A stretch of DNA of 64,000 bases from a virus (IMGVR_UViG_3300042691_041392); one strand, 5' to 3'; positions 1 through 64,000 are shown, numbered from the stretch's first letter. The notes: generated by a model from the letters alone, not told the origin. Program-made: numbers and translations.

Positions 1-495
1 TATCACGGTGGTCTTTATATTCCAAAAAATAAAGACAAGGTAATAAAATTAAATACTCAAGGAGGTCTTTTTTATAGAAGTTCTTGGGAGAAAAAGATAA
101 TGACATGGTTAGATTTAAAACCGGAAATAACTAAATGGGGTGCTGAGTGCTTACAGATACCATATCAAATGACACACTTTGAAAATGGAGATACAAGAGT
201 TAAAAACCATGTATATCATGTTGATTTTTATTATGAAATGAGAATTAATGGTGTTTTGAAACAAGTTGTAGCTGAAGTTAAACCACAAAAAGAATACGCA
301 TTTGTACAAGCATTAACTGAAGGTAGGCTTCAAGTACCTGAGGATAAAGGTAAGAAGTTAAAAAACTTCGAGTATGACCTAAAAATGGCGTATAAAAATA
401 AACAAAAATGGGAAACAATGATAAACTGGTGTAACAAAAAGGGTTATGACTTTATAATCATAACAGAAGAACACCTAAAGAAATTTAATGTTTAA
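1..495 (+). CDS. Head completion nuclease (T4 gp4-like, TnsA-type PD-(D/E)xK); 5' end lies outside the window
   Basis: Frame is open from base 1: YHGGLYIPKNKDK...FYRSSWE, then W-x-x-E...IPY, YHVDFY, EVKP and KW...W...G..F.IITE, the gp4-family motif order. Confidence 0.8.
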   Translation, partial: YHGGLYIPKNKDKVIKLNTQGGLFYRSSWEKKIMTWLDLKPEITKWGAECLQIPYQMTHFENGDTRVKNHVYHVDFYYEMRINGVLKQVVAEVKPQKEYAFVQALTEGRLQVPEDKGKKLKNFEYDLKMAYKNKQKWETMINWCNKKGYDFIIITEEHLKKFNV

Positions 496-833
496 GTAAA
501 TCTATAAAATAATATAGTTAAATAAATTGATATTAGTAATATAGGATGTAGATCTACATAAACTTTATAAATTCTATTTGAGATATGATAAAGTAAAAAT
601 TTTGTAAATCCTAATAATATTATCATAAGAAATAAAACACTAAAACTTGAAAATAAACCAATTATTGGCCAAATAATTGAAGTTGTTTTTATCAAGTAAT
701 AAAGTATATCAATTTTTTTTATTTGACTTGAATCTTTTTTCTTAAAAAATATATCTAATCTTTTTCTATTGGAAAAATAAAAAATCTCATTTAATGTAAA
801 TAAAATTAAGGCTAAATAGAACAATGTATTCAT
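492..833 (-). CDS. Hypothetical membrane protein (3-4 hydrophobic segments)
   Basis: ORF track; long hydrophobic stretches. Confidence 0.55.
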   Translation of the reverse strand: MNTLFYLALILFTLNEIFYFSNRKRLDIFFKKKDSSQIKKIDILYYLIKTTSIIWPIIGLFSSFSVLFLMIILLGFTKFLLYHISNRIYKVYVDLHPILLISIYLTILFYRFT

Positions 834-1132
834 ATCGTTTCTTTAATTATTAATTCAGACATATTCAACAAATTTTTAAACTGGTGTTGATATATTCTAA
901 TTGATTTATCCTTTGTGAGTTTTTCAAAGAGTGAATCTTCTATAAAAGCAACTAGCTCATCACCAACCGTTCTTTCATATTCATCTGGTATATTATTTTC
1001 ATTTCTACCATCATAAATAGAATTTATATATTTAATTCTTTCTTGTGTGTCTAAATGTATTGAACAACCATCTTGTATTGGAGACTTACCTCGAATAGAT
1101 TCTTCCCAAAATTGTAATACGACTTTATTCAT
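830..1132 (-). CDS. Hypothetical protein
   Basis: ORF overlapping the next gene by 4 nt (ATGA coupling). Confidence 0.6.
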   Translation of the reverse strand: MNKVVLQFWEESIRGKSPIQDGCSIHLDTQERIKYINSIYDGRNENNIPDEYERTVGDELVAFIEDSLFEKLTKDKSIRIYQHQFKNLLNMSELIIKETI

Positions 1133-1174
1133 AATATAATATTTAAACTTTGTATTAAAATTAATAAAAAAGTT

Positions 1175-1309
1175 TTAATTAAACTTATCAATCTTTATAT
1201 CTCTATTTACTTTACTACATAATGGTTGTAAGTTAGTATAGTGATTTAACCTTATAACATCATTTTCACTATTTACAGAAGATATTGGTATGATATGATC
1301 AATATCCAT
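1175..1309 (-). pseudogene. 3' remnant of an HNH homing endonuclease
   Basis: Manual translation MDIDHIIPISSVNSENDVIRLNHYTNLQPLCSKVNRDIKIDKFN*, near-identical to the C-termini of the HNHs at 6733-7422 and 44920-45696; the N-terminal part is missing. Confidence 0.85.
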
Positions 1310-1374
1310 ACTTAATTGTTGATAGAATGGTTACAACAATTTTAAAAGAAGAAGAAATTTTAGAAGAAAAATAG

Positions 1375-1402
1375 AAAAAACCCAGTTTAAAACTGGGTTT
1401 TT
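1375..1402. terminator. Bidirectional intrinsic terminator
   Basis: A-tract, cccagttt/aaactggg stem, T-tract. Confidence 0.75.
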
Positions 1403-1557
1403 CCCTTCCATATACTTTTGATTTTTCTCTTTATTCTACCTATTCTACCTTCAAGTTCAAATTTAGCCCCGCTAAAACCCGGAGAACTGACTATATCAAA
1501 TGGAAATAAAACTTGAACAGTCACTTTATCCCAATCTTTTATGTCTTTATTTTTCAT
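1387..1557 (-). CDS. Small hypothetical protein (56 aa), not in ORF track
   Basis: MKNKDIKDWDKVTVQVLFPFDIVSSPGFSGAKFELEGRIGRIKRKIKSIWKGKTQF*; starts 3 nt after the sigma gene stop and ends in the terminator. Confidence 0.55.
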   Translation of the reverse strand: MKNKDIKDWDKVTVQVLFPFDIVSSPGFSGAKFELEGRIGRIKRKIKSIWKGKTQF

Positions 1558-1560
1558 ATT

Positions 1561-1926
1561 CTATAAAGAGTGTAATCCCATACCTTCGTTAGAACCTTCG
1601 ATAGAGATCAATCTAATTTGGTGTTCATTATCACCTTTCTTTTTATAAAGGTCATTATATCCTTTTGCTATTCCTCTTTTAAAGATCTCAGTGAAATATG
1701 CAAAAGCATTTACTGATTTTTCTTCATTAAAGTTATACCAGTTTTGGAATACATAAAGTAATCCACTTTGATAACAATCTAATTTATCATCATTAGACCA
1801 ATATCTCATTTTTTTTATTGTTTTCTTAGCAAGAAGCTCTAACATTTTTTGAGCATTTCTTGTTAATCTTCCTTGTGCTTTACTTACTACTAATTCAATA
1901 TATAATTCTCTGTTATTTAAATACAT
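1561..1926 (-). CDS. Late-transcription sigma factor, T4 gp55-like (short, 121 aa)
   Basis: YLNNREL start and DDKLDC..G......NFNEEKS.NAFAYFTEI motif typical of gp55 homologues. Confidence 0.75.
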   Translation of the reverse strand: MYLNNRELYIELVVSKAQGRLTRNAQKMLELLAKKTIKKMRYWSNDDKLDCYQSGLLYVFQNWYNFNEEKSVNAFAYFTEIFKRGIAKGYNDLYKKKGDNEHQIRLISIEGSNEGMGLHSL

Positions 1927-2021
1927 CCATAATCATTTATTTTTTAAGCTTATAACATCATAAGCTTATGATTTTCGATGTCCTTCATGTTATATATTAA
2001 TTATAAAAAAAAGTTTAAATG

Positions 2022-2050
2022 AAAAAACCCTCTTGAATAAGAGGGTTTTT
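2022..2050. terminator. Intrinsic terminator
   Basis: aaaaaaccctctt gaat aagagggttttt. Confidence 0.8.
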
Positions 2051-2067
2051 AAAATATTTATATTTAA

Positions 2068-3351
2068 TTAGAATTTAATTCTTTCTTTATATTGTAATTC
2101 TTTAACACCTTTTAACTCAGCATCTAAATTTTCTTTTCTTTTATTTAGATTATTTAAAGCTGTAGTTAAAACCTCAGATTCACCAATCATCTTGATAGAA
2201 CCTTTAAGTTTATCAATGTTAAAGTTAACATCTTCTAATTTTAAGGTAATTTCTCTTTCTTTATCTTCAAGTTTTCTTTTAACTATTAACTCTTTACCTA
2301 ATTTATTTTCGAAGAAATAAGTTAGATCATAGTTTAATTCATTTCTAACTTCATTAACCAATTCTATAGCTGATTCGTATTTAAAGAATGAATTACCATA
2401 TCTTTCATCACATCTGTATAAGAAAGTTGCGTTTTTATAGTTGAATGCGAAACACTCTAAATAAGGGTTAATTAAGTTATTAACTCTTTTAACAACATCT
2501 AATTCAACAAATTTATCTAAGTTTTTAGAAGTTTCTAATAAAATTGGATAAAAGTTTTTATTTACAATAGGAATAATTGGAGAATTAAATAAACTTTCTA
2601 ATGTAGTTTCTTCATTCATTTCATCATCATTAACAAATACCTTACCTTTTTTAGCAACTGATAAACCAATATTTAAATATTCAGAAATTCTAAAATTAAC
2701 TCTATCTTCTGTAATAGTAGCATATTTCATAGCCGTTTCTAACATTCTCAATGTTTTTAAATCCTCTTCGTTTTTAACATTGTTTTCTAAAAGAGTTTTC
2801 TCAACATTGTTATCAGTTAAAAGGAACCAAGAATCTTTAACTAAAGCAATATGTCCATCTTCAACAGATTCAACAATAGTAAAAATAGATTCTCCTTTAC
2901 CACCACTCAATAAGTTAGTTTTTTGTTCAGGTGATTTAGTTAAGTTATGTACAAATAATTTAACTTCAGGAACCCAGTCATAAACAGATAACTCATTAAG
3001 AACTTTAGACATTCTATCATTATCACTCTCTAAGTTAATAGTTTGTAAAAGTACATTAATTGGTTGTCTGTAAAGTTCACCTTGATTTTTCGAATTAAGA
3101 ACATTATATAAATTTTTCAATTCATATAATAATTCAAAATTTTTCATATCATCATTTAAATTCTCTAATAGAGACTTTACACTTTTATCATAAGTATATG
3201 GCTTAAGTCTTTCATTTAAAGAAAGAATAATAGTTTTCTCAGAAGCTTCGTTACAAGCATTCATGTGACCTTCAACTATTACAGATATCTCGTCTTGTTC
3301 AAGACTTAAATTCTTCTTAAAGTTAAATAATTCAAGTTTTAGATTCTTCAT
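2068..3351 (-). CDS. Hypothetical protein, probably virion-related, with C-terminal coiled coil
   Basis: 427-aa ORF with TAATATATA promoter upstream and terminator downstream. Confidence 0.6.
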   Translation of the reverse strand: MKNLKLELFNFKKNLSLEQDEISVIVEGHMNACNEASEKTIILSLNERLKPYTYDKSVKSLLENLNDDMKNFELLYELKNLYNVLNSKNQGELYRQPINVLLQTINLESDNDRMSKVLNELSVYDWVPEVKLFVHNLTKSPEQKTNLLSGGKGESIFTIVESVEDGHIALVKDSWFLLTDNNVEKTLLENNVKNEEDLKTLRMLETAMKYATITEDRVNFRISEYLNIGLSVAKKGKVFVNDDEMNEETTLESLFNSPIIPIVNKNFYPILLETSKNLDKFVELDVVKRVNNLINPYLECFAFNYKNATFLYRCDERYGNSFFKYESAIELVNEVRNELNYDLTYFFENKLGKELIVKRKLEDKEREITLKLEDVNFNIDKLKGSIKMIGESEVLTTALNNLNKRKENLDAELKGVKELQYKERIKF

Positions 3352-3418
3352 ATTTGTGTAATATTTTTTTAATTTATAGAGTATATATTAAGTCAAAAAA
3401 ATCATTTTTTTCCATTTT

Positions 3419-4432
3419 TTATTGACCCGGATTACCTCTATTTGGATCATTGTAATTACCACTAGCTCTTTCTCTAGCTCGTAATATTGTATCGAACCAT
3501 CTTGTTCTTTTTGGTTGAATAGATCTAAAGTCTGCGTTGGCATACGATCCATAAAAATCAGAACCACCAACAGATCCGTAAGTATTGTAAAAACTACCAG
3601 TTACCCCATATGCAACATCTGGAACTCTAGCATTTATATTAACACCAGGTATAGAATATGGATCCGTACTAACAGGTTGACCCGTCAATGAATTAGGAAG
3701 AGGTGGAGAAACATAATCTCTAACCTTACTATTTATATCATAACCATTTAAATCTGATTCACCACTACCATAAGATCTTGGGTAACCAACATCATTTATT
3801 CTATCCGCTCTAAATGCTGGATAATATGTTTCAACCGTAAAAGAAACTTTCAAAGATATTTTATTATCAGATGTTAGGTTTTTCTCTCTAGACATCTGAA
3901 CTGTATTACTATCCGGCATAGTCAATACCGCATCAATGTTCATAAAATTATGTTCAAAGTACATAAATTTGTATATCCAAAGGGTATTCATTATAGATTG
4001 ACTACATTTGAATGTATCAATCTCAGATGATAGTAGTATTTCTAAGTCATAGTTAACAGAAATTGGAACAGCTCTAACCTTAGCTAACGTTTTTCTAATT
4101 TCAACCTCATTCTCAACAACCATTCTCAACCAAACATTTGGGTTAGCAAATTCATCAGACTTTATATTAAATCCTGTTAGTGTTAGATGTCCTCTTGGTA
4201 TAATATCAGTATTAAGTTCAACATATCTATTCTCAGAAACAATATCATCCGAAAATGAATCTAAAAGAAATCTTTCATCACCAGTCAATGAATAATAAAT
4301 AGGAACTTGTACAAAAACATCACCCGATGTAAATCTATTTAACCATTTAATTTGTCCTTCTAAAGTATCAAGTACACAAACAGTTAAATCTCTGAAAAAA
4401 ACATCTTCAAAATTAAATCTTTCACCAATCAT
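3419..4432 (-). CDS. Tail sheath stabiliser/terminator (T4 gp15-like)
   Basis: VPIYY..G.ERFL, PRGHLTLTG, VPISVNYDLEI...D......I, FTVETYYP motif series. Confidence 0.7.
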   Translation of the reverse strand: MIGERFNFEDVFFRDLTVCVLDTLEGQIKWLNRFTSGDVFVQVPIYYSLTGDERFLLDSFSDDIVSENRYVELNTDIIPRGHLTLTGFNIKSDEFANPNVWLRMVVENEVEIRKTLAKVRAVPISVNYDLEILLSSEIDTFKCSQSIMNTLWIYKFMYFEHNFMNIDAVLTMPDSNTVQMSREKNLTSDNKISLKVSFTVETYYPAFRADRINDVGYPRSYGSGESDLNGYDINSKVRDYVSPPLPNSLTGQPVSTDPYSIPGVNINARVPDVAYGVTGSFYNTYGSVGGSDFYGSYANADFRSIQPKRTRWFDTILRARERASGNYNDPNRGNPGQ

Positions 4433-4500
4433 AATGATATATATTAAATAAACTTTCTTTCTATTATCACATATATTGAATACTAAAATTGAGGAATATT

Positions 4501-5463
4501 ATGGCAGTTAACTTATTATTATGGGAAAAATGGAGACCAAAAAAAATTGAGGATTTAATTCTTTTACCAAGAATTAGAAAACATTTCGAAAATGGTGTTA
4601 ATCAACACTACATATTTTATGGTCACTGGGGTACTGGTAAAACCAGTTTATCTAGAATATTAATCGGAAAATACTCAAAAGAAACTCCATTCATGGAAGT
4701 TAACTGCTCAGAAGAAACATCCATTGACTTTTTAAGAGAAGAAATATCAACATTTTGTAGAACAAAACCAATGTTTAGTGATTCCGATGTTAAATATGTT
4801 TTTTTAGATGAGTTTGAAAGAGTATCAGCTCAATTTCAAGATGCGTTTAAAGCTTTTATTGAAAAGTATAACGATAAAGGTGTTATTTTTATTCTAACAA
4901 CAAATCACATAGAAAAGATTGGAGGTGGATTAAAATCAAGAATAAAAATGTTAAACTTTGATTGCGAAAGTGTAGAAGAAGAAAGATATCTCAAAAAAGA
5001 ATTTTTTAACAGAATTAAAAGTGTTATTCTACCAGCCGAGGGAAAAGATGTTCCGAAAGAAGAATTAATAAGAATAGTGACAAAAAGGTTTCCAGATTTC
5101 AGAAATACATTAGTTGAATTACAAGATTATTTAGAAACTGGTACAAGTAGTATTAGCGGAAATATATCAAATAAGGTTAAACAAGAACTGTATGATGTTT
5201 TATTCAATACCGATACTAATTATGATAAAATTTATCACTTTTTAATGGGTACATTTGGAGCTGAAAAAATAGATCAAATGATCAAGATATTAGGTAGACC
5301 ATTAGTTGATTATGTTGTTAATAACTATCCAGATAAAGTTGATAAATTATTTGAATGTAATTATATCATAACAGACTATTCATCGAAATTAGATTCAAAT
5401 ACAACCGATCCATTAATATTAGGAATGACAATAATTGGAAAATTAAAGGAATTACTAAATTAA
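4501..5463 (+). CDS. Sliding-clamp loader ATPase subunit (T4 gp44/RFC-like)
   Basis: WEKWRP, Walker A GHWGTGKT, Walker B VFLDEFE, FILTTN, SR, FPDFR; ATG at 4501 preferred over TTG at 4489. Confidence 0.9.
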   Translation: MAVNLLLWEKWRPKKIEDLILLPRIRKHFENGVNQHYIFYGHWGTGKTSLSRILIGKYSKETPFMEVNCSEETSIDFLREEISTFCRTKPMFSDSDVKYVFLDEFERVSAQFQDAFKAFIEKYNDKGVIFILTTNHIEKIGGGLKSRIKMLNFDCESVEEERYLKKEFFNRIKSVILPAEGKDVPKEELIRIVTKRFPDFRNTLVELQDYLETGTSSISGNISNKVKQELYDVLFNTDTNYDKIYHFLMGTFGAEKIDQMIKILGRPLVDYVVNNYPDKVDKLFECNYIITDYSSKLDSNTTDPLILGMTIIGKLKELLN

Positions 5464-5473
5464 TATATAGTTT

Positions 5474-5851
5474 ATGGCAAACTATAATTTCACTGACTTT
5501 TATTTAGGATACCCAGAACATCCAAGATTTAAAGATTTAACTCTAATAGAAGATGATGTTATAAGAGTAATTGTTCAAAAGTGGGAAATGATATTATTCA
5601 CTAATAAAGGTGAGGTTTTTGCTCAGCCGGATTTTGGTGGTAATTTAAATTACTATTTATATGAAACTAGACTTTCAGCAGAAACAATTAAAGATGAGTT
5701 AAATGCTCAAATATCAGCTTATATACCAGAAATAAATGGAATTCCATATACATTAGAAGTCAGCTTTTTTGAAGATCCAGAAAGGTATCAGGAGTTCATG
5801 GAAGTATATTTTCAAATAAGAGATTTGGATGTATTCTTGGTAGTTGCTTAA
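5474..5851 (+). CDS. Baseplate wedge subunit, gp25-like
   Basis: ILFTNKGEV..QPDFG..L..YLYE motif. Confidence 0.8.
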   Translation: MANYNFTDFYLGYPEHPRFKDLTLIEDDVIRVIVQKWEMILFTNKGEVFAQPDFGGNLNYYLYETRLSAETIKDELNAQISAYIPEINGIPYTLEVSFFEDPERYQEFMEVYFQIRDLDVFLVVA

Positions 5852-6054
5852 AATCTATAATGTTCATTTATAAATCTTAAAAAATCATGAATATAATTTT
5901 CTTTTATTTTTTTAGGTAAATCTTTAAATTTTATATTATCAGTCCAATCTTTATTAAAAACCCACTTCATATTTTTCGGAGCCTTCTTTTTAGACTTATA
6001 TTTACGACGCATCGCCCAAATATATCTAAACTGTTGTTTACTTTTCGATGGCAT
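5848..6054 (-). CDS. Small basic protein (MP-x-KSK-x-Q, DUF3008-like)
   Basis: MPSKSKQQFR...KDLPKK; C-terminal IHDFLRFINE. Confidence 0.55.
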   Translation of the reverse strand: MPSKSKQQFRYIWAMRRKYKSKKKAPKNMKWVFNKDWTDNIKFKDLPKKIKENYIHDFLRFINEHYRF

Positions 6055-6065
6055 AATTTAATATT

Positions 6066-6722
6066 TTATTTTATTGGACAAAAAGTTGCTGAATAAATGA
6101 AGTTTTCATTTCTTTTTAACTTAACACCCATAACTCTAGCAGCCTCTTCAACATCTTCTAAACATTCTCTATCAGCACCACCAACTAGAATAACATCTCT
6201 AACTTCACCTAATTCTTCATTAACACTTTGAGCCTCTGTTATTTGAATAAATAAATCATGTAGTTTTTTAGGTAAGTGATACCATTTATGATTATTACCA
6301 ATATAAATAATCATAGTACCTTCTTTAGTTGGAAAACTATCACCTTTAACTAATTCATTTTTATCTTCTTTTTCCTTAACATCTTCATAAACATCCGTAT
6401 CCAAAACTGGTTTGAAAAAGTCAGCGTTAACGTCATAATTATACCTTTTCTCAATTAAATCCTTCTGATTTGGAAAGTGATAAAGGTCTTTGTGAACTGG
6501 AATTTCAGGATCTTTATCATATAAATAATCTTTATCAACATTTTTACCTAGATGATGATTATCCCATATTTGATAAACTCTATTGAAATTCTTACAATAT
6601 TTTTTTAACTCACTTAAATAGTTTTCTGTGAAAAATTTTTTAAATGATTTTTGAACATCAACTATTATAAGAATATCATTATTATCAATATTGTATTTTT
6701 CAAACCTTTTCAAATATCTCAT
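6066..6722 (-). CDS. Isochorismatase/nicotinamidase-like cysteine hydrolase
   Basis: ILIIVDVQ (Asp), IEKRY (Lys) and VILVGGADREC (Cys) in catalytic-triad order. Confidence 0.65.
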   Translation of the reverse strand: MRYLKRFEKYNIDNNDILIIVDVQKSFKKFFTENYLSELKKYCKNFNRVYQIWDNHHLGKNVDKDYLYDKDPEIPVHKDLYHFPNQKDLIEKRYNYDVNADFFKPVLDTDVYEDVKEKEDKNELVKGDSFPTKEGTMIIYIGNNHKWYHLPKKLHDLFIQITEAQSVNEELGEVRDVILVGGADRECLEDVEEAARVMGVKLKRNENFIYSATFCPIK

Positions 6723-6732
6723 AATATATATA

Positions 6733-7422
6733 TTAAAAATTAAAATCTAATTTATCTCTTTTAATATCTCTATTGACTCTACTACAAAGAGGTTGTAAAT
6801 TAGTATAGTGATTTAAACTCATTAATTCTTCATCTGTTTTAGCAGAAGATAGTGGTATTATATGATCAATATCCCAACCATAATTTAATTCACCATTATA
6901 TAAACCATAGTTATTCCAATCCATCCAATATTCAAATTTCGACTCTAAATGTAATTTTAATTCTTCAAATGAACATCCAACTATTTCACTTGTTTTAGTT
7001 TTCTTAACTTTTAAAAACCTTTTAACCATAGACCTTGCGGAATTTTTGATGATTTTATTAGGATCTTTCATAACAACATTGTGATAATAATTCTTTTTAT
7101 ACTCTTTTATCTTTTCAAGATTATCAGATCTCCATTTTTTATAATTTTCACTTTTTTTATCTTTATTCAAAATAGCATAATTTCTATCATATTCCTTTTT
7201 AAATTCTAAATTATCTATATACCACTTTTTGCTTTTATCATTACATTTTTGTTTATTTGAAATATAATATTCTTTTTTATACTCTTTATTTTTATTTTTA
7301 TTTTTCTCAGAGTAAACTTTTCTACAATCTTTACAATCATGTCTATATCCATCTTTACTCGAGCTTAATTTCCCAAATAGTTCAAAGCTTTTTTCTTGTT
7401 TACAAGTACAACAAATCTTCAT
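6733..7422 (-). mobile_element. Free-standing HNH homing endonuclease with N-terminal Zn finger
   Basis: CCTC...CKDC; GCSFEELK.HLE; WDIDHIIPLSS...NHYTNLQPLC...N. Confidence 0.85.
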
Positions 7423-7431
7423 TTCTGTAAA

Positions 7432-7890
7432 TTATTTTTCCCAAGTATATCTATATTCAAAATAAATATGAGTATCCATGAAATCAGGATAAGCTGAATA
7501 ATAAGGAATTTCACATCTTTTAAGAAACTGATTTATCCCCAAGTAAAGTTCCTCAATATCATTACCATTTATATGTTCCCATCTATCAACCCACAATTCA
7601 ATTAATAGTTCATATCTTTCACTTTCTATTATACCTTCTAAATTATCAAACCAAGGTCCTACTTTGAGTTGATCACCATCAAAACTTATCATAGTACAAT
7701 GATCCATATTACTATCCGGATATGGATATAAAACTGAAAAATTTATATCTATTGGTGTTAAAATTTTAGCAGAATCACAGGATGATAAAATAACATCTTT
7801 AAACTCATATGGATCTAAAAACCAATATTTATTAATAATCTGTTCTAATTCAGACTGACTTTTGAAATTTTCAAATAATTTTATTATCAT
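7432..7890 (-). CDS. Hypothetical protein with N-terminal IKLFENF tag
   Basis: ORF; TAATATATA motif at 7895-7903. Confidence 0.6.
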   Translation of the reverse strand: MIIKLFENFKSQSELEQIINKYWFLDPYEFKDVILSSCDSAKILTPIDINFSVLYPYPDSNMDHCTMISFDGDQLKVGPWFDNLEGIIESERYELLIELWVDRWEHINGNDIEELYLGINQFLKRCEIPYYSAYPDFMDTHIYFEYRYTWEK

Positions 7891-7942
7891 TATTTATATA
7901 TTAAAAACAAAAGTGTTATATTTGCTTAAATATATATACATT

Positions 7943-8185
7943 ATGTTATTAAGTAAGTGGGATGTAGTAGCTGAAACAGAACAATGTGTCTTAGTTACCA
8001 TCGATGAGGATGTTGATTTGACAAATTTAGAATTAACTATTATAGACGAGTTTAGAATACCCGTAATAAAATTAAAAGTAAATACAAGAGATATTTCAAT
8101 TTGTTTACAAACGGGAAAGCCAATGTTTGCACAATTAGGTAACTCAGTTAAATATATAACTGGATCTGGTAAAAATTCTTATTAA
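7943..8185 (+). CDS. Hypothetical protein (start corrected to ATG 7943)
   Basis: MLLSKWDVVAE..., downstream of TATATTTG (7917-7924) and an AAATATATA motif. Confidence 0.5.
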   Translation: MLLSKWDVVAETEQCVLVTIDEDVDLTNLELTIIDEFRIPVIKLKVNTRDISICLQTGKPMFAQLGNSVKYITGSGKNSY

Positions 8186-8187
8186 AT

Positions 8188-8217
8188 AAAAAAGAGACTT
8201 AAAAGTCTCTTTTTTTT
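8188..8217. terminator. Bidirectional terminator between convergent genes
   Basis: aaaaaagagactt aa aagtctcttttttt. Confidence 0.8.
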
Positions 8218-8830
8218 ATAATGGAAGTTCTTCTTCTCCTTCTTCTCCTTCTTCTTGAGCTTGTCCTTGACCCTGAGTTTGTCCTTGACCCTGACCCTGA
8301 GCTTGTCCTTGTCCTTGACCCTGAGCTTGTCCTTGTCCTTGACCCTGAGCTTGTCCTTGAGGTTCTTCAAATTGTCCTTGATCTTGTCCTTGTCCTTGAG
8401 TTTGTCCTTGACCTTCGGCTTGAGTATCTACTTGTACCTGTCCTTGTCCTTGACCCTGAGCCTGTCCTTGTCCTTGACCCTGAGCCTGTCCTTGTCCTTG
8501 ACCTTGAGTCTGTCCTTGAGCACCACCCATCAAAGCGTTTCCTGGAATTTTTTCCAAATCTAAACCACTAATAGTAATATATTTTAATAATTCTTCAGCG
8601 ATTTCAACATCTCCAAAAAATTGACGAAGATTTTTACCAGTAGAATCTTTAACCTTCTTAACGTAAGAGTTAATCAAAGATTGTGGAATATCAACCATAG
8701 ATCTAACTTTATAAATATCACCAACTTGTAAAACTGATTCTTTAATAGCTTCTACAAAAGCAGATTTATTAATTGATTTTAATTTAACCTTTTCTGTTTT
8801 ATAAGATTCAAAAGTTCTAATATGTTTCAT
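8216..8830 (-). CDS. Protein with Gly-Gln low-complexity tract and acidic tail; N-terminal KHIRTFESY tag
   Basis: ORF; (QG)n repeats. Confidence 0.75.
   Translation of the reverse strand: MKHIRTFESYKTEKVKLKSINKSAFVEAIKESVLQVGDIYKVRSMVDIPQSLINSYVKKVKDSTGKNLRQFFGDVEIAEELLKYITISGLDLEKIPGNALMGGAQGQTQGQGQGQAQGQGQGQAQGQGQGQVQVDTQAEGQGQTQGQGQDQGQFEEPQGQAQGQGQGQAQGQGQGQAQGQGQGQTQGQGQAQEEGEEGEEELPL
8255..8520. repeat. Coding tandem repeat (6-nt CCTTGW units in ~24-nt higher-order units)
   Basis: Repeated ctgagcttgtccttgtccttgacc encoding GQGQGQAQ on the minus strand. Confidence 0.9.
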
Positions 8831-8888
8831 ATTTTAGCATAATTTTTTATAGGTTATATATTAATAATAAAAACTCATTTTTTTCACT

Positions 8889-9374
8889 TTATAAAGCGAT
8901 AACTGTTAACAATGTAACTACCACACCAGCTAAAAAACCACCACCGAGTGACAACCACTTAACTTTTTTAATATCTTTTTTTAAACCTTCAATTTCTGTA
9001 TTTTTATTTGTATTTTGTTTTTCACAAAGATTTACATCGGTTGTTAAATTTTTATTTTGTTGATTTAAATTCTCAATTTGTTTATCTTTATCGGTTATTT
9101 GATTATTCAATTCACTATTTAACTTCTCCAGTTTAACTATTTGTTTACTTTGCTCATCTATTATCTTTATATAAGATATATTTAAACTATCACATTTTAT
9201 TCTTGCAACTTTCATCAACTCCAATACTTCTAGTTTATTGTCTATATTTTGTGCTTGCTCTAGTGTAAAAATAACAATCTTCTCACCCTTTTCATTCAAT
9301 TCAATTTTTGGATAATCTTGTGAGAACGAACAAAAAGATATCAACATTATAAATAATAATAATATTTTACTCAT
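8889..9374 (-). CDS. Spanin-like protein (signal peptide, coiled coil, C-terminal TM)
   Basis: Hydrophobic N- and C-termini; 4-nt overlap with the upstream membrane coiled-coil gene. Confidence 0.45.
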   Translation of the reverse strand: MSKILLLFIMLISFCSFSQDYPKIELNEKGEKIVIFTLEQAQNIDNKLEVLELMKVARIKCDSLNISYIKIIDEQSKQIVKLEKLNSELNNQITDKDKQIENLNQQNKNLTTDVNLCEKQNTNKNTEIEGLKKDIKKVKWLSLGGGFLAGVVVTLLTVIAL

Positions 9375-9784
9375 GGTTTTAATTTATTTTTTAGTGATTC
9401 TATCAAATCATCATCATTTCTTCTAATTGGATTTTTGAGTAATTCATCTATTTTTCTATCAGCTTCTAATTTCTCTTTAGCTAATCTATTAGCTTTATCA
9501 GTTGCTTGTTTAACTTTTTCTTTCGAAATATCTAAATCATTTTTTAATTTATCAATAGTTTTTTCTCTTTCATCAATTCTATCTTGTATAGTTTTGTATT
9601 CCGATTTTAGTTTGGAATTAGCTTTCACTAAAGAATCTCTAATTTTTTGTAAATTAATATTATCCTGATGTAGTTTATCATACTTAGTATCGTCTATTTT
9701 TGTACAACTTCTTATATTTAAGAACAGAGAAAATAAAAACAAAGTTGTTAGAACATAAATAGAAATCATTTTAAAATCTTTCAT
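9371..9784 (-). CDS. Spanin-like protein (N-terminal TM followed by coiled coil)
   Basis: Single N-terminal TM ending in RSC, long heptad-rich region, late-type promoter. Confidence 0.45.
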   Translation of the reverse strand: MKDFKMISIYVLTTLFLFSLFLNIRSCTKIDDTKYDKLHQDNINLQKIRDSLVKANSKLKSEYKTIQDRIDEREKTIDKLKNDLDISKEKVKQATDKANRLAKEKLEADRKIDELLKNPIRRNDDDLIESLKNKLKP

Positions 9785-9846
9785 AAACTTTATAATTTTT
9801 AGCAGTATATATAAAAAATATATTATCTTTGTAAAAAATATTTATT

Positions 9847-10374
9847 ATGAAACTTGTCTGCTTTGACTTTGACGATACTTTATTCCATACACCTAAGGCT
9901 GATATAGGTAAATCTATATGGGAAGAAAAAACTGGTACTATGTGGCCATATAATGGTTGGTGGGGTAAATCCGAAACTATTGATAGTAATATATTTCACA
10001 TACCTATGAATCAATGGGTTTTGAGGAAATACCAAGAACACCGTTCCGAAGACGGTACTAAAGTAATTGTTGCCACTGGTCGTTTAGCTAAAGTAAATGG
10101 AATGCTTGATAACATAAATAAATTGTTTGAAGAAAACAATTTAGAATTTGATGAAGTTCATTTAAATTGGGGCGGAGATACTCTACGATTTAAATTGAAA
10201 CTATTTGAACAAAAGTTAAAAGAACATAAAGTAAAAGAGTTTATTATGTTTGATGATAGACATGAACACCTACCACATTTTGAAGATTGGGCAACTGAAT
10301 TTTCCAAAGAAAATGGTGTTAAAATAACTGTTGTTGATGTTATTAATAAAACCGAAAAAACATTTGAAAGATAA
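9847..10374 (+). CDS. HAD-family phosphatase (Swiss-Army-Knife RNA-repair-like)
   Basis: FDFDDTLFHTP, WW, ATGR, K, FDDR..H motifs. Confidence 0.75.
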   Translation: MKLVCFDFDDTLFHTPKADIGKSIWEEKTGTMWPYNGWWGKSETIDSNIFHIPMNQWVLRKYQEHRSEDGTKVIVATGRLAKVNGMLDNINKLFEENNLEFDEVHLNWGGDTLRFKLKLFEQKLKEHKVKEFIMFDDRHEHLPHFEDWATEFSKENGVKITVVDVINKTEKTFER

Positions 10375-10412
10375 TTAATATAAATATATAATGCAAAAAT
10401 AATTTTTAAACT

Positions 10413-10691
10413 ATGGCAAAAACTAAAGAACAAGTAGAGTCAAAAGTAGAAGAGATTTTATCCAAACCATATCGTTTAGATCTTCACAATGACGATTTTA
10501 ATTCTTTTGATTGGGTAATCACTTGCCTAATGAAAGTATGTAAACATGAATATGAACAAGCTAACCAATGTGCTTTTATAGTTCATCATAATGGTGTTTG
10601 TGATGTTAAATATGGAGACTATGAGACTATCTCTGATATGAAAGATAAACTACAAAATGCTGGTTTATCAGTAACAATGGAAGCTAATTAA
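10413..10691 (+). CDS. clpS: ATP-dependent Clp protease adaptor ClpS (Bacteroidota-type)
   Basis: LHNDDFNSFDWVI..L...C.H..EQA.QCA.IVH..G.C.VK.G. Confidence 0.9.
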   Translation: MAKTKEQVESKVEEILSKPYRLDLHNDDFNSFDWVITCLMKVCKHEYEQANQCAFIVHHNGVCDVKYGDYETISDMKDKLQNAGLSVTMEAN

Positions 10692-10692
10692 T

Positions 10693-10724
10693 AAAAAAGT
10701 CACTCAAATTGAGTGACTTTTTTT
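10693..10724. terminator. Bidirectional terminator between clpS and terL
   Basis: aaaaaagtcactcaa a ttgagtgactttttt. Confidence 0.85.
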
Positions 10725-12855
10725 AGTTTCTACCAAACCAATTACTACCTTGTGAATAGTTCGATCTTCTATTTATAAACTGTCTTCTAGCTTTAAGAAC
10801 TTGACCATAATCAAGTCCTTCCATATAATCTCCTTCATTCATACATTTTTCAATGTAAGTCATGAATTGTTTATTGGTTTTATTACCCCACTCTTCAACC
10901 ATCTCTTTGAATTCATTTTTATTAAAGATAGAACTCATGTTAACCAAAGTCATAACGGTATCATCATGACCAACATCAGCCGCATATCTAACATTACCAG
11001 AAGTTGTTGTATGTTTAACAAAAGTTGTTATCTCTCTAATATTATCTTCATTGGTAATAACCAATCCTTTATTCTGCATTAATTCTTGATAATCTTTAAC
11101 CATCATATTTTTATTATCACCAACTTTTAATCCAACTTTCTCTTCTGTTGAATCAACTCTATGTTTATATCTAACAAAAATTGAAGATCCATATTGATTA
11201 TTACCATCAAAAACATGTGGCATCTCCGCCAATAATGTATTACCATAGTTATTTAGCTCCAATACTATTTTAACATTCTCCGGATTAAAATATTCAAAAG
11301 CAATGAGATATAAAAGTTCAGCCAATTGCTTAACTGAAATGAAATTATTTCTATAAATACCTATTTGTTCTAATCGGAAAAAATCAACAATTGATTTATA
11401 CTTAAATTTTTGTTCTTCTATTAAATCAGTTGATTTCTCACCAACTTTAAATATGTTAATAACAGAATAGTCTTGTCCTAAACCTTCTGATATATCTACC
11501 GATAGTACAATTTTATATTCCTTTCTTCGTATTGGTATAAAAGTATCATCATCTTCTATCCATTTTAAATCAGTATAACTAAATCTCAATCTTCTAAGTT
11601 CATCTAATTCAGTAAAAGCGAAATGTTTTTTACCTCTTAATAAATCTTCTATGATAGCCTCATTTAAAAGTGATTTACTACCATTAATAAATCTTAGTCC
11701 ATACTCTTGGTTGAAAGCATCTTCACCACCAATATCCTTAACAGCTTCATCTTTCCAAGTTGTTATTTCAGAAATTGCTAAAATTGAGGTATCCAATCCA
11801 TTTTTATCAACAAAACTCAATGATTTAACCATTTCATCAGTACACTTATCATTATTAAATATGTGTATCACATCCTTTTGAAGATCAATATTAAAGTTCA
11901 TTTCAACCTTTGTTAAATCACCCCAAGTTTCTTTACACAAATTATGTATATCATCAGCAGTAACACCATACTCATACATCTTATGTGGATTTAATCGTAT
12001 ATAAGTAACAAAACGACCAGGTACTTGATACCAATAAACTCTAAATGGTTTATAGTTATTTTTCTGTGGATCACCATCTGGTCTTTCAGCATCAGTTAAT
12101 AACTTATGGAATAAATTCATACCATTAGGAGTTGATGTGATGATAATCTTTGAGTTTTGCACGGCTGATACAGTTGGAAAAGCCGCTGTATAGTAAGGTT
12201 CAATGATATTTGATGGGATATGAGCGAACTCATCTAAGTAAAGTAAGTCAATGGTAAAACCAATTGCTGGTGTCTTTGTTCTTGCCGATGTTTTAATTCT
12301 ACAACCATTCTCAAATGTTAATGATTTTTGGTTCCAAGTTTTAACCCCAGGCTTTAGATAGAATGGTAATAGAGTATAAATAGATTTTACTTTATCAACA
12401 ATCTCAACCGCAGTATCACCTTTGTTCGCTACAATCATTACGTTTTTATCATTATTAAAGAGAATAGTGTGTAAAATAAAAATAGCTGATGATACAGTTT
12501 TACCAACCTGACGAGAAGCCATTAGAATATTGAATCTATTACTAACAAAATTATCCAATATCTCTTCCTGATAATCTCTAAGTTTTATAGAACCAATACT
12601 ACCATCTTCTCTTTTGGTTTTACAATATTGCTCTGTAAAGTAATGTATATCTAAAGCACATCTAATATATTCTTGTTGTTCCTCAGGAGTCATTCTAAAA
12701 GAAACACCTGATCGTTTAATACCAACTTCACCTTTTAGCCAAGGGTTTTGATACCTTTTAAGGACTATACCGTCGTTTATTTTATCAGTAGCATCATCAA
12801 CAAGTCTAGTGGTAAAGACCATCTGTCTTTCTTCTTCTACGTGTTTTTTTGCCAT
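10723..12855 (-). CDS. terL: Terminase large subunit (T4 gp17-like)
   Basis: LRDYQ, Walker A ASRQVGKT, Walker B LLYLDEFAH, ITSTPNG, nuclease VDISEGLGQDYS and HDD. Confidence 0.95.
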   Translation of the reverse strand: MAKKHVEEERQMVFTTRLVDDATDKINDGIVLKRYQNPWLKGEVGIKRSGVSFRMTPEEQQEYIRCALDIHYFTEQYCKTKREDGSIGSIKLRDYQEEILDNFVSNRFNILMASRQVGKTVSSAIFILHTILFNNDKNVMIVANKGDTAVEIVDKVKSIYTLLPFYLKPGVKTWNQKSLTFENGCRIKTSARTKTPAIGFTIDLLYLDEFAHIPSNIIEPYYTAAFPTVSAVQNSKIIITSTPNGMNLFHKLLTDAERPDGDPQKNNYKPFRVYWYQVPGRFVTYIRLNPHKMYEYGVTADDIHNLCKETWGDLTKVEMNFNIDLQKDVIHIFNNDKCTDEMVKSLSFVDKNGLDTSILAISEITTWKDEAVKDIGGEDAFNQEYGLRFINGSKSLLNEAIIEDLLRGKKHFAFTELDELRRLRFSYTDLKWIEDDDTFIPIRRKEYKIVLSVDISEGLGQDYSVINIFKVGEKSTDLIEEQKFKYKSIVDFFRLEQIGIYRNNFISVKQLAELLYLIAFEYFNPENVKIVLELNNYGNTLLAEMPHVFDGNNQYGSSIFVRYKHRVDSTEEKVGLKVGDNKNMMVKDYQELMQNKGLVITNEDNIREITTFVKHTTTSGNVRYAADVGHDDTVMTLVNMSSIFNKNEFKEMVEEWGNKTNKQFMTYIEKCMNEGDYMEGLDYGQVLKARRQFINRRSNYSQGSNWFGRN

Positions 12856-12945
12856 ATTTTTAATTATTTTTTATAGTGATAATTTTTTTATATATAAAGT
12901 AGAAAAAGTGGAAATTTTACACTTTTTTGAAATAATATATACATT

Positions 12946-13113
12946 ATGGGAAGAAAATCAGGTATTAGTAAATTGAAAGTTGGATTTTCAGTTGATATAG
13001 ATACTTATCAAGAGTTTGAAAAGTATTGTGAAGATAATTTTATAAACAAGTCAAAACTAATGGATAAGATATTGAAAGATTTTCTAAAAAAACAAAAAAG
13101 TAAAGTAGAATAA
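12946..13113 (+). CDS. Small ribbon-helix-helix DNA-binding protein (55 aa), not in ORF track
   Basis: MGRKSGISKLKVGFSVDIDTYQEFEKYCEDNFINKSKLMDKILKDFLKKQKSKVE*: beta strand, helix, NKS, helix. Confidence 0.7.
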   Translation: MGRKSGISKLKVGFSVDIDTYQEFEKYCEDNFINKSKLMDKILKDFLKKQKSKVE

Positions 13114-13114
13114 G

Positions 13115-13753
13115 ATGTCTAAAGCTGATAAAGAAAGAAATAGAATAAAAGATGAGTTTGAACAAATACAATCAGAGTCAATAGATTTTGATATATCAAC
13201 ACATTTAGCAAGACCAGAAGATTTACCAGATTTAGGTGAAATTGAAATATATGACTATGATTCAGATCTAACGGTGGCTTCTCAACAATCAATGGATGTA
13301 TTAGAATCATTAGTAGATCTTTATTTAGGAGATGTTCCTAAGTTAAAGGAACATCCTTATATCGCCAACAAAATGAAAGAAGATGCTACTGTTTACGCAG
13401 AAGCTATCTTTTTATCAAAAATGACTAGAAAAAATTTCTTAAATCAATTAAGACAGGTTGATAATGGTGATAACTCAGCTAGAATGCATGAAGTTGTCAA
13501 TCAAACAATTGGTCAAATTAGAGAAAATGCTAAGTTTCTAAGTGGACAAAGAACAGAACTTGAAAAATTCTATAAAACTCTTAGAAAAGATTTAGGTTAT
13601 GAAGAAATTGACAATTCAACTCCAAAAATTGAAGAAATTGGAACTGATGAAGAACCAACTACAAATGATGGAATGATTACTAGCAGTAGAGATTTAAATG
13701 ATTTAATCAAAAATGCCATGTTGAATATGGATGATAAAAAGAAAAAAGGTTAA
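13115..13753 (+). CDS. terS: Terminase small subunit (T4 gp16-like)
   Basis: SARMHEVV.Q.I and C-terminal ITSSRDL..LI resemble gp16-family motifs; divergent from terL. Confidence 0.6.
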   Translation: MSKADKERNRIKDEFEQIQSESIDFDISTHLARPEDLPDLGEIEIYDYDSDLTVASQQSMDVLESLVDLYLGDVPKLKEHPYIANKMKEDATVYAEAIFLSKMTRKNFLNQLRQVDNGDNSARMHEVVNQTIGQIRENAKFLSGQRTELEKFYKTLRKDLGYEEIDNSTPKIEEIGTDEEPTTNDGMITSSRDLNDLIKNAMLNMDDKKKKG

Positions 13754-14599
13754 TTACTTTCTATAATATTTAAAACTTTCAAATGTTCTTATAAGTTTAG
13801 AGTATTCTAATAAGGTCTTTTTACTTTGAATTCGATTAACTTTATTTGGACTAACCCAGTTTATATAAACAAATTTTTGAATTGAATTTATTTCAGATAT
13901 GATTGTCTTTTTAAGAAAATCCTCTGTATTATCCAGAATAGTTTTTAGAAAATCATTAACTTTTATATTAGTATTCTGCAAATCAGTATCATAATAGTGA
14001 ACCTCATCATATCTTTCAATCTCATTATCTATGAATTTATCACCTTCTGTTTTATAACCAACTAAGTGTTGTAATATAATTCTAATCTTTTTATATAAAA
14101 TTTCATCTAAATCTCTATTATAAAATGTCTCTGATATAAAATAATAATCTTTAATTTCTAAACCTAATTTATAAAGTTTATCTTCTATTTTATCAATTAT
14201 TATTTCATAGTTCTTTTTATTGTTTTTAGAACAAATAATATAAATATGATCTGTTGTATTTTTTATATTATGAAATAAATCCATATTTATCTCATAATCC
14301 AATTCTTTTATTATTTCAGAGTTTGAAAATTCCTGCATAGAAAATCCCAAATTACTCAAATCGAATTTTATTCTCTTACTTTTTATTTTTATTTGATTCA
14401 TCAAATCTTCTGGAAACCAATAATTGGTTCCGTTTAAAGATAATCTTTGATTTTGACTTCTATAAACACCATTTCTAATTAGATTAAAGTCTGATTGTGA
14501 AATCTTTATTATAGGATTATTTGGATTATTTTTATCAATAATCCAAACTTTATTATCAATATTAACTATTGTATCTAAATCAAAAAAATGTGCTTTCAT
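13754..14599 (-). CDS. HAD-like fold protein (degenerate) with C-terminal LIRTFESF tag
   Basis: HFFDLDT at N-terminus, IICS, VHYYDTD. Confidence 0.45.
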   Translation of the reverse strand: MKAHFFDLDTIVNIDNKVWIIDKNNPNNPIIKISQSDFNLIRNGVYRSQNQRLSLNGTNYWFPEDLMNQIKIKSKRIKFDLSNLGFSMQEFSNSEIIKELDYEINMDLFHNIKNTTDHIYIICSKNNKKNYEIIIDKIEDKLYKLGLEIKDYYFISETFYNRDLDEILYKKIRIILQHLVGYKTEGDKFIDNEIERYDEVHYYDTDLQNTNIKVNDFLKTILDNTEDFLKKTIISEINSIQKFVYINWVSPNKVNRIQSKKTLLEYSKLIRTFESFKYYRK

Positions 14600-14838
14600 T
14601 AATAATATTTATTAATTTTATATTTTATTTCATGTGGCATACCATCAAATCTAGAACCTTCATATTCTTTATCCTTCCATTCGATACCACCACTTAGTTC
14701 ATTCTCAAAACTTCTACACTTAGAACAATTTTTAGGTGGAACTAAATCACCGTTTTCATTTTTAACCATTTCATGTTCTTTATATTCAAATCTGGCTTTA
14801 CACCAAGGACTTTGACATATCTCATATTTTGTTTCCAT
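14599..14838 (-). CDS. Zinc-ribbon protein
   Basis: CQSPWC...F......PKNCSKCR. Confidence 0.6.
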   Translation of the reverse strand: METKYEICQSPWCKARFEYKEHEMVKNENGDLVPPKNCSKCRSFENELSGGIEWKDKEYEGSRFDGMPHEIKYKINKYY

Positions 14839-14884
14839 ATTTTATATATTAAAATAAAAAACCCATCTTGTGATGGGTTTAATT

Positions 14885-15337
14885 TTATTTTATCATATTC
14901 TTACTTAAAGCAAAATCATACAAAATAGGAAGATTTAAATACTTTAAAAAATTTTCTTTTATATCGTTTAAGGTTTTAGACTTTTTAACTATATTTAAAA
15001 TTAGATAACCAAACTCCTCTTGAAAATCTAAATATAACTCAGACCAAGGTTTATTATAATTTTCCAATGTTCTCCATTCTAAGTATCCACCAGTTAACCA
15101 AAAAAGTGATTTACCAGGTGATAAGTTTTCATAAACTATATCATTAATTTCCAAGTCCCAAATTGCCTCATTAGAATCCACATTTCTCATTAAAATAGCC
15201 ACAGCTTCTGCCACATCACTTGTTAACTCTTTACCAATTTCAAAGAAGTATTCTTTTTCCTCTTTGGAAACACTAACAATTCCTTTATTGTAGATGTTTT
15301 TTCCAATTGGCTTTAAACCAACTTTTCTCTTTTTCAT
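14885..15337 (-). CDS. Hypothetical protein
   Basis: ORF followed by terminator. Confidence 0.6.
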   Translation of the reverse strand: MKKRKVGLKPIGKNIYNKGIVSVSKEEKEYFFEIGKELTSDVAEAVAILMRNVDSNEAIWDLEINDIVYENLSPGKSLFWLTGGYLEWRTLENYNKPWSELYLDFQEEFGYLILNIVKKSKTLNDIKENFLKYLNLPILYDFALSKNMIK

Positions 15338-15353
15338 AATTGTTTCTTATTTT

Positions 15354-15653
15354 TTATGATTGATAAGTAAGTAAATTAATACCACTTAACCATTTACCAT
15401 AGAACATACCATTTTCAAAAATTCCATTTTCCCACACACCGTAGAATTTACCATTTTTGAATATTCCATAATGCCAATTTCCAGAAATATACTCACCATT
15501 TTTCCAAATAAGAGTATCTTTTTTAATTTCTATTTCAGCATTTTCTATTTCAGAATCTAAAAGCCAATAAAATTTATTATCTTTGAGTATTTTGATTATT
15601 TGAGACTCTGTTGTATAAGTCTTATTATCATATTTCAATTCACTATATCTCAT
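15354..15653 (-). CDS. Protein with G-x-[WF]-x-x pentapeptide-type repeats (possible beta-helix)
   Basis: WKNGEYISGNWHYGIFKNGKFYGVWENGIFENG. Confidence 0.6.
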   Translation of the reverse strand: MRYSELKYDNKTYTTESQIIKILKDNKFYWLLDSEIENAEIEIKKDTLIWKNGEYISGNWHYGIFKNGKFYGVWENGIFENGMFYGKWLSGINLLTYQS

Positions 15654-15692
15654 ATCTAAGATATTATTTTAACATATATATTTAGATTTTTT

Positions 15693-15746
15693 TCCATCAA
15701 TTTTTCAAGTCTTAAAAAATCCATAGTTTTTTCAAGTCTTAAAAAA
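15693..15746. repeat. Intergenic tandem direct repeat, 2 x 27 nt
   Basis: tccatcaatttttcaagtcttaaaaaa / tccatagttttttcaagtcttaaaaaa. Confidence 0.75.
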
Positions 15747-15758
15747 AATTTTTTAAAT

Positions 15759-15791
15759 AAAAAAAGAGAGACTTAAAAAAGTCTCTCTTTT
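15759..15791. terminator. Intrinsic terminator downstream of the AIPR gene
   Basis: aaaagagagactt aaaa aagtctctctttt. Confidence 0.8.
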
Positions 15792-15812
15792 ATATTCATT
15801 TTCAATAACTTA

Positions 15813-16967
15813 CTAAACCATAATGGAATTCTTTTCGAGAATTTCTTTCAATCTTTTTAATTCCATATCTTTTTTGTGACTGTTCATTGAGTTTAATTCA
15901 TTCTCTATATTTGAGAATATAGTATTACAATTTGACTTAGATCCATAATATTGAGAGTCTAACTTTTTATCACCAGATTTAGCAATTTTCCAAACATTAT
16001 CCATAAATAATTTAAAGAATCCATATGATGAATCATTTGTAATATCTTTATATTGATTATAGTATCTTTTATAAGCTAATACTAAAACATTCTTAGCATA
16101 ACCAGGTCTTCCAGTATCATAAAAATTATTATCATGATAAGACTTATAATTAATATCAAACCAGTTATCAATTTCTTTAGATAACTCAAACACTGATATC
16201 ATATCACTTGGTGAAATAAAGTCAATAACATTACCTTCAAAGTTTTCAATTGCCTCACTTGCAGTTACCCAAGGAGTTTCATTAAAATAAGCATTAATAA
16301 TATTATAATAGTTTTGCGACCATAAATTTATAACATTATCACCAGCTATAGTGATATCCTTTTTATTATTTAAAATATAACCTAGTTTATCCAATTCATC
16401 TTTCATGTCATTCCAATCATTTGAAATTGTATCTTTGTTACCGATTTTATTAGAAGTGTTATGAGAACTACAAGAGTTATAAGAATCATCTTCATCATAA
16501 CCAACCATTATCTGTAATTGTATGTAAACATCATCACTAATAGGAAATTTGTTATCAACAAAACTTGAAATTGATATTGTTTGTTGACCATTCCCAAATC
16601 CATGATATCTTTCAGATAAAATAATCTCATACTCATTATTTTGAATTTCATTTATAGACCCACATATTAACAAACCACCACCATTTCTATTATAGAAGTT
16701 TATAGAATCTAATGAACCATTTGAAATACTAACTAAAGTATCATTTATACCAACATGTACTTTATTTTTTTTAGAATTTTTAGAATTTGTTAATAGTCCT
16801 CTTACATTAACATCATAAATCTGACCATTAAACATTTTATGTGTATCCACTAATTGTTTTAATTGAACAACAGCTGAATAACTTCTACCCTTTGTAGAAT
16901 TACTAGGAATTTCCACAATTGAGTGGAATTTTAATTTAAATTTTTTCATAAATTTTTTATATAACAT
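15813..16967 (-). CDS. AIPR-family protein (ParB/Srx-like fold)
   Basis: IYDVNVRGLL, I.DTL, FYNRNGG..I, NGQQT, HNTSNKI match the AIPR motif order; start may be ATG 16949. Confidence 0.65.
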   Translation of the reverse strand: MLYKKFMKKFKLKFHSIVEIPSNSTKGRSYSAVVQLKQLVDTHKMFNGQIYDVNVRGLLTNSKNSKKNKVHVGINDTLVSISNGSLDSINFYNRNGGGLLICGSINEIQNNEYEIILSERYHGFGNGQQTISISSFVDNKFPISDDVYIQLQIMVGYDEDDSYNSCSSHNTSNKIGNKDTISNDWNDMKDELDKLGYILNNKKDITIAGDNVINLWSQNYYNIINAYFNETPWVTASEAIENFEGNVIDFISPSDMISVFELSKEIDNWFDINYKSYHDNNFYDTGRPGYAKNVLVLAYKRYYNQYKDITNDSSYGFFKLFMDNVWKIAKSGDKKLDSQYYGSKSNCNTIFSNIENELNSMNSHKKDMELKRLKEILEKNSIMV

Positions 16968-17113
16968 TATTTACTCTCATGGTGGTAATAAACCAGACAC
17001 TTTAACGATTAATGTCAAACGGTCATCGCGAATAACAATAGTTCTATTTTTAATGATTAAAAAGTTTAAATTTTAAAGCAAGAATTTAATATATAAAAAA
17101 AATATATTATAAT

Positions 17114-17830
17114 ATGAAATATTTAAAAAAATTTAATGAAGAGTTAGATCCAATGACTTATAGAAGAGCAGCTGCTAAAATCATAAAAAGAGCTGAAAAG
17201 GATCCTTTTTATGATATGGAAACTGCTAAAGCAAGTGCTGAAGAACTAAGAAATTGGGCTTCTAAAAGAGAAGATGATGAAACTATCGTAAAATGGCATA
17301 AAAATATTGAGGAGTTTAAAAAATATGGTAAAATAAAAGCTAATATAAATGGTAAAGTTGGAGATTTTTATCTAAACCTAACATTTGATAGAGATGCCAC
17401 TTTAGATCAATATGAAGATACAGAAGGTTCAGAACTTAATATTGGTTTCTTTATTGGTTTAATACCAGTTGATGAATCTACTAAAGATAAGTTTATGGAT
17501 GAATTTGATGATTTTGGAAATGGGTTCTTTTGGGCATCAATTTTAAATATTAAATTTTCTATTGAGTCTGGAACATATAAATTTGAAAAAATAGAATTCT
17601 TTGATTATGGTGATTCTGTATTTAAAATTGCTGATGCTCCTTCTTCAAAAAGAGTTAAGAAATTAATAATTGACTTATTCAATAACCCAACATTAAATTA
17701 TCCGTCTGGATATACAGATTATGAATATTTCTATGAGTTATTCGAAGAAGTTGTAATACCTGTTGTATCTGGTGATACAGGTATTACGATGGAAGCAATT
17801 GCTGAAGAAATTAAAAAAATTGGATCATAA
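17114..17830 (+). CDS. Hypothetical protein with N-terminal KYLKKFNEE tag
   Basis: ORF; TAATATATA at 17087-17095. Confidence 0.7.
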   Translation: MKYLKKFNEELDPMTYRRAAAKIIKRAEKDPFYDMETAKASAEELRNWASKREDDETIVKWHKNIEEFKKYGKIKANINGKVGDFYLNLTFDRDATLDQYEDTEGSELNIGFFIGLIPVDESTKDKFMDEFDDFGNGFFWASILNIKFSIESGTYKFEKIEFFDYGDSVFKIADAPSSKRVKKLIIDLFNNPTLNYPSGYTDYEYFYELFEEVVIPVVSGDTGITMEAIAEEIKKIGS

Positions 17831-17856
17831 ATCCAAAATAAAAATAAACTATAACT

Positions 17857-18033
17857 ATGAACATTAAGAAATTTAGTGAAATCAACGAAGCTAAGAAGGA
17901 AGACAAAGTTGAGAAAATTGAATCTTATATCGAGAAGAATAAGAAAAACAAATCATCTTACGAGATGTATAAAGAATTGAGAAATGATTTTTCTGAGAAA
18001 GATTTGAAAAAATACTTCCATGATAACTATTAA
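17857..18033 (+). CDS. Small hypothetical protein (58 aa) with NIKKFSEINE tag, not in ORF track
   Basis: MNIKKFSEINEAKKEDKVEKIESYIEKNKKNKSSYEMYKELRNDFSEKDLKKYFHDNY*. Confidence 0.7.
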   Translation: MNIKKFSEINEAKKEDKVEKIESYIEKNKKNKSSYEMYKELRNDFSEKDLKKYFHDNY

Positions 18034-18047
18034 AATAAATTAAAATT

Positions 18048-18644
18048 ATGATAAGTAAATCTAAAGAAATTGCTAAAATTAAATTACCAGAATATAAAGG
18101 AGATAGAGTTTATATGCATGAATTCCTTATTGAAGATCCTAAAATGCCAGCAGGATACGAAAGATGGAACGAAACATTAAAAAATATTGTAGCTCACTCA
18201 CCTAAGAAAACTGGTAAAGCTTATATCACTATTGATGAAAAATTAGTTAAAGCTGGTGAATCTCATAGAAGAGGTGGTGCACACGTTGATGGTAACTACC
18301 TATTTGGTTGGGGTGGCGGAGGCGGCTGGTTAACTGGTGAAGATGGTAGAGTTTTACCAAGAGAAAAACACATACAACAATATTGTTCTGATAAAGGAGG
18401 TATGTTAATCATTTCTTCTTATGAAGCTTGTAAAGCTTGGAATGGTGAGTTTGAAGGTGAACCAAACCAAGGTGGTGATTGCTCACATATTGATCTTTCT
18501 AAATTAGAAAGTTACAATCTTAAACCAAATACTTTATATTGGGGTAACAGTACTTTCATTCACGAGTCTCTTCCAATCGAAGAAGATATTGAAAGACAAT
18601 TAGTGAGAATTACTCTCCCAGCAGACGCTGAAGAACTTGTTTAA
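18048..18644 (+). CDS. 2OG-Fe(II) dioxygenase-like protein
   Basis: RRGGAHVDG (HxD), distal HES and RQLVR. Confidence 0.6.
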   Translation: MISKSKEIAKIKLPEYKGDRVYMHEFLIEDPKMPAGYERWNETLKNIVAHSPKKTGKAYITIDEKLVKAGESHRRGGAHVDGNYLFGWGGGGGWLTGEDGRVLPREKHIQQYCSDKGGMLIISSYEACKAWNGEFEGEPNQGGDCSHIDLSKLESYNLKPNTLYWGNSTFIHESLPIEEDIERQLVRITLPADAEELV

Positions 18645-18645
18645 T

Positions 18646-18673
18646 AAAAAAGACCTCATTTGAGGTCTTTTTT
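18646..18673. terminator. Bidirectional terminator
   Basis: aaaaaagacctca tt tgaggtctttttt. Confidence 0.8.
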
Positions 18674-19205
18674 ATTTCAATTTATTTATTTTATCTCTTA
18701 AAATGGCAGCTTTTTCATAATCTTCATTTTCTAAACATAAAATCAATTCAGATTCCATTTGTTTTAACAGTTTAGATATTTTAGAATCTAATAATTGTTT
18801 TTCTTTGATAAGTGAATCAACATCAAATGTTTCATCTTTAGATTCTTTAGATTCTACTACTTTATCAGTTACTTTAACATCTGATCTATTTTTTGGTTTC
18901 TTAGTATCGAAAACAGTTGGTTTCATTTTCAACAAACTATCCTTTTCTTTTTTAGAAAGAATAATACCATCATTGATGACCAATCCTTTATAAGTAAACG
19001 CATTATTAACTCCCATATCAGATTTAAGCATATAACCAACATCAATACCATTTACATCATCTAACCACAATTTAGCAAATCCATCTTTTTTTAACTTTTG
19101 AAGACAACCATCAACTAGATTTAACTTCTCAGTTACAACTGATAATTGTTGATCATTATACATTCTCAAATCAATCAATTTAATATTTAAATCTTTTATG
19201 TTCAT
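18672..19205 (-). CDS. Protein with C-terminal UvrB/UvrC (UVR) motif
   Basis: LENEDYEKAAILRDKI; host-type promoter at 19223-19253. Confidence 0.7.
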   Translation of the reverse strand: MNIKDLNIKLIDLRMYNDQQLSVVTEKLNLVDGCLQKLKKDGFAKLWLDDVNGIDVGYMLKSDMGVNNAFTYKGLVINDGIILSKKEKDSLLKMKPTVFDTKKPKNRSDVKVTDKVVESKESKDETFDVDSLIKEKQLLDSKISKLLKQMESELILCLENEDYEKAAILRDKINKLK

Positions 19206-19222
19206 ATCATTAGTTATTTATA

Positions 19223-19253
19223 CAAATATAATAAAGTTTTTCTTTTTTACAAA
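19223..19253 (-). promoter_or_regulatory. Bacteroidota sigma70-type promoter (TTTG-N19-TATATTTG)
   Basis: Upstream of the UVR-motif gene. Confidence 0.7.
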
Positions 19254-19292
19254 ATTATTATTTAATATATATTCAAAAAATATTATTTTATA

Positions 19293-21956
19293 ATGAGATA
19301 CCTTAGTAACAGAGATCAATTTTTAAAGGAATCAAAATTTACTGGTTTACAAAAATACGAAAAAACTCCATATTCTGGTGAAGAATTTAAATTATATGAA
19401 AATGAAAATGCAGGTCCATTTGTAAATGATATCGGATGGAATGATTCACTATTAGGTAGATTTATTAATCATTTAGTAAGAAAAGCTAAGATCGCAATTG
19501 GTAAAATGAGATTAAAAGGTCTTATAAGACAGTTAAAATCTACTTTTGATGAAATAATAAGTAGAGGTAGAGTATCCGCTATGAGTAACGAAGATCGTTT
19601 ACAAATAATAAAACTTCAAGTTTATGCCTTCTTTCATGAATTAATACAAGGGGTTAATGATGGTGAAAATATAGTAGTTCTAAAAAAACTTACAAAATCA
19701 GCTATGTCTGCTTTAAAATCAACTGAAGATTTTGAAAAAAAAGATGATTTAATGAATGAATTAGAAGAATTCTTGAAATTCTTAGAACAATTTGGTGATA
19801 AAGAAGGAAGTACTGATAAAAGAGAAGGTCAAGAAGAAGGTCAAGAAGAAGGTGAAGGTTCCGAATCCGAAGCTTCTTATGGAACTATGGTCAAAAACTT
19901 AAAATCTCTATCTTTAATTTTATTAAATTATAAAAAAGTTACTTTTAAAAGTAAAGAAGCATATACAACACAAAAAGGTGACACTTTTCAAAAAATACAA
20001 TCTAATCCACAAGTAAATAAAAGAAAATTGGATATAAAAACTTTAAGAAGTAGAAATCTAAAAATATCTCAAAAATATCCAAAAGATAATCAAGAGTTAC
20101 AACCTGGATTACAATTAGTAATGGAAAACTTTTTGTTTGAAAATACTATTGGTGATGGATCTGGTGTTGAAAGAGGTGTTATTAAATCAGGAGAAGATCA
20201 CTTAACACAAGCTTATAACAAACTTAAAAAGGATATAGAAGTTTTAATTTCAGCCAAAGAAAAAGGTATAGGAGTTGATTATAATTCACTTAGTGATTTA
20301 TTGAAAAATGCTAATGATTCCAAGACTAAAAATAATATAAAATCTTTATACTCAGAGATTAAAAGATATTTAGTCGGAGACAAAAAAGGAACTCTACAAG
20401 ACAAAGATGCTCTTTATAAAGAAAGTTTAAATATTTCTGTTCCAAAAGAAAGAGTTATTATTGCTGAAAAAATTGCTAGATTTGCTAAGAGAGCTTTACA
20501 GTTCAAAGGAACCAATCTTGAAGGTGGTTTAGGTGATTTAAAAGTTCCTCTTAAAGACTTCATATCATCATTAGATGAAATATTAAAATCTAAAATTAAA
20601 ATTGAAGAAAATAGATTATTTAAATATGATACGTTTACAACGTTATTAAAAGAAGCTGATGGTGATAATGATGATAACCAAGATGATGATAACGAAGTAG
20701 AAAGTCAATCTAATCAAAATGAAGGAGGATCTGGTGTATCACAAAGAGTAAGAGAATGGTTTAATAAAAATTGTAAAGGTGTTATTTCGTTCACAATTGA
20801 AGAAGCTGAGGCAAAAAGACTAAGAGTTGAATTTGATAAGGTTAAATCAACTGATTTTGTTATTGATGGATTTGATCCAATTATTGAAATAATAAGAATA
20901 TTCAACAGAGCTTATAAAATCTACACAACTAGAATAATATCAAAAAGAAGTCAAAAAGTGACGGGAGGTACCTCTGGTCCAAGTGCTGGAACAGCGATGG
21001 AATATATGCCACTAGGTAATGGTGGTGGAGAACCATACAGACACATAAAAACATTTAATATTTGGGAAGATGCTGTTTTTGATATTTTAGGAAATAGAGA
21101 ATATCAAGAGATATTTGATAAGAAAACTGGTCTTCGTGTTGGTGATGAAATTAGACCAGAAAAAGGAGTTGCTTTAAGAAGATTTATATTTGATCTTCTA
21201 GATGGTAGTAAACTATATGGTAGAGAAGATGGTGGAACAAGTACAGGTATTCAATCTAAATTTTTAGAAGAATATTTTGGTGAAGTTGATGATAAAGCTA
21301 AAAATTCGGTAACCGAAATCAACGAAGGTGAAGACGGTGCTGGTGAAGCAGCGGCAATGCAAAGTGATATAAACGATGCAGCTGTTGAAGTTTCAATGTC
21401 AAGAGATAATATGCGTATTTTAACACCAGGAGTTGGTTATGTATTCACGATAACATCCGAAACAATAAATGAAGAAGCTTCTGATAACAGTACACAATAT
21501 ACTTTCATTGTAACTGGAGTAAAAGATGGTTATATAAGATTACTTTATTTTAGTAGTATTGGTGGTCTTTTCCCAATGTTCCAAAATGCTGGTAATATCA
21601 AAAGAACAAATATTAAAGGTGACTTCCAAGGACTTAATGTTTATATAGCATCTAATAACGGAAACAAGCTATTGAAACACTACACAAAAATTAAAAAAGA
21701 AGATTTTGTTAATTTGTTCAAAAAAGATTCACAAATTTCTTTAAATCATGTAGTAAGTCCTAATTATAACACATTGAAAAAAGATAACATAAAAATAAGT
21801 AGTATTTATTGGTTATCTAAAACAGTTGATGGTAAAAAGAAACCTTTTAATTTAGAAGGGGATAGTTTAACAAGAGCTCAACAATCATTTGATAGAGGTT
21901 CTACTTGGATGCCAAATATTGATAATAGTGCAATAGTAAAAAGATATACTAAATAA
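19293..21956 (+). CDS. Large protein with an internal LysM-like domain; probable virion/internal head protein
   Basis: YTTQKGDTFQKI...LQPGLQL (about 19959-20120); acidic linkers; late-type promoter. Confidence 0.6.
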   Translation: MRYLSNRDQFLKESKFTGLQKYEKTPYSGEEFKLYENENAGPFVNDIGWNDSLLGRFINHLVRKAKIAIGKMRLKGLIRQLKSTFDEIISRGRVSAMSNEDRLQIIKLQVYAFFHELIQGVNDGENIVVLKKLTKSAMSALKSTEDFEKKDDLMNELEEFLKFLEQFGDKEGSTDKREGQEEGQEEGEGSESEASYGTMVKNLKSLSLILLNYKKVTFKSKEAYTTQKGDTFQKIQSNPQVNKRKLDIKTLRSRNLKISQKYPKDNQELQPGLQLVMENFLFENTIGDGSGVERGVIKSGEDHLTQAYNKLKKDIEVLISAKEKGIGVDYNSLSDLLKNANDSKTKNNIKSLYSEIKRYLVGDKKGTLQDKDALYKESLNISVPKERVIIAEKIARFAKRALQFKGTNLEGGLGDLKVPLKDFISSLDEILKSKIKIEENRLFKYDTFTTLLKEADGDNDDNQDDDNEVESQSNQNEGGSGVSQRVREWFNKNCKGVISFTIEEAEAKRLRVEFDKVKSTDFVIDGFDPIIEIIRIFNRAYKIYTTRIISKRSQKVTGGTSGPSAGTAMEYMPLGNGGGEPYRHIKTFNIWEDAVFDILGNREYQEIFDKKTGLRVGDEIRPEKGVALRRFIFDLLDGSKLYGREDGGTSTGIQSKFLEEYFGEVDDKAKNSVTEINEGEDGAGEAAAMQSDINDAAVEVSMSRDNMRILTPGVGYVFTITSETINEEASDNSTQYTFIVTGVKDGYIRLLYFSSIGGLFPMFQNAGNIKRTNIKGDFQGLNVYIASNNGNKLLKHYTKIKKEDFVNLFKKDSQISLNHVVSPNYNTLKKDNIKISSIYWLSKTVDGKKKPFNLEGDSLTRAQQSFDRGSTWMPNIDNSAIVKRYTK

Positions 21957-22516
21957 TGAAATATTTAAAGAATTGGTCTTTATATCTTGAAGACTTTGAA
22001 GTAAATGTTACTGACACATCGGATATTAAGAAGGCTAAAGAGAAATTAAACACTCTTAGAAGTCAGATTGATGAGTTCAATAATAAGTACAAAACTATTG
22101 ATGCTGCTTATAAAACTAATGATCAGAAAAAAATTGATGATATGGAAAAAGCTCTCTTTGGTAATACCGATGTAAAAAATGGACCAGATAGAAATGAATT
22201 TTTAGTTAGATATCTAAATATAGCTAAAAAAAGAAGAGAGATTGAAAACAACACAAATAATATAGCATCAAGCAATGCTGATTTAATAAGATCTAAAGAT
22301 ATTTTAACAGCAACAACTGATAATGAAATAAAAAACAGATATACAAAAGACGTTATACCATCTATTCAAAAAAAGATAAATACGTCAAAAGAAAAAATAA
22401 AAAATAACGAAAAGGATATTAATCTACAAATAACTCAAATTCAAAAAGAGATGAGTAAAAGAGAAAAAGATTTAATGGAATTTATCAAGAAAATTGAAAT
22501 TAAAGAAAAAAAATAG
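21956..22516 (+). CDS. Coiled-coil hypothetical protein
   Basis: ORF coupled by TAATG overlap. Confidence 0.6.
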   Translation: MKYLKNWSLYLEDFEVNVTDTSDIKKAKEKLNTLRSQIDEFNNKYKTIDAAYKTNDQKKIDDMEKALFGNTDVKNGPDRNEFLVRYLNIAKKRREIENNTNNIASSNADLIRSKDILTATTDNEIKNRYTKDVIPSIQKKINTSKEKIKNNEKDINLQITQIQKEMSKREKDLMEFIKKIEIKEKK

Positions 22517-22575
22517 AAAAATATCGTTTTTTACATTTTATATATACACTAAGTATAAAAAATTAAAATAAAAAT

Positions 22576-25500
22576 ATGGCAATTCAAATTGGAAAATACA
22601 AAAGACCAGGAATCTTTTTAGAAGAATTTGATAACTCGGTTATCGCCACTCCTTTAGTGGAGGGAATAACTAATATGGTTATGGGTGTGTCCAAAAAAGG
22701 ACCAGTTAATACTCCTATTAGAATAACTAATGTTACGGATTTCGAAAATATTTTTGGTACATTAGACAGAAGTCTAGAAAGAAAAGGATCTTTCTTCCAC
22801 AGAACTGTTGCAAAAATGTTGGAAACTGCTCCAGTTTTCGCAATGAATTTGTTATTAACTGATGATAATTTAGATAAAATTGAATATCAATCTTTATCAG
22901 TATCATCTGATTATGCAAATGATATCGAAAGAGAAGGAGCATATAGAAGATTTTTTGACACAACTGGTTTCTGGAAAAGAGATACAGAGTCTTTTATTAA
23001 TTTAACAAAATCAAATACTGGTTATGCTGATAGATTATTAAACATAACTAACTTATCTGATAGATTCGCAACCGTTTTCATATTCAAATCTTCTTTAACT
23101 GGATTTGATAGAACATTAGTAGAATGGTATGGATCTATTGATAAAATACCTGCTTATGTGAATTCTAACGATTGGGCATCAGACTACATGGTTGATGTGG
23201 TAGTAGTAGCAGGTGATTGGTCTGATTACAAAACATTAGCGGTAGACTCTAGATGGAGTGCTTACTTCAACGCAAGTGGTCTTAGAAAATCTCAAATTAG
23301 AAACTTTGCCAATGATAGAAATGTTACCTTATTAGGTTACTATGAAGGTCTTTCTTTAATTCCATATTTTAGAGATGCTAATGGTAGAAATATATTTATT
23401 GAAACTACATTAAATAGAGATACTGATAGAACTGGTATATTCTGTTCTTTTAATGCTGATTTAGCAGAAGCTGATTTCTTTAATGGTAAAATCGACTTAA
23501 TTGGTCACACAATAGCAGGTAAGAATGAAACAACTATTAACTTCTTATCCTATAACGAAACAATAGCAGAAGAAGTTGAATTTGTAGCAACTCCACTTGA
23601 TTTACCAGGTAACGTAACTGCTTTAATGGGTACTTATTCAAATGGTACTCACTTCTTTGGTGGTGTTAGTTCATATGATAATGTATCAACTTTTCCAGTT
23701 GAACCAAGTGGAGTTCAAGGTGGTAGAAGTAATACAGGATTCAATAATAGAACCGCATGGTTCTCAGAAGGATATGTTTATGATGTTATGTCAACAGGAA
23801 CTGCTTCAGTTGGAACATCTTCTATATCAATTACTTATAGTATTACCGATAGTTCATATTTAGTTGTTGGTAATAACTACGTACCGGTTACTGCTACTGG
23901 ATCACTTGTTGTTAATTCTACTGATTACACATATTCAACAGTAACAGCTTCTTACTACGCAACTTATGTACTAGATTCATCAGGAGCTTTTAAAGTTTAC
24001 AAAACAACTGCTCAAAATACTAAACCAACAGTTGCTGCTACTGATACAGTTCTTTCATACGTTTTCTTTAAAACAAGATATGGTTCTATTTTAACAAGTG
24101 GTTATACACAATCAAATGTTACATTAAATAACACCGGAGCTGGTGGTGATGATTCATACTTAGATTTAGTACACGGAACAGCATCTGGAAAAGATTACTA
24201 CATCTCAGATTTAGGATCAGGATCAATAAAAGTAAGCTTTAATAATACTAATTCTTCACCAAGTACATCAAACTACGAGGTTTATAGAAGAATTAAATTA
24301 TTTAATAAATTGGTTTCTATATTAGATAGTGCTAATAAAGATAAAGTTGTTATGGTTTTAAAACCATCAAGTATATCAATAGATCCAGTAACCGGTGTTG
24401 GAAATGATAAATATAGTTTATCAGGAATGACTATTACTGATATTGTAACTAGTTCAACTCAAAACAAATCATTCGTTTTAAACACTGGTTTAACTACAGC
24501 TGATTTATCATATGTATTAAATGGTTTCTTATGTTTTTATACAGTAGATAATGAGTTTATCTTAGGAACAGAAGGTTTCAATACAAGAATGACTTCAGCA
24601 ACTCAATCATTTGGTATTGTATCACCTTACACCAAATTCTATACTCAATACTTTAATGGTAATATCAATACATCTGATTATTTCTATAACAACAGAATGA
24701 CTGAAGATATTCTTGTTGCGGGTGGTACAGTGAGTGTTACTTTCTTCGACGGTGAAACTTTATCATCTATCACTGGATTTAACACTGGTGTAACTTCATC
24801 ATTCGCTGGATATGATTATATCTTAATTGATACATCAGCTATATCTACATCTTTAGGAAGTAATCAAGATTTAGGATTAGAAATTGGTAAAGTTATATCA
24901 ATCAGAGGAGCTGAGACAAACACAGGAACATTTACAATTGATTCTGATAACTTAGGAGCTCCTAACACTGGAAATGGAACTGGTGATTTTAAATTATCAA
25001 GTGGAAGTAATTTACCAGATAACTATTATGTATATAGAGTTGTTGAAGAAACTTCTTATGAAGTAGTTAACAATGTTACATTTATAAACGACCACTCCGA
25101 TTACGTACATTACTTAAAAATGTATTTAACTGGTTCTAATCTTACTGTTGACTTTAAAGATTCTTCTCTAACATCTGATGAGAGACTACATTTATATAAT
25201 AACTCAACTCCATCAGAAGACTTTAGAGTAGCATCTACTTTCTATGTAAATAGTCAAGATTCTAACTATAAACAAACTTTAGAAATTGAAAGTGCTAATG
25301 GTTATACACCAGTACCTAACAAAATACTTGTTAAAGGTGAAAGATATACCGAAGTTATGATTGGTGACTTCTTAGAAGCTGAATATGACTCTTCTTTATT
25401 AAAGATCGGTGAATATCCAAGAAAACTTACAAGAGTTTTAAGTAAAAGAGCTTACGCTGGTGATACTTCTTTAGTAGAAATTACTTGTGATGCAGCTATC

Positions 25501-26610
25501 AAGAAAGTAAACTTCGAAGGTGACTACCAAACAACAAGATATAAATCTGTTGATGTTTACGCTTCAACTTATAAAGCAATCTCGTTAAAAGGATTTAGAG
25601 TAAGAGAAGCTTCACTTCCTGATGGAACTGAAACTAGACAAAATGCTATTCTTAACTTAGTTGGTAGAGGAACTCCTTTATTCAAAGCGTTAACTAACAA
25701 AGAGGCATTAGATTTTAGATACTTAATTGACTCATTTGGATTAGGATTAACAGAAAGATCTAAACAACAATATGTTGATATCTGTGGAGATAGAAAAGAC
25801 GCATTTGGTTTCTTAAATATGCCTTCAATGAAGTCATTTAAAAACTCATCATCTCCAACATTCGTTAACTCTGAAGGTGTTTTACAAACAGAATTCATCG
25901 CTAAAGGTGGTGATCCTGAAAGTGGACCAGCATTCCTTTACTCATTCGGTGACGGAGCAGGAACAACTTGTGTAGGTTATTTCTTACCTTACTTAACAGT
26001 AAATGATAATGGTAGACCATTAGATATGCCACCAGCATCTCACGTAGCTACTACTTATATGAGAAAACATATCTCTAACTTAGGTGGAATAACTCCTTGG
26101 ACTATCGCTGCTGGTGTTACAAATGGTAGAATTACTAACATCGCTGGATTAGAACAAGATTTCACACTTGAAGATATCGAATTCTTAAACCAAGCTCAAA
26201 TGAACCCTATCGTATTTAAGAGAAATAGAGGTAATATCATCGAGACTGAGAATACAGCTCAAACTCTTTATAGATCAGCTCTTTCTTACATTCACGTTAG
26301 AGAGGTATTAATTGAGTTAGAAAGAGAATTATCTAGAATGTTATTAGACTTCCAATGGCAGTTTAACACTCCAGATATCAGAGCTGAGATTAAACTTAGA
26401 GCTGACTTAATCTGTGAAACTTATGTTAGTAGAAATGGTTTATACAACTACTTCAATAAAATGGATGAGGAAAACAACACTCCTGAAATCATTGACAACC
26501 AAATTGGTGTTCTTGATACATATGTTGAACCAATCAAAGGTATGGGTATCATTGTTAACAATGTTACAATTCTTAGAACTGGAGCAATTGACGCAGGTGG
26601 TTTCCTATAA
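22576..26610 (+). CDS. Contractile tail sheath protein with large central insertion
   Basis: RPGIFLEEFD, G...KGPVNTP....FG; C-terminal PW..AAG...G, L...Q.NPI, SAL..IHVR, F.FN...R, PIKG. Confidence 0.92.
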   Translation: MAIQIGKYKRPGIFLEEFDNSVIATPLVEGITNMVMGVSKKGPVNTPIRITNVTDFENIFGTLDRSLERKGSFFHRTVAKMLETAPVFAMNLLLTDDNLDKIEYQSLSVSSDYANDIEREGAYRRFFDTTGFWKRDTESFINLTKSNTGYADRLLNITNLSDRFATVFIFKSSLTGFDRTLVEWYGSIDKIPAYVNSNDWASDYMVDVVVVAGDWSDYKTLAVDSRWSAYFNASGLRKSQIRNFANDRNVTLLGYYEGLSLIPYFRDANGRNIFIETTLNRDTDRTGIFCSFNADLAEADFFNGKIDLIGHTIAGKNETTINFLSYNETIAEEVEFVATPLDLPGNVTALMGTYSNGTHFFGGVSSYDNVSTFPVEPSGVQGGRSNTGFNNRTAWFSEGYVYDVMSTGTASVGTSSISITYSITDSSYLVVGNNYVPVTATGSLVVNSTDYTYSTVTASYYATYVLDSSGAFKVYKTTAQNTKPTVAATDTVLSYVFFKTRYGSILTSGYTQSNVTLNNTGAGGDDSYLDLVHGTASGKDYYISDLGSGSIKVSFNNTNSSPSTSNYEVYRRIKLFNKLVSILDSANKDKVVMVLKPSSISIDPVTGVGNDKYSLSGMTITDIVTSSTQNKSFVLNTGLTTADLSYVLNGFLCFYTVDNEFILGTEGFNTRMTSATQSFGIVSPYTKFYTQYFNGNINTSDYFYNNRMTEDILVAGGTVSVTFFDGETLSSITGFNTGVTSSFAGYDYILIDTSAISTSLGSNQDLGLEIGKVISIRGAETNTGTFTIDSDNLGAPNTGNGTGDFKLSSGSNLPDNYYVYRVVEETSYEVVNNVTFINDHSDYVHYLKMYLTGSNLTVDFKDSSLTSDERLHLYNNSTPSEDFRVASTFYVNSQDSNYKQTLEIESANGYTPVPNKILVKGERYTEVMIGDFLEAEYDSSLLKIGEYPRKLTRVLSKRAYAGDTSLVEITCDAAIKKVNFEGDYQTTRYKSVDVYASTYKAISLKGFRVREASLPDGTETRQNAILNLVGRGTPLFKALTNKEALDFRYLIDSFGLGLTERSKQQYVDICGDRKDAFGFLNMPSMKSFKNSSSPTFVNSEGVLQTEFIAKGGDPESGPAFLYSFGDGAGTTCVGYFLPYLTVNDNGRPLDMPPASHVATTYMRKHISNLGGITPWTIAAGVTNGRITNIAGLEQDFTLEDIEFLNQAQMNPIVFKRNRGNIIETENTAQTLYRSALSYIHVREVLIELERELSRMLLDFQWQFNTPDIRAEIKLRADLICETYVSRNGLYNYFNKMDEENNTPEIIDNQIGVLDTYVEPIKGMGIIVNNVTILRTGAIDAGGFL

Positions 26611-26622
26611 AAATAAAAACTT

Positions 26623-26654
26623 AAAAAAACCTCAGAGAAATCTGAGGTTTTTTT
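26623..26654 (+). terminator. Terminator after tail sheath
   Basis: aaaaaaacctcaga gaaa tctgaggttttttt. Confidence 0.85.
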
Positions 26655-26742
26655 ATTTTATAACGTATAAACTTAATTATTATCAAATTATATAATAGAG
26701 GAGATAAATTCTCAAATATATATCAAAAAATAATTAATTTAT

Positions 26743-27690
26743 ATGTCACAAAACGAAGGAATGAGTGAAGAAGACTACTTAAAAAGACATCTTCAAGATT
26801 TAGATGAAGGTAAAAAAGTAGTTGAACAAAAACAAATGAATAGTGATATACCATTTCAAGCAGTTGATAATGCTAGAGTATCAGATTTACAATACTTTAA
26901 CTTTGATATTAGAGAATTACCTTGTGGGCAATTCTATCCAGCAGGAACTCTTTTTATGGTTAGACCAGCTCAAGTAAAAGAAATACAAGCATACTCTATG
27001 GTGGACGATCAAAACTTCTATGATATTGTAGAAAAAATGAACGATATGTTACAAGCTTGTGTTAGAATTAAATATCCAGATGGTAAAATTGCATCATATT
27101 TAGATATCAAAGACCAAGATAGATTGTTCTTAATATTTTTAATCAGAGAATTAACTTTCCAACAAGGAAATGGTTTATCTGTAAATAATGTTAGATGTTC
27201 ATGTGGTCAAGAGAATTCAATTGAATTAAAAAGAGGTAACTTTGTTTACTATGATATCGATGAAAAATTAATGAAGTTTTATAACAAAGGAACTGGATCT
27301 TATAATTTCTCAACTATACACGGTAAACATTTTGATTTAACACCACCAAATATTGGTTTACAAAAAGCTTTCAGTGATTATATACTCAAAGAAAATAACG
27401 AAAAAAGAAGTCCTAATTTAGCTTTCTTAAAAATCATCCCATTCATGTTAAATGGTAGAAGTCATATTACATACGAAGGAATTAAATCAAAATTAACAGA
27501 GTTTGAAGGTATGGATGATATTTCATTCCAATTCTTAAACGCAGCTGTTGGTAAAATGACTTTCGGAATTAAAGAATTAAAAAAGACTTGTTCGTGTGGT
27601 GAGGAGGTCCACACAGATATGCAGTTTCCCAACGGAGCCTCAGGTATTTTCGTTATTCATGATGCCTTTGAAGCATATATTAAAGAATAA
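26743..27690 (+). CDS. Baseplate hub/tail assembly chaperone (T4 gp26/gp51-like)
   Basis: LP.G.FY, VRP....E, L...DRLFL...IR, two CSCG motifs; directly downstream of the sheath. Confidence 0.65.
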   Translation: MSQNEGMSEEDYLKRHLQDLDEGKKVVEQKQMNSDIPFQAVDNARVSDLQYFNFDIRELPCGQFYPAGTLFMVRPAQVKEIQAYSMVDDQNFYDIVEKMNDMLQACVRIKYPDGKIASYLDIKDQDRLFLIFLIRELTFQQGNGLSVNNVRCSCGQENSIELKRGNFVYYDIDEKLMKFYNKGTGSYNFSTIHGKHFDLTPPNIGLQKAFSDYILKENNEKRSPNLAFLKIIPFMLNGRSHITYEGIKSKLTEFEGMDDISFQFLNAAVGKMTFGIKELKKTCSCGEEVHTDMQFPNGASGIFVIHDAFEAYIKE

Positions 27691-27898
27691 GTTATTACTT
27701 CAAAAGCACTTTCACACACAAGAGTGGGCTATGGATAATTGGCCCTTCTGGATGTTTGAAGAAAATATTAAATTAGTCAATGAAATTATTGAAGATGAAG
27801 AAAAACAAAGAAAAGATCAAGAGGGTGGACAAAATGCGAACCTTCCAGATACAGGATCAATAATGAGAAATATGACAAGTAATATGCCAAAATTCTAA
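27659..27898 (+). CDS. Small tail/hub assembly chaperone partner; possibly a frameshift extension of the upstream gene
   Basis: L.KH.....MDNWPFW.......L...IE.E resembles the small gp51-like ORF; overlaps the upstream gene in the +1 frame. Confidence 0.6.
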   Translation: MMPLKHILKNKLLLQKHFHTQEWAMDNWPFWMFEENIKLVNEIIEDEEKQRKDQEGGQNANLPDTGSIMRNMTSNMPKF

Positions 27899-27901
27899 AA
27901 T

Positions 27902-27935
27902 AAAAAAAAACCACTCTTTTGAGTGGTTTTTTTTT
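27902..27935. terminator. Bidirectional terminator between chaperone and tail tube genes
   Basis: aaaaccactc tttt gagtggtttt. Confidence 0.85.
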
Positions 27936-27948
27936 ATTATCATAAGTA

Positions 27949-28569
27949 TTAATATCCAGTGATAAGTGGAGGAGTAATTGAGAAGTTTTGATCAATGTAC
28001 TCATCAACAAAGTAATCATAAATAAAGTCAGCTTGAACTGTTTCAATTGTGTTGTTACCATTCCAATCTAAAGAGTAACCAGCTATTTGTTTAATTTGAA
28101 CGTTTTGGAAAGTTACACGTCTTAAAACAACACCTTTTTTATCATGTTGGTTAACAATAACAGTACCAATACAATCTGATTTATAGTGCATAGAACCATT
28201 TTGAGAGTTAAATACTAAATCATACCAAGCTTTAAGTGTATTCCAAGTCTCCATTGAACCAGCTTGATTAACATTAACTTGAAATTTAATGTTAAAGTCA
28301 CCACTAGTCTTAGTAGGAGTTGTATTAAATACTCTTGTTGAATACTTAAATCTTTGTTCTTTTTGACCAACATCAAATTGTGTTAAGTTCATATCAATAT
28401 TAGTAGCATTCTCTAATAAAAGTAGAGTATTTCTACCTTGTGCTGTTAAGATGTTTGGTAATACAAATGTTATCTCAAACAAATTTAAGTAAACAATCTC
28501 ATCAGGAAGAGTACCTGGCCCCCCTGGTGAACCAACATTCGAGATTTGTGTGTAATGAGGAAGTGGCAT
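27949..28569 (-). CDS. Tail tube protein (T4 gp19-like)
   Basis: NLFEITF, W.DLVFN..NG, V...DK.G...R...F, LDW, F.YDY. Confidence 0.8.
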   Translation of the reverse strand: MPLPHYTQISNVGSPGGPGTLPDEIVYLNLFEITFVLPNILTAQGRNTLLLLENATNIDMNLTQFDVGQKEQRFKYSTRVFNTTPTKTSGDFNIKFQVNVNQAGSMETWNTLKAWYDLVFNSQNGSMHYKSDCIGTVIVNQHDKKGVVLRRVTFQNVQIKQIAGYSLDWNGNNTIETVQADFIYDYFVDEYIDQNFSITPPLITGY

Positions 28570-28693
28570 ATTTTTTAATTATTTTTTCTAATTGTATCCA
28601 ATTATAAAGTATATATTTTTATTTTTTTTTCTCTTGTTTTTTCTATACTTTTCTTAGTATATATTAATTATAAAAACTAATTTTTTTCCATTT

Positions 28694-29503
28694 TCACACA
28701 ATACCGGAGAAGAATCCTTTTGGATAAGAGACATCATTTTTTTTACATAAATTGTATATTTTTCTCCAATTACAATCATATATTTTAGATAATTCAACAA
28801 TATTTAAATTCTCATTAATTTTAAGAATTAATTCATTTAAATCAATTTTGGCTTTATTGGAACTACGTATAGGTGGGTTATTAATAATCTCTAAACACTT
28901 ATTATACTTTCTTTTTAAACCCATCTCATATCCACACGGATATAAATAATTATATAAAGATTCTATTTCACTATACTTCTTAATTCTTATATAAGATGAC
29001 TTATTACCATTATTACTAATAACTCTTCTTATTTCATATTGAGATATATTTAATGATTTAAATAAACTCTCAATATGAGTCCAATCTTGTTCATATGATG
29101 ATGTTACATAAAATTGCCTATTTTTATTTTTCAAATTAAAATAAAAACAACCATCACCATCAATCAACCCAAGATAGAAATATCTAACCAAATCATTTGG
29201 TATATCATTTATTAAATCCAATGGTGATTTAGTACTTTTATTTAAAAAATATTTAGATATAAAAAAATCATAAAATTTAACATCACAGAAGTAAATAGTC
29301 ATCTGTGGTCTTCTATTCTCACGATGTCTATTCATAGTACATATCTTTAAAAAATCTATTTTTTTAATATCTTCTAATATTTCAATTGCATCATTTTCTA
29401 ATATTTCTACACCAACTCTTTTTCTTTCTATAAATCCATCAGACCATAAAAATCCCAAAAAATAGATAAAATATTTATTATAAACTATATTCACATATTC
29501 CAT
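28694..29503 (-). mobile_element. LAGLIDADG homing endonuclease (two motifs)
   Basis: YFLGFLWSDG and FYLGLIDGDG; LY......LKRKY. Confidence 0.85.
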
Positions 29504-29569
29504 ATAATTATATATACAAAAGTGTTATGTCCCTATACATATTTGTAAAAAAAAAAAATAAAATTTATT

Positions 29570-30691
29570 ATGAAGGTTTATATGATAACTGATACTCATT
29601 TTGGTATCTATTTAAACAACTTAGATAAATGGTTAAATATGATGGAAAATACTATCTATAATTTTTTAATACCATTTTTAAAAAAAAATGTGAAAGATGG
29701 TGATATACTCATACATTTAGGAGATTTATTTGATAATAGAACATCAATACCAATTAACGTTTTAAATAAAGTTGAAAAAATATTAAAAGATATATCGAAT
29801 ATAATACCGATGCATATAATGGTTGGTAATCATGATTTATTCAACAAAGGATCCAATTCAATAAACTCGGTTAGGTTATATAGTTATATAAATGATAATA
29901 TAACCGTATATGAGGAACCAACAAATATAAAAGTAATGAATAAGAATTTAGTCTTAATACCATGGGTGGAAAAAAGAATTGATTTAATAAAGGTGATTAA
30001 GGATAACCAAGGTGATTACCTATTCTGCCATTCAGATTTAAATGGATGTGTAATGCATCTAAACTCCGTAGCTCACAGAAATGTTGATAAAATAGATGTT
30101 GAAGAGTTTGTTGGATATAAAGAAGTATTTAGCGGACACGTGCATATTTGTCAACGTAATAAGAATTTTAGATTTATTGGTAGTTTATGGCAAATGGATA
30201 GAAATGACACCGGTGACCAAAAAGGGATAACATCTCTTGATTTAGAGACTGGAGAAGTTGAATTTTACCCAAATAACTATTCACCTATCTTTAGAAAGTT
30301 TAGAGTTATCACAGAAGAGGATATTGATAGATTAGATGATTTAAGAGACACTAAAGACTATATTGATATATCTATATCAAATAACCTCCTAATCAACAAC
30401 AGAAAGCTTCGTAGAAAGTTAGAAGTGATGTTAGAAAGAGGTAACTTTGCTTCAGTTGAATATATTGATGATATTGTTCAAAAAAATGAAGATGGTGAAG
30501 AAATATCAGAAGCAGTTGAAATAAACGAAGAAACTATGGATATCTCTATTAAGTTAGAATATGAGAGTTATATAAAAGAATATATTCTTAAACAAAAGTA
30601 TGAGAATGAAGATTTCAAAAGTGGTATGTTAAATGAATACGACGAAATCATCAAAATATACGGAGAAAATTATAAATCAAATATAGATTAA
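29570..30691 (+). CDS. Recombination endonuclease subunit (T4 gp47/SbcD/Mre11 metallophosphoesterase)
   Basis: TDTHFG, HLGDLFD, GNHD, FCH, SGHVH, IGS..Q. Confidence 0.9.
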   Translation: MKVYMITDTHFGIYLNNLDKWLNMMENTIYNFLIPFLKKNVKDGDILIHLGDLFDNRTSIPINVLNKVEKILKDISNIIPMHIMVGNHDLFNKGSNSINSVRLYSYINDNITVYEEPTNIKVMNKNLVLIPWVEKRIDLIKVIKDNQGDYLFCHSDLNGCVMHLNSVAHRNVDKIDVEEFVGYKEVFSGHVHICQRNKNFRFIGSLWQMDRNDTGDQKGITSLDLETGEVEFYPNNYSPIFRKFRVITEEDIDRLDDLRDTKDYIDISISNNLLINNRKLRRKLEVMLERGNFASVEYIDDIVQKNEDGEEISEAVEINEETMDISIKLEYESYIKEYILKQKYENEDFKSGMLNEYDEIIKIYGENYKSNID

Positions 30692-30706
30692 AAACAAAAC
30701 CCATCT

Positions 30707-30976
30707 TTAAGATGGGTTTTTTATTAGTTTTATTTTTAAATCACCAGTACCTTTTATAACACGATGATAAACACCCATTGGTATAAATACTTTACCTTCA
30801 ATTTTTTTAGGTAACTCATCATCCAATTGTATCAACCAATCAGTCTCTTCTAATGACTCTATAATACGATCTTCTCGGTCTCTATGCCAAGTAAATTCAC
30901 CAGAGTCAGTATCTTGTTTAAACTCTCTAATAAAAATGTTTTCTTCTAGCTCTATTTCTTTGAATGGTAGTTTCAT
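30707..30976 (-). CDS. Small cupin-fold protein
   Basis: WHRDREDR...W..Q.D..LP...IP....HRVIKG. Confidence 0.7.
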   Translation of the reverse strand: MKLPFKEIELEENIFIREFKQDTDSGEFTWHRDREDRIIESLEETDWLIQLDDELPKKIEGKVFIPMGVYHRVIKGTGDLKIKLIKNPS

Positions 30977-30979
30977 ATT

Positions 30980-32338
30980 CTATATATAAAAATATTCAGG
31001 ATAATTATTTGATTTTAATCTATATCTCATTATTTGTCTATCAATACCACTCTTCTCAACAGCCATTGATATAGATTCATATTCAACACCATTTATAGAA
31101 ACTGGTTTTAACTTCGGTACACCAGTTTCCTTTAGTTCAACTACTTTATCTAAGTAAAACCATTCTGGATATGATTTAGAATTAAGTCTCCAACTTATAT
31201 AATCATATTCTTTATTAAGAATCTTTGTAGCATCGGTTATAGAACCATATTCAACACCGTCTATTGACACTCTCTCTTTTTTTGATAAATGAGGATCAAC
31301 TTCAACAAATTTATTATACTTTATATTCAAATCATTATCAACAAAAAGATAGTTTTTAAAGCGTGGTGATCTAAGTCTAAATCGAATTAATGACCTATCA
31401 ATATCTATTTTACTCACAGCATCTGAAATTGAATCATATTCAACGCCATCTATTATTATTTTTATTTTAGTTTCTTGGTCAAATCGTTTTCTTTTTTCAT
31501 TAAGTCTAATCTTTATTTTTAATTTTAAATCTTGACCAAGATATTCATAGAATTTATATCTTCTTTTGAAAAACCTATTTGGAACACAATCGAGATAAGA
31601 AATTAGACCATCTATATTTTTTTCAAAAATTAACTTATCAATCTTATCAAATTCCAAATCTTCTCTAATTTTATATTTTCCAAAAAAATATTTTAATTCA
31701 TGTCCAAAAAAATCATAGAATCCATCAGTGTTTTTAAGAAAATTATTATAAACTCTTTTTTTAATCAATTTAATTTCATTCACATATTCATCAAACCTAC
31801 CTTGATTTATTTCATTCTTAATAAATTCACACCTTTCTTTGAATTTATCATTAAATTCCTCCCACCTCTGTTTATTTTTTAATATAGAATTAATTGATAA
31901 AATATTCTTATTAATATTTACTTTGAGTTTTTCTTTATATTCAGTAGCTCTTACTTCACCAAAAGACTCTTCATATGTTCTTCCTTTAGTTTTACTACTT
32001 TTGGATATCTTCTCTTTTATTAAATCCAAATCTGGATGATTTGAAAGTGTATCACCACCATCTCCACCAGGAGAAATATTATATCCTATATCTCTTTTAG
32101 TTGAATCATACTCAGATATCCAATAAATTTCTTTTTTAGACAATTCCAGATAATCATCAGTCTCATCAATAACCTCTTTGATAAAATTGTTGATTCCATA
32201 TTTACTTATGGCACGTTTAATAAGTAAACCAGATCCAAAATAATTTGGATCTGATGTAGTATCTTTACCTATATAAATTTTATTATTTATTAGATTGGTA
32301 ATTTTATATATTTGCATAATGATAATTTTATTTACCAT
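30980..32338 (-). mobile_element. GIY-YIG (Seg-like) homing endonuclease with three C-terminal DNA-binding repeats
   Basis: IYKITNLINNKIYIGK, YFGSG, GYN...GG.GG; three I[DN]GVEY.SI..A.......I..RL.S..[YF] repeats; true start probably ATG 32317. Confidence 0.85.
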
Positions 32339-32368
32339 TATATATTATATGTTTTACCCTCCATTAGA

Positions 32369-33571
32369 TTACCAGAAGCCGGGATAGGTCATATTGTTCC
32401 ACAAATGACCATATCGATTTATTCTACATGCCCAGTAGCCTGCCTTAGTTTTATCTTTCTTAGTTGAACATTTATGACGAGCAGCAAAAGATTTTCTAGC
32501 CTCAGGGTTACTAACTTTAGCAGTTAAACCACCATGAACATCACCAAAAGCAATCTTTTTAACTTTACCAGTTTTAGGATTTTTAACATATACATAATAC
32601 TTTTTAGTTCCACCTCTCATTGGGTAGTTTAACTTAACTTCTTTCCCATGATATTCAGCCTCATTTAAATCCTCAATTATCTCCATCGGAATATCCAAAG
32701 CCACCATCTCACCTTTAAACATAGCAAATTTTCCAATCTCAGTTGATTCATATAATTCTTTATCAATACCTTTTAATTCTAAAAGTCCAGAATCATAAAG
32801 ATTTCTAGCTTCTTTTAACAAAGCAAAAAACTTTTTAGAACCAGGTCTAAAAACATTCTCAGTAACAGGTAATGAATTCATTAAGTGATATTGTAATTCT
32901 TGAGTAGGATTTTCTTCACATTCACAAGGTTCACATTCACAATCCGAACAAACATCATTAGTATCAAAAAAATCTTCCTCTGGTTCTACTTCATCAACAG
33001 AAATTGAAATTCTAAAATCTTCAAACTTTTTAATAGCTTTTTTCAAACCAGGTGTGTTACCATCATTTTGAATTTCTTTTTTAGTTTTCTTAACTTCTTT
33101 TTCCGGAGTTTCCTCAAACTCAGATTTAAATCCAACTAAGTCATCTTTTTTAGGTTCAAAAGATTTAACATCAAACTTAACTTCTTCCGAATCCTTTTCT
33201 TTTTTAGATTCACCAAGACTCCAAACATGATTACCTTCTTCATCTTGACCTTTACTTTTAACTTTAAGTAAATTCATCATATCTAAAGCTGAATCTATTT
33301 CTTCCGGAGAAAGGTTCGCACTGATTTTTTCCAATTCTTCCGGAGAAAAACTGTTTAAAATATCAACAGCATTTCTAAGTTGAACTATTTGATCATAATC
33401 TTCTTGTGTTAAAAGATTCTCACCACATTTTGGACAAGGCTTATTAACAGAACTTTCATAATCTTCAAATGGAACTGTCATATCAGAATAATCACAATTA
33501 GGATTATCACACTTTAAACCACCAACTTCTAAATCACTATGGTTATGTTCGTTATATTTCAATATTTTCAT
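32369..33571 (-). CDS. Multidomain protein: Zn ribbon, Cys cluster and basic C-terminal RKSFAARHKC...YWAC domain; probable internal head protein (start corrected to 33571)
   Basis: CDNPNC...CPKC; CSDCECEPCEC; promoter at 33597-33605 lies inside the longer ORF call. Confidence 0.6.
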   Translation of the reverse strand: MKILKYNEHNHSDLEVGGLKCDNPNCDYSDMTVPFEDYESSVNKPCPKCGENLLTQEDYDQIVQLRNAVDILNSFSPEELEKISANLSPEEIDSALDMMNLLKVKSKGQDEEGNHVWSLGESKKEKDSEEVKFDVKSFEPKKDDLVGFKSEFEETPEKEVKKTKKEIQNDGNTPGLKKAIKKFEDFRISISVDEVEPEEDFFDTNDVCSDCECEPCECEENPTQELQYHLMNSLPVTENVFRPGSKKFFALLKEARNLYDSGLLELKGIDKELYESTEIGKFAMFKGEMVALDIPMEIIEDLNEAEYHGKEVKLNYPMRGGTKKYYVYVKNPKTGKVKKIAFGDVHGGLTAKVSNPEARKSFAARHKCSTKKDKTKAGYWACRINRYGHLWNNMTYPGFW

Positions 33572-33661
33572 ATATAATAAATTAATTTTATAATTGTATA
33601 TATTAAAATTGATTATCAAAGAAATGATTTTTTAATATATACCAAAAAGTATTAAATATAA

Positions 33662-36600
33662 ATGTCTAATCATAAGAATCTAATATTCTTCGATAAAGAG
33701 GGTGGAAGTTTAAATTTTCAGTATAACGAAACAACAGATAGATTTGAAGGTGATATTCTATTTCACCAAAGTTCATCAGATATATACAAAACATACGGGT
33801 TGTATATGATGGAGAGAGTTCCATCATTTGAATATGAATTACCAGGTGAATTAACTTTAAATAAATTTCAATTATTTAACGAATATGGTTTACATTTTTA
33901 TGGAACCAATGGATCAACACAATCTATAACTGCAATAGAACCAATAAATAATGATTATAACTTCTATTCAAAATGGATTTATGGTGATAATTTTGATAAT
34001 TTATATCCAATAGGAACATTTATAGTATTTAATTCTAACTTTTTGGAATTTACTGATAAGAAAAAAACTTATGTAGTTGTTGGTTCAAAGAAAAATGCTA
34101 TAATGATTTTATCATCTGTTGATAACGCTACATTTGAAAATGATTATTACTCTATTTACTCAGCAACCTCATCTTATCAAGATGTTACTATAAGAGGTAT
34201 AAATACGGTTGGTGTTTATAATTATATAGATTCAAAATTCAATAATAATATATCTGATTGGTCTGAACCGAATTTTTATGACAGATACTATCCAGGTAAA
34301 AAGTTAAATATAGTAGGTACTGAAAAAAATGATGGTGTAATAACTGTATTACAAGATAATTTAACAGATGCTATTCATTTTGAGTACTCAACATCAGAAA
34401 TACCAGATAGTTCAAAGTTAATAATAGAAGTTATATCAAGAACTGATTTACAAATAATATATCAAGGTGGTCTGTTAATCGATAATCAAAGTAGATTGTA
34501 TTTTGATGATGATAAAGAAATACCAAAAATATTAAAACCAGGAAGAGAATTTAAAATTGAAGGATCTGTTGAGAATACAAACTTTTTAAGAGTTGCGACA
34601 ATACCAACATTTGTTGGAAATTCACAAATGACTTATTACGCAACACAATCACAGGTTATTTATAATAATAAAGTATATGAATGCTTAATTGGATATACTC
34701 AGAGTTTTGCAGGTTCGTTAAACTTTATAGCACCAGATAATTCACCAAATTGGGGGAAACAAACTTATATAAAGGTTGATAGTTCAACTACAACAGAACA
34801 ACTACCTCTTTGTCAACTTTATTTAACAACTGATCGAAATTATTTTGAGTATGGATGGACACAAAGTACCAAAACAACTTTTGCATCAGCTGCTCAGAAA
34901 TTTAAAGATGATTTAAAAGCTTTTAATATAGATCTATATTATAAAAATGGTTATTTAAAGGCGGATCTTATATATCCAAGTAAATATGCAATAGTAAACT
35001 TCTATCACACCAAATTAGGTGCCACTTACTCAATAGGTAATGAGACACAAACAAACGAAAGATTAGTCGAAGTAAAAGAAAAACTAAACTATGAGTTAAA
35101 TTATGATTATTCAGAAAACTATAAATATAATGTCGTTTTTACTGACATTGATGAATATGGAATTAAATTAATAATCAACAAACAAACTTACGAAGAAGAA
35201 GTTGCTTGGGTATATTCAGGTGGATCACCTGATATGGAAAGAACTATTGATAGAACTTTAAGAGCATGGTTAACAAGAAACTATGTCAAATTATACACAT
35301 TAGGTATTGTAGCTGAATTAGCATACTTAGGAAGCTTCACATCACCATTTTACAATGGAATTGTTTTAAAAAGTTTCTATCCAAACGTACCATTTGATTT
35401 GGAAAGAGTTGAGGTTGGAACAACCGCTAATTTCTTTATAGAACATTCAAGAGTTTTATTTGGATCATCAGCCTCTTTTGGTCCTTATTTATCTATTGAT
35501 ATAAATAATAAGAAATATGACCAAGAAACTATATATGCGACATATTCAGCAACACAATCAACATATAAACCGGTTGATATACCATCTACGTTAAGTGAAT
35601 GGGTAGATACTCACTCGGAAAACCTTTTAGAAATGGGTATAATTGTAACAAATATAAACAACCTACTCAAATTCGATCTTAATAGATTAGATAGAATTTT
35701 TCAATACTCTATAAGCACGGGTAAAGTAGAAATACCTGGATCTGAAGATTACACTATAACCAAAAAAATGAAAGGTAATCGAGGATCTTTAATTTCATCA
35801 AATGAAATAGCATTACCATCAACAGCAACAGCTTCTTTTGAAGAACTTGGGTTTGCTACCGGGATGGTTGTAGCGGTACATAATACAAATTTCCCTTATA
35901 ATAATCAAGAATATAATATAGAGTTTTTAGATCCACAAGTAATGAATTTAAGTTACCAAGGACCATTCTGGGGATTAACAAGTTCTATTTGTAACTCATC
36001 AGCTTATGTAACTTTGGCATTTGATTTAGGATTTGGAGCAACAGCATGTTACATACCAGGTGTAACAGGTAGCGGAGGACCTTTTAATTCTAGTCAATTT
36101 GATCAAGTAATGTTTGGATTATCTTACAATCCAACAACATATGATTCAAATTCTCTTTTACTAGGAACTGATTTAGGAGCTACTAATTTAGTAGATTTGA
36201 AATATATTCAATTATCTAATTATGTTTATTTATTTGGTGATAACGTGATTGTAATGGATGCTTATCTATATATGCATGTAAAAACAATAACACTATCAGG
36301 TAATGCAAATCCAATTAAAATGGATTTTAACACATATAATAATTATCTATATTGTTTATCACAAAATAAAATATGGATTATCGATCCTCTATTAAATAGC
36401 ATTGTCAAATCTATAACTTTAACATATAATGCTAAAGATATGGCTATCAATCCATATAATGGAGATATTTATATAACTTACTCAAATAGTGCTACAATAG
36501 ACATATATGATTATTTAAATACTTTCGTAAAAACAATAACAACACCATCTACATTAGATACTATGACGGGTAAAATGGTATTTAACGACTTTGAAAAGGA

Positions 36601-39424
36601 TATGTATGTCACAACCGATGCTAACTTAGTATTGAGAATTGATGGAACAACAAGAACATATCAAACATCATACACAGTACCAGGATTAACACATTCAATA
36701 TTTTACGAACCTGTAAGAGAGTCGATTTATGTATATGGTGAGAATTTATACAAAATTGATAATGGAGTTACTTATTCAATAACATCAGTTACAAATAGTT
36801 CATTTACTGATATATTATACAATAATCTAACAGGTGAGATGAATTTAACAGATCCTAGTAAGAGATTTTTATCATTAGATTTATCAACGGATACATTAAC
36901 AACAAACATTGATATTGGATCATATGGATATTTAGCATTAAATCAATTTGATGCTAGTCTTTATGTATCATCACAAGTATTAAACTCTATTTTTGTTATA
37001 GATCCAATAAATGGACAAGTTATACACAACCAACCAGTTGGAACGAGAACAACTAAAATAATTTATAACCCGGAAAGAAAGTCAGTTTGGGCTATTCAAC
37101 CATCTATAAACTCTTTAGTGGAAATTTTACCAACCGTTTTAAGTGAAATAAACTACTCATCAGAAACGAATGAAGCTTTCACCGAAAATATGTATGGTAC
37201 TTTAGATCCAAACTATATAAAAAGAGATAATCTTTGGTTAAAGACAAGAGAGTATGTTAGAAGACCAAGAGAAAAATTCACTGGTCAAACTCCAGTTGTT
37301 TACTATTATGAGTGGTTATCTGATAACGCACCTGAATTTTTTATGTATGATATATCAGGAGAACAATTAGAAAAAACCGGATCATATGCTTATACAGGAC
37401 CAAAACCACTTCTTGAAGCTCCTATAAATAAAAAACCAAATAGAGATATAACAAAGGTAAATTCACCACAACATCAACAAACTGTTTTTGATAGAGTTGA
37501 ATATACATTAGAATATATAGATGACGAGGTATCAATATCAACAAAACCAAGATCTTTAGAACTATTCTTAGGATATAAATCGGAAGAAGAAGGACCATTA
37601 AGATCTGTTTTACAACTATATAAACAAGAAGAAATAGAGTTTAGTATAACCAGTACATCAACTAATAATAATGTTGTCACGTTTCAAATGTTAGGAACTG
37701 CATCTCAATTTGATACAGATAAAAGAGCAGTAATAACACTAAACACAGAATCAGGTGAGTATTTCAATGATAAAGAATTATCACCTGGTCAGAGAATTGC
37801 TATCTATCTAAAAGATACATCAAATACTAAAAATCAGTATATATCTTACAACAATGGTAGTTTATTTAAAATAAGACAAGTTTTTAGTAAGACACTTATA
37901 TTAGACTTCATAGATATAGAAAATGACTTTATAGTAAACGAATCAACAGTTATAAGTGATTATCCTAAGGTGGGTAACACAACATATCTAAAAGCGACTT
38001 TTCAAGTTGTTGATAGAGAAATAGCTAGATTAACAACTTATGCACAAACAGAGATTGAGGATATCCGTTATAAAACTGAACTTTCTAATATAGGTAAAAA
38101 TATTGGACCAAATGAAATATTTATTTTTAAAGACTATGATATATTAGAGGGTGGTATAGATTGGGGATTTTTAAATAGGAAAAGAAAAGAGTTACTTCTA
38201 ACTAAAAATGTTATATTTCCATATATAGGAGCTTATAAATCAATAATAAACGCTATAAATTTCTTTGGTTATAATGAGTTAACATTAAATGAATATTATA
38301 GGAATATTGATCAAACATCAGCTAACTTTTTAAAGTTATTTAAGGTTGAGATTCCAGATATATTTGACAACACAGTAGAAGGTTGGAATGAAAATGATTT
38401 TATAAAACATACTCTTCCAAATGATAAATATGAATATACAAACTTATTCAATTTAACTTTTTCAATAACAGATAAAGATGGGAATAATGTATTAAACTAT
38501 AGCTTAGACGAGATAACAATAAAACTACAAGGCTTAAAACACTGGTTAAAAAGAAACATAATTCCATTAACACACAAAATCTTAGATATAACAGGTAAAG
38601 CATATTTTACAGGTGGTAATCAAATTACTCATAAAGTAAACGATATGATTATATTTAACATGAAACAAAATATGACACCAGTTACATTCAAATTAAATGA
38701 AGCATATCTAATGCCAGTTAATAGTGGATCGACTGTCTATAACTGCGTGATTGATTTCTATTCAATAATAGAGGGATTGGGAGCTGATAAAAATCCATTT
38801 GGATTATCAGTACCACCAAAACCTAATAACGAATATATAAACTTACTACAAACTCCTGATTATTTCAATGTGAAAGTCAGAACTTATAAAACTTATAAAG
38901 AATGGCAACCATTTACAACATACTCTAAAGGAGATAAAGTTATCTATTATGGAAAAATATACGAATCATTTATAGATAATAACAAAGTTTTTAATCCTAG
39001 AAAATATGAAGATGTTATATCTTGGAGCGCAAATGATGAATATGAAGTAGCAACTATAATTGAATATAATAGAGAATATTATTCATATAGTGGTTTAGGA
39101 TCAACACAATCAACTAACCCACCATTAATAGACCAAGGTGATAATGCAAATTGGGTGAATGTAACCGAATGGAAAATGATAGATTTTGAACCTGTACAAG
39201 TTTTGGATGAATTTAGAAAAGGTGATAATTTATTACCATTTAATTTTACGATAGATGCTAATATAGATCCATTTGTTGTTATAGAAGTAACATCTGATAA
39301 CGGATATGGCGCTGTATATAGAGATAAGAAAAATTATGAGATAAGAACTCTTAAAGATTTATCAGATTCGATTAAATACATTGAAACAATAGGACCTTTT
39401 AGTCCAATCACACCAATATATTAA
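33662..39424 (+). CDS. Very large baseplate/structural protein with beta-propeller-like region and CBM-like repeats
   Basis: YVTN-like propeller repeats; WQPFTTYSKGDKVIYYGKIY; PYIGAYKSIINAINFFGY wedge-like segment. Confidence 0.6.
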   Translation: MSNHKNLIFFDKEGGSLNFQYNETTDRFEGDILFHQSSSDIYKTYGLYMMERVPSFEYELPGELTLNKFQLFNEYGLHFYGTNGSTQSITAIEPINNDYNFYSKWIYGDNFDNLYPIGTFIVFNSNFLEFTDKKKTYVVVGSKKNAIMILSSVDNATFENDYYSIYSATSSYQDVTIRGINTVGVYNYIDSKFNNNISDWSEPNFYDRYYPGKKLNIVGTEKNDGVITVLQDNLTDAIHFEYSTSEIPDSSKLIIEVISRTDLQIIYQGGLLIDNQSRLYFDDDKEIPKILKPGREFKIEGSVENTNFLRVATIPTFVGNSQMTYYATQSQVIYNNKVYECLIGYTQSFAGSLNFIAPDNSPNWGKQTYIKVDSSTTTEQLPLCQLYLTTDRNYFEYGWTQSTKTTFASAAQKFKDDLKAFNIDLYYKNGYLKADLIYPSKYAIVNFYHTKLGATYSIGNETQTNERLVEVKEKLNYELNYDYSENYKYNVVFTDIDEYGIKLIINKQTYEEEVAWVYSGGSPDMERTIDRTLRAWLTRNYVKLYTLGIVAELAYLGSFTSPFYNGIVLKSFYPNVPFDLERVEVGTTANFFIEHSRVLFGSSASFGPYLSIDINNKKYDQETIYATYSATQSTYKPVDIPSTLSEWVDTHSENLLEMGIIVTNINNLLKFDLNRLDRIFQYSISTGKVEIPGSEDYTITKKMKGNRGSLISSNEIALPSTATASFEELGFATGMVVAVHNTNFPYNNQEYNIEFLDPQVMNLSYQGPFWGLTSSICNSSAYVTLAFDLGFGATACYIPGVTGSGGPFNSSQFDQVMFGLSYNPTTYDSNSLLLGTDLGATNLVDLKYIQLSNYVYLFGDNVIVMDAYLYMHVKTITLSGNANPIKMDFNTYNNYLYCLSQNKIWIIDPLLNSIVKSITLTYNAKDMAINPYNGDIYITYSNSATIDIYDYLNTFVKTITTPSTLDTMTGKMVFNDFEKDMYVTTDANLVLRIDGTTRTYQTSYTVPGLTHSIFYEPVRESIYVYGENLYKIDNGVTYSITSVTNSSFTDILYNNLTGEMNLTDPSKRFLSLDLSTDTLTTNIDIGSYGYLALNQFDASLYVSSQVLNSIFVIDPINGQVIHNQPVGTRTTKIIYNPERKSVWAIQPSINSLVEILPTVLSEINYSSETNEAFTENMYGTLDPNYIKRDNLWLKTREYVRRPREKFTGQTPVVYYYEWLSDNAPEFFMYDISGEQLEKTGSYAYTGPKPLLEAPINKKPNRDITKVNSPQHQQTVFDRVEYTLEYIDDEVSISTKPRSLELFLGYKSEEEGPLRSVLQLYKQEEIEFSITSTSTNNNVVTFQMLGTASQFDTDKRAVITLNTESGEYFNDKELSPGQRIAIYLKDTSNTKNQYISYNNGSLFKIRQVFSKTLILDFIDIENDFIVNESTVISDYPKVGNTTYLKATFQVVDREIARLTTYAQTEIEDIRYKTELSNIGKNIGPNEIFIFKDYDILEGGIDWGFLNRKRKELLLTKNVIFPYIGAYKSIINAINFFGYNELTLNEYYRNIDQTSANFLKLFKVEIPDIFDNTVEGWNENDFIKHTLPNDKYEYTNLFNLTFSITDKDGNNVLNYSLDEITIKLQGLKHWLKRNIIPLTHKILDITGKAYFTGGNQITHKVNDMIIFNMKQNMTPVTFKLNEAYLMPVNSGSTVYNCVIDFYSIIEGLGADKNPFGLSVPPKPNNEYINLLQTPDYFNVKVRTYKTYKEWQPFTTYSKGDKVIYYGKIYESFIDNNKVFNPRKYEDVISWSANDEYEVATIIEYNREYYSYSGLGSTQSTNPPLIDQGDNANWVNVTEWKMIDFEPVQVLDEFRKGDNLLPFNFTIDANIDPFVVIEVTSDNGYGAVYRDKKNYEIRTLKDLSDSIKYIETIGPFSPITPIY

Positions 39425-39428
39425 AAAC

Positions 39429-39460
39429 AAAAAAACCTCTTAAAATTAAGAGGTTTTTTT
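39429..39460. terminator. Bidirectional terminator
   Basis: aaaaaaacctcttaa aa ttaagaggttttttt; comparable hairpins at 14856, 30697, 46491, 52127, 56764, 58459, 59690 and 63353. Confidence 0.85.
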
Positions 39461-39475
39461 ATTTTTGTGATTTTC

Positions 39476-40129
39476 TTATTCAGAAATTTCTTCACTAGAA
39501 GTTTCGTTAACTCTATTTTCAAAAGAAACACCTTCTTCAAAAGTAGTTACCCAATTTTGGATATCAGTTGATAAATTTTTACCATAAGTATCATAATAGT
39601 TAAATACTTTAGAAATAGATCCAATTCTTTTTAAAACTTCAGCAAACATATAAGCTTCTTTAGTAAGACCTTTAACTTTATGTTTAGCAATTAAGTGATA
39701 GATATAAGTAATCTCAGTAGCATTAACTGGAAAAGCAACTAATTGATTATCATCAGCAAATTTAGCATCTCTCATAGAACCTAAAAGTTCTGTTAATTCA
39801 ATTGCAAAGAATACAGTATTTACATCATATTCTAATTTAGAAAGAACTAAATCAGTAACGAATTTCCACTGTGGTCTATTTAAATGGAAGTTATATTTAG
39901 CATCTCTTAAAGAGTTAGCATAAGCCATCCATAATTCTTGAGCTCCTTTATAAAGTGAGTCTTTTTCATCTTCAGTTAAACCAGAACCGTTATTATTAGA
40001 AATAAAACTTTCAATGTTCTGAATTTTTGAATCTAATTCAGCCTCATAAAAAGGAGTGATTAATAAGTTTTCTGTTTCATTTTCAAAAAATGAAATTTCA
40101 GGTTTTACAACATTAGTTTCGATATTCAT
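39476..40129 (-). CDS. Hypothetical protein
   Basis: 217-aa ORF followed by terminator. Confidence 0.65.
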   Translation of the reverse strand: MNIETNVVKPEISFFENETENLLITPFYEAELDSKIQNIESFISNNNGSGLTEDEKDSLYKGAQELWMAYANSLRDAKYNFHLNRPQWKFVTDLVLSKLEYDVNTVFFAIELTELLGSMRDAKFADDNQLVAFPVNATEITYIYHLIAKHKVKGLTKEAYMFAEVLKRIGSISKVFNYYDTYGKNLSTDIQNWVTTFEEGVSFENRVNETSSEEISE

Positions 40130-40162
40130 TGTTTATTTTTATTTTTTTACAGATTATATCTG

Positions 40163-40399
40163 TTAGCTTTTTATATGTGGTTTTGGATATTCAATTATAG
40201 CATTTAAGTTTTCTAATTTGTCTTTAGCCTCTGAATATTTAGTTATCCATTTATCTTGTTCTTCCAACAAATCAGAGTGTTCACCGATAGCGGCTAAATT
40301 ATTTTCACTTAAATATAATTCTAAATTAGCTTCAGCTTCAGCCATTTGAGATTCATATCTCAGTTTAAGTGCTTTAATATACTTTTCGTTTCTTCTCAT
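40163..40399 (-). CDS. Small conserved-looking phage protein (IGEH motif)
   Basis: A.ANLE.YL.....IGEH.DL.EE. Confidence 0.6.
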   Translation of the reverse strand: MRRNEKYIKALKLRYESQMAEAEANLELYLSENNLAAIGEHSDLLEEQDKWITKYSEAKDKLENLNAIIEYPKPHIKS

Positions 40400-40401
40400 A
40401 A

Positions 40402-40848
40402 TTAAATAATAAATTCTTCGTCACTTTTAGCATCAGCTTTTTGCTCGTGATATAACTCTTCTACTTTATTTGCTCTTGCAACTTTTTCAACACCGTATTT
40501 ATTAACAATAGATGAAAATGTATTTAAATCAGTACCAACTAATTTAATTTTACCACTTTCGAAATTGATATTGATTTTATCAATCTCTTGTTCAATTAAG
40601 ATAGTAATTGATTCGTCATCAAAAACATTTAATAGATCTTCATTAATAGAAATCAATAACTCTTTTCCTAAAGAAAAAGCATACTGATCTGGAATTTTTG
40701 AAACTTTGATTAATTGTTTTTGTTTTGAATTTCCTTGAAAAAGAAATCTAACATTCACAGGAAATGATTTCTTATTAAAGATTTCTAAGAATAATTCTTC
40801 AGTTGAAGAATCTACTTCATAATAGGTTTCCTTAACTTCTTTTGCCAT
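40402..40848 (-). CDS. Possible inactive phage metallopeptidase-fold protein
   Basis: I.INE..L......ILIEQEIDKI occupies the position where active members have HExxH. Confidence 0.35.
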   Translation of the reverse strand: MAKEVKETYYEVDSSTEELFLEIFNKKSFPVNVRFLFQGNSKQKQLIKVSKIPDQYAFSLGKELLISINEDLLNVFDDESITILIEQEIDKININFESGKIKLVGTDLNTFSSIVNKYGVEKVARANKVEELYHEQKADAKSDEEFII

Positions 40849-40896
40849 ATTTTAAAATTTTATGTTTTTATTTATAAAAATAAAATATGTAAAAGT

Positions 40897-41331
40897 TTAA
40901 GAAAAAATGATTATTAAAGAGATAATTAAAGAAAATAATAGAGATATAGGTAAAACTCTAAAATATAAAGTATCATACCATTCATTTGATCTAAAAAATT
41001 TATAACCAATAACTATTTTCCAAGCTAACTTTTCTTCTTTTCTCAACTCATAGAAGTCATAAATCTCACTCAATCCAATAGAGTTTAAATAGTTAGATAA
41101 CTCAGAGGTGTATTCTCTAATCAAAGGTTCGGAAATCCTATCAATATCAGATTTTCTAAGTGTGAAGGCTTCCCCAATCAATTCCTCTGGAATATTTAAA
41201 ATAGTGTATAATCTATAAGCTCTATCAACTCTAACACCAAATTTTTGTTCTAATTCATTTCTATTCTCTTTAATAGCCTTTTTGAAGGCTCTAAATAATT
41301 GATAGCGTTTAAAAAATGATATCTTTTTCAT
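40897..41331 (-). CDS. Hypothetical protein with C-terminal TM anchor
   Basis: ORF; hydrophobic C-terminus. Confidence 0.6.
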   Translation of the reverse strand: MKKISFFKRYQLFRAFKKAIKENRNELEQKFGVRVDRAYRLYTILNIPEELIGEAFTLRKSDIDRISEPLIREYTSELSNYLNSIGLSEIYDFYELRKEEKLAWKIVIGYKFFRSNEWYDTLYFRVLPISLLFSLIISLIIIFS

Positions 41332-41362
41332 GTTTTTTATATCTTATAATATTTAAAAGTTT

Positions 41363-44300
41363 TTATTCTTTCTCTTTTTTCTTACCTTTAGAAGAAAGTG
41401 ATCTTTTTAGAACATTATCTAAAGTAGATCCATCACCAACAGTTTTGATAAGACCAGCCATTAACTCAATAAGTATATCCATTTGTCTGTTCAAATCACC
41501 ATGTTTACCCTTTTTCTCTTTTGACTTATCAACACTTTTACCTGCTCCAACCTGAGGTCTTCTTGAAGACTCAACACCTTTAACACCAGATTGCTCTTTC
41601 AATAATTTAGAAAATACACTAGATCTTGATTCAAGAACTTGTAACATGTTATCAAACATACTACTATTTAAAGCTGATAAAACAGCAACATTAGCGGTTA
41701 GGTTATTAAACTCTTTTAACTTTTTAGAATCTAATGTCTTCATAGCACCGCCTAACTTTTTAATAGAAACAGATAATTTATCATAAGCTTTAGCCAATTT
41801 AACCATACCATTTGCTACATTAGATATAGGATCACCAAACACAGCATTTTTAATTAGTCCACCAAGTGATTGTTCTTTACTTAACTTTCTTGATAAAGCA
41901 GCATAATATAATATATTAGAAGAAACACTCTTCATATAATTAGGATTTATAGTATCCTTCATATATTTAGAAGATGATGATATAATTCTCGCAGTAATAG
42001 CCATTTGATGAGCAATTCTATTAATATTTGATAAATCAACAGCTCTCTTAGTTTTATATTCAAAACTACCCAATACTCCATTTCCAATAGATTTCTTTTC
42101 ATCAATTGTTAAAATTGCATCTAATTGTCTTGATAACAAAGCGTATGATAAAATATTAGAAGCAACATTTTTCATAAAATTAGCAGGTATAACTGCTGAG
42201 AAATTAGATTTGTTATTTTTGATAATTTTCGCAGTAATAGCCATTTCAATAACTAAATCTCTAATATTATCTTCTGCGAAGAAATCAAGCTTATTAGAAA
42301 TATAATTTGATAAATTAACAAAACCAACAATATTTTTGGCAACTCCTTCAGACCAAGATAATGGTGGGTATTTCCAAGAAGCAGAATTAGCAAATAATCC
42401 AGCCAATTTGACCATACCTTTACCAATCTTCATCATATTCTTAATAACATCATCAAAACTACTCATGAATCCATCATATTTAGATATAATATCAAAAGCA
42501 GGATCCATATGTTTGAATAAATTTGATATACCCATAGCCCATTTAATATCAGGATATTTATTCCAAGCACCTTTAGTAAGAATATGAGAAACATCAACTA
42601 TTGTTTGTGCAACTTTCTTAATCATTTTAAGACCACTACCGAAGAAAGGATTTAATACATTAAAACCTAATAGAACCGCACCAAGACCAAATCCAGCTAA
42701 TGCAAGTCCAACACCACCAGACCAAGCAACAGTTGGATATTTTTTATAATTTCCTTTATTTAAAATATGTGAAGCAGTCACTATTGTACCAGCAACTAGT
42801 AATATTTCACCTAATCCAGCATAGAAGAATGGATTCAATACCTGAGTTCCCAATAAAACCGCACCAGCTCCAAAAGCTCCCAAAGCCAGTCCAACACCAG
42901 CACCCCAAGCAACAGTTGGATATTTTTTATAATTACCCAACGCTAAAAGATGTGAAGCAGCAACCACAACACCAGCAACCAATAAAACAGCACCAAGACC
43001 ACCATAGAAAAATGGATTCAATACTTGAGTTCCCAATAAAACCGCGCCAGCTCCAAATATAGCTAATGAGAGACCAACACCAATAGCCCACTTAACACTT
43101 GGATACTTTGTATATTTACCAAGATTTAATATATGTGAAGTCGCCATAATTGTAGCAGCGACAACTAAAATAGCAACCGCTCCTTTTATATAAGTTGTAA
43201 CACTACCAATTTTCATAAGAGCCCATGAAACACCACCAAAAATAACAAGTGATAATCCAACCGATAAAGACCACTTCCAACCAGGATATTTTTTATATGT
43301 ACCCTTATCTATAAGTAAAGAAGCCAACATAATAGTTGCTGCTAATATTGATATTGATATACCAGCTTTAGCATACATTTTAACATCACCTATTTTAGTA
43401 ACTAATAAGGCTGTTAACGCAACCACTATAACCGCAATACATAAAACAACAGAAAAAGCTAGTATCTCAAGAGATCTACCAAATGTTATTTCAGCAGAAG
43501 CTGATAATATCCAAGATGATAACATTATAGCTAAAGATAAAGCGACAAACATCGCTGGAATTTTAACTATATCTTTTAAACCAATTTTTCCAAAAACATT
43601 AGCTTTTGCTAAAACTAATAAAGTAACACTAAATGCTATAAATAAAATTGAAATTGCAAGTGATGTTAAAAATTGAGCTAGACTAATAGGGTTGACCAGT
43701 GCTAATACCCAAGATGAAGCAGCGATAGCTAAAGCCATTGCTGGCAAAAGAAGAGGTAACAACATAGCTGATTTGGCAATATCAGCACCCTTTATTTTAG
43801 ATAAAGCAGTCAACATAGTACCAATACCCCAAGATACAACAGCAAACATACCAGCTATTAAAATAGCGGTTATTGCTTTTCCTAAAGTTATAGGTTTAAT
43901 CAATTGCAAAACATATGATGATAAAGTAATACCAACTGCAATAGCTAACATTACAATAGGTAAGAATACAGCAATCTTTGATAATTTACTCATATCCATG
44001 GATTTAGTCTTAAAGCCATTCTTACCCTTAACCTCATTTTCCTCAGTCAACGCTTGTATTAATCCTTTAATACCCATAGCAGCAATAGCAAACATACCAG
44101 ATATAGCAATAGCTGTTATAATCTGGCCAAGACCCATTGGTTTAACTTTAGATAATATCCAAGATGAAGCAGTGATACCCAGAGCCATAGCAACCATTAA
44201 AATAGGTAGAGCGACAATTGTTGCTTTAAGTCTTCCGAAATCAAACTTAGAAGTTTTAATTTTCTTACCACCAGGTAATGTTACTTCTTTTGTATTCATC

Positions 44301-44938
44301 ATCGCATCCATCATAGATGTTATAACAGGTGCTATAAAATAAAATGCAGTAGCAACACCAATTGATGTTACAATCTGACCAATACTCATCGGAGAAACTC
44401 TTGCTAAAAATTTAGATGCCAACCAAATACCCATACCCATTAAAGGCATAACAGATGATATCATAAATACTTTTCTATAACTTAAATCTTTTAGCCTACC
44501 AATCTTATCAAATGCGACAGAAACAGCATAAATACCAATACCTAATGCAATAACAGAGAAAAAGTCAACTTTACCAACTAATTTAAATGCCAATCCTATC
44601 GCTAAAACACCAGCAGCGATTAATAAAATAGAAGTTACACCTTTTTTAATAGAACCTTGTTTTTTATCATCATCACCATCAAAAGCATCCATCTTTTTAT
44701 CAGCTTGCTTCTTTTTAGATAACTCTAAAATAGTTTTTTGTTGTTTTAATATCTTTTCAGTATCCTTTTTAATAGATTTAATACCAACATTAATTTCATT
44801 AATTGTTTTAGAAAAATTACCAGACTGCAAAGCAGCAGTTGTATCGGATTTTGATCCTTTCTTATCTTTAAGAGCATCAGATATTTCTTCTAAGGCGAAT
44901 GATAAATTATTCAGTGCGTCTAATAAACGTTGATCCAT
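41363..44938 (-). CDS. Tape measure protein candidate
   Basis: 1191 aa; Ala/Gly/Leu-rich hydrophobic helical repeats of about 60 aa with a periodic KYP..W anchor. Confidence 0.7.
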   Translation of the reverse strand: MDQRLLDALNNLSFALEEISDALKDKKGSKSDTTAALQSGNFSKTINEINVGIKSIKKDTEKILKQQKTILELSKKKQADKKMDAFDGDDDKKQGSIKKGVTSILLIAAGVLAIGLAFKLVGKVDFFSVIALGIGIYAVSVAFDKIGRLKDLSYRKVFMISSVMPLMGMGIWLASKFLARVSPMSIGQIVTSIGVATAFYFIAPVITSMMDAMMNTKEVTLPGGKKIKTSKFDFGRLKATIVALPILMVAMALGITASSWILSKVKPMGLGQIITAIAISGMFAIAAMGIKGLIQALTEENEVKGKNGFKTKSMDMSKLSKIAVFLPIVMLAIAVGITLSSYVLQLIKPITLGKAITAILIAGMFAVVSWGIGTMLTALSKIKGADIAKSAMLLPLLLPAMALAIAASSWVLALVNPISLAQFLTSLAISILFIAFSVTLLVLAKANVFGKIGLKDIVKIPAMFVALSLAIMLSSWILSASAEITFGRSLEILAFSVVLCIAVIVVALTALLVTKIGDVKMYAKAGISISILAATIMLASLLIDKGTYKKYPGWKWSLSVGLSLVIFGGVSWALMKIGSVTTYIKGAVAILVVAATIMATSHILNLGKYTKYPSVKWAIGVGLSLAIFGAGAVLLGTQVLNPFFYGGLGAVLLVAGVVVAASHLLALGNYKKYPTVAWGAGVGLALGAFGAGAVLLGTQVLNPFFYAGLGEILLVAGTIVTASHILNKGNYKKYPTVAWSGGVGLALAGFGLGAVLLGFNVLNPFFGSGLKMIKKVAQTIVDVSHILTKGAWNKYPDIKWAMGISNLFKHMDPAFDIISKYDGFMSSFDDVIKNMMKIGKGMVKLAGLFANSASWKYPPLSWSEGVAKNIVGFVNLSNYISNKLDFFAEDNIRDLVIEMAITAKIIKNNKSNFSAVIPANFMKNVASNILSYALLSRQLDAILTIDEKKSIGNGVLGSFEYKTKRAVDLSNINRIAHQMAITARIISSSSKYMKDTINPNYMKSVSSNILYYAALSRKLSKEQSLGGLIKNAVFGDPISNVANGMVKLAKAYDKLSVSIKKLGGAMKTLDSKKLKEFNNLTANVAVLSALNSSMFDNMLQVLESRSSVFSKLLKEQSGVKGVESSRRPQVGAGKSVDKSKEKKGKHGDLNRQMDILIELMAGLIKTVGDGSTLDNVLKRSLSSKGKKKEKE

Positions 44939-45696
44939 GACATATTATCTCTTTTTATAACCCTATTAACAAAAGAACAAAGTGGTTGTAAATTTGTATA
45001 ATGATTTAATTTAATAACATCCTCTTCCGTCTCAGCACTTGAGATTGGTATAATATGATCAATATCCCATCCATAATTTAATTCACCATTATACAATCCC
45101 TTGTTATCCCAAGTCATCCAATCTTCAAATTTAGATTCTAAGTAAGTCTTGAACTCTTCAAAAGAACATCCTAATATCTCATTTGTTTTTGATTTTTTAG
45201 AATACCCTCTTTTTTTAATAGATATACTCACTAAACTTCTAATTCTATACGAAAGATGATAAACTTCATCTTTCTTAATCCTATTATGATAATAATTGAT
45301 AGCTCTACTATTTATCATATCTCTATTATCAGATTTATATTTTTTTATTTTCTCTTTATTATTCTCTCGATATATTCGTTTGGAAATAGAGATTTCCTCT
45401 TTATTCAATAAATTATACTCTCTATTATATTTTTTTATTTTTTCACTATTTTCAATTTTATAAATATTCATATATTCACTTCTATTAGTTTTATAATTAA
45501 TATTATTGCAAATACTTTTATAATATTCATTACTAGACTCACATATACTTTCTTTATTTTTAATATAAAAGTTTCTACTATAATCTTTTTGACACTCTTT
45601 ACAAGAATTCCTATAACCATCTTTTTTTGATTTATCCTTATTGAAAAAGTTCAAAGGCTTCTTAGTATCGCACTTTTTACATAACTTTTGATCCAT
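44920..45696 (-). mobile_element. Free-standing HNH homing endonuclease (paralogue of 6733-7422)
   Basis: CKKC...CKEC; GLYNGELNYGWDIDHIIPISS...NHYTNLQPLC. Confidence 0.85.
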
Positions 45697-45758
45697 TATT
45701 TTATATAAATTTTACTTATACTATATATAAAATTAAAACTCGTCTTTAATATATAATA

Positions 45759-46229
45759 ATGGAGGCAAAGAATATGAAAATTAAAAAACTGATTAAGTAT
45801 TACTTATTAGGTGAGTCTATTAAAGAAATAGAACTTAATAGGATTTTGGATAAAATCAATAGTAAAAAAAAACTATCTGATAAAGAGATTAGTTTCCTAA
45901 ATCTATACCAAGATACGAGAGAGGAAGACATGAAAGACTTTATGTTTCTTTCTAAAAATTCAACATATAGTAGAATAAAAGATCTCTTAGATAAAAATAA
46001 AAAAGTAATCTGTGATCTACATGATAGAGATGGTAAAATTGGTCTTAGAATTATAAACGTAGAAAATGATTTTGAAGATGATGAGTGTGTTTTATTTCTA
46101 AAAGGTGATGAAACATTTACATTAGAAGATAAATATCTTTATAATTTAATATATAACACTAAGAAGGATGAATATTCTTTACAAGAACAAGATGAATATT
46201 TTGAAAAAATAGAAGATGATAATGATTAA
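45759..46229 (+). CDS. Hypothetical protein with DUF6576-like helical hairpin near the N-terminus
   Basis: ELNRILDKI...KLSDKEISFL. Confidence 0.55.
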   Translation: MEAKNMKIKKLIKYYLLGESIKEIELNRILDKINSKKKLSDKEISFLNLYQDTREEDMKDFMFLSKNSTYSRIKDLLDKNKKVICDLHDRDGKIGLRIINVENDFEDDECVLFLKGDETFTLEDKYLYNLIYNTKKDEYSLQEQDEYFEKIEDDND

Positions 46230-46491
46230 AAGATTTAAAGAATTTATTAAAGAAGAAGTGTCAGGAACAGAATTAGTTGGACCGGTTGGACCAGCTTATG
46301 GAGAAACCAGACTACAAAATAAAACAATATCATCAAGTGATACAAATGTAATTTTTTGTGATTTAGATAGTAAATTCTACACAGAGGATGACTATAATGA
46401 ACTATATAATAATTATCTAAAGGATGGTGGAAAACCAATACCAAATCCTTCTTTTTCATTAAAAAATATAGAAAGAATATTATCAAAATAA
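46222..46491 (+). CDS. Hypothetical protein with IKRFKEFIKEE tag
   Basis: ORF; start probably the second ATG. Confidence 0.6.
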   Translation: MIKRFKEFIKEEVSGTELVGPVGPAYGETRLQNKTISSSDTNVIFCDLDSKFYTEDDYNELYNNYLKDGGKPIPNPSFSLKNIERILSK

Positions 46492-46526
46492 AAAAAATCC
46501 TCTATTTTCATAGAGGATTTTTATTT

Positions 46527-47846
46527 TTATCCCATAACTACAATTCTAACTGAAGATATCGTGTTAACAGAATTAATATCTATAGCATCATTTGATGTTT
46601 TAGCAACACTTAAATTTAACTGCTCACCAGTTGTTTCATCCCAAGTATTAACTATAATAGCAGGTGTAGATAAACCATGTGTTATGGAATATGTAACACC
46701 GGCACTCATAGATTGAAGTGTTGTAAACTTAGTAATAGAACTTGTTCCACCACCACTATTAGGACCTAAAGCCAAATCAACCAATTGAACATTACCAGAA
46801 TTTGATACAGTACCACCATTTAATATCAATCCACCATCCAATATAACAACTTTACCATAAGTATCAATATCCAATCTACCTTCAACAGTTAAATCACCAT
46901 AAATTAAATATTCATTATAATCAGGAACTTGAACAATCTCATTACTTCTAATTCTCCATTTTATATCAAATGGAGCATTACTAAAAGGTTTATTTAATCT
47001 AAAGTAAGTACCATCATACATCAATGTATATGTTATATTAGGATTTAACTCACTAACTAATAAATCATCCAATCCATTAGATGTTTGTTTTTTAATAGAT
47101 TTGGCACCTAAACTATTTATATTTAAAGTAACAGATGATGTACCAGAGTTAGTAGCTGAAAACCTAGTTAGATATACTTGATTTGTATTATATGAGAATA
47201 AATTAGGCAAAGATGTTGAAGTATATGTGTATCCATTTGATGTACTAGCTGTTAAACTCATTACTTGATTAACATACTCTTTAACCCACTTACCACTTGA
47301 ATAAGTACCTTCATATCTATAAAGAGAGTCATCTTCATTCTGAACTCTTAATGTATATCCATTTTTTGGAGATGTTTTATCCCAATCAGATAAAGTATTA
47401 TTCCAAGTAACAATATAACCACCAGTATATGATGACCAATTAGAACCACTCAAAGTAGCCGTATTATCTAAACCAGCAATATATCTATCTCCATTTGACG
47501 GAGAACCTGGCTCAGATGTAGATACTGATATAACAGGATCTAACCAATACTCACTACCAGCCGCACCTGAACCACCACTAAATAAAATCCAATTACTATT
47601 ATCAGTTATTGTAGTACTACTATAACCATATTTTAATTGGTAAGTACCATTATTAGAACCATCATTATAAACAGTACATAACATACCCCAACTTCTTCTT
47701 TGTATAATAATTGAATTTCTTTCTGATAAAGTCTCATAACCATGATGACCACCTCTAATCTCATTTTCATACGCAGTAGAAATTAAGTCGTTTGAATCTA
47801 TCGGTCTAATTGCCGCTCCTACTAATGTACCTGTATTTTTACTCAT
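46527..47846 (-). CDS. Virion structural/fibre-associated protein
   Basis: Ser/Thr/Gly-rich; P.SP..GDRYI...W motif; F.ATN.G...TLNIN.LGAK.I; C-terminal ITHGL. Confidence 0.55.
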   Translation of the reverse strand: MSKNTGTLVGAAIRPIDSNDLISTAYENEIRGGHHGYETLSERNSIIIQRRSWGMLCTVYNDGSNNGTYQLKYGYSSTTITDNSNWILFSGGSGAAGSEYWLDPVISVSTSEPGSPSNGDRYIAGLDNTATLSGSNWSSYTGGYIVTWNNTLSDWDKTSPKNGYTLRVQNEDDSLYRYEGTYSSGKWVKEYVNQVMSLTASTSNGYTYTSTSLPNLFSYNTNQVYLTRFSATNSGTSSVTLNINSLGAKSIKKQTSNGLDDLLVSELNPNITYTLMYDGTYFRLNKPFSNAPFDIKWRIRSNEIVQVPDYNEYLIYGDLTVEGRLDIDTYGKVVILDGGLILNGGTVSNSGNVQLVDLALGPNSGGGTSSITKFTTLQSMSAGVTYSITHGLSTPAIIVNTWDETTGEQLNLSVAKTSNDAIDINSVNTISSVRIVVMG

Positions 47847-47861
47847 ATTATTTTCTTAATT

Positions 47862-48851
47862 TTAACTTATAACTATTGTTGTAGATGAATTATAAGCAGT
47901 ATTACTTATCCAAACATCATAATTCGTTCCACTAAACCCATAATCATTTGAAAATGTACTATTAGATCTAACTTTTGTAAATGCTGTATTGGTAAAACCA
48001 CCAACAACAAATGTTGGAGTACCAAATAAAGTAGGCCATGCAAAACATAAATAATATCCCGAACCATCCATATTAGTAAAAGTTCTTGATAAACTTGTAG
48101 CTAATTCACTACCACTACCAACACCAGCACCAGTAAGACCTTTAACTTTAGCATCTGTGATAAATGAACCAACAGCAGCACTTGAACCAGGAGTAAGTGT
48201 TAAATCTGGATTTGATGGTACACAAGAAGTTAAATCAATAAATCCCCAATATCTCTTATTAGACCAAGTAACTGAAGCAGTAGTACTCAATGTTGTGGTA
48301 CCATCAGATGTAGAGAAAGTAAACAATTGAACTTGACTAACTCCACTTGGTGATGAACTGTGTGTAGCTGTAGTAGCTTTTGTACCAGATTGACTAGCAC
48401 CGGTTGGTGAAACACTTGTACCATCAACAGTTATTGACGTAATTGAGTTACTATTTTTAATAACTGTCCAACTTAAAGTAACAGAAGTAGATGATCCAAA
48501 TTGTCTTGACGCACTCGAAGCTGAAAAAACATGAGTTTGAGCAACATAAGGATATAAAATTTTATCCAAAGCATCTTGAATTGTACCTGAAAATGTACTT
48601 CCAATAGAAGCACCACCAACAGCTATTTGAGTTGGAGTAGCTCTAATATAATCTGTATTTGTTGTTAATGATTGAGAAGCTGTTATTTCAATATCATCAA
48701 TTCTATTCCAAAGAGTCCAAACAGAATCTCTAACATCTTTAGCGTCAATTAAATTAGCAGCGTTATCAGGTAACACAGTTAGTAATTCTTCTACTGTGAA
48801 CCTATAATCAGCTGAAATAGGAGGATTTACATAACTTGAAGTTCCTGCCAT
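47862..48851 (-). CDS. Virion structural protein (Ser/Thr-rich beta protein)
   Basis: LPDN...LI.AKDVRD, LDKILYPY, Y..FAWP; late-type promoter. Confidence 0.55.
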   Translation of the reverse strand: MAGTSSYVNPPISADYRFTVEELLTVLPDNAANLIDAKDVRDSVWTLWNRIDDIEITASQSLTTNTDYIRATPTQIAVGGASIGSTFSGTIQDALDKILYPYVAQTHVFSASSASRQFGSSTSVTLSWTVIKNSNSITSITVDGTSVSPTGASQSGTKATTATHSSSPSGVSQVQLFTFSTSDGTTTLSTTASVTWSNKRYWGFIDLTSCVPSNPDLTLTPGSSAAVGSFITDAKVKGLTGAGVGSGSELATSLSRTFTNMDGSGYYLCFAWPTLFGTPTFVVGGFTNTAFTKVRSNSTFSNDYGFSGTNYDVWISNTAYNSSTTIVIS

Positions 48852-48895
48852 ATAATTATTCTTTTTTGTTATATATTAATTTCTTAATACTTTAT

Positions 48896-48927
48896 TTTGA
48901 TTTTTTTAAAAACTTTATCTATATTTG
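48896..48927 (+). promoter_or_regulatory. Bacteroidota sigma70-type promoter (TTTG-N20-TATATTTG)
   Basis: Matches the -33/-7 consensus upstream of the nucleotidyltransferase; similar -7 sites at 7917, 9824, 29538, 52019, 62230 (+) and 19223, 57208 (-). Confidence 0.7.
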
Positions 48928-48943
48928 TAGATAATTAAGAATT

Positions 48944-50152
48944 ATGAAACAAGAACTATTAAATTTAATACAAGAAAAATCACCAGGTGCTAAACCTTTA
49001 CTCTTAGTTATTAGAGGATCTCACGCATATGGAACAAATATTGAAACTTCGGATACCGATTTCTCAGGTGTCTTTATACAATCCATGGAAGATATTTTAG
49101 GTTTTAATTACGTTGAACAAATCAATGATGATAAAAATGATATTGTTATCTATGAAATTAGAAGATTTCTTCAACTATTAGAAAGTAATAATCCAACTGT
49201 ATTAGAACTACTTAATACACCAGAAGATTGTATTGTTTATAAAGATCCCATCTTTGATGAAATATTAAATAATAAAGATAAGTTTATTACTAAAATATGT
49301 GCTAAATCTTTTGGTGGATACGCAGTTCAACAAATTCAAAAAGCAAAAGGTCAAAATAAAAAACAAAACTGGGAAAGAGATAGAGTTACTCGTAAAGATG
49401 TACTTGACTTTGTTTATGTAATCGAAGGTGAGAAATCTATTCCTTGGAAAGTTTGGAATGAAACTAAAGGATATGAAGAAAAATTCTGTGGTGTATGTAA
49501 TGTACCGAACGCCAGAGATGTTTACGCAGTTTATTATGATGATGAAGCTCGATCTCTTTTCTCAACTAAACTAACAAGTAGAATGAGAAGTTATATGTTC
49601 GAATCCAGACTTTATAAAGATGAAAATGGTGAATTAAAATCAAAACCACTTGCTTTAGGATATAAAGGTCTTATTAAAGTTGGTGAAGGTGATAATTTAT
49701 CAGAGTCAAATCAACTTAGACTTTCTTCAATTCCTAAAGGCGAAACACCGATCTGTAACATTATTTATAATAAAGATGGTTATTCACAACATTGTAGAGA
49801 ATACAAAGAATATGAAGAATGGTTAGAGAATAGAAATACTCAAAGATGGGTAGATGTTGAATCTCATGGTCAAAAAATTGATGGTAAAAACATGATGCAT
49901 TGTAAGCGTCTAACTCAAATGAGTAGAGAGATTGCTGAAGGTCTTGGTATTATTGTTAGAAGACCAGATGCTGAAGAATTACTCAATATCAGAAGAGGTA
50001 AAGTTGATCTTCAAACTTTAATTGATGATGTTGAGAATGAGATTAAAGAGATTGATGAACTATTCAAAAACTCAACTTTACCCGATAAAGTTGATAAAAC
50101 ATTTGTAAATGAACTATTAGTAAAAATTAGAAAAAATATTTATAATATATAA
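48944..50152 (+). CDS. Pol-beta superfamily nucleotidyltransferase (RlaP/YcgL-like)
   Basis: GSHAYG...SDTD..GVF, NP..LE.L, F.GYA..Q, DGKNMMH..RL, LL.IRRG. Confidence 0.85.
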   Translation: MKQELLNLIQEKSPGAKPLLLVIRGSHAYGTNIETSDTDFSGVFIQSMEDILGFNYVEQINDDKNDIVIYEIRRFLQLLESNNPTVLELLNTPEDCIVYKDPIFDEILNNKDKFITKICAKSFGGYAVQQIQKAKGQNKKQNWERDRVTRKDVLDFVYVIEGEKSIPWKVWNETKGYEEKFCGVCNVPNARDVYAVYYDDEARSLFSTKLTSRMRSYMFESRLYKDENGELKSKPLALGYKGLIKVGEGDNLSESNQLRLSSIPKGETPICNIIYNKDGYSQHCREYKEYEEWLENRNTQRWVDVESHGQKIDGKNMMHCKRLTQMSREIAEGLGIIVRRPDAEELLNIRRGKVDLQTLIDDVENEIKEIDELFKNSTLPDKVDKTFVNELLVKIRKNIYNI

Positions 50153-50155
50153 AAT

Positions 50156-50776
50156 ATGGCAACAACTACGTTTATTTTAGGAATTATTTGGGGATTTGTT
50201 ACTTATCACATAGCTTTACAAGTGAAAGAAAAAGCTAAAAATAAAAAAATCATCAATGAGATAAACTCTAAATTTAAAGAGGTATTAAGTAATATTAAAA
50301 ACAAAAAAACTGTATTTGTTAGTAGAGTTAACCATACAGTTATGTTTGACACCAAAATTCAAAATTTAGATGTTGTAAACATAGTCTATTTGATGGATAA
50401 ACAAATTGTTTGTATATTCAAAGATAATAACTGTATTTATACATCTGATAGTTTAGATAATAATATAAAATCAGACTTACTTATTGAAATTAATAGAGAG
50501 TTTAGTAACCAAATAAATGATGTTGTAAATATCATGGGTATGACAATTTCAAAAGAAGAGTTTAATAAGAGAATGCAGGATATTCAAGATATACTTAAAT
50601 CCGATCCTAACTCTCTAAATATAGATCTTGATTTAAATAAAAATACTATAAATGATATAGTTGAAGAAAATAATAAAAAGTTTGATGTTGATTCAATCTT
50701 AGATAAAATTTCTAAACATGGAATAAATTCCATAACAAAAGAAGAAAAAGATTTCCTTGATAATTTAAATAAATAA
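50156..50776 (+). CDS. Membrane-anchored protein with C-terminal DUF6576-like domain
   Basis: N-terminal TM; DVDSILDKISKHGINSITKEEKDFL. Confidence 0.65.
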   Translation: MATTTFILGIIWGFVTYHIALQVKEKAKNKKIINEINSKFKEVLSNIKNKKTVFVSRVNHTVMFDTKIQNLDVVNIVYLMDKQIVCIFKDNNCIYTSDSLDNNIKSDLLIEINREFSNQINDVVNIMGMTISKEEFNKRMQDIQDILKSDPNSLNIDLDLNKNTINDIVEENNKKFDVDSILDKISKHGINSITKEEKDFLDNLNK

Positions 50777-50778
50777 TC

Positions 50779-51000
50779 ATGAGCTTAGTATTAAAAAGTT
50801 TTGACTATTTAATTAACAATAGTTATAAACGAATTTTTGAAGGTAAACATTTTGATGAAAATTTCCAACCTTATACTCAAGATTTCATAAAAGAAATGAT
50901 AGAATACTTTCTATTAAGAGAAGAGTATGAGAAATGTCAATTCTTAAAAGAATATAATTCCAAAAGATTTGATCATGAAAAAAATTATTTATCTAAATGA
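50779..51000 (+). CDS. Small protein with UVR-like motif
   Basis: MIEYF...EEYEKCQFLKE. Confidence 0.5.
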   Translation: MSLVLKSFDYLINNSYKRIFEGKHFDENFQPYTQDFIKEMIEYFLLREEYEKCQFLKEYNSKRFDHEKNYLSK

Positions 51001-51680
51001 GTAATCAAATACAAATAAACACTGTTACATTACCCGATGGAACAACAGGTATTGAAATAAACGACGGTTCAAAACCAACAGGTCATGTTGAAGATTTATC
51101 TACTTTTAAATATGAAAGATCTGAAATACCACAAAGTCTAATTGATGAATGTGAAAAACTATCAGAAGAAAATGGTATAGTATATTTTATCTTCGATAAA
51201 CATATAAAAAATGTTATAGATAAAAACAAATCAAATCTATCAACTGAGGAAAAAAGAGACATAACACTTGATGATATACTAGATGATGGTGATAAATTTT
51301 ATATAGGTTCTGAGAATGAATATAATGAAATGCCATCAAGATTTGCTTACTATGACACAGAAACAAAAACAGTAGGTAGATATAATCGTTATGATAGAGT
51401 TTTAAGTTTCTTTAAAGATTTAGGATTTGAACCAGGTTTCTCAAACTTAGGACCAGAGTTTGAACAATCATTTCATTTAAAAGATCAAGATATTAATATA
51501 ATTTTAAGAATTAAACCAAATCTTATTATAAATATAAGTTGTCATAAAGAATTTTATAATCACACATATAATGGTATCTTTTCAAAAGAAGGTATTTATA
51601 CATTTTTTAAAAAGGTTATAGATGAAAATAAATATAAAGAACTTATAAGAGATAAAAAAATCAATGATATACTATCATGA
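50997..51680 (+). CDS. Hypothetical protein with C-terminal RDKKINDIL tag
   Basis: ORF in a coupled operon. Confidence 0.6.
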   Translation: MSNQIQINTVTLPDGTTGIEINDGSKPTGHVEDLSTFKYERSEIPQSLIDECEKLSEENGIVYFIFDKHIKNVIDKNKSNLSTEEKRDITLDDILDDGDKFYIGSENEYNEMPSRFAYYDTETKTVGRYNRYDRVLSFFKDLGFEPGFSNLGPEFEQSFHLKDQDINIILRIKPNLIINISCHKEFYNHTYNGIFSKEGIYTFFKKVIDENKYKELIRDKKINDILS

Positions 51681-51991
51681 TACTAAACGATACCGACATA
51701 TACATAAAAGAAAATCTCAATAAAATAATGAATGGTGATTGGGATGAAAATTTCAACAATAAAGAAGAGATAGAAATGCTGAAGAAAACATCATTTTTAT
51801 ATAATCACATAAAAATAGAAGAAAGATGTGTTATATTCGAATATGGTGATAAAAAAGTAAAATATAACTTTAATTCAGATCCATTAGATTATCAAATACA
51901 GTTAATCTCTATGATTAGAAATAGTGAGGATTTTCTAAGTTGTTATACCTCATTTTTAAGAGATTGGAAAATAAATAAAATAATTGATTAA
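51677..51991 (+). CDS. Hypothetical protein with C-terminal RDWKINKII tag
   Basis: ORF in a coupled operon. Confidence 0.6.
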   Translation: MILNDTDIYIKENLNKIMNGDWDENFNNKEEIEMLKKTSFLYNHIKIEERCVIFEYGDKKVKYNFNSDPLDYQIQLISMIRNSEDFLSCYTSFLRDWKINKIID

Positions 51992-52027
51992 TTTTTTTGG
52001 TAATATAAATATTATTTGTATATTTGT

Positions 52028-52157
52028 ATAAGAGAAATGAAACACAAAATGGATGTTTTTTAACTCTTTCAGATTTTTCATAACTAAAGGAAATGACTAC
52101 AAAGATTATGTAGTTTTAACCAAACTAAAAACCCTACTCTAAAGTAGGGTTTTTTTT
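52028..52157 (+). ncRNA. Candidate small non-coding RNA
   Basis: Host-type promoter (TTTG 51996-51999, 19 nt, TATATTTG 52019-52026), no ATG-initiated ORF over 20 aa, internal stems, terminator at 52127-52157. Confidence 0.4.
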
Positions 52158-52905
52158 ATTTTAATTTATGTGATATTTTTATATCATTATCTATTAAAAA
52201 TTTTTTAAATTCATCAGCTCCCATATTACCTCTACCAATGTTATAAAATTTACTAGATATTACTACATTACCTATAATATACCCTAAGTTACAATCCAAC
52301 CTATCAATTGAAATTGAATTCAAATCACCTAATCCAATATTATCAATTGGTAATTTTATACCAGACCAATAACATTCACAATTCTGTTTATAATATAAAT
52401 CCTTTAAATAATCTTCAGTTATATTAAAATCAATCATTCCTTTTTTATTATGATTACTTTTACATCTACTAATTAAAACACGAAATGGTTTTTCTCTAAA
52501 ATATTTTAGTGATCTCTCTTCTCTTACTTTTTTTACATCTATATCTTCTGATAGTGTTTTTTTTCTTCTACATAATTTACAAGTATTTCTTAGACCATCC
52601 TCGCTACTTTTTAATTTACCATAACAAGATCTACTTTTATTTTCAAAACAAGAATTACATATTTTAAATTCAGTATCTTTTAGATCTATATTTAAAATAG
52701 ATTTTCTTTTTTCATATTGACATGTTTTACAACCAACATTACTATATAGTATATTTCTAGCTTGTGTTAAACACTCATGTCCATTATCACAAATGAAAGA
52801 TATATAAGATTTTGTATTTTCATAGTCATTAAAATCACTTTTACTAAAACCCTTCAATCTAAAAATATCAATTATTTTTTCCAACTGTTCACTTCTTTTA
52901 TCCAT
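52156..52905 (-). mobile_element. His-Me-finger-type endonuclease (SIDR-x-D...GY...N variant) with Zn fingers
   Basis: CDNGH..GCKTC; CNSC..CKLC; Q...CYWSG...SIDRLD...GY..GNV....N. Confidence 0.7.
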
Positions 52906-52953
52906 ATATTATATATTAAATGTGAATAACCTTTTTTTGGACTTTTAGATAGA

Positions 52954-53673
52954 CTACTTCAAGACATTCCAAATATTAATGAACTTTTCTAACCTATCAA
53001 TATAACCATTCAGACCTCCGTTAACTCTTCTACTAACCTTTTCAACAACATCATCAGTTGAACCTAAATCACATATTTTCCATAGATTATTTTTATCAAA
53101 GAAATAAGCTGCTGAAAGCATAGGATATTTAGTAGATACTAAATCAGGATTAGAAACACAATCTTCATTAACAAACTTAGAAAACTTATCATAATTTGCT
53201 CTACCCGTTAATTGTATATATCCTCTTCCTTTAAATTTAACACCATCACCTGGTTGAGTATTACCCAAATCTTTTCTTCCTTCATATGCCTTCCCTGAAG
53301 CAAACTCCACAACCCATTTAAAATTACCACTCTCATGAGCACATTGTGAAAGAAAATGAGCTAATCTTAAATTTGTAGTTATATTAAATCTAGCAGCAGT
53401 ATCTGGTATCTGAGAAATTACATTATCAGGAATAATACCTTTTAATTTTTCTAACTTTAATACAGGATGAGTAACAGTGGAAGTTTGAGTAGTTGGAAAT
53501 AATTTACTCCAAGTTACATCACCTACAACACCATCATCTTTAAGACCATTATCTTTTTGCCATTTCTTAACAGCAGTTTCGGTATTTTTACCAAAGTCTC
53601 CATCAGGTTTTAAACCTAATTTTGTTTGAAGTTTTTTAACATCTTCACCATTTGAACCTAATTTAAGTAACAT
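52954..53673 (-). CDS. Endolysin: peptidoglycan-binding domain plus GH19 glycoside hydrolase
   Basis: LKLGS.GEDV..LQ..LG...DG.FG..T..AV..WQ...GL..DG.VG; AHFLSQ.AHESG, FKGRGYIQLTGR.NY, VNGG.NG..DR. Confidence 0.9.
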   Translation of the reverse strand: MLLKLGSNGEDVKKLQTKLGLKPDGDFGKNTETAVKKWQKDNGLKDDGVVGDVTWSKLFPTTQTSTVTHPVLKLEKLKGIIPDNVISQIPDTAARFNITTNLRLAHFLSQCAHESGNFKWVVEFASGKAYEGRKDLGNTQPGDGVKFKGRGYIQLTGRANYDKFSKFVNEDCVSNPDLVSTKYPMLSAAYFFDKNNLWKICDLGSTDDVVEKVSRRVNGGLNGYIDRLEKFINIWNVLK

Positions 53674-53750
53674 AATAATTAATTAATTTTCTTATATATT
53701 CAAGTAAAAAACCAAATTATAGTTATTATATATCATGATGTTACATGTTT

Positions 53751-54476
53751 TTATTGATAATCTTCTAAAGTTGCCTTTTTCTCAATCCAGATTTCATATC
53801 CATTAAATGATTCATAATGTTCCATTTCTAATAGAAAATCAATAGCTTCTACTAATTTTAATTGCTTACCGATTTCAAATCTTATATAACCAACATCACT
53901 AGTAATACTACTCAAAGAAAGTTCAACAAGTCCACCTAATAAAATATTTTTAGTTTTAAGTTCTTCAAATAAGAAATCAACCATATTATTTTTAATGATA
54001 TCTAAATCTTCTTTTGAGTAAATAAGAACATTCACATCACTATTATTCCAATCATTTATTTTGAAAATATGTTTATCAGAATCAACAACATCAATTGAAC
54101 CCAAATTTGTATCAAAAACATCAGCTAAAGTCTTTTCTAAGTTGATATCAGCCTTCTCAATACCCTTGTATAAGCATTCCTTTAAACTAGCTGTTTTAAA
54201 CTCATTAGATTCAAAATATTTGAAACTTTCAAATGTTAAAACACCATCTGATTCCATATTTACTCGATCTTCAATAACATCTGATAAAACTCTATCAATA
54301 CCATTTACTTCTTTTAAGTTATTTCTGTGTAGAAATTTTGTAAATCTTTCTGAACCGGGTTGTAAATATCTTTTTAAGTTAGAAGGTCTTATCTTCCACT
54401 TATCCATGTAATCATCAATCAACTCATTTATTTGTTGATAATATTTATTAGCATCTTCTCTATTATTTATAGACAT
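53751..54476 (-). CDS. Hypothetical protein with internal VLTFESF tag
   Basis: ORF; late-type promoter at 54499-54507. Confidence 0.6.
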   Translation of the reverse strand: MSINNREDANKYYQQINELIDDYMDKWKIRPSNLKRYLQPGSERFTKFLHRNNLKEVNGIDRVLSDVIEDRVNMESDGVLTFESFKYFESNEFKTASLKECLYKGIEKADINLEKTLADVFDTNLGSIDVVDSDKHIFKINDWNNSDVNVLIYSKEDLDIIKNNMVDFLFEELKTKNILLGGLVELSLSSITSDVGYIRFEIGKQLKLVEAIDFLLEMEHYESFNGYEIWIEKKATLEDYQ

Positions 54477-54538
54477 AATTATAGGCTATTTTTTGTTATA
54501 TATATTAAAATATAAAATCATTATTTAATATATACATT

Positions 54539-55483
54539 ATGAATGTTTATTATGTATATGCTTATTTAGATCCAAGAAAACCAGGAAAATATGAATATGA
54601 TGATTATAAATTTGATCATGAGCCATTTTACATAGGAAAGGGAACAAAATCAAGAATACTTAGACACCTTAAAAATGAAAATAGAAACCCTATAAAATTA
54701 AATAAGATTAAAAGTATTAGAACATCTGGACATGATCCTATATTACTTAAAATAATAGATAATATAAGTAATGAAGAGTCTTTAAAAATAGAAAAGGAAT
54801 TAATAAAATTAATAGGTAGGCTTTGTAAAAATGAAGGACCTCTAACAAATTATTCACCTGGTGGTGAAACATATATTGGTTATAAACATCAAGAAGACTA
54901 TTTAGAAAAATTATATAAACCAGTTGTTAAATATGATTTAGATGGTAATTATATTGAAGAATATAAATCAGTTGGTGAAGCTGGTGAAAGAAATAATATA
55001 CAACCACAAACAATTAGTCAAATATGTTCAGGTAGAATAAAGTTACATAAAAGTAATTTTATTTTTTTATATAAAGGAGATGCTTTTGAAAAGAGAAAAA
55101 GAGATAAGAAGGAATACCCAGTTATAAGAATAGATTATAACAATAATATGAAAGAATATAAATCGGTTACAGATGCTGCAATTGACAATAAAACCACACT
55201 ATCTAGGATAAACTCAGTTTGCATGGGAGATAGATTTCATACAGGTGGATTTCTTTATAGATATAAAAATCATACTAACATAAATGAATATACAAAAAAG
55301 ATAGAAGATAATTTTGGAGAATATTTAAAACTTTTGAATAAAAAAATAAATATAGACGGTATAATTTACAAAAATCTATTACACGTATTAAAAGAAAAAA
55401 AAATCAGAATAACAAATTTAATGAAGTATATAAATAACACCGATAATAAAATATATAAATATTATGAATTTAAAACAAACTAG
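54539..55483 (+). mobile_element. GIY-YIG homing endonuclease with NUMOD1-like repeats
   Basis: YYVYAY.DPR...PFYIGKG..R...H, E..LI...GR.....GPL.N...GG; PV..YD..G..I.EY.S..EA. Confidence 0.85.
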
Positions 55484-56366
55484 AGACTTCTTCAACTTGA
55501 AACCAGTAGAATTTGTAGTTAGGGAAAATTACAATCTTATTGAGGATAATGAATTCATTCCTAGATTTTCACTAAAGAATGTTAAAGATATAGCTAATAT
55601 ACCTATTAATGAGCCTATTAAATACTCAGATGATGTTATGATAAAAGCTATTAAATATGGTATGATATTTTTAATAAACTATAAAGGTGAAGAAGATACA
55701 CATTTCGCCGGCCATGAGAGAGTTATATATGGAATGGTTTTAGGTCGTTCGTCAAAAGGAAAAACATTATTAAGAGCATGGCATTTAAATGGATGGTCTG
55801 TTTCAAATAATAGACATATAAATAAAATTTGGAGACTTTTTAGAACAGATAGAATTTTGTCAATGACTTTTACAGGTTCATTTTATAGATTAGCACCAGC
55901 TGGTTATAATATGTACGATAAAGGAATGAGAGGTGGTATTATAGCAAGAGCTGACTTTAATGAAATTAGAAGAAACCAACAAAATCTTGTTAACCAAAAC
56001 AAAATTGTAAACAGAGAGGAAGTGAGCTTGGGTACACCAGAAAGAACTTTTGCGTCTATTATAGTAAAGAATACAGATACTCAATTAGATTTAACTAAAG
56101 CAATGGAAAATGAATATATCAAGAATACAAAAGATCAATCAACTCTTAGATTATCGTTCCTAAAAAGTATCTATGGGAATAAGTTTATTGCTGTTTTAGG
56201 TGCTATGGGTCAACCAGGAAACACTGTTAAAGTTAAAACTGATAAAGGTGAAGAGTTAGGTAATTTTAAAGTAATGGACTCTATAACAGGACAAGTTTTA
56301 AAAAGTATTAAAAACGTAAAAGGAAATTCAATTTATGATCTTTATTTATTTGATAAAAAGTTATAA
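55464..56366 (+). CDS. WYL-domain-like protein
   Basis: AI......I.Y......R.I....LG......LLRAW......WRLFRTDRI. Confidence 0.6.
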   Translation: MNLKQTRDFFNLKPVEFVVRENYNLIEDNEFIPRFSLKNVKDIANIPINEPIKYSDDVMIKAIKYGMIFLINYKGEEDTHFAGHERVIYGMVLGRSSKGKTLLRAWHLNGWSVSNNRHINKIWRLFRTDRILSMTFTGSFYRLAPAGYNMYDKGMRGGIIARADFNEIRRNQQNLVNQNKIVNREEVSLGTPERTFASIIVKNTDTQLDLTKAMENEYIKNTKDQSTLRLSFLKSIYGNKFIAVLGAMGQPGNTVKVKTDKGEELGNFKVMDSITGQVLKSIKNVKGNSIYDLYLFDKKL

Positions 56367-56420
56367 AAATGATTTTTTTATATTAATATATAAATAATAA
56401 AAAAAAAACTAATAATAAAA

Positions 56421-56747
56421 ATGAAACATTTAAAAACATTTGAAAATTATTCAGTGAACGAAGAGATTTTTGGACTTTCAAAAGGAGAAAGAGAAGAATC
56501 TAAAAAAGCTAAACTTCAAGGTGAGTTAGATAAAATGTTAAAAGCATGGTCAAGAAAAGGCGCTGTTAATAAACCAACACCAGAAGTTTTAGATAAATTT
56601 TGGGCTGATGCTAAAGCTGATGGATATAAAGGATTACCTGGTTTATCTTCAAGAAAATTTCCAGCTGATTTAGCTTATAGACCAGAAAGTTCAATTAAAT
56701 GGGGTTCTGCTGGGATGAGCGGACACACATTTGGTTCTGGAAGCTAG
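56421..56747 (+). CDS. Hypothetical protein with KHLKTFENYSVNEE tag
   Basis: ORF with own late-type promoter and terminator. Confidence 0.7.
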   Translation: MKHLKTFENYSVNEEIFGLSKGEREESKKAKLQGELDKMLKAWSRKGAVNKPTPEVLDKFWADAKADGYKGLPGLSSRKFPADLAYRPESSIKWGSAGMSGHTFGSGS

Positions 56748-56792
56748 AAACTGAAAAAACATTAAAAAAGAGATACAAATTGTATCTCTTTT

Positions 56793-57182
56793 TTATTTTG
56801 ATAAAATTTCTTTATCTAAAGAAGATAAAGAGTTAATTCCAACTTCATTAATTTTATCTAGGATAGTATCGATATCTAAATTTTCTGTTAAGTATTTTTG
56901 AAAATCATCATCTTCAATACTAACTTGACCATATAAAAACAACTTTGTAATATCTTGTACTTTAAATTTCACTTCATATTTATAAAACAAAGAACAAACT
57001 GCCTCCAAAACTCTTTCACTACAAATCATGTAAGATGAAACTAAACCATTTTCTACAACATCCACGTTTAAAACTTGGTCTTCCAAAGTTTCAATTAATG
57101 TCATATCAGAACTATCTAAAGAATCATTTAATTTATCAATTTGATCTTGTGTTAAACCGGTGTTGATTTTATATACGTTCAT
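56793..57182 (-). CDS. Hypothetical protein with C-terminal DUF6576-like domain (start corrected to 57182)
   Basis: DIDTILDKINEVGINSLSSLDKEIL; host-type promoter at 57208-57237 lies inside the longer ORF call. Confidence 0.6.
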   Translation of the reverse strand: MNVYKINTGLTQDQIDKLNDSLDSSDMTLIETLEDQVLNVDVVENGLVSSYMICSERVLEAVCSLFYKYEVKFKVQDITKLFLYGQVSIEDDDFQKYLTENLDIDTILDKINEVGINSLSSLDKEILSK

Positions 57183-57266
57183 AACTTTGTTTTTAGAAGA
57201 TGTTTTACAAATATAATACATTTTTTTAAATATCAAAATTAATATATAAAAAAAATAAAATAAAAT

Positions 57267-57839
57267 ATGGGTAATATTAAGAGTTTTGATTCATTCAACG
57301 AAGAGAAAAAATGGATTAAAGATGCGATTAAAAATCCAGGAGCTTTAAAAAAATCTTTAGGTAAAGGAGAAGATGATAAATTGACTAAATCTGAAATTGA
57401 TTCAGAATTGAAAAAGCTTAAAGCTAAGGATAAAGATAAAGAAAAACCAGGTACACAACTTGGTAAAAAGGATGCTACTAAAAAAAGAAGATTAGAATTA
57501 GCTAAAACTTTAAGAAGTCTTAAAGAACATAAAGAAACTAATAACTATATGTTCTTTGGAAATCTTCAAACAATCAAAAGATTGGTTGATGAGATGTTAG
57601 AAATGGATGAAACAGAATTAGACGCAATTCTTTCTGAACATAACTGGGCTTTAGATCACATCGCAACTTCCAAAGATGATGTTGAAGAAGTTTTCAATTT
57701 TTTAGCTGGACATGAGTCACCAAAATCTGCTGAGGAAAAACCATTATTAGGTGGACCAGAATCATCACACACAGTTCATGATAGAACGGCTAAAAATTTT
57801 AGAGGTGATTGGACTACACAAGGTGAACCACCAATGTAA
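57267..57839 (+). CDS. Two-domain phage protein with NIKSFDSFNEE tag
   Basis: Basic WIKDAIKNPGAL...LAKTL module plus NYMFF.NL...H.WA.DH module. Confidence 0.65.
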   Translation: MGNIKSFDSFNEEKKWIKDAIKNPGALKKSLGKGEDDKLTKSEIDSELKKLKAKDKDKEKPGTQLGKKDATKKRRLELAKTLRSLKEHKETNNYMFFGNLQTIKRLVDEMLEMDETELDAILSEHNWALDHIATSKDDVEEVFNFLAGHESPKSAEEKPLLGGPESSHTVHDRTAKNFRGDWTTQGEPPM

Positions 57840-57854
57840 AAAATAATTTAAAAT

Positions 57855-58457
57855 ATGTACACAAGAGAACAAATAGAAGCAGCTGTAAAAGCAAAAGGAT
57901 ATGTTTGGTTTGAAGATAGTTCAAACAAAGGATTTGATGTGAATATAGTTGGTGTTAGAAACAACGCACCTTCAGTAGCTGATAAAGTAACAAATGTATT
58001 TGATGATTTTCTTACAATTTCATACAAAGAAAATGGAGTTTGGAAATTTTTCATTTGGAATGCAACAACAGATCCAGGTAAAAAAGGAGTTCAACAATTT
58101 CATAATAAAAAAGGTGTTGCTAGACTTATTCCTAATCAATATAGAAGTGTTTGGTCAATTGCAAAACACCAAGGTAAATATGATGCATTATGTCAAAGAA
58201 ATGGAAATGTTAAAGTTTGGAGAGATGCTAATAAAGATCTTATTTTTGAAGAAAAGGTTGTAGATGAAGGAATTTTCGGAATAAATATTCACAAATCAGG
58301 ATTAGACTCAACTTGGGTAGAAAATTGGTCAGAAGGATGTCAAGTATTTAAGAGAGTTAAAGATTTTGACGTATTTATGTCTATCTGTAAAAAAGCGTCT
58401 AAAATACATGGGAATAAGTTCTCATACACACTAATCGAATCAACAGATATTAAATAA
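57855..58457 (+). CDS. Putative YkuD/L,D-peptidase-like cell-wall enzyme
   Basis: TTDPG, GINIH, WSEGCQV (His...Cys pair). Confidence 0.55.
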   Translation: MYTREQIEAAVKAKGYVWFEDSSNKGFDVNIVGVRNNAPSVADKVTNVFDDFLTISYKENGVWKFFIWNATTDPGKKGVQQFHNKKGVARLIPNQYRSVWSIAKHQGKYDALCQRNGNVKVWRDANKDLIFEEKVVDEGIFGINIHKSGLDSTWVENWSEGCQVFKRVKDFDVFMSICKKASKIHGNKFSYTLIESTDIK

Positions 58458-58528
58458 TAAAAACCCTCGAAATGAGGGTTTTTTTATTATCACAAAAAAC
58501 ATTTGACAAACATCCATATAAAATACTT

Positions 58529-58774
58529 ATGGATAAAACTGAAGAAATAAAAATATATATTGAGTATCTTTTAGAAAGATATATTCAATTTTACGAGCTA
58601 TCAAAATCAACAGAATCATTTAAATATGATATAATGGAAGAAATTGATAAAATATCTGAGTCTATGAATATAATACTCAATTCAATTGAGTTTAAAACAC
58701 CAACCGATTTAGATCTTAGAGAATATGTTAGAGATTTTAAATTAAATAAATTATTAAAAGATGGAAAAGATTAG
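58529..58774 (+). CDS. Hypothetical protein with C-terminal RDFKLNKLL tag (start corrected to 58529)
   Basis: The longer ORF call starts inside the terminator. Confidence 0.55.
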   Translation: MDKTEEIKIYIEYLLERYIQFYELSKSTESFKYDIMEEIDKISESMNIILNSIEFKTPTDLDLREYVRDFKLNKLLKDGKD

Positions 58775-59210
58775 TGATTTGATAGAATTTCTCTTTGAAA
58801 GAAAAGATGATGAACGAGTTGAGATAACAATTGATAAAAAATATGGACATAAAAACTTTTACATCAAGTTTCACCCAGATCAAGAACCAGAAGATACAAA
58901 TAACTTAAATACTCAAAGTCCTTTTTCTTCAATGAAAGGAGTTTTTGGTTTTGGTGGTTATAACGGACTAACAATTCACTTTGATTTAAGAAATGAGTGT
59001 ATTATAGTACAAAGAAGAAATAACTATATTGTGGAAGATATAGAACTTTTAAATAAATGGGTTGATATTTTAGATAAATATTTAAAAGATAAATTCAATT
59101 CTGAAATAGATAGTATTATAGATGATACATTTTCTAGTTGTTATAAAAAAGATATTATAAGAGAATGGAAAATGAAAAAAATATTAGATGATAGAGATGA
59201 ATCTTTATAA
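58761..59210 (+). CDS. Hypothetical protein with C-terminal REWKMKKIL tag
   Basis: ORF in a coupled operon. Confidence 0.55.
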   Translation: MEKISDLIEFLFERKDDERVEITIDKKYGHKNFYIKFHPDQEPEDTNNLNTQSPFSSMKGVFGFGGYNGLTIHFDLRNECIIVQRRNNYIVEDIELLNKWVDILDKYLKDKFNSEIDSIIDDTFSSCYKKDIIREWKMKKILDDRDESL

Positions 59211-59691
59211 CCAAGAAGAATTAGATAGAATTCAAAAAGTAAGAGAAACAAACGATAAATTAGAAGAGTTTTTTAACGAAAAAAGAGCAGAATGGAATAA
59301 GAATGTTGAACCACTTTTTAAAGTTTTGAATATTGATATTTCAAATCCAACTAACTTTAAAGAAATATTAGATGCTCAAGCGATTTCATTATCATTTAAA
59401 CAAATGATAAATGAAAATATTAACTACTTTTTAAATAAGAGAAGTAGAGAAACTACAAAAATAAAGAAAATAAGACAAGATAAATTTATCTTTTACGCAA
59501 CAAATTTTGGTGTCAAAACAAATATGGGCGAAAAAGCCATCTTGATAGATGCTCACTTAGCTGAAAATGATCGTTGTTTAGAATTAATTGAAAGTTATAT
59601 AACCTTTCTACGAGATACAGTTAAAAACTTAGAAGCTTTTGGATTTACAATAAAAAATATGACTGAATTATTAAATTATTTAGGTAGATAA
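59188..59691 (+). CDS. UvsY-like recombination mediator
   Basis: Helical protein ending FL...VKNL...GFTIKNM.E, as in UvsY homologues. Confidence 0.5.
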   Translation: MIEMNLYNQEELDRIQKVRETNDKLEEFFNEKRAEWNKNVEPLFKVLNIDISNPTNFKEILDAQAISLSFKQMINENINYFLNKRSRETTKIKKIRQDKFIFYATNFGVKTNMGEKAILIDAHLAENDRCLELIESYITFLRDTVKNLEAFGFTIKNMTELLNYLGR

Positions 59692-59705
59692 AAAAAACCA
59701 CTATT

Positions 59706-60794
59706 TTAAATAGTGGTTTTTTCATTTAATAACATTTTATCAAAATATTCTTTGAATATTTTATGATCTACAGCAACAGATATTCTACTACAATTATCAT
59801 AAACTCGATTTTTTATCAAAGAGAAGTTATTAAGAGGAACACTTGAAATTCTATTTCTTAATAATCTTTCATATGCTAAATTAATAACCGCGAATGGACC
59901 AATAGGACATTTAGTATAATCATCAAATAAAAGATTATGACCTACTAAATAATCAATATTTTTCTTAATATTATCTTTAGTAATTTCTTGATACTCATTT
60001 ATGATTTTATCATTATCTAATAACTTAGAAATAATATACTGAGGTAAAACAGATGTTGAATTCCATTTATATAAAGCTTTTATTTTTAAAGTTTTATACA
60101 AATTCTCATTTTTAGTTGCTAAATAACCAACTCTATAACCTGATAATCCAACAGATTTTGAAAATGAACTAACAACAACAATATTATCATGTAACGAATC
60201 GGATAATCCATTATTTGGATTATTAAATAAGTAATAATAAGGTAAATCTAAAATAACAGTAACATTTTGAGATTTTGACCAATTTAAAAATCTTTTAATT
60301 GTATCTAAGTCTGGTGTATAACCAGTTGGATTTGAAGGATAGCACAACATAACAATACCATTAGTCTGATTAAATTTGTCTAAATCAAAATCATCAAAAG
60401 TTAATATATTTTTATTATGTGTTTTTAATATCTTGTTCCAAGATCCCCAATGAAAATTTGGTATATAAACATTTTCTTCAGCTAATGAATTTATAATCAA
60501 ATCAAGAGCTGCCATTCCACCAGGTGTTATAATAACCTCATGTTTATCTAAATTAAATTTAGACTTTACTTTTTGAATTAAATCAGGATAACCATCATTA
60601 CCAGAGTATTGTTGTAATTTTGGATTATTTAGGTTTAGATTTAAATTAACAGATTCAATATCTATGTTTGTAACATCCATCACACCTCTGTGGAGTTTTA
60701 GATATTTAAGTCCAGATTCGTTTTCTAACTTTTGGACATCTTCACCAATTTTAACGATTGATGAATAGGTTACATTTGCTTCGTTTATTCTCAT
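59706..60794 (-). CDS. PLP-dependent class I/II aminotransferase
   Basis: ITPGG..AL, PSNPTG, ILDLPY, SFSKS.GLSG.RVGY, terminal RIS. Confidence 0.88.
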   Translation of the reverse strand: MRINEANVTYSSIVKIGEDVQKLENESGLKYLKLHRGVMDVTNIDIESVNLNLNLNNPKLQQYSGNDGYPDLIQKVKSKFNLDKHEVIITPGGMAALDLIINSLAEENVYIPNFHWGSWNKILKTHNKNILTFDDFDLDKFNQTNGIVMLCYPSNPTGYTPDLDTIKRFLNWSKSQNVTVILDLPYYYLFNNPNNGLSDSLHDNIVVVSSFSKSVGLSGYRVGYLATKNENLYKTLKIKALYKWNSTSVLPQYIISKLLDNDKIINEYQEITKDNIKKNIDYLVGHNLLFDDYTKCPIGPFAVINLAYERLLRNRISSVPLNNFSLIKNRVYDNCSRISVAVDHKIFKEYFDKMLLNEKTTI

Positions 60795-61144
60795 AATAAG
60801 TCAGGTATATTTTCTTCTAAAAATTTTTTAATTTCTTTTAATTTATTTAATGATGTATTAACATCTAATTGGATTCTCCACTTCTTTACCTCATCATCAA
60901 CATTAATAGGCATTTCCTCAACAACTAAATTCAACTCTTGATCGTTAACCGGCTCGAATAACAATTCATCATCAGATTTTAAGTTTAACATATTATCAAA
61001 AGTCATAAAATGATCTGATCCATTAACCCCAGTTATATGATAATTACCCGACTCATCTGGTGTGAAGATGTGACCTTTATCATAGATTTTAACTTTGTCT
61101 AAAAAATCATTGATAAACCAATCTTTTTTTAATCGAAATTTCAT
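60791..61144 (-). CDS. Hypothetical protein
   Basis: ORF coupled to the aminotransferase. Confidence 0.55.
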   Translation of the reverse strand: MKFRLKKDWFINDFLDKVKIYDKGHIFTPDESGNYHITGVNGSDHFMTFDNMLNLKSDDELLFEPVNDQELNLVVEEMPINVDDEVKKWRIQLDVNTSLNKLKEIKKFLEENIPDLL

Positions 61145-61162
61145 ACTGATTATATATTTTTT

Positions 61163-62035
61163 TCACAAAAATAGTTTATTAAAATCATTTTCCCAAATAG
61201 AGATAATATTAAAACCCATCTTAACTAGATTATTTTCTTTATTTAATGTTTTTTTATATAATTCACCAAATGTCTTTTTCAAAACATTATTATAATCATT
61301 TTGTTTAAAAACATCTGGATTGCCATGCCAAAAATCACCATTGAATTCATAAACAGTTTTAGTTTCAGGATCATATCCATCAACTATATACTCACCTATT
61401 CTAACTTGTCTCTCTGATATATTTAGAGAATCTAACCATTTATTTTCCTTTACACCAAAATTATCACCACATTCCGGACAACCTTGACCAAATAAATGAT
61501 TTTTAGCTCTTTGTTCAAATGAATCATGATGTTTGCAAATTATTAATATTTTTGACCTTAAATTTTTATACCGAACCAAACTATAATCATATTTATAGTT
61601 ATGCACCAAATTACATCTTTCGATAAAATAGTCTTGACTTAATCTATTTTTTTCAGTGGCACAAAAAGAACAACCTTTACCACTTAGATGATTAGTTGGT
61701 GATTGGTTAAAATCACCGTGTATTCTACAAGTTATTACAACATTTTTATGAGATCCAGTATATATTGTATTTTTGTATAAATATTTATCACCATGTACTT
61801 TCTTAGATAGTTCTATAAATTTATCAGAATCATATTTTTTAGATTTTTTACAAAAATAACAACCTCGCCCTCTGAGATGATTAGATGCTCTTTGTTCAAA
61901 AGGTCTATGTATCATACAATTAATAATAATCTTTTCAGATGATTTAGTATAATTAACTAAAGAATAGTCATATTTATCACCATGTATTTTTATAGATTCT
62001 CTTATAAAATCATTATTATCGAATTTAACACTCAT
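61163..62035 (-). mobile_element. Homing-endonuclease-like protein: three Zn-binding repeats plus PD-(D/E)xK/Vsr-like nuclease
   Basis: Three H..KY.Y....Y......I.C..H..F.Q...NHL.G.GC..C repeats; VDGY...EFNGDFWHG...IWE. Confidence 0.8.
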
Positions 62036-62174
62036 TATTTTTAATAATTTTTACCTCATGATAGATATATCTACCGGATGGTAAAATCTCAACTTCTATC
62101 CATCCTCTTTTAACCCAATTACTCAATGTATTTCTAGTAATTTTATATTTCTCCATTATTTCTTTAGCTTTCAT
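62025..62174 (-). CDS. Small MerR-like/IS607-TnpA-like HTH protein (49 aa), not in ORF track
   Basis: MKAKEIMEKYKITRNTLSNWVKRGWIEVEILPSGRYIYHEVKIIKNNEC*. Confidence 0.7.
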   Translation of the reverse strand: MKAKEIMEKYKITRNTLSNWVKRGWIEVEILPSGRYIYHEVKIIKNNEC

Positions 62175-62259
62175 AATGTATATATTAAAATATTTTTACT
62201 CTTTTTGTATATTTTTAAACATTTTTGTATATATTTGTTAAATAAATTAAAATATAAAC

Positions 62260-63345
62260 ATGAAAATAAACGAAGATTTTTTAAAAGATTATCTAAATTC
62301 AAATGGTCCTGTTGGCTTTGAGTATGAACTCGATGGTTGTGAAAAAACTACACAAAAATTATGGATGGAGTATATCTCAAAATATGTTGATAAAGTAGAG
62401 ATTGATAACTACGGAACTGCTTATGGTATTACTGGTAATTTGGATTCTGATTTCAAAGTTGTAATTGAAAGCCATTGCGACGAAATCAGTTGGTTTGTTA
62501 AACACATTGATTCTAAAGGTTACATCAAAGTAATCAGAAATGGTGGTTCAGATTCTCAAATAGCACCATCAATGAGAGTTACCCTATGGGGTGATAATGG
62601 TCCAGTTGAAGGTATTTTTGGACACCCAGCAATTCATATTTCTTATCGTAAAAAAGAAGTAGATTTAGATTCTATCTTCATCGATGTTGGTGCATCTTCT
62701 AAACAAGATGTTTTAGATATGGGTATTAATATTGGTACAGTAGCAACATTCACTGATGGGTTTATGAAGTTAGGAAAAGACTACTATACAGGTAGAGCAT
62801 TAGACAACCGTATTGGTGGGTTTATGATTGCTGAAGTTGCTCGTAGATTAAAAGAGAAGGGTAAAGAATTACCATTCAAACTTTATATCGTGAACTCTGT
62901 TCAAGAAGAAGTTGGTTTATGTGGAGCTTCTATGATTACAGAAACTATTAAACCAAACGTAGCAATCATCACCGATGTTTGTCACGAAACATCAGCACCT
63001 TGTTACAACGCATCTAAAGAAGGTGAAAATGTAGCTGGTAAAGGTGGTGTTATTACAAGAGCCCCAGCTGTACATAACAAATTAAGAAAGTTAGTATTGG
63101 ATGTAGCAACTAAAAAAGAAATTCCTTTCCAATTAGCGGCTTCTTCAAGATCAACTGGTACCGATACAGATGCTTTCGCATTCTCAAATGGTGGTGTACC
63201 ATCAGTATTGATTTCAATGCCATTGAAATACATGCACACAACGGTTGAAACTTGTCACAAAGATGATGTTAAAAATGTTATTAAGTTGATTTATCATACT
63301 TTATTAAACATTGAAGAAAATCATAATTTTAAATACAATGCTTAA
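62260..63345 (+). CDS. M42 family (TET) metallo-aminopeptidase
   Basis: SHCDEI, NGGSD, RALDNR.G, VQEEVG, TDV.H, TGTD.D, YMHT. Confidence 0.9.
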   Translation: MKINEDFLKDYLNSNGPVGFEYELDGCEKTTQKLWMEYISKYVDKVEIDNYGTAYGITGNLDSDFKVVIESHCDEISWFVKHIDSKGYIKVIRNGGSDSQIAPSMRVTLWGDNGPVEGIFGHPAIHISYRKKEVDLDSIFIDVGASSKQDVLDMGINIGTVATFTDGFMKLGKDYYTGRALDNRIGGFMIAEVARRLKEKGKELPFKLYIVNSVQEEVGLCGASMITETIKPNVAIITDVCHETSAPCYNASKEGENVAGKGGVITRAPAVHNKLRKLVLDVATKKEIPFQLAASSRSTGTDTDAFAFSNGGVPSVLISMPLKYMHTTVETCHKDDVKNVIKLIYHTLLNIEENHNFKYNA

Positions 63346-63378
63346 TTAAAAGAAAAACCTCTCATTTGAGAGGTTTTT

Positions 63379-63615
63379 TTATTTATTTCTTTTTTCTACA
63401 TCCTTTTCAAGAGCAGCATACATTCTTTCCAATTCAGTATCATCCATTTCTTCCAAATCATCATCTTCAAAACCAGATATAACTTCTAGTGGCTCTTCCA
63501 TTTCCTCTCTATCCAATTCATCATTATTAGATTTAACATCATCTAGATAAGGAAATTTATCTTCTGGATGTGGATTAAAGTTTTTAAATTCTTTTAAATA
63601 ACTTAACTTCTTCAT
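63379..63615 (-). CDS. Small acidic protein with YLKEFKNF tag
   Basis: ORF coupled by TAATG overlap. Confidence 0.55.
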   Translation of the reverse strand: MKKLSYLKEFKNFNPHPEDKFPYLDDVKSNNDELDREEMEEPLEVISGFEDDDLEEMDDTELERMYAALEKDVEKRNK

Positions 63616-64000
63616 TATTTTCTTTTCTTTTTTCTAGCTTTAGCCGCCTTTGCTTTAGCCCATAACGCAGCATCGGCTTTACGAGCACCACCAGCACCCG
63701 TAATAAATGAGTTTACTCTACCCATTCCCCATTGATGTTGAGCAACACCTGGTCTATGACCAGCATTCCAAGCTTGCATTCCTTTAGCAAAAACTTTTCT
63801 TAAAATACCCATTGGTATTCCAGAGGCTTTTGATTTCTTTTTCAAAGAAGCAGTAACTCCTGATTTTTTAGATTCTTCTAATTCCTCTAACTCGTCTGGA
63901 TAATTACACTCAGGACATCCACACTCACAGTCTTTTTCACCGGTACACACTGGACAACATCCACATCCTTCATAAGAATAAGGATCATATTCTTCTTCAT
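63615..64000 (-). CDS. DUF5824-like basic domain protein preceded by a Cys-rich cluster; 5' end lies outside the window
   Basis: Frame open to the window edge: EEEYDPYSYEGCGCCPVCTGEKDCECGCPEC...LKKKSKASGIP..IL..V...G..AW..GHRPG....QW...RVNSF. Confidence 0.65.
   Translation of the reverse strand, partial: EEEYDPYSYEGCGCCPVCTGEKDCECGCPECNYPDELEELEESKKSGVTASLKKKSKASGIPMGILRKVFAKGMQAWNAGHRPGVAQHQWGMGRVNSFITGAGGARKADAALWAKAKAAKARKKKRK

Follow-up and report, generated by a model that had tools for sequence, protein, structure and literature searches.

A short N-terminal peptide shared by unrelated proteins of an uncultivated huge phage resembles the capsid-targeting sequence of T4

The window considered here, a 64-kb stretch of DNA, forms part of a 101-kb contig from an uncultivated huge phage, and it was this whole contig (127 proteins, 27% G+C) that we analysed. 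Within the window, otherwise unrelated open reading frames (ORFs) begin with the same short peptide, the core of which, [LI]-[KR]-x-[FYW]-x-x-[FY], usually starts at residue 2–4 and is usually followed by acidic residues and a hydrophobic-x-Glu site; a short form of the tag reads [LI]-[KR]-x-[FY]-N-E. The genes carrying the tag at the N-terminus are listed with their scores against a weight matrix (PWM), for which calls were made at a false-positive rate of 0.1%:

6066..6722, minus strand: tagged protein MRYLKRFEKY, 218 aa, with a putative isochorismatase/cysteine-hydrolase-like fold (PWM 12.2)
7432..7890, minus strand: tagged ORFan MIIKLFENF, 152 aa (PWM 18.0)
8216..8830, minus strand: tagged protein MKHIRTFESY, 204 aa (PWM 15.3)
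17114..17830, plus strand: short-type tagged protein MKYLKKFNEE, 238 aa (short-variant match)
17857..18033, plus strand: small tagged protein MNIKKFSEINEA, 58 aa (PWM 12.1)
21956..22516, plus strand: tagged protein MKYLKNWSLYLED, 186 aa, directly upstream of the sheath gene (PWM 11.0)
46216..46491, plus strand: small tagged protein M-I-MIKRFKEFIKEE, the nearest match to the T4 capsid-targeting sequence (CTS) (PWM 21.7)
56421..56747, plus strand: tagged ORFan MKHLKTFENYSVNEE, 108 aa, with TAATATATA upstream (PWM 16.6)
57267..57839, plus strand: tagged protein MGNIKSFDSFNEE, 190 aa, with TAATATATA upstream (PWM 16.4)
63379..63615, minus strand: small tagged protein MKKLSYLKEFKNF, 78 aa, core from residue 7, member of an operon of four tagged genes (PWM 12.4)
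63615..64000, minus strand: tagged gene with only its 3' part in the window; its start, MKYLKLFENFESEEE, lies past the window end at window-equivalent coordinate 64109 in the whole-contig gene list (PWM 22.8)

Nine of the genes for which a first-pass annotation had described this N-terminal tag, together with the gene that runs from 63615 past the window end, are PWM-positive, and MKYLKKFNEE was recovered as a short variant, whereas two further N-termini on its list, MRYLSNRDQFLKE at 19293 and MKILKYNE at 33571, do not pass on their own. Of the 1167 homologues of the 218-aa protein, the best 120 all start M[RK]Y[LI]KTFES. Similarly, the orthologue of the 204-aa protein in LR745206 keeps the tag as MKHIRTYENY, orthologues of the short-type protein start MKYLRKFNEEL and MKYLKRFNEEL, and that of the 186-aa protein starts MKYLKKYKIFLEAD. 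Among 312 homologues of the 46216..46491 protein, I, K, F, F, I, E and E are conserved while the residues between them vary. TAATATATA ends 4 nt 5' of the ATG of the 218-aa protein gene and lies directly upstream of the 7432..7890 ORFan, for which no Pfam or PHROG family was found. In AF2 models of two families the tag is placed outside the fold with pLDDT<50; in the model of the 218-aa protein this applies to residues 1–12, the fold begins at residue 17, and the best 28 structural matches are all isochorismatase-like (Z 6.7–8.4), which weakly favours the cysteine hydrolase suggested previously. The endolysin encoded at 52954–53673 carries no tag, and sheath, tube and terminase lack it, as had been observed.

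Across the contig, the regular expression [LIVM][KR]x[FYW][EDNKSQ]x[FY], applied to residues 1–8, matches 14 of the 127 proteins, against about 0.3 expected (0.26–0.36 in the shuffles), which confirms the N-terminal part of the first-pass observation. No more than four such N-termini arose in any of 1000 shuffles, and the observed count is more than 3-fold above every shuffle, including those limited to the first 25 residues. Pseudo-N-termini at internal methionines matched once in 522 cases and rejected ORFs not at all (0 of 51). The PWM was positive for 16 of the 127 contig proteins and for 87 of 931 in a complete 634-kb relative (about one expected), and the short variant [LIVM][KRN]x[FYW][NS]E was found at 33 N-termini against 0.4 expected. 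Depending on whether the regular expression, the PWM (16) or the PWM plus one short M..LKKFNE form is used, the contig total is 14–17 of 127; the complete relative has about 114 tagged proteins among 931, and the first 400 kb of a 735-kb relative 38 among 537. The original estimate of about 15 carriers was therefore too low: tagged genes are scattered across the whole genome and make up roughly 12–13% of all genes, about one protein in eight. Of the tagged proteins, 70% have a hydrophobic-x-Glu site with the Glu at residues 8–14, as against 27% of the untagged ones, in agreement with the association proposed before; 12 of 69 tags have no such site inside 30 residues, and the conserved hydrolase family has no more than T-F-E.

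No similarity was found among the tagged proteins of the contig past residue 16. In the 634-kb relative, BLAST sorts the 55 regex-tagged proteins into 53 families, and none of ten tagged proteins tested reached the gathering score of a Pfam family. Members of a family keep the same residues at the hydrophobic, basic and Glu positions and differ at those in between; substitutions within the tag are conservative in amino acid (L/I, K/R, F/Y/W). Synonymous codons in the tag core follow genome usage (K AAA 0.76, F TTT 0.79, L CTA 0.26), which points to selection on the peptide. Thus, the tag exists, is modular and is selected at the peptide level. Only 6 of 14 tagged genes have a homologue in the relative, compared with 74 of 106 untagged genes, indicating faster turnover of the former; all orthologues retained there are still tagged. 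The internal proteins of T4 (IPI–III) are small, highly basic and associated with DNA. This class trait is not seen in the tagged proteins, which have a median pI of 5.2 (59% lie below 5.5 and 16% are basic) and a median length of 183 aa; the cargo is thus acidic rather than basic and DNA-binding-like, as part of it had been envisaged.

The tag had also been reported at C-terminal and internal positions, and three proteins are relevant here:

13754..14599, minus strand: HAD-like protein with the motif LIRTFESFKYYRK (including LIRTFESF) as its last 13 residues, called from conservation and a model
19293..21956, plus strand: 887-aa protein with the weak N-terminal variant MRYLSNRDQFLKE (below the PWM threshold) and an internal LFKYDTF at residue 442, followed by an acidic linker
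32369..33571, minus strand: 400-aa protein of two modules, in which the N-terminal tag is degraded (MKILKYNE) and a further tag, IKKFEDF, lies internally at residue 180

Across 120 homologues, the C-terminal motif of the HAD-like protein belongs to the best-conserved columns, and in the model it (residues 269–281, pLDDT<50) lies outside the predicted fold, which resembles T4 Pnkp 3'-phosphatase and other HAD proteins (Z 7.7), again a weak argument for the identity first suggested. LFKYDTF aligns with ILKTFESF (PWM 15.3) of an orthologue. IKKFEDF itself scores 15.0; the orthologue of the first module of this protein starts with a good tag, MNHLKKFNEN, of which MKILKYNE is the degraded counterpart, and has no second module, so that one internal tag is explained, on this comparison, by a fusion joining two genes that the relative keeps apart. 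Two other candidates were rejected, namely IHDFLRFINE at the C-terminus of 5848..6054 (minus strand; PWM 0.1, no homologue in the relative) and VLTFESF within 53751..54476 (minus strand; PWM 2.3, inside a uniformly conserved domain). As a class, internal regex matches occur at the chance rate (7 against 4.5 expected from shuffles). Most of the internal and C-terminal examples are therefore chance occurrences, while one C-terminal and three module-junction internal copies look real; to that extent only do the non-N-terminal part of the original observation and the proposed independence of position hold.

Beside the window, the contig encodes what is, by sequence similarity, a T4-type head, in which a gp21-like protease and a scaffold form one fusion protein, alongside a gp23-like capsid protein (PF07068, E 3.6e-27). 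The protease match (Peptidase_S77, PF03420, E 1e-7, G000:C1:81081-81428) is right at the cut-off, at 27.5 bits against 27, and lies in the N-terminus of a 702-aa protein whose scaffold-like region contains about 11 14-residue repeats of NIAYSEYIAENLDK, containing YIAE and kept in 61 diverse homologues; the scaffold would be degraded by the protease. The sequence [AT]ATATATA precedes 61% of tagged genes as against 24% of untagged ones (p 6e-14), and host-type TAnnTTTG is depleted upstream of tagged genes (6% versus 15%). The reported link between tag and promoter motif is thus an enrichment; the motif is not specific, being found also upstream of the capsid, protease, portal, sheath and terminase genes. 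This common motif suggests that tagged genes are expressed late, alongside the head genes.

A matrix trained only on huge-phage tags was applied to 264 T4 ORFs. The T4 CTS (MKTYQEFIAE), the tag by which T4 directs proteins to the inside of its head, scored 16.2, above both the threshold of 8.6 and the 0.01% false-positive mark of 15.1; gp61.1, ipIII, ipII and ipI ranked first to fourth, and no other of the 264 ORFs passed. By this measure, the tag is statistically indistinguishable from the T4 CTS. Since gp61.1, the top match, is annotated only as hypothetical and we know of no report of its presence in the virion, a motif match alone is no proof of packaging. The likeness to the T4 CTS drawn in the first-pass annotation is borne out by the recovery of ipI–III and by the T4-type head genes; its interpretation as a whole is partly supported.

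On balance we favour the view that the peptide is a capsid-targeting sequence of the T4 type that has spread to about 12% of the proteome, with which the promoter link and the hydrophobic-x-Glu sites are in keeping, as both fit head assembly. Tagged proteins would be made late, together with the head proteins, and the exposed, unstructured tag would bind the scaffolding core, to which the gp21-like prohead protease is joined. Round this core the gp23-like shell would close, the protease would cut the scaffold repeats (with YIAE at 14-residue intervals) and would cleave most of the tags after a Glu, and the freed cargo would remain in the head and enter the host with the DNA. The phage is thus likely to load a very large set of proteins into its head and to inject them. 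A bolder version, which we consider rather doubtful, is that the tag is a position-independent address label, acting at either terminus or between fused modules, that would direct about 12% of the proteome into the prohead in the largest phages known, where the protease would release modules at the Glu after each tag in the manner of a polyprotein. If so, about 100 different, mostly acidic proteins, enzymes included, would enter the prohead, and the giant capsid would also be a large protein-delivery device with a cargo predictable from sequence.

That the N-terminal class reflects only chance, the composition of K/F/E/N-rich proteins at 27% G+C, or hidden paralogy is refuted by the shuffles, the PWM counts and the lack of similarity past the tag, and we give it practically no weight; the genome does have a very high A+T content, and internal hits with the loose expression come at roughly the shuffle rate, but internal methionines and rejected ORFs yield next to no matches. 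We consider it highly improbable that the tag is a by-product of a nucleic-acid feature, either an enhancer of translation initiation on late mRNAs with a short leader or none, or a recombination handle in the swapping of gene cassettes. The promoter-like motif does end 4–6 nt 5' of the ATG in 37 of 63 tagged genes, a spacing that suggests leaderless mRNAs in which the first codons might matter, and at the ip loci of T-even phages the CTS-coding stretch has been proposed to aid cassette exchange. However, many untagged genes have the same short spacing, the codon and substitution patterns described above are those of a selected peptide, and this peptide also occurs at a C-terminus, at internal junctions and on operon-internal genes with no promoter nearby.

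A more serious competitor, although one that we think rather unlikely, is a genuine sorting or recognition tag with a target other than the head, such as a phage-encoded modifying enzyme, chaperone or protease, for which it would be a docking motif, or another late structure or compartment, in which case the likeness to the T4 CTS would reflect only a common amphipathic-helix design. The acidic cargo and the existence of C-terminal and internal copies speak for it, as does a second, unrelated C-terminal tag, [RK][DEN]xK[ILM]xx[ILV][LFIV], found on 85 other proteins of two genomes and never together with the N-terminal tag, which implies more than one tagging system in these phages. Furthermore, Tenacibaculum PTm1, the closest phage in culture, shares the protease-scaffold fusion (annotated there as 'prohead core scaffolding protein and protease') but lacks the tag (2 of 303 proteins match); this head type therefore has no need of the tag, and no phage in culture was found to carry it. 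Against a non-head target stand the recovery by the matrix of exactly the three canonical T4 internal proteins, and the sharing of a promoter motif with head and tail genes and the hydrophobic-x-Glu link, both of which suit head assembly. In addition, the contig encodes no radical-SAM protein and the 634-kb relative only one, while the tagged genes are scattered genome-wide.

Capsid targeting on this scale, with head cargo amounting to about 12% of the proteome, would go far beyond any case documented to our knowledge. About 17 of 127 proteins are tagged here and about 114 of 931 in the complete relative, as opposed to three or four in T4. In both systems a ~10-residue N-terminal peptide is all that unrelated, fast-evolving proteins have in common, with the pattern hydrophobic-K-x-aromatic-x-x-F-hydrophobic-x-E and then, in most carriers here, a hydrophobic-x-Glu site, and in both a gp21-family protease, a gp23-family capsid protein and a scaffold are present. 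Unlike the small, basic T4 proteins, the cargo here is mostly acidic and includes enzyme-like folds; a second short form, LKKFNE, occurs, the scaffold is fused to the protease, and the model of an N-terminal propeptide that holds for T4 does not accommodate the handful of conserved copies at C-terminal or internal sites. Published work describes the T4 CTS and the one cut that it undergoes (PMC8442874, PMC3012670, PMC5694885). In phage P1, the first 30 residues of DarB, a large anti-restriction protein, suffice to send it and a reporter into the capsid (PMC9024508); this signal is likewise N-terminal, but has no sequence similarity to the tag and works for one cargo only, within the ordered Dar assembly pathway of a phage outside the T4 type. 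The phiKZ-like phages (SPN3US, phiKZ) are also giant phages with a T4-related prohead protease, and many of their head-loaded proteins are trimmed after Glu, the gp21-like protease cutting propeptides of ejection or inner-body proteins at S/A/G-x-E (PMC5694885). However, those propeptides are 80–130 residues long and lack one common short motif, while the tag described here has about 10 residues and is nearly identical over about 100 proteins.

The window corresponds to the minus strand of bases 10724-74723 of a single virus record of 101,185 bp (the contig; G+C about 27%, CheckV completeness 17%), whose sheath gene shares 78% DNA identity with two records from uncultured phages (634 and 642 kb). 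The capsid protein of the contig is 73% identical to its counterparts in these two records, 50% identical to that of the 735-kb phage LR756501, and 28–29% identical to those of the Lak phages and of Tenacibaculum phage PTm1 (29%), the nearest cultured phage. These sheath and capsid identities indicate that the window is a fragment of a huge phage related to those with the largest genomes known. In addition to a clamp loader, SbcD, endonuclease VII and an endolysin, PHROGs identified the following genes in the window:

10723-12855, terminase
22576-26610, sheath
27949-28569, tube

Homing-endonuclease-like genes are scattered among the structural and replication genes (28694-29503, 30980-32338, 54539-55483, 6733-7422 and 44920-45696); some have GIY-YIG-like starts, and the Cys-rich, HNH-like products of 6733-7422 and 44920-45696 are paralogues with 46% identity. 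Two relatives were used for comparison: the complete 634,780-bp LR745206, put together from 32 loci (931 proteins), and the first 400 kb of the 735-kb phage (537 proteins).

The first-pass annotation had proposed that a shared N-terminal peptide of about ten residues (core [LI]-[KR]-x-[FYW]-x-x-[FY]; hereafter, the tag) addresses otherwise unrelated proteins to the phage head. Using the expression [LIVM][KR]x[FYW][EDNKSQ]x[FY], with the requirement that a match begin in residues 1-8, we found the tag in 14 of the 127 proteins called on the contig, as against 0.26 matches in whole-protein shuffles and 0.36 in shuffles of the first 25 residues (maximum 4 over 1000 trials). Mock N-termini at internal methionines (1/522) and rejected ORFs (0/51) hardly ever matched. 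The N-terminal tag is real, and its enrichment over shuffled controls is confirmed. Elsewhere in the contig proteins the expression matched 7 times where 4.5 matches were expected; internal copies, taken as a class, are therefore at chance level.

A weight matrix of 11 columns, with a threshold of 0.1% false positives calibrated on internal windows, identified 16 tagged proteins on the contig. It does not detect a short form, [LIVM][KRN]x[FYW][NS]E (for example, MKYLKKFNEE at 17114), which occurs at 33 N-termini of the contig and LR745206 combined, versus 0.4 expected. In LR745206, 55 of the 931 proteins are marked by the expression and 87 by the matrix, the short form adding roughly 27; 38 of the 537 proteins of the 735-kb phage are tagged, commonly reading MIKKYIQFINEA or MIKTFDEFINES. 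Other examples of the tag are MKHLKTFENYSVNEE and MIKRFKEFIKEE. Ten or eleven of the twelve N-terminal examples listed initially hold, the one at 19293 (MRYLSNRDQFLKE) being only a conserved weak variant; MKILKYNE at 33571 is a decayed tag, its orthologue reading MNHLKKFNEN. Tagged genes are mildly clustered, with 15 adjacent pairs genome-wide in LR745206 versus 8 expected, and five small tagged genes follow one another at LR745206 450900-452809 (MKYLKTFESY, MKHLNKFNES, MKHLKKFNES, MNHLKKFNEN and MKHIKIFEEF).

BLAST among the tagged proteins of the contig revealed no similarity past residue 16, and the 55 LR745206 proteins marked by the expression belong to 53 families. Synonymous codons at the conserved tag positions are used as in the genome at large, so that a DNA or RNA motif is ruled out. 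The tag is a modular element at the level of the peptide. The three families studied in depth (1167, 312 and 1149 homologues) show almost no change at the hydrophobic, basic and Glu positions, and vary in the intervening residues and the downstream linker. Two families were modeled with AF2 (pLDDT 80-81), which places the tag, predicted to be unstructured, outside the fold. A hydrophobic-x-Glu site, with the Glu at residues 8-14, accompanies 70% of tags versus 27% of other N-termini. The tag is kept in every orthologue pair of the contig and LR745206. Tagged genes are lost more often, 6 of 14 being retained between these genomes versus 74 of 106 others.

The contig also encodes a head module of the T4 type (G000:C1, contig coordinates):

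On the contig just outside the left edge of the window, portal-like protein
G000:C1:81012-83120 (window-equivalent -8396..-6288), protease-scaffold protein of 702 aa, adjoining the portal-like gene
G000:C1:83207-84958, gp23-family capsid protein (E 4e-27), after the 702-aa gene
On the contig after the capsid gene, tagged protein of 204 aa
G000:C1:85690-87534, protein of 614 aa beside the capsid gene, with a GADDKAG/HxxE peptidase-like N-terminal part

The N-terminus of the 702-aa protein matches Peptidase_S77, the family of the T4 prohead protease gp21 (E 1e-7), and is followed by about 11 tandem 14-residue repeats (NIAYSEYIAENLDK) in the middle of the protein; the scaffold-like part that holds them also has an acidic stretch and, at the C-terminus, a conserved domain. 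Its PTm1 homologue is annotated as 'prohead core scaffolding protein and protease', the fusion family comprises 2838 representatives (50% clustering), and the YxAE repeats are retained across a 61-sequence alignment. Repeats, best tags and T4 QEFIAE have aromatic-x-E-aromatic-hydrophobic-x-E in common, but the tag matrix does not pick up the repeats (best score 4.0); they were thus rejected as copies of the tag, and the likeness is a loose one. A complex prediction, run without controls, for the 702-aa protein (61-row alignment) and the 89-aa tagged protein at 46222-46488 (49 rows) scored 0.00 and counts neither for nor against an interaction. In the capsid protein, residues 41-43 (HSINE|NAY) are a candidate cleavage site; phmmer against solved PDB chains, in which T4 gp23 and its propeptide site were sought, returned none at E<=0.001.

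It had also been suggested that the tag works regardless of position. Most of the examples away from the N-terminus fail, and IHDFLRFINE and VLTFESF were discarded as tags, but several conserved C-terminal or junction cases hold. In the 13754-14599 family, the tail [LI]IKTFExF..WKK (for example, LIKTFESF) is among the best-conserved columns of 120 homologues at 52-100% identity; the modeled fold ends at residue 263, and the tail thereafter is predicted to be disordered. C-terminal matrix matches number 8 in the contig and LR745206, versus 1.9 expected. At residue 476 of the 614-aa protein stands a perfect internal copy of the tag, LKKYDQFLNEE; because this region is split in LR745206 into two genes (452 aa and 169 aa), the second of which starts MKINKYKKFLEK, the internal tag is an N-terminal one that gene fusion has placed inside the protein. 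Four further paralogues of the peptidase-like part are present in LR745206. The internal LFKYDTF of the 887-aa protein (19293-21956) aligns with ILKTFESF of its orthologue (matrix score 15.3), and IKKFEDF starts a second module at residue 180 of the 400-aa protein (32369-33571); an acidic stretch follows the internal tag in all three proteins. These few cases would be compatible with a label that keeps its function where modules join.

Pfam and PHROGs searches with ten tagged proteins yielded no Pfam family and nothing useful. A cysteine hydrolase and a HAD-like protein had been proposed among the tagged proteins, and structural comparison lends both a weak assignment: the 6066-6722 family, in which Asp22 and Cys187 are invariant, has an isochorismatase/nicotinamidase-like fold (Z 6.7-8.4 for the best 28 exhaustive structural matches), and the 13754-14599 family resembles HAD proteins (best match T4 Pnkp 3'-phosphatase, Z 7.7). 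These consistent lists came from the exhaustive aligner alone, Foldseek against PDB giving no match at E<=0.001 for either model. The tagged proteins have a median pI of 5.2 and so are acidic as a group.

The promoter association claimed for tagged genes is present, although not exclusive: they are five-fold enriched for an upstream [AT]ATATATA (61% versus 24%, p 6e-14), which also precedes the capsid, protease, portal, sheath, tube and terminase genes. The Bacteroidota-type TAnnTTTG is depleted upstream of tagged genes. Examples of the upstream motif are:

6723-6740, [AT]ATATATA
7891-7908, [AT]ATATATA
5455-5473, [AT]ATATATA
14839-14856, [AT]ATATATA

Between the end of the motif and the ATG lie either 4-6 nt or 18-29 nt, a bimodal spread (about 60 genes). 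The T4 late -10 element is TATAAATA; if the motif acts like it, the short-spacing class would give rise to leaderless or nearly leaderless mRNAs.

A second tag, [RK][DEN]xK[ILM]xx[ILV][LFIV] (for example, RDFKLNKLL or RDKKINDIL), unrelated to the first, lies no more than 22 residues from the C-terminus in 8 contig and 77 LR745206 proteins, versus 21 internal matches in both genomes. More contig genes carry it outside the window; within the window it is found at the C-termini of:

50997-51680
51677-51991
58472-58774
58761-59210

No protein carries both tags, versus about 8 expected, and [AT]ATATATA precedes just 3.5% of second-tag genes. In the 735-kb phage the second tag is missing throughout the first 400 kb. 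Because the split between N-terminal tag with [AT]ATATATA and C-terminal tag without it is exclusive, these sequences suggest that the phages sort their proteomes by short linear labels.

The CTS (capsid-targeting sequence) MKTYQEFIAE, the sole sequence common to the T4 internal proteins IPI-III, carries them into the scaffolding core, and gp21 cleaves them once, after the CTS (PMC8442874, PMC3012670, PMC5694885). When the matrix trained on huge-phage tags alone was applied to the full set of 264 ORFs of T4 (NC_000866), four and no others exceeded the threshold: gp61.1 (19.3), ipIII (16.2), ipII (16.2) and ipI (11.6). By this comparison, tag and CTS are the same motif. The top-scoring gp61.1, a 54-aa hypothetical protein encoded beside the primase gene (18966-19130) and starting MKTFKEFIKED, may carry a CTS that has gone unrecognised in T4, or may show that more than the motif is needed.

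Given this match, the T4-type head genes and the promoter motif common to tagged, head and tail genes, the tag probably targets proteins to the prohead core, where a gp21-like protease would trim it. The main rival reading, that it instead serves a different sorting or recognition function, seems rather unlikely, although the acidic cargo, the very large number of carriers and the mutually exclusive second tag in the same genomes favor such a role, as does PTm1, which has the same head module without the tag (2 of 303 proteins over the matrix threshold, and thus not usable as a cultured model). A radical-SAM explanation was rejected: the contig lacks radical-SAM genes, and the 634-kb relative has one.

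In huge phages (500-735 kb), hundreds of genes lack a known function, and a literature search found no description of a CTS-like tag in these phages. If the tag acts as in T4, about one-eighth of their proteins would be pre-loaded in the capsid and delivered alongside the DNA, and candidate first-minute effectors (anti-defence, host-takeover) could be catalogued by the tag from sequence, without host culture. T4 internal proteins are basic, whereas the tagged proteins of huge phages are, as a group, acidic. Because the tag is so close to the T4 CTS, the idea can be tested in T4, and huge phages would supply new tags of natural diversity for packaging proteins in T4-based systems.
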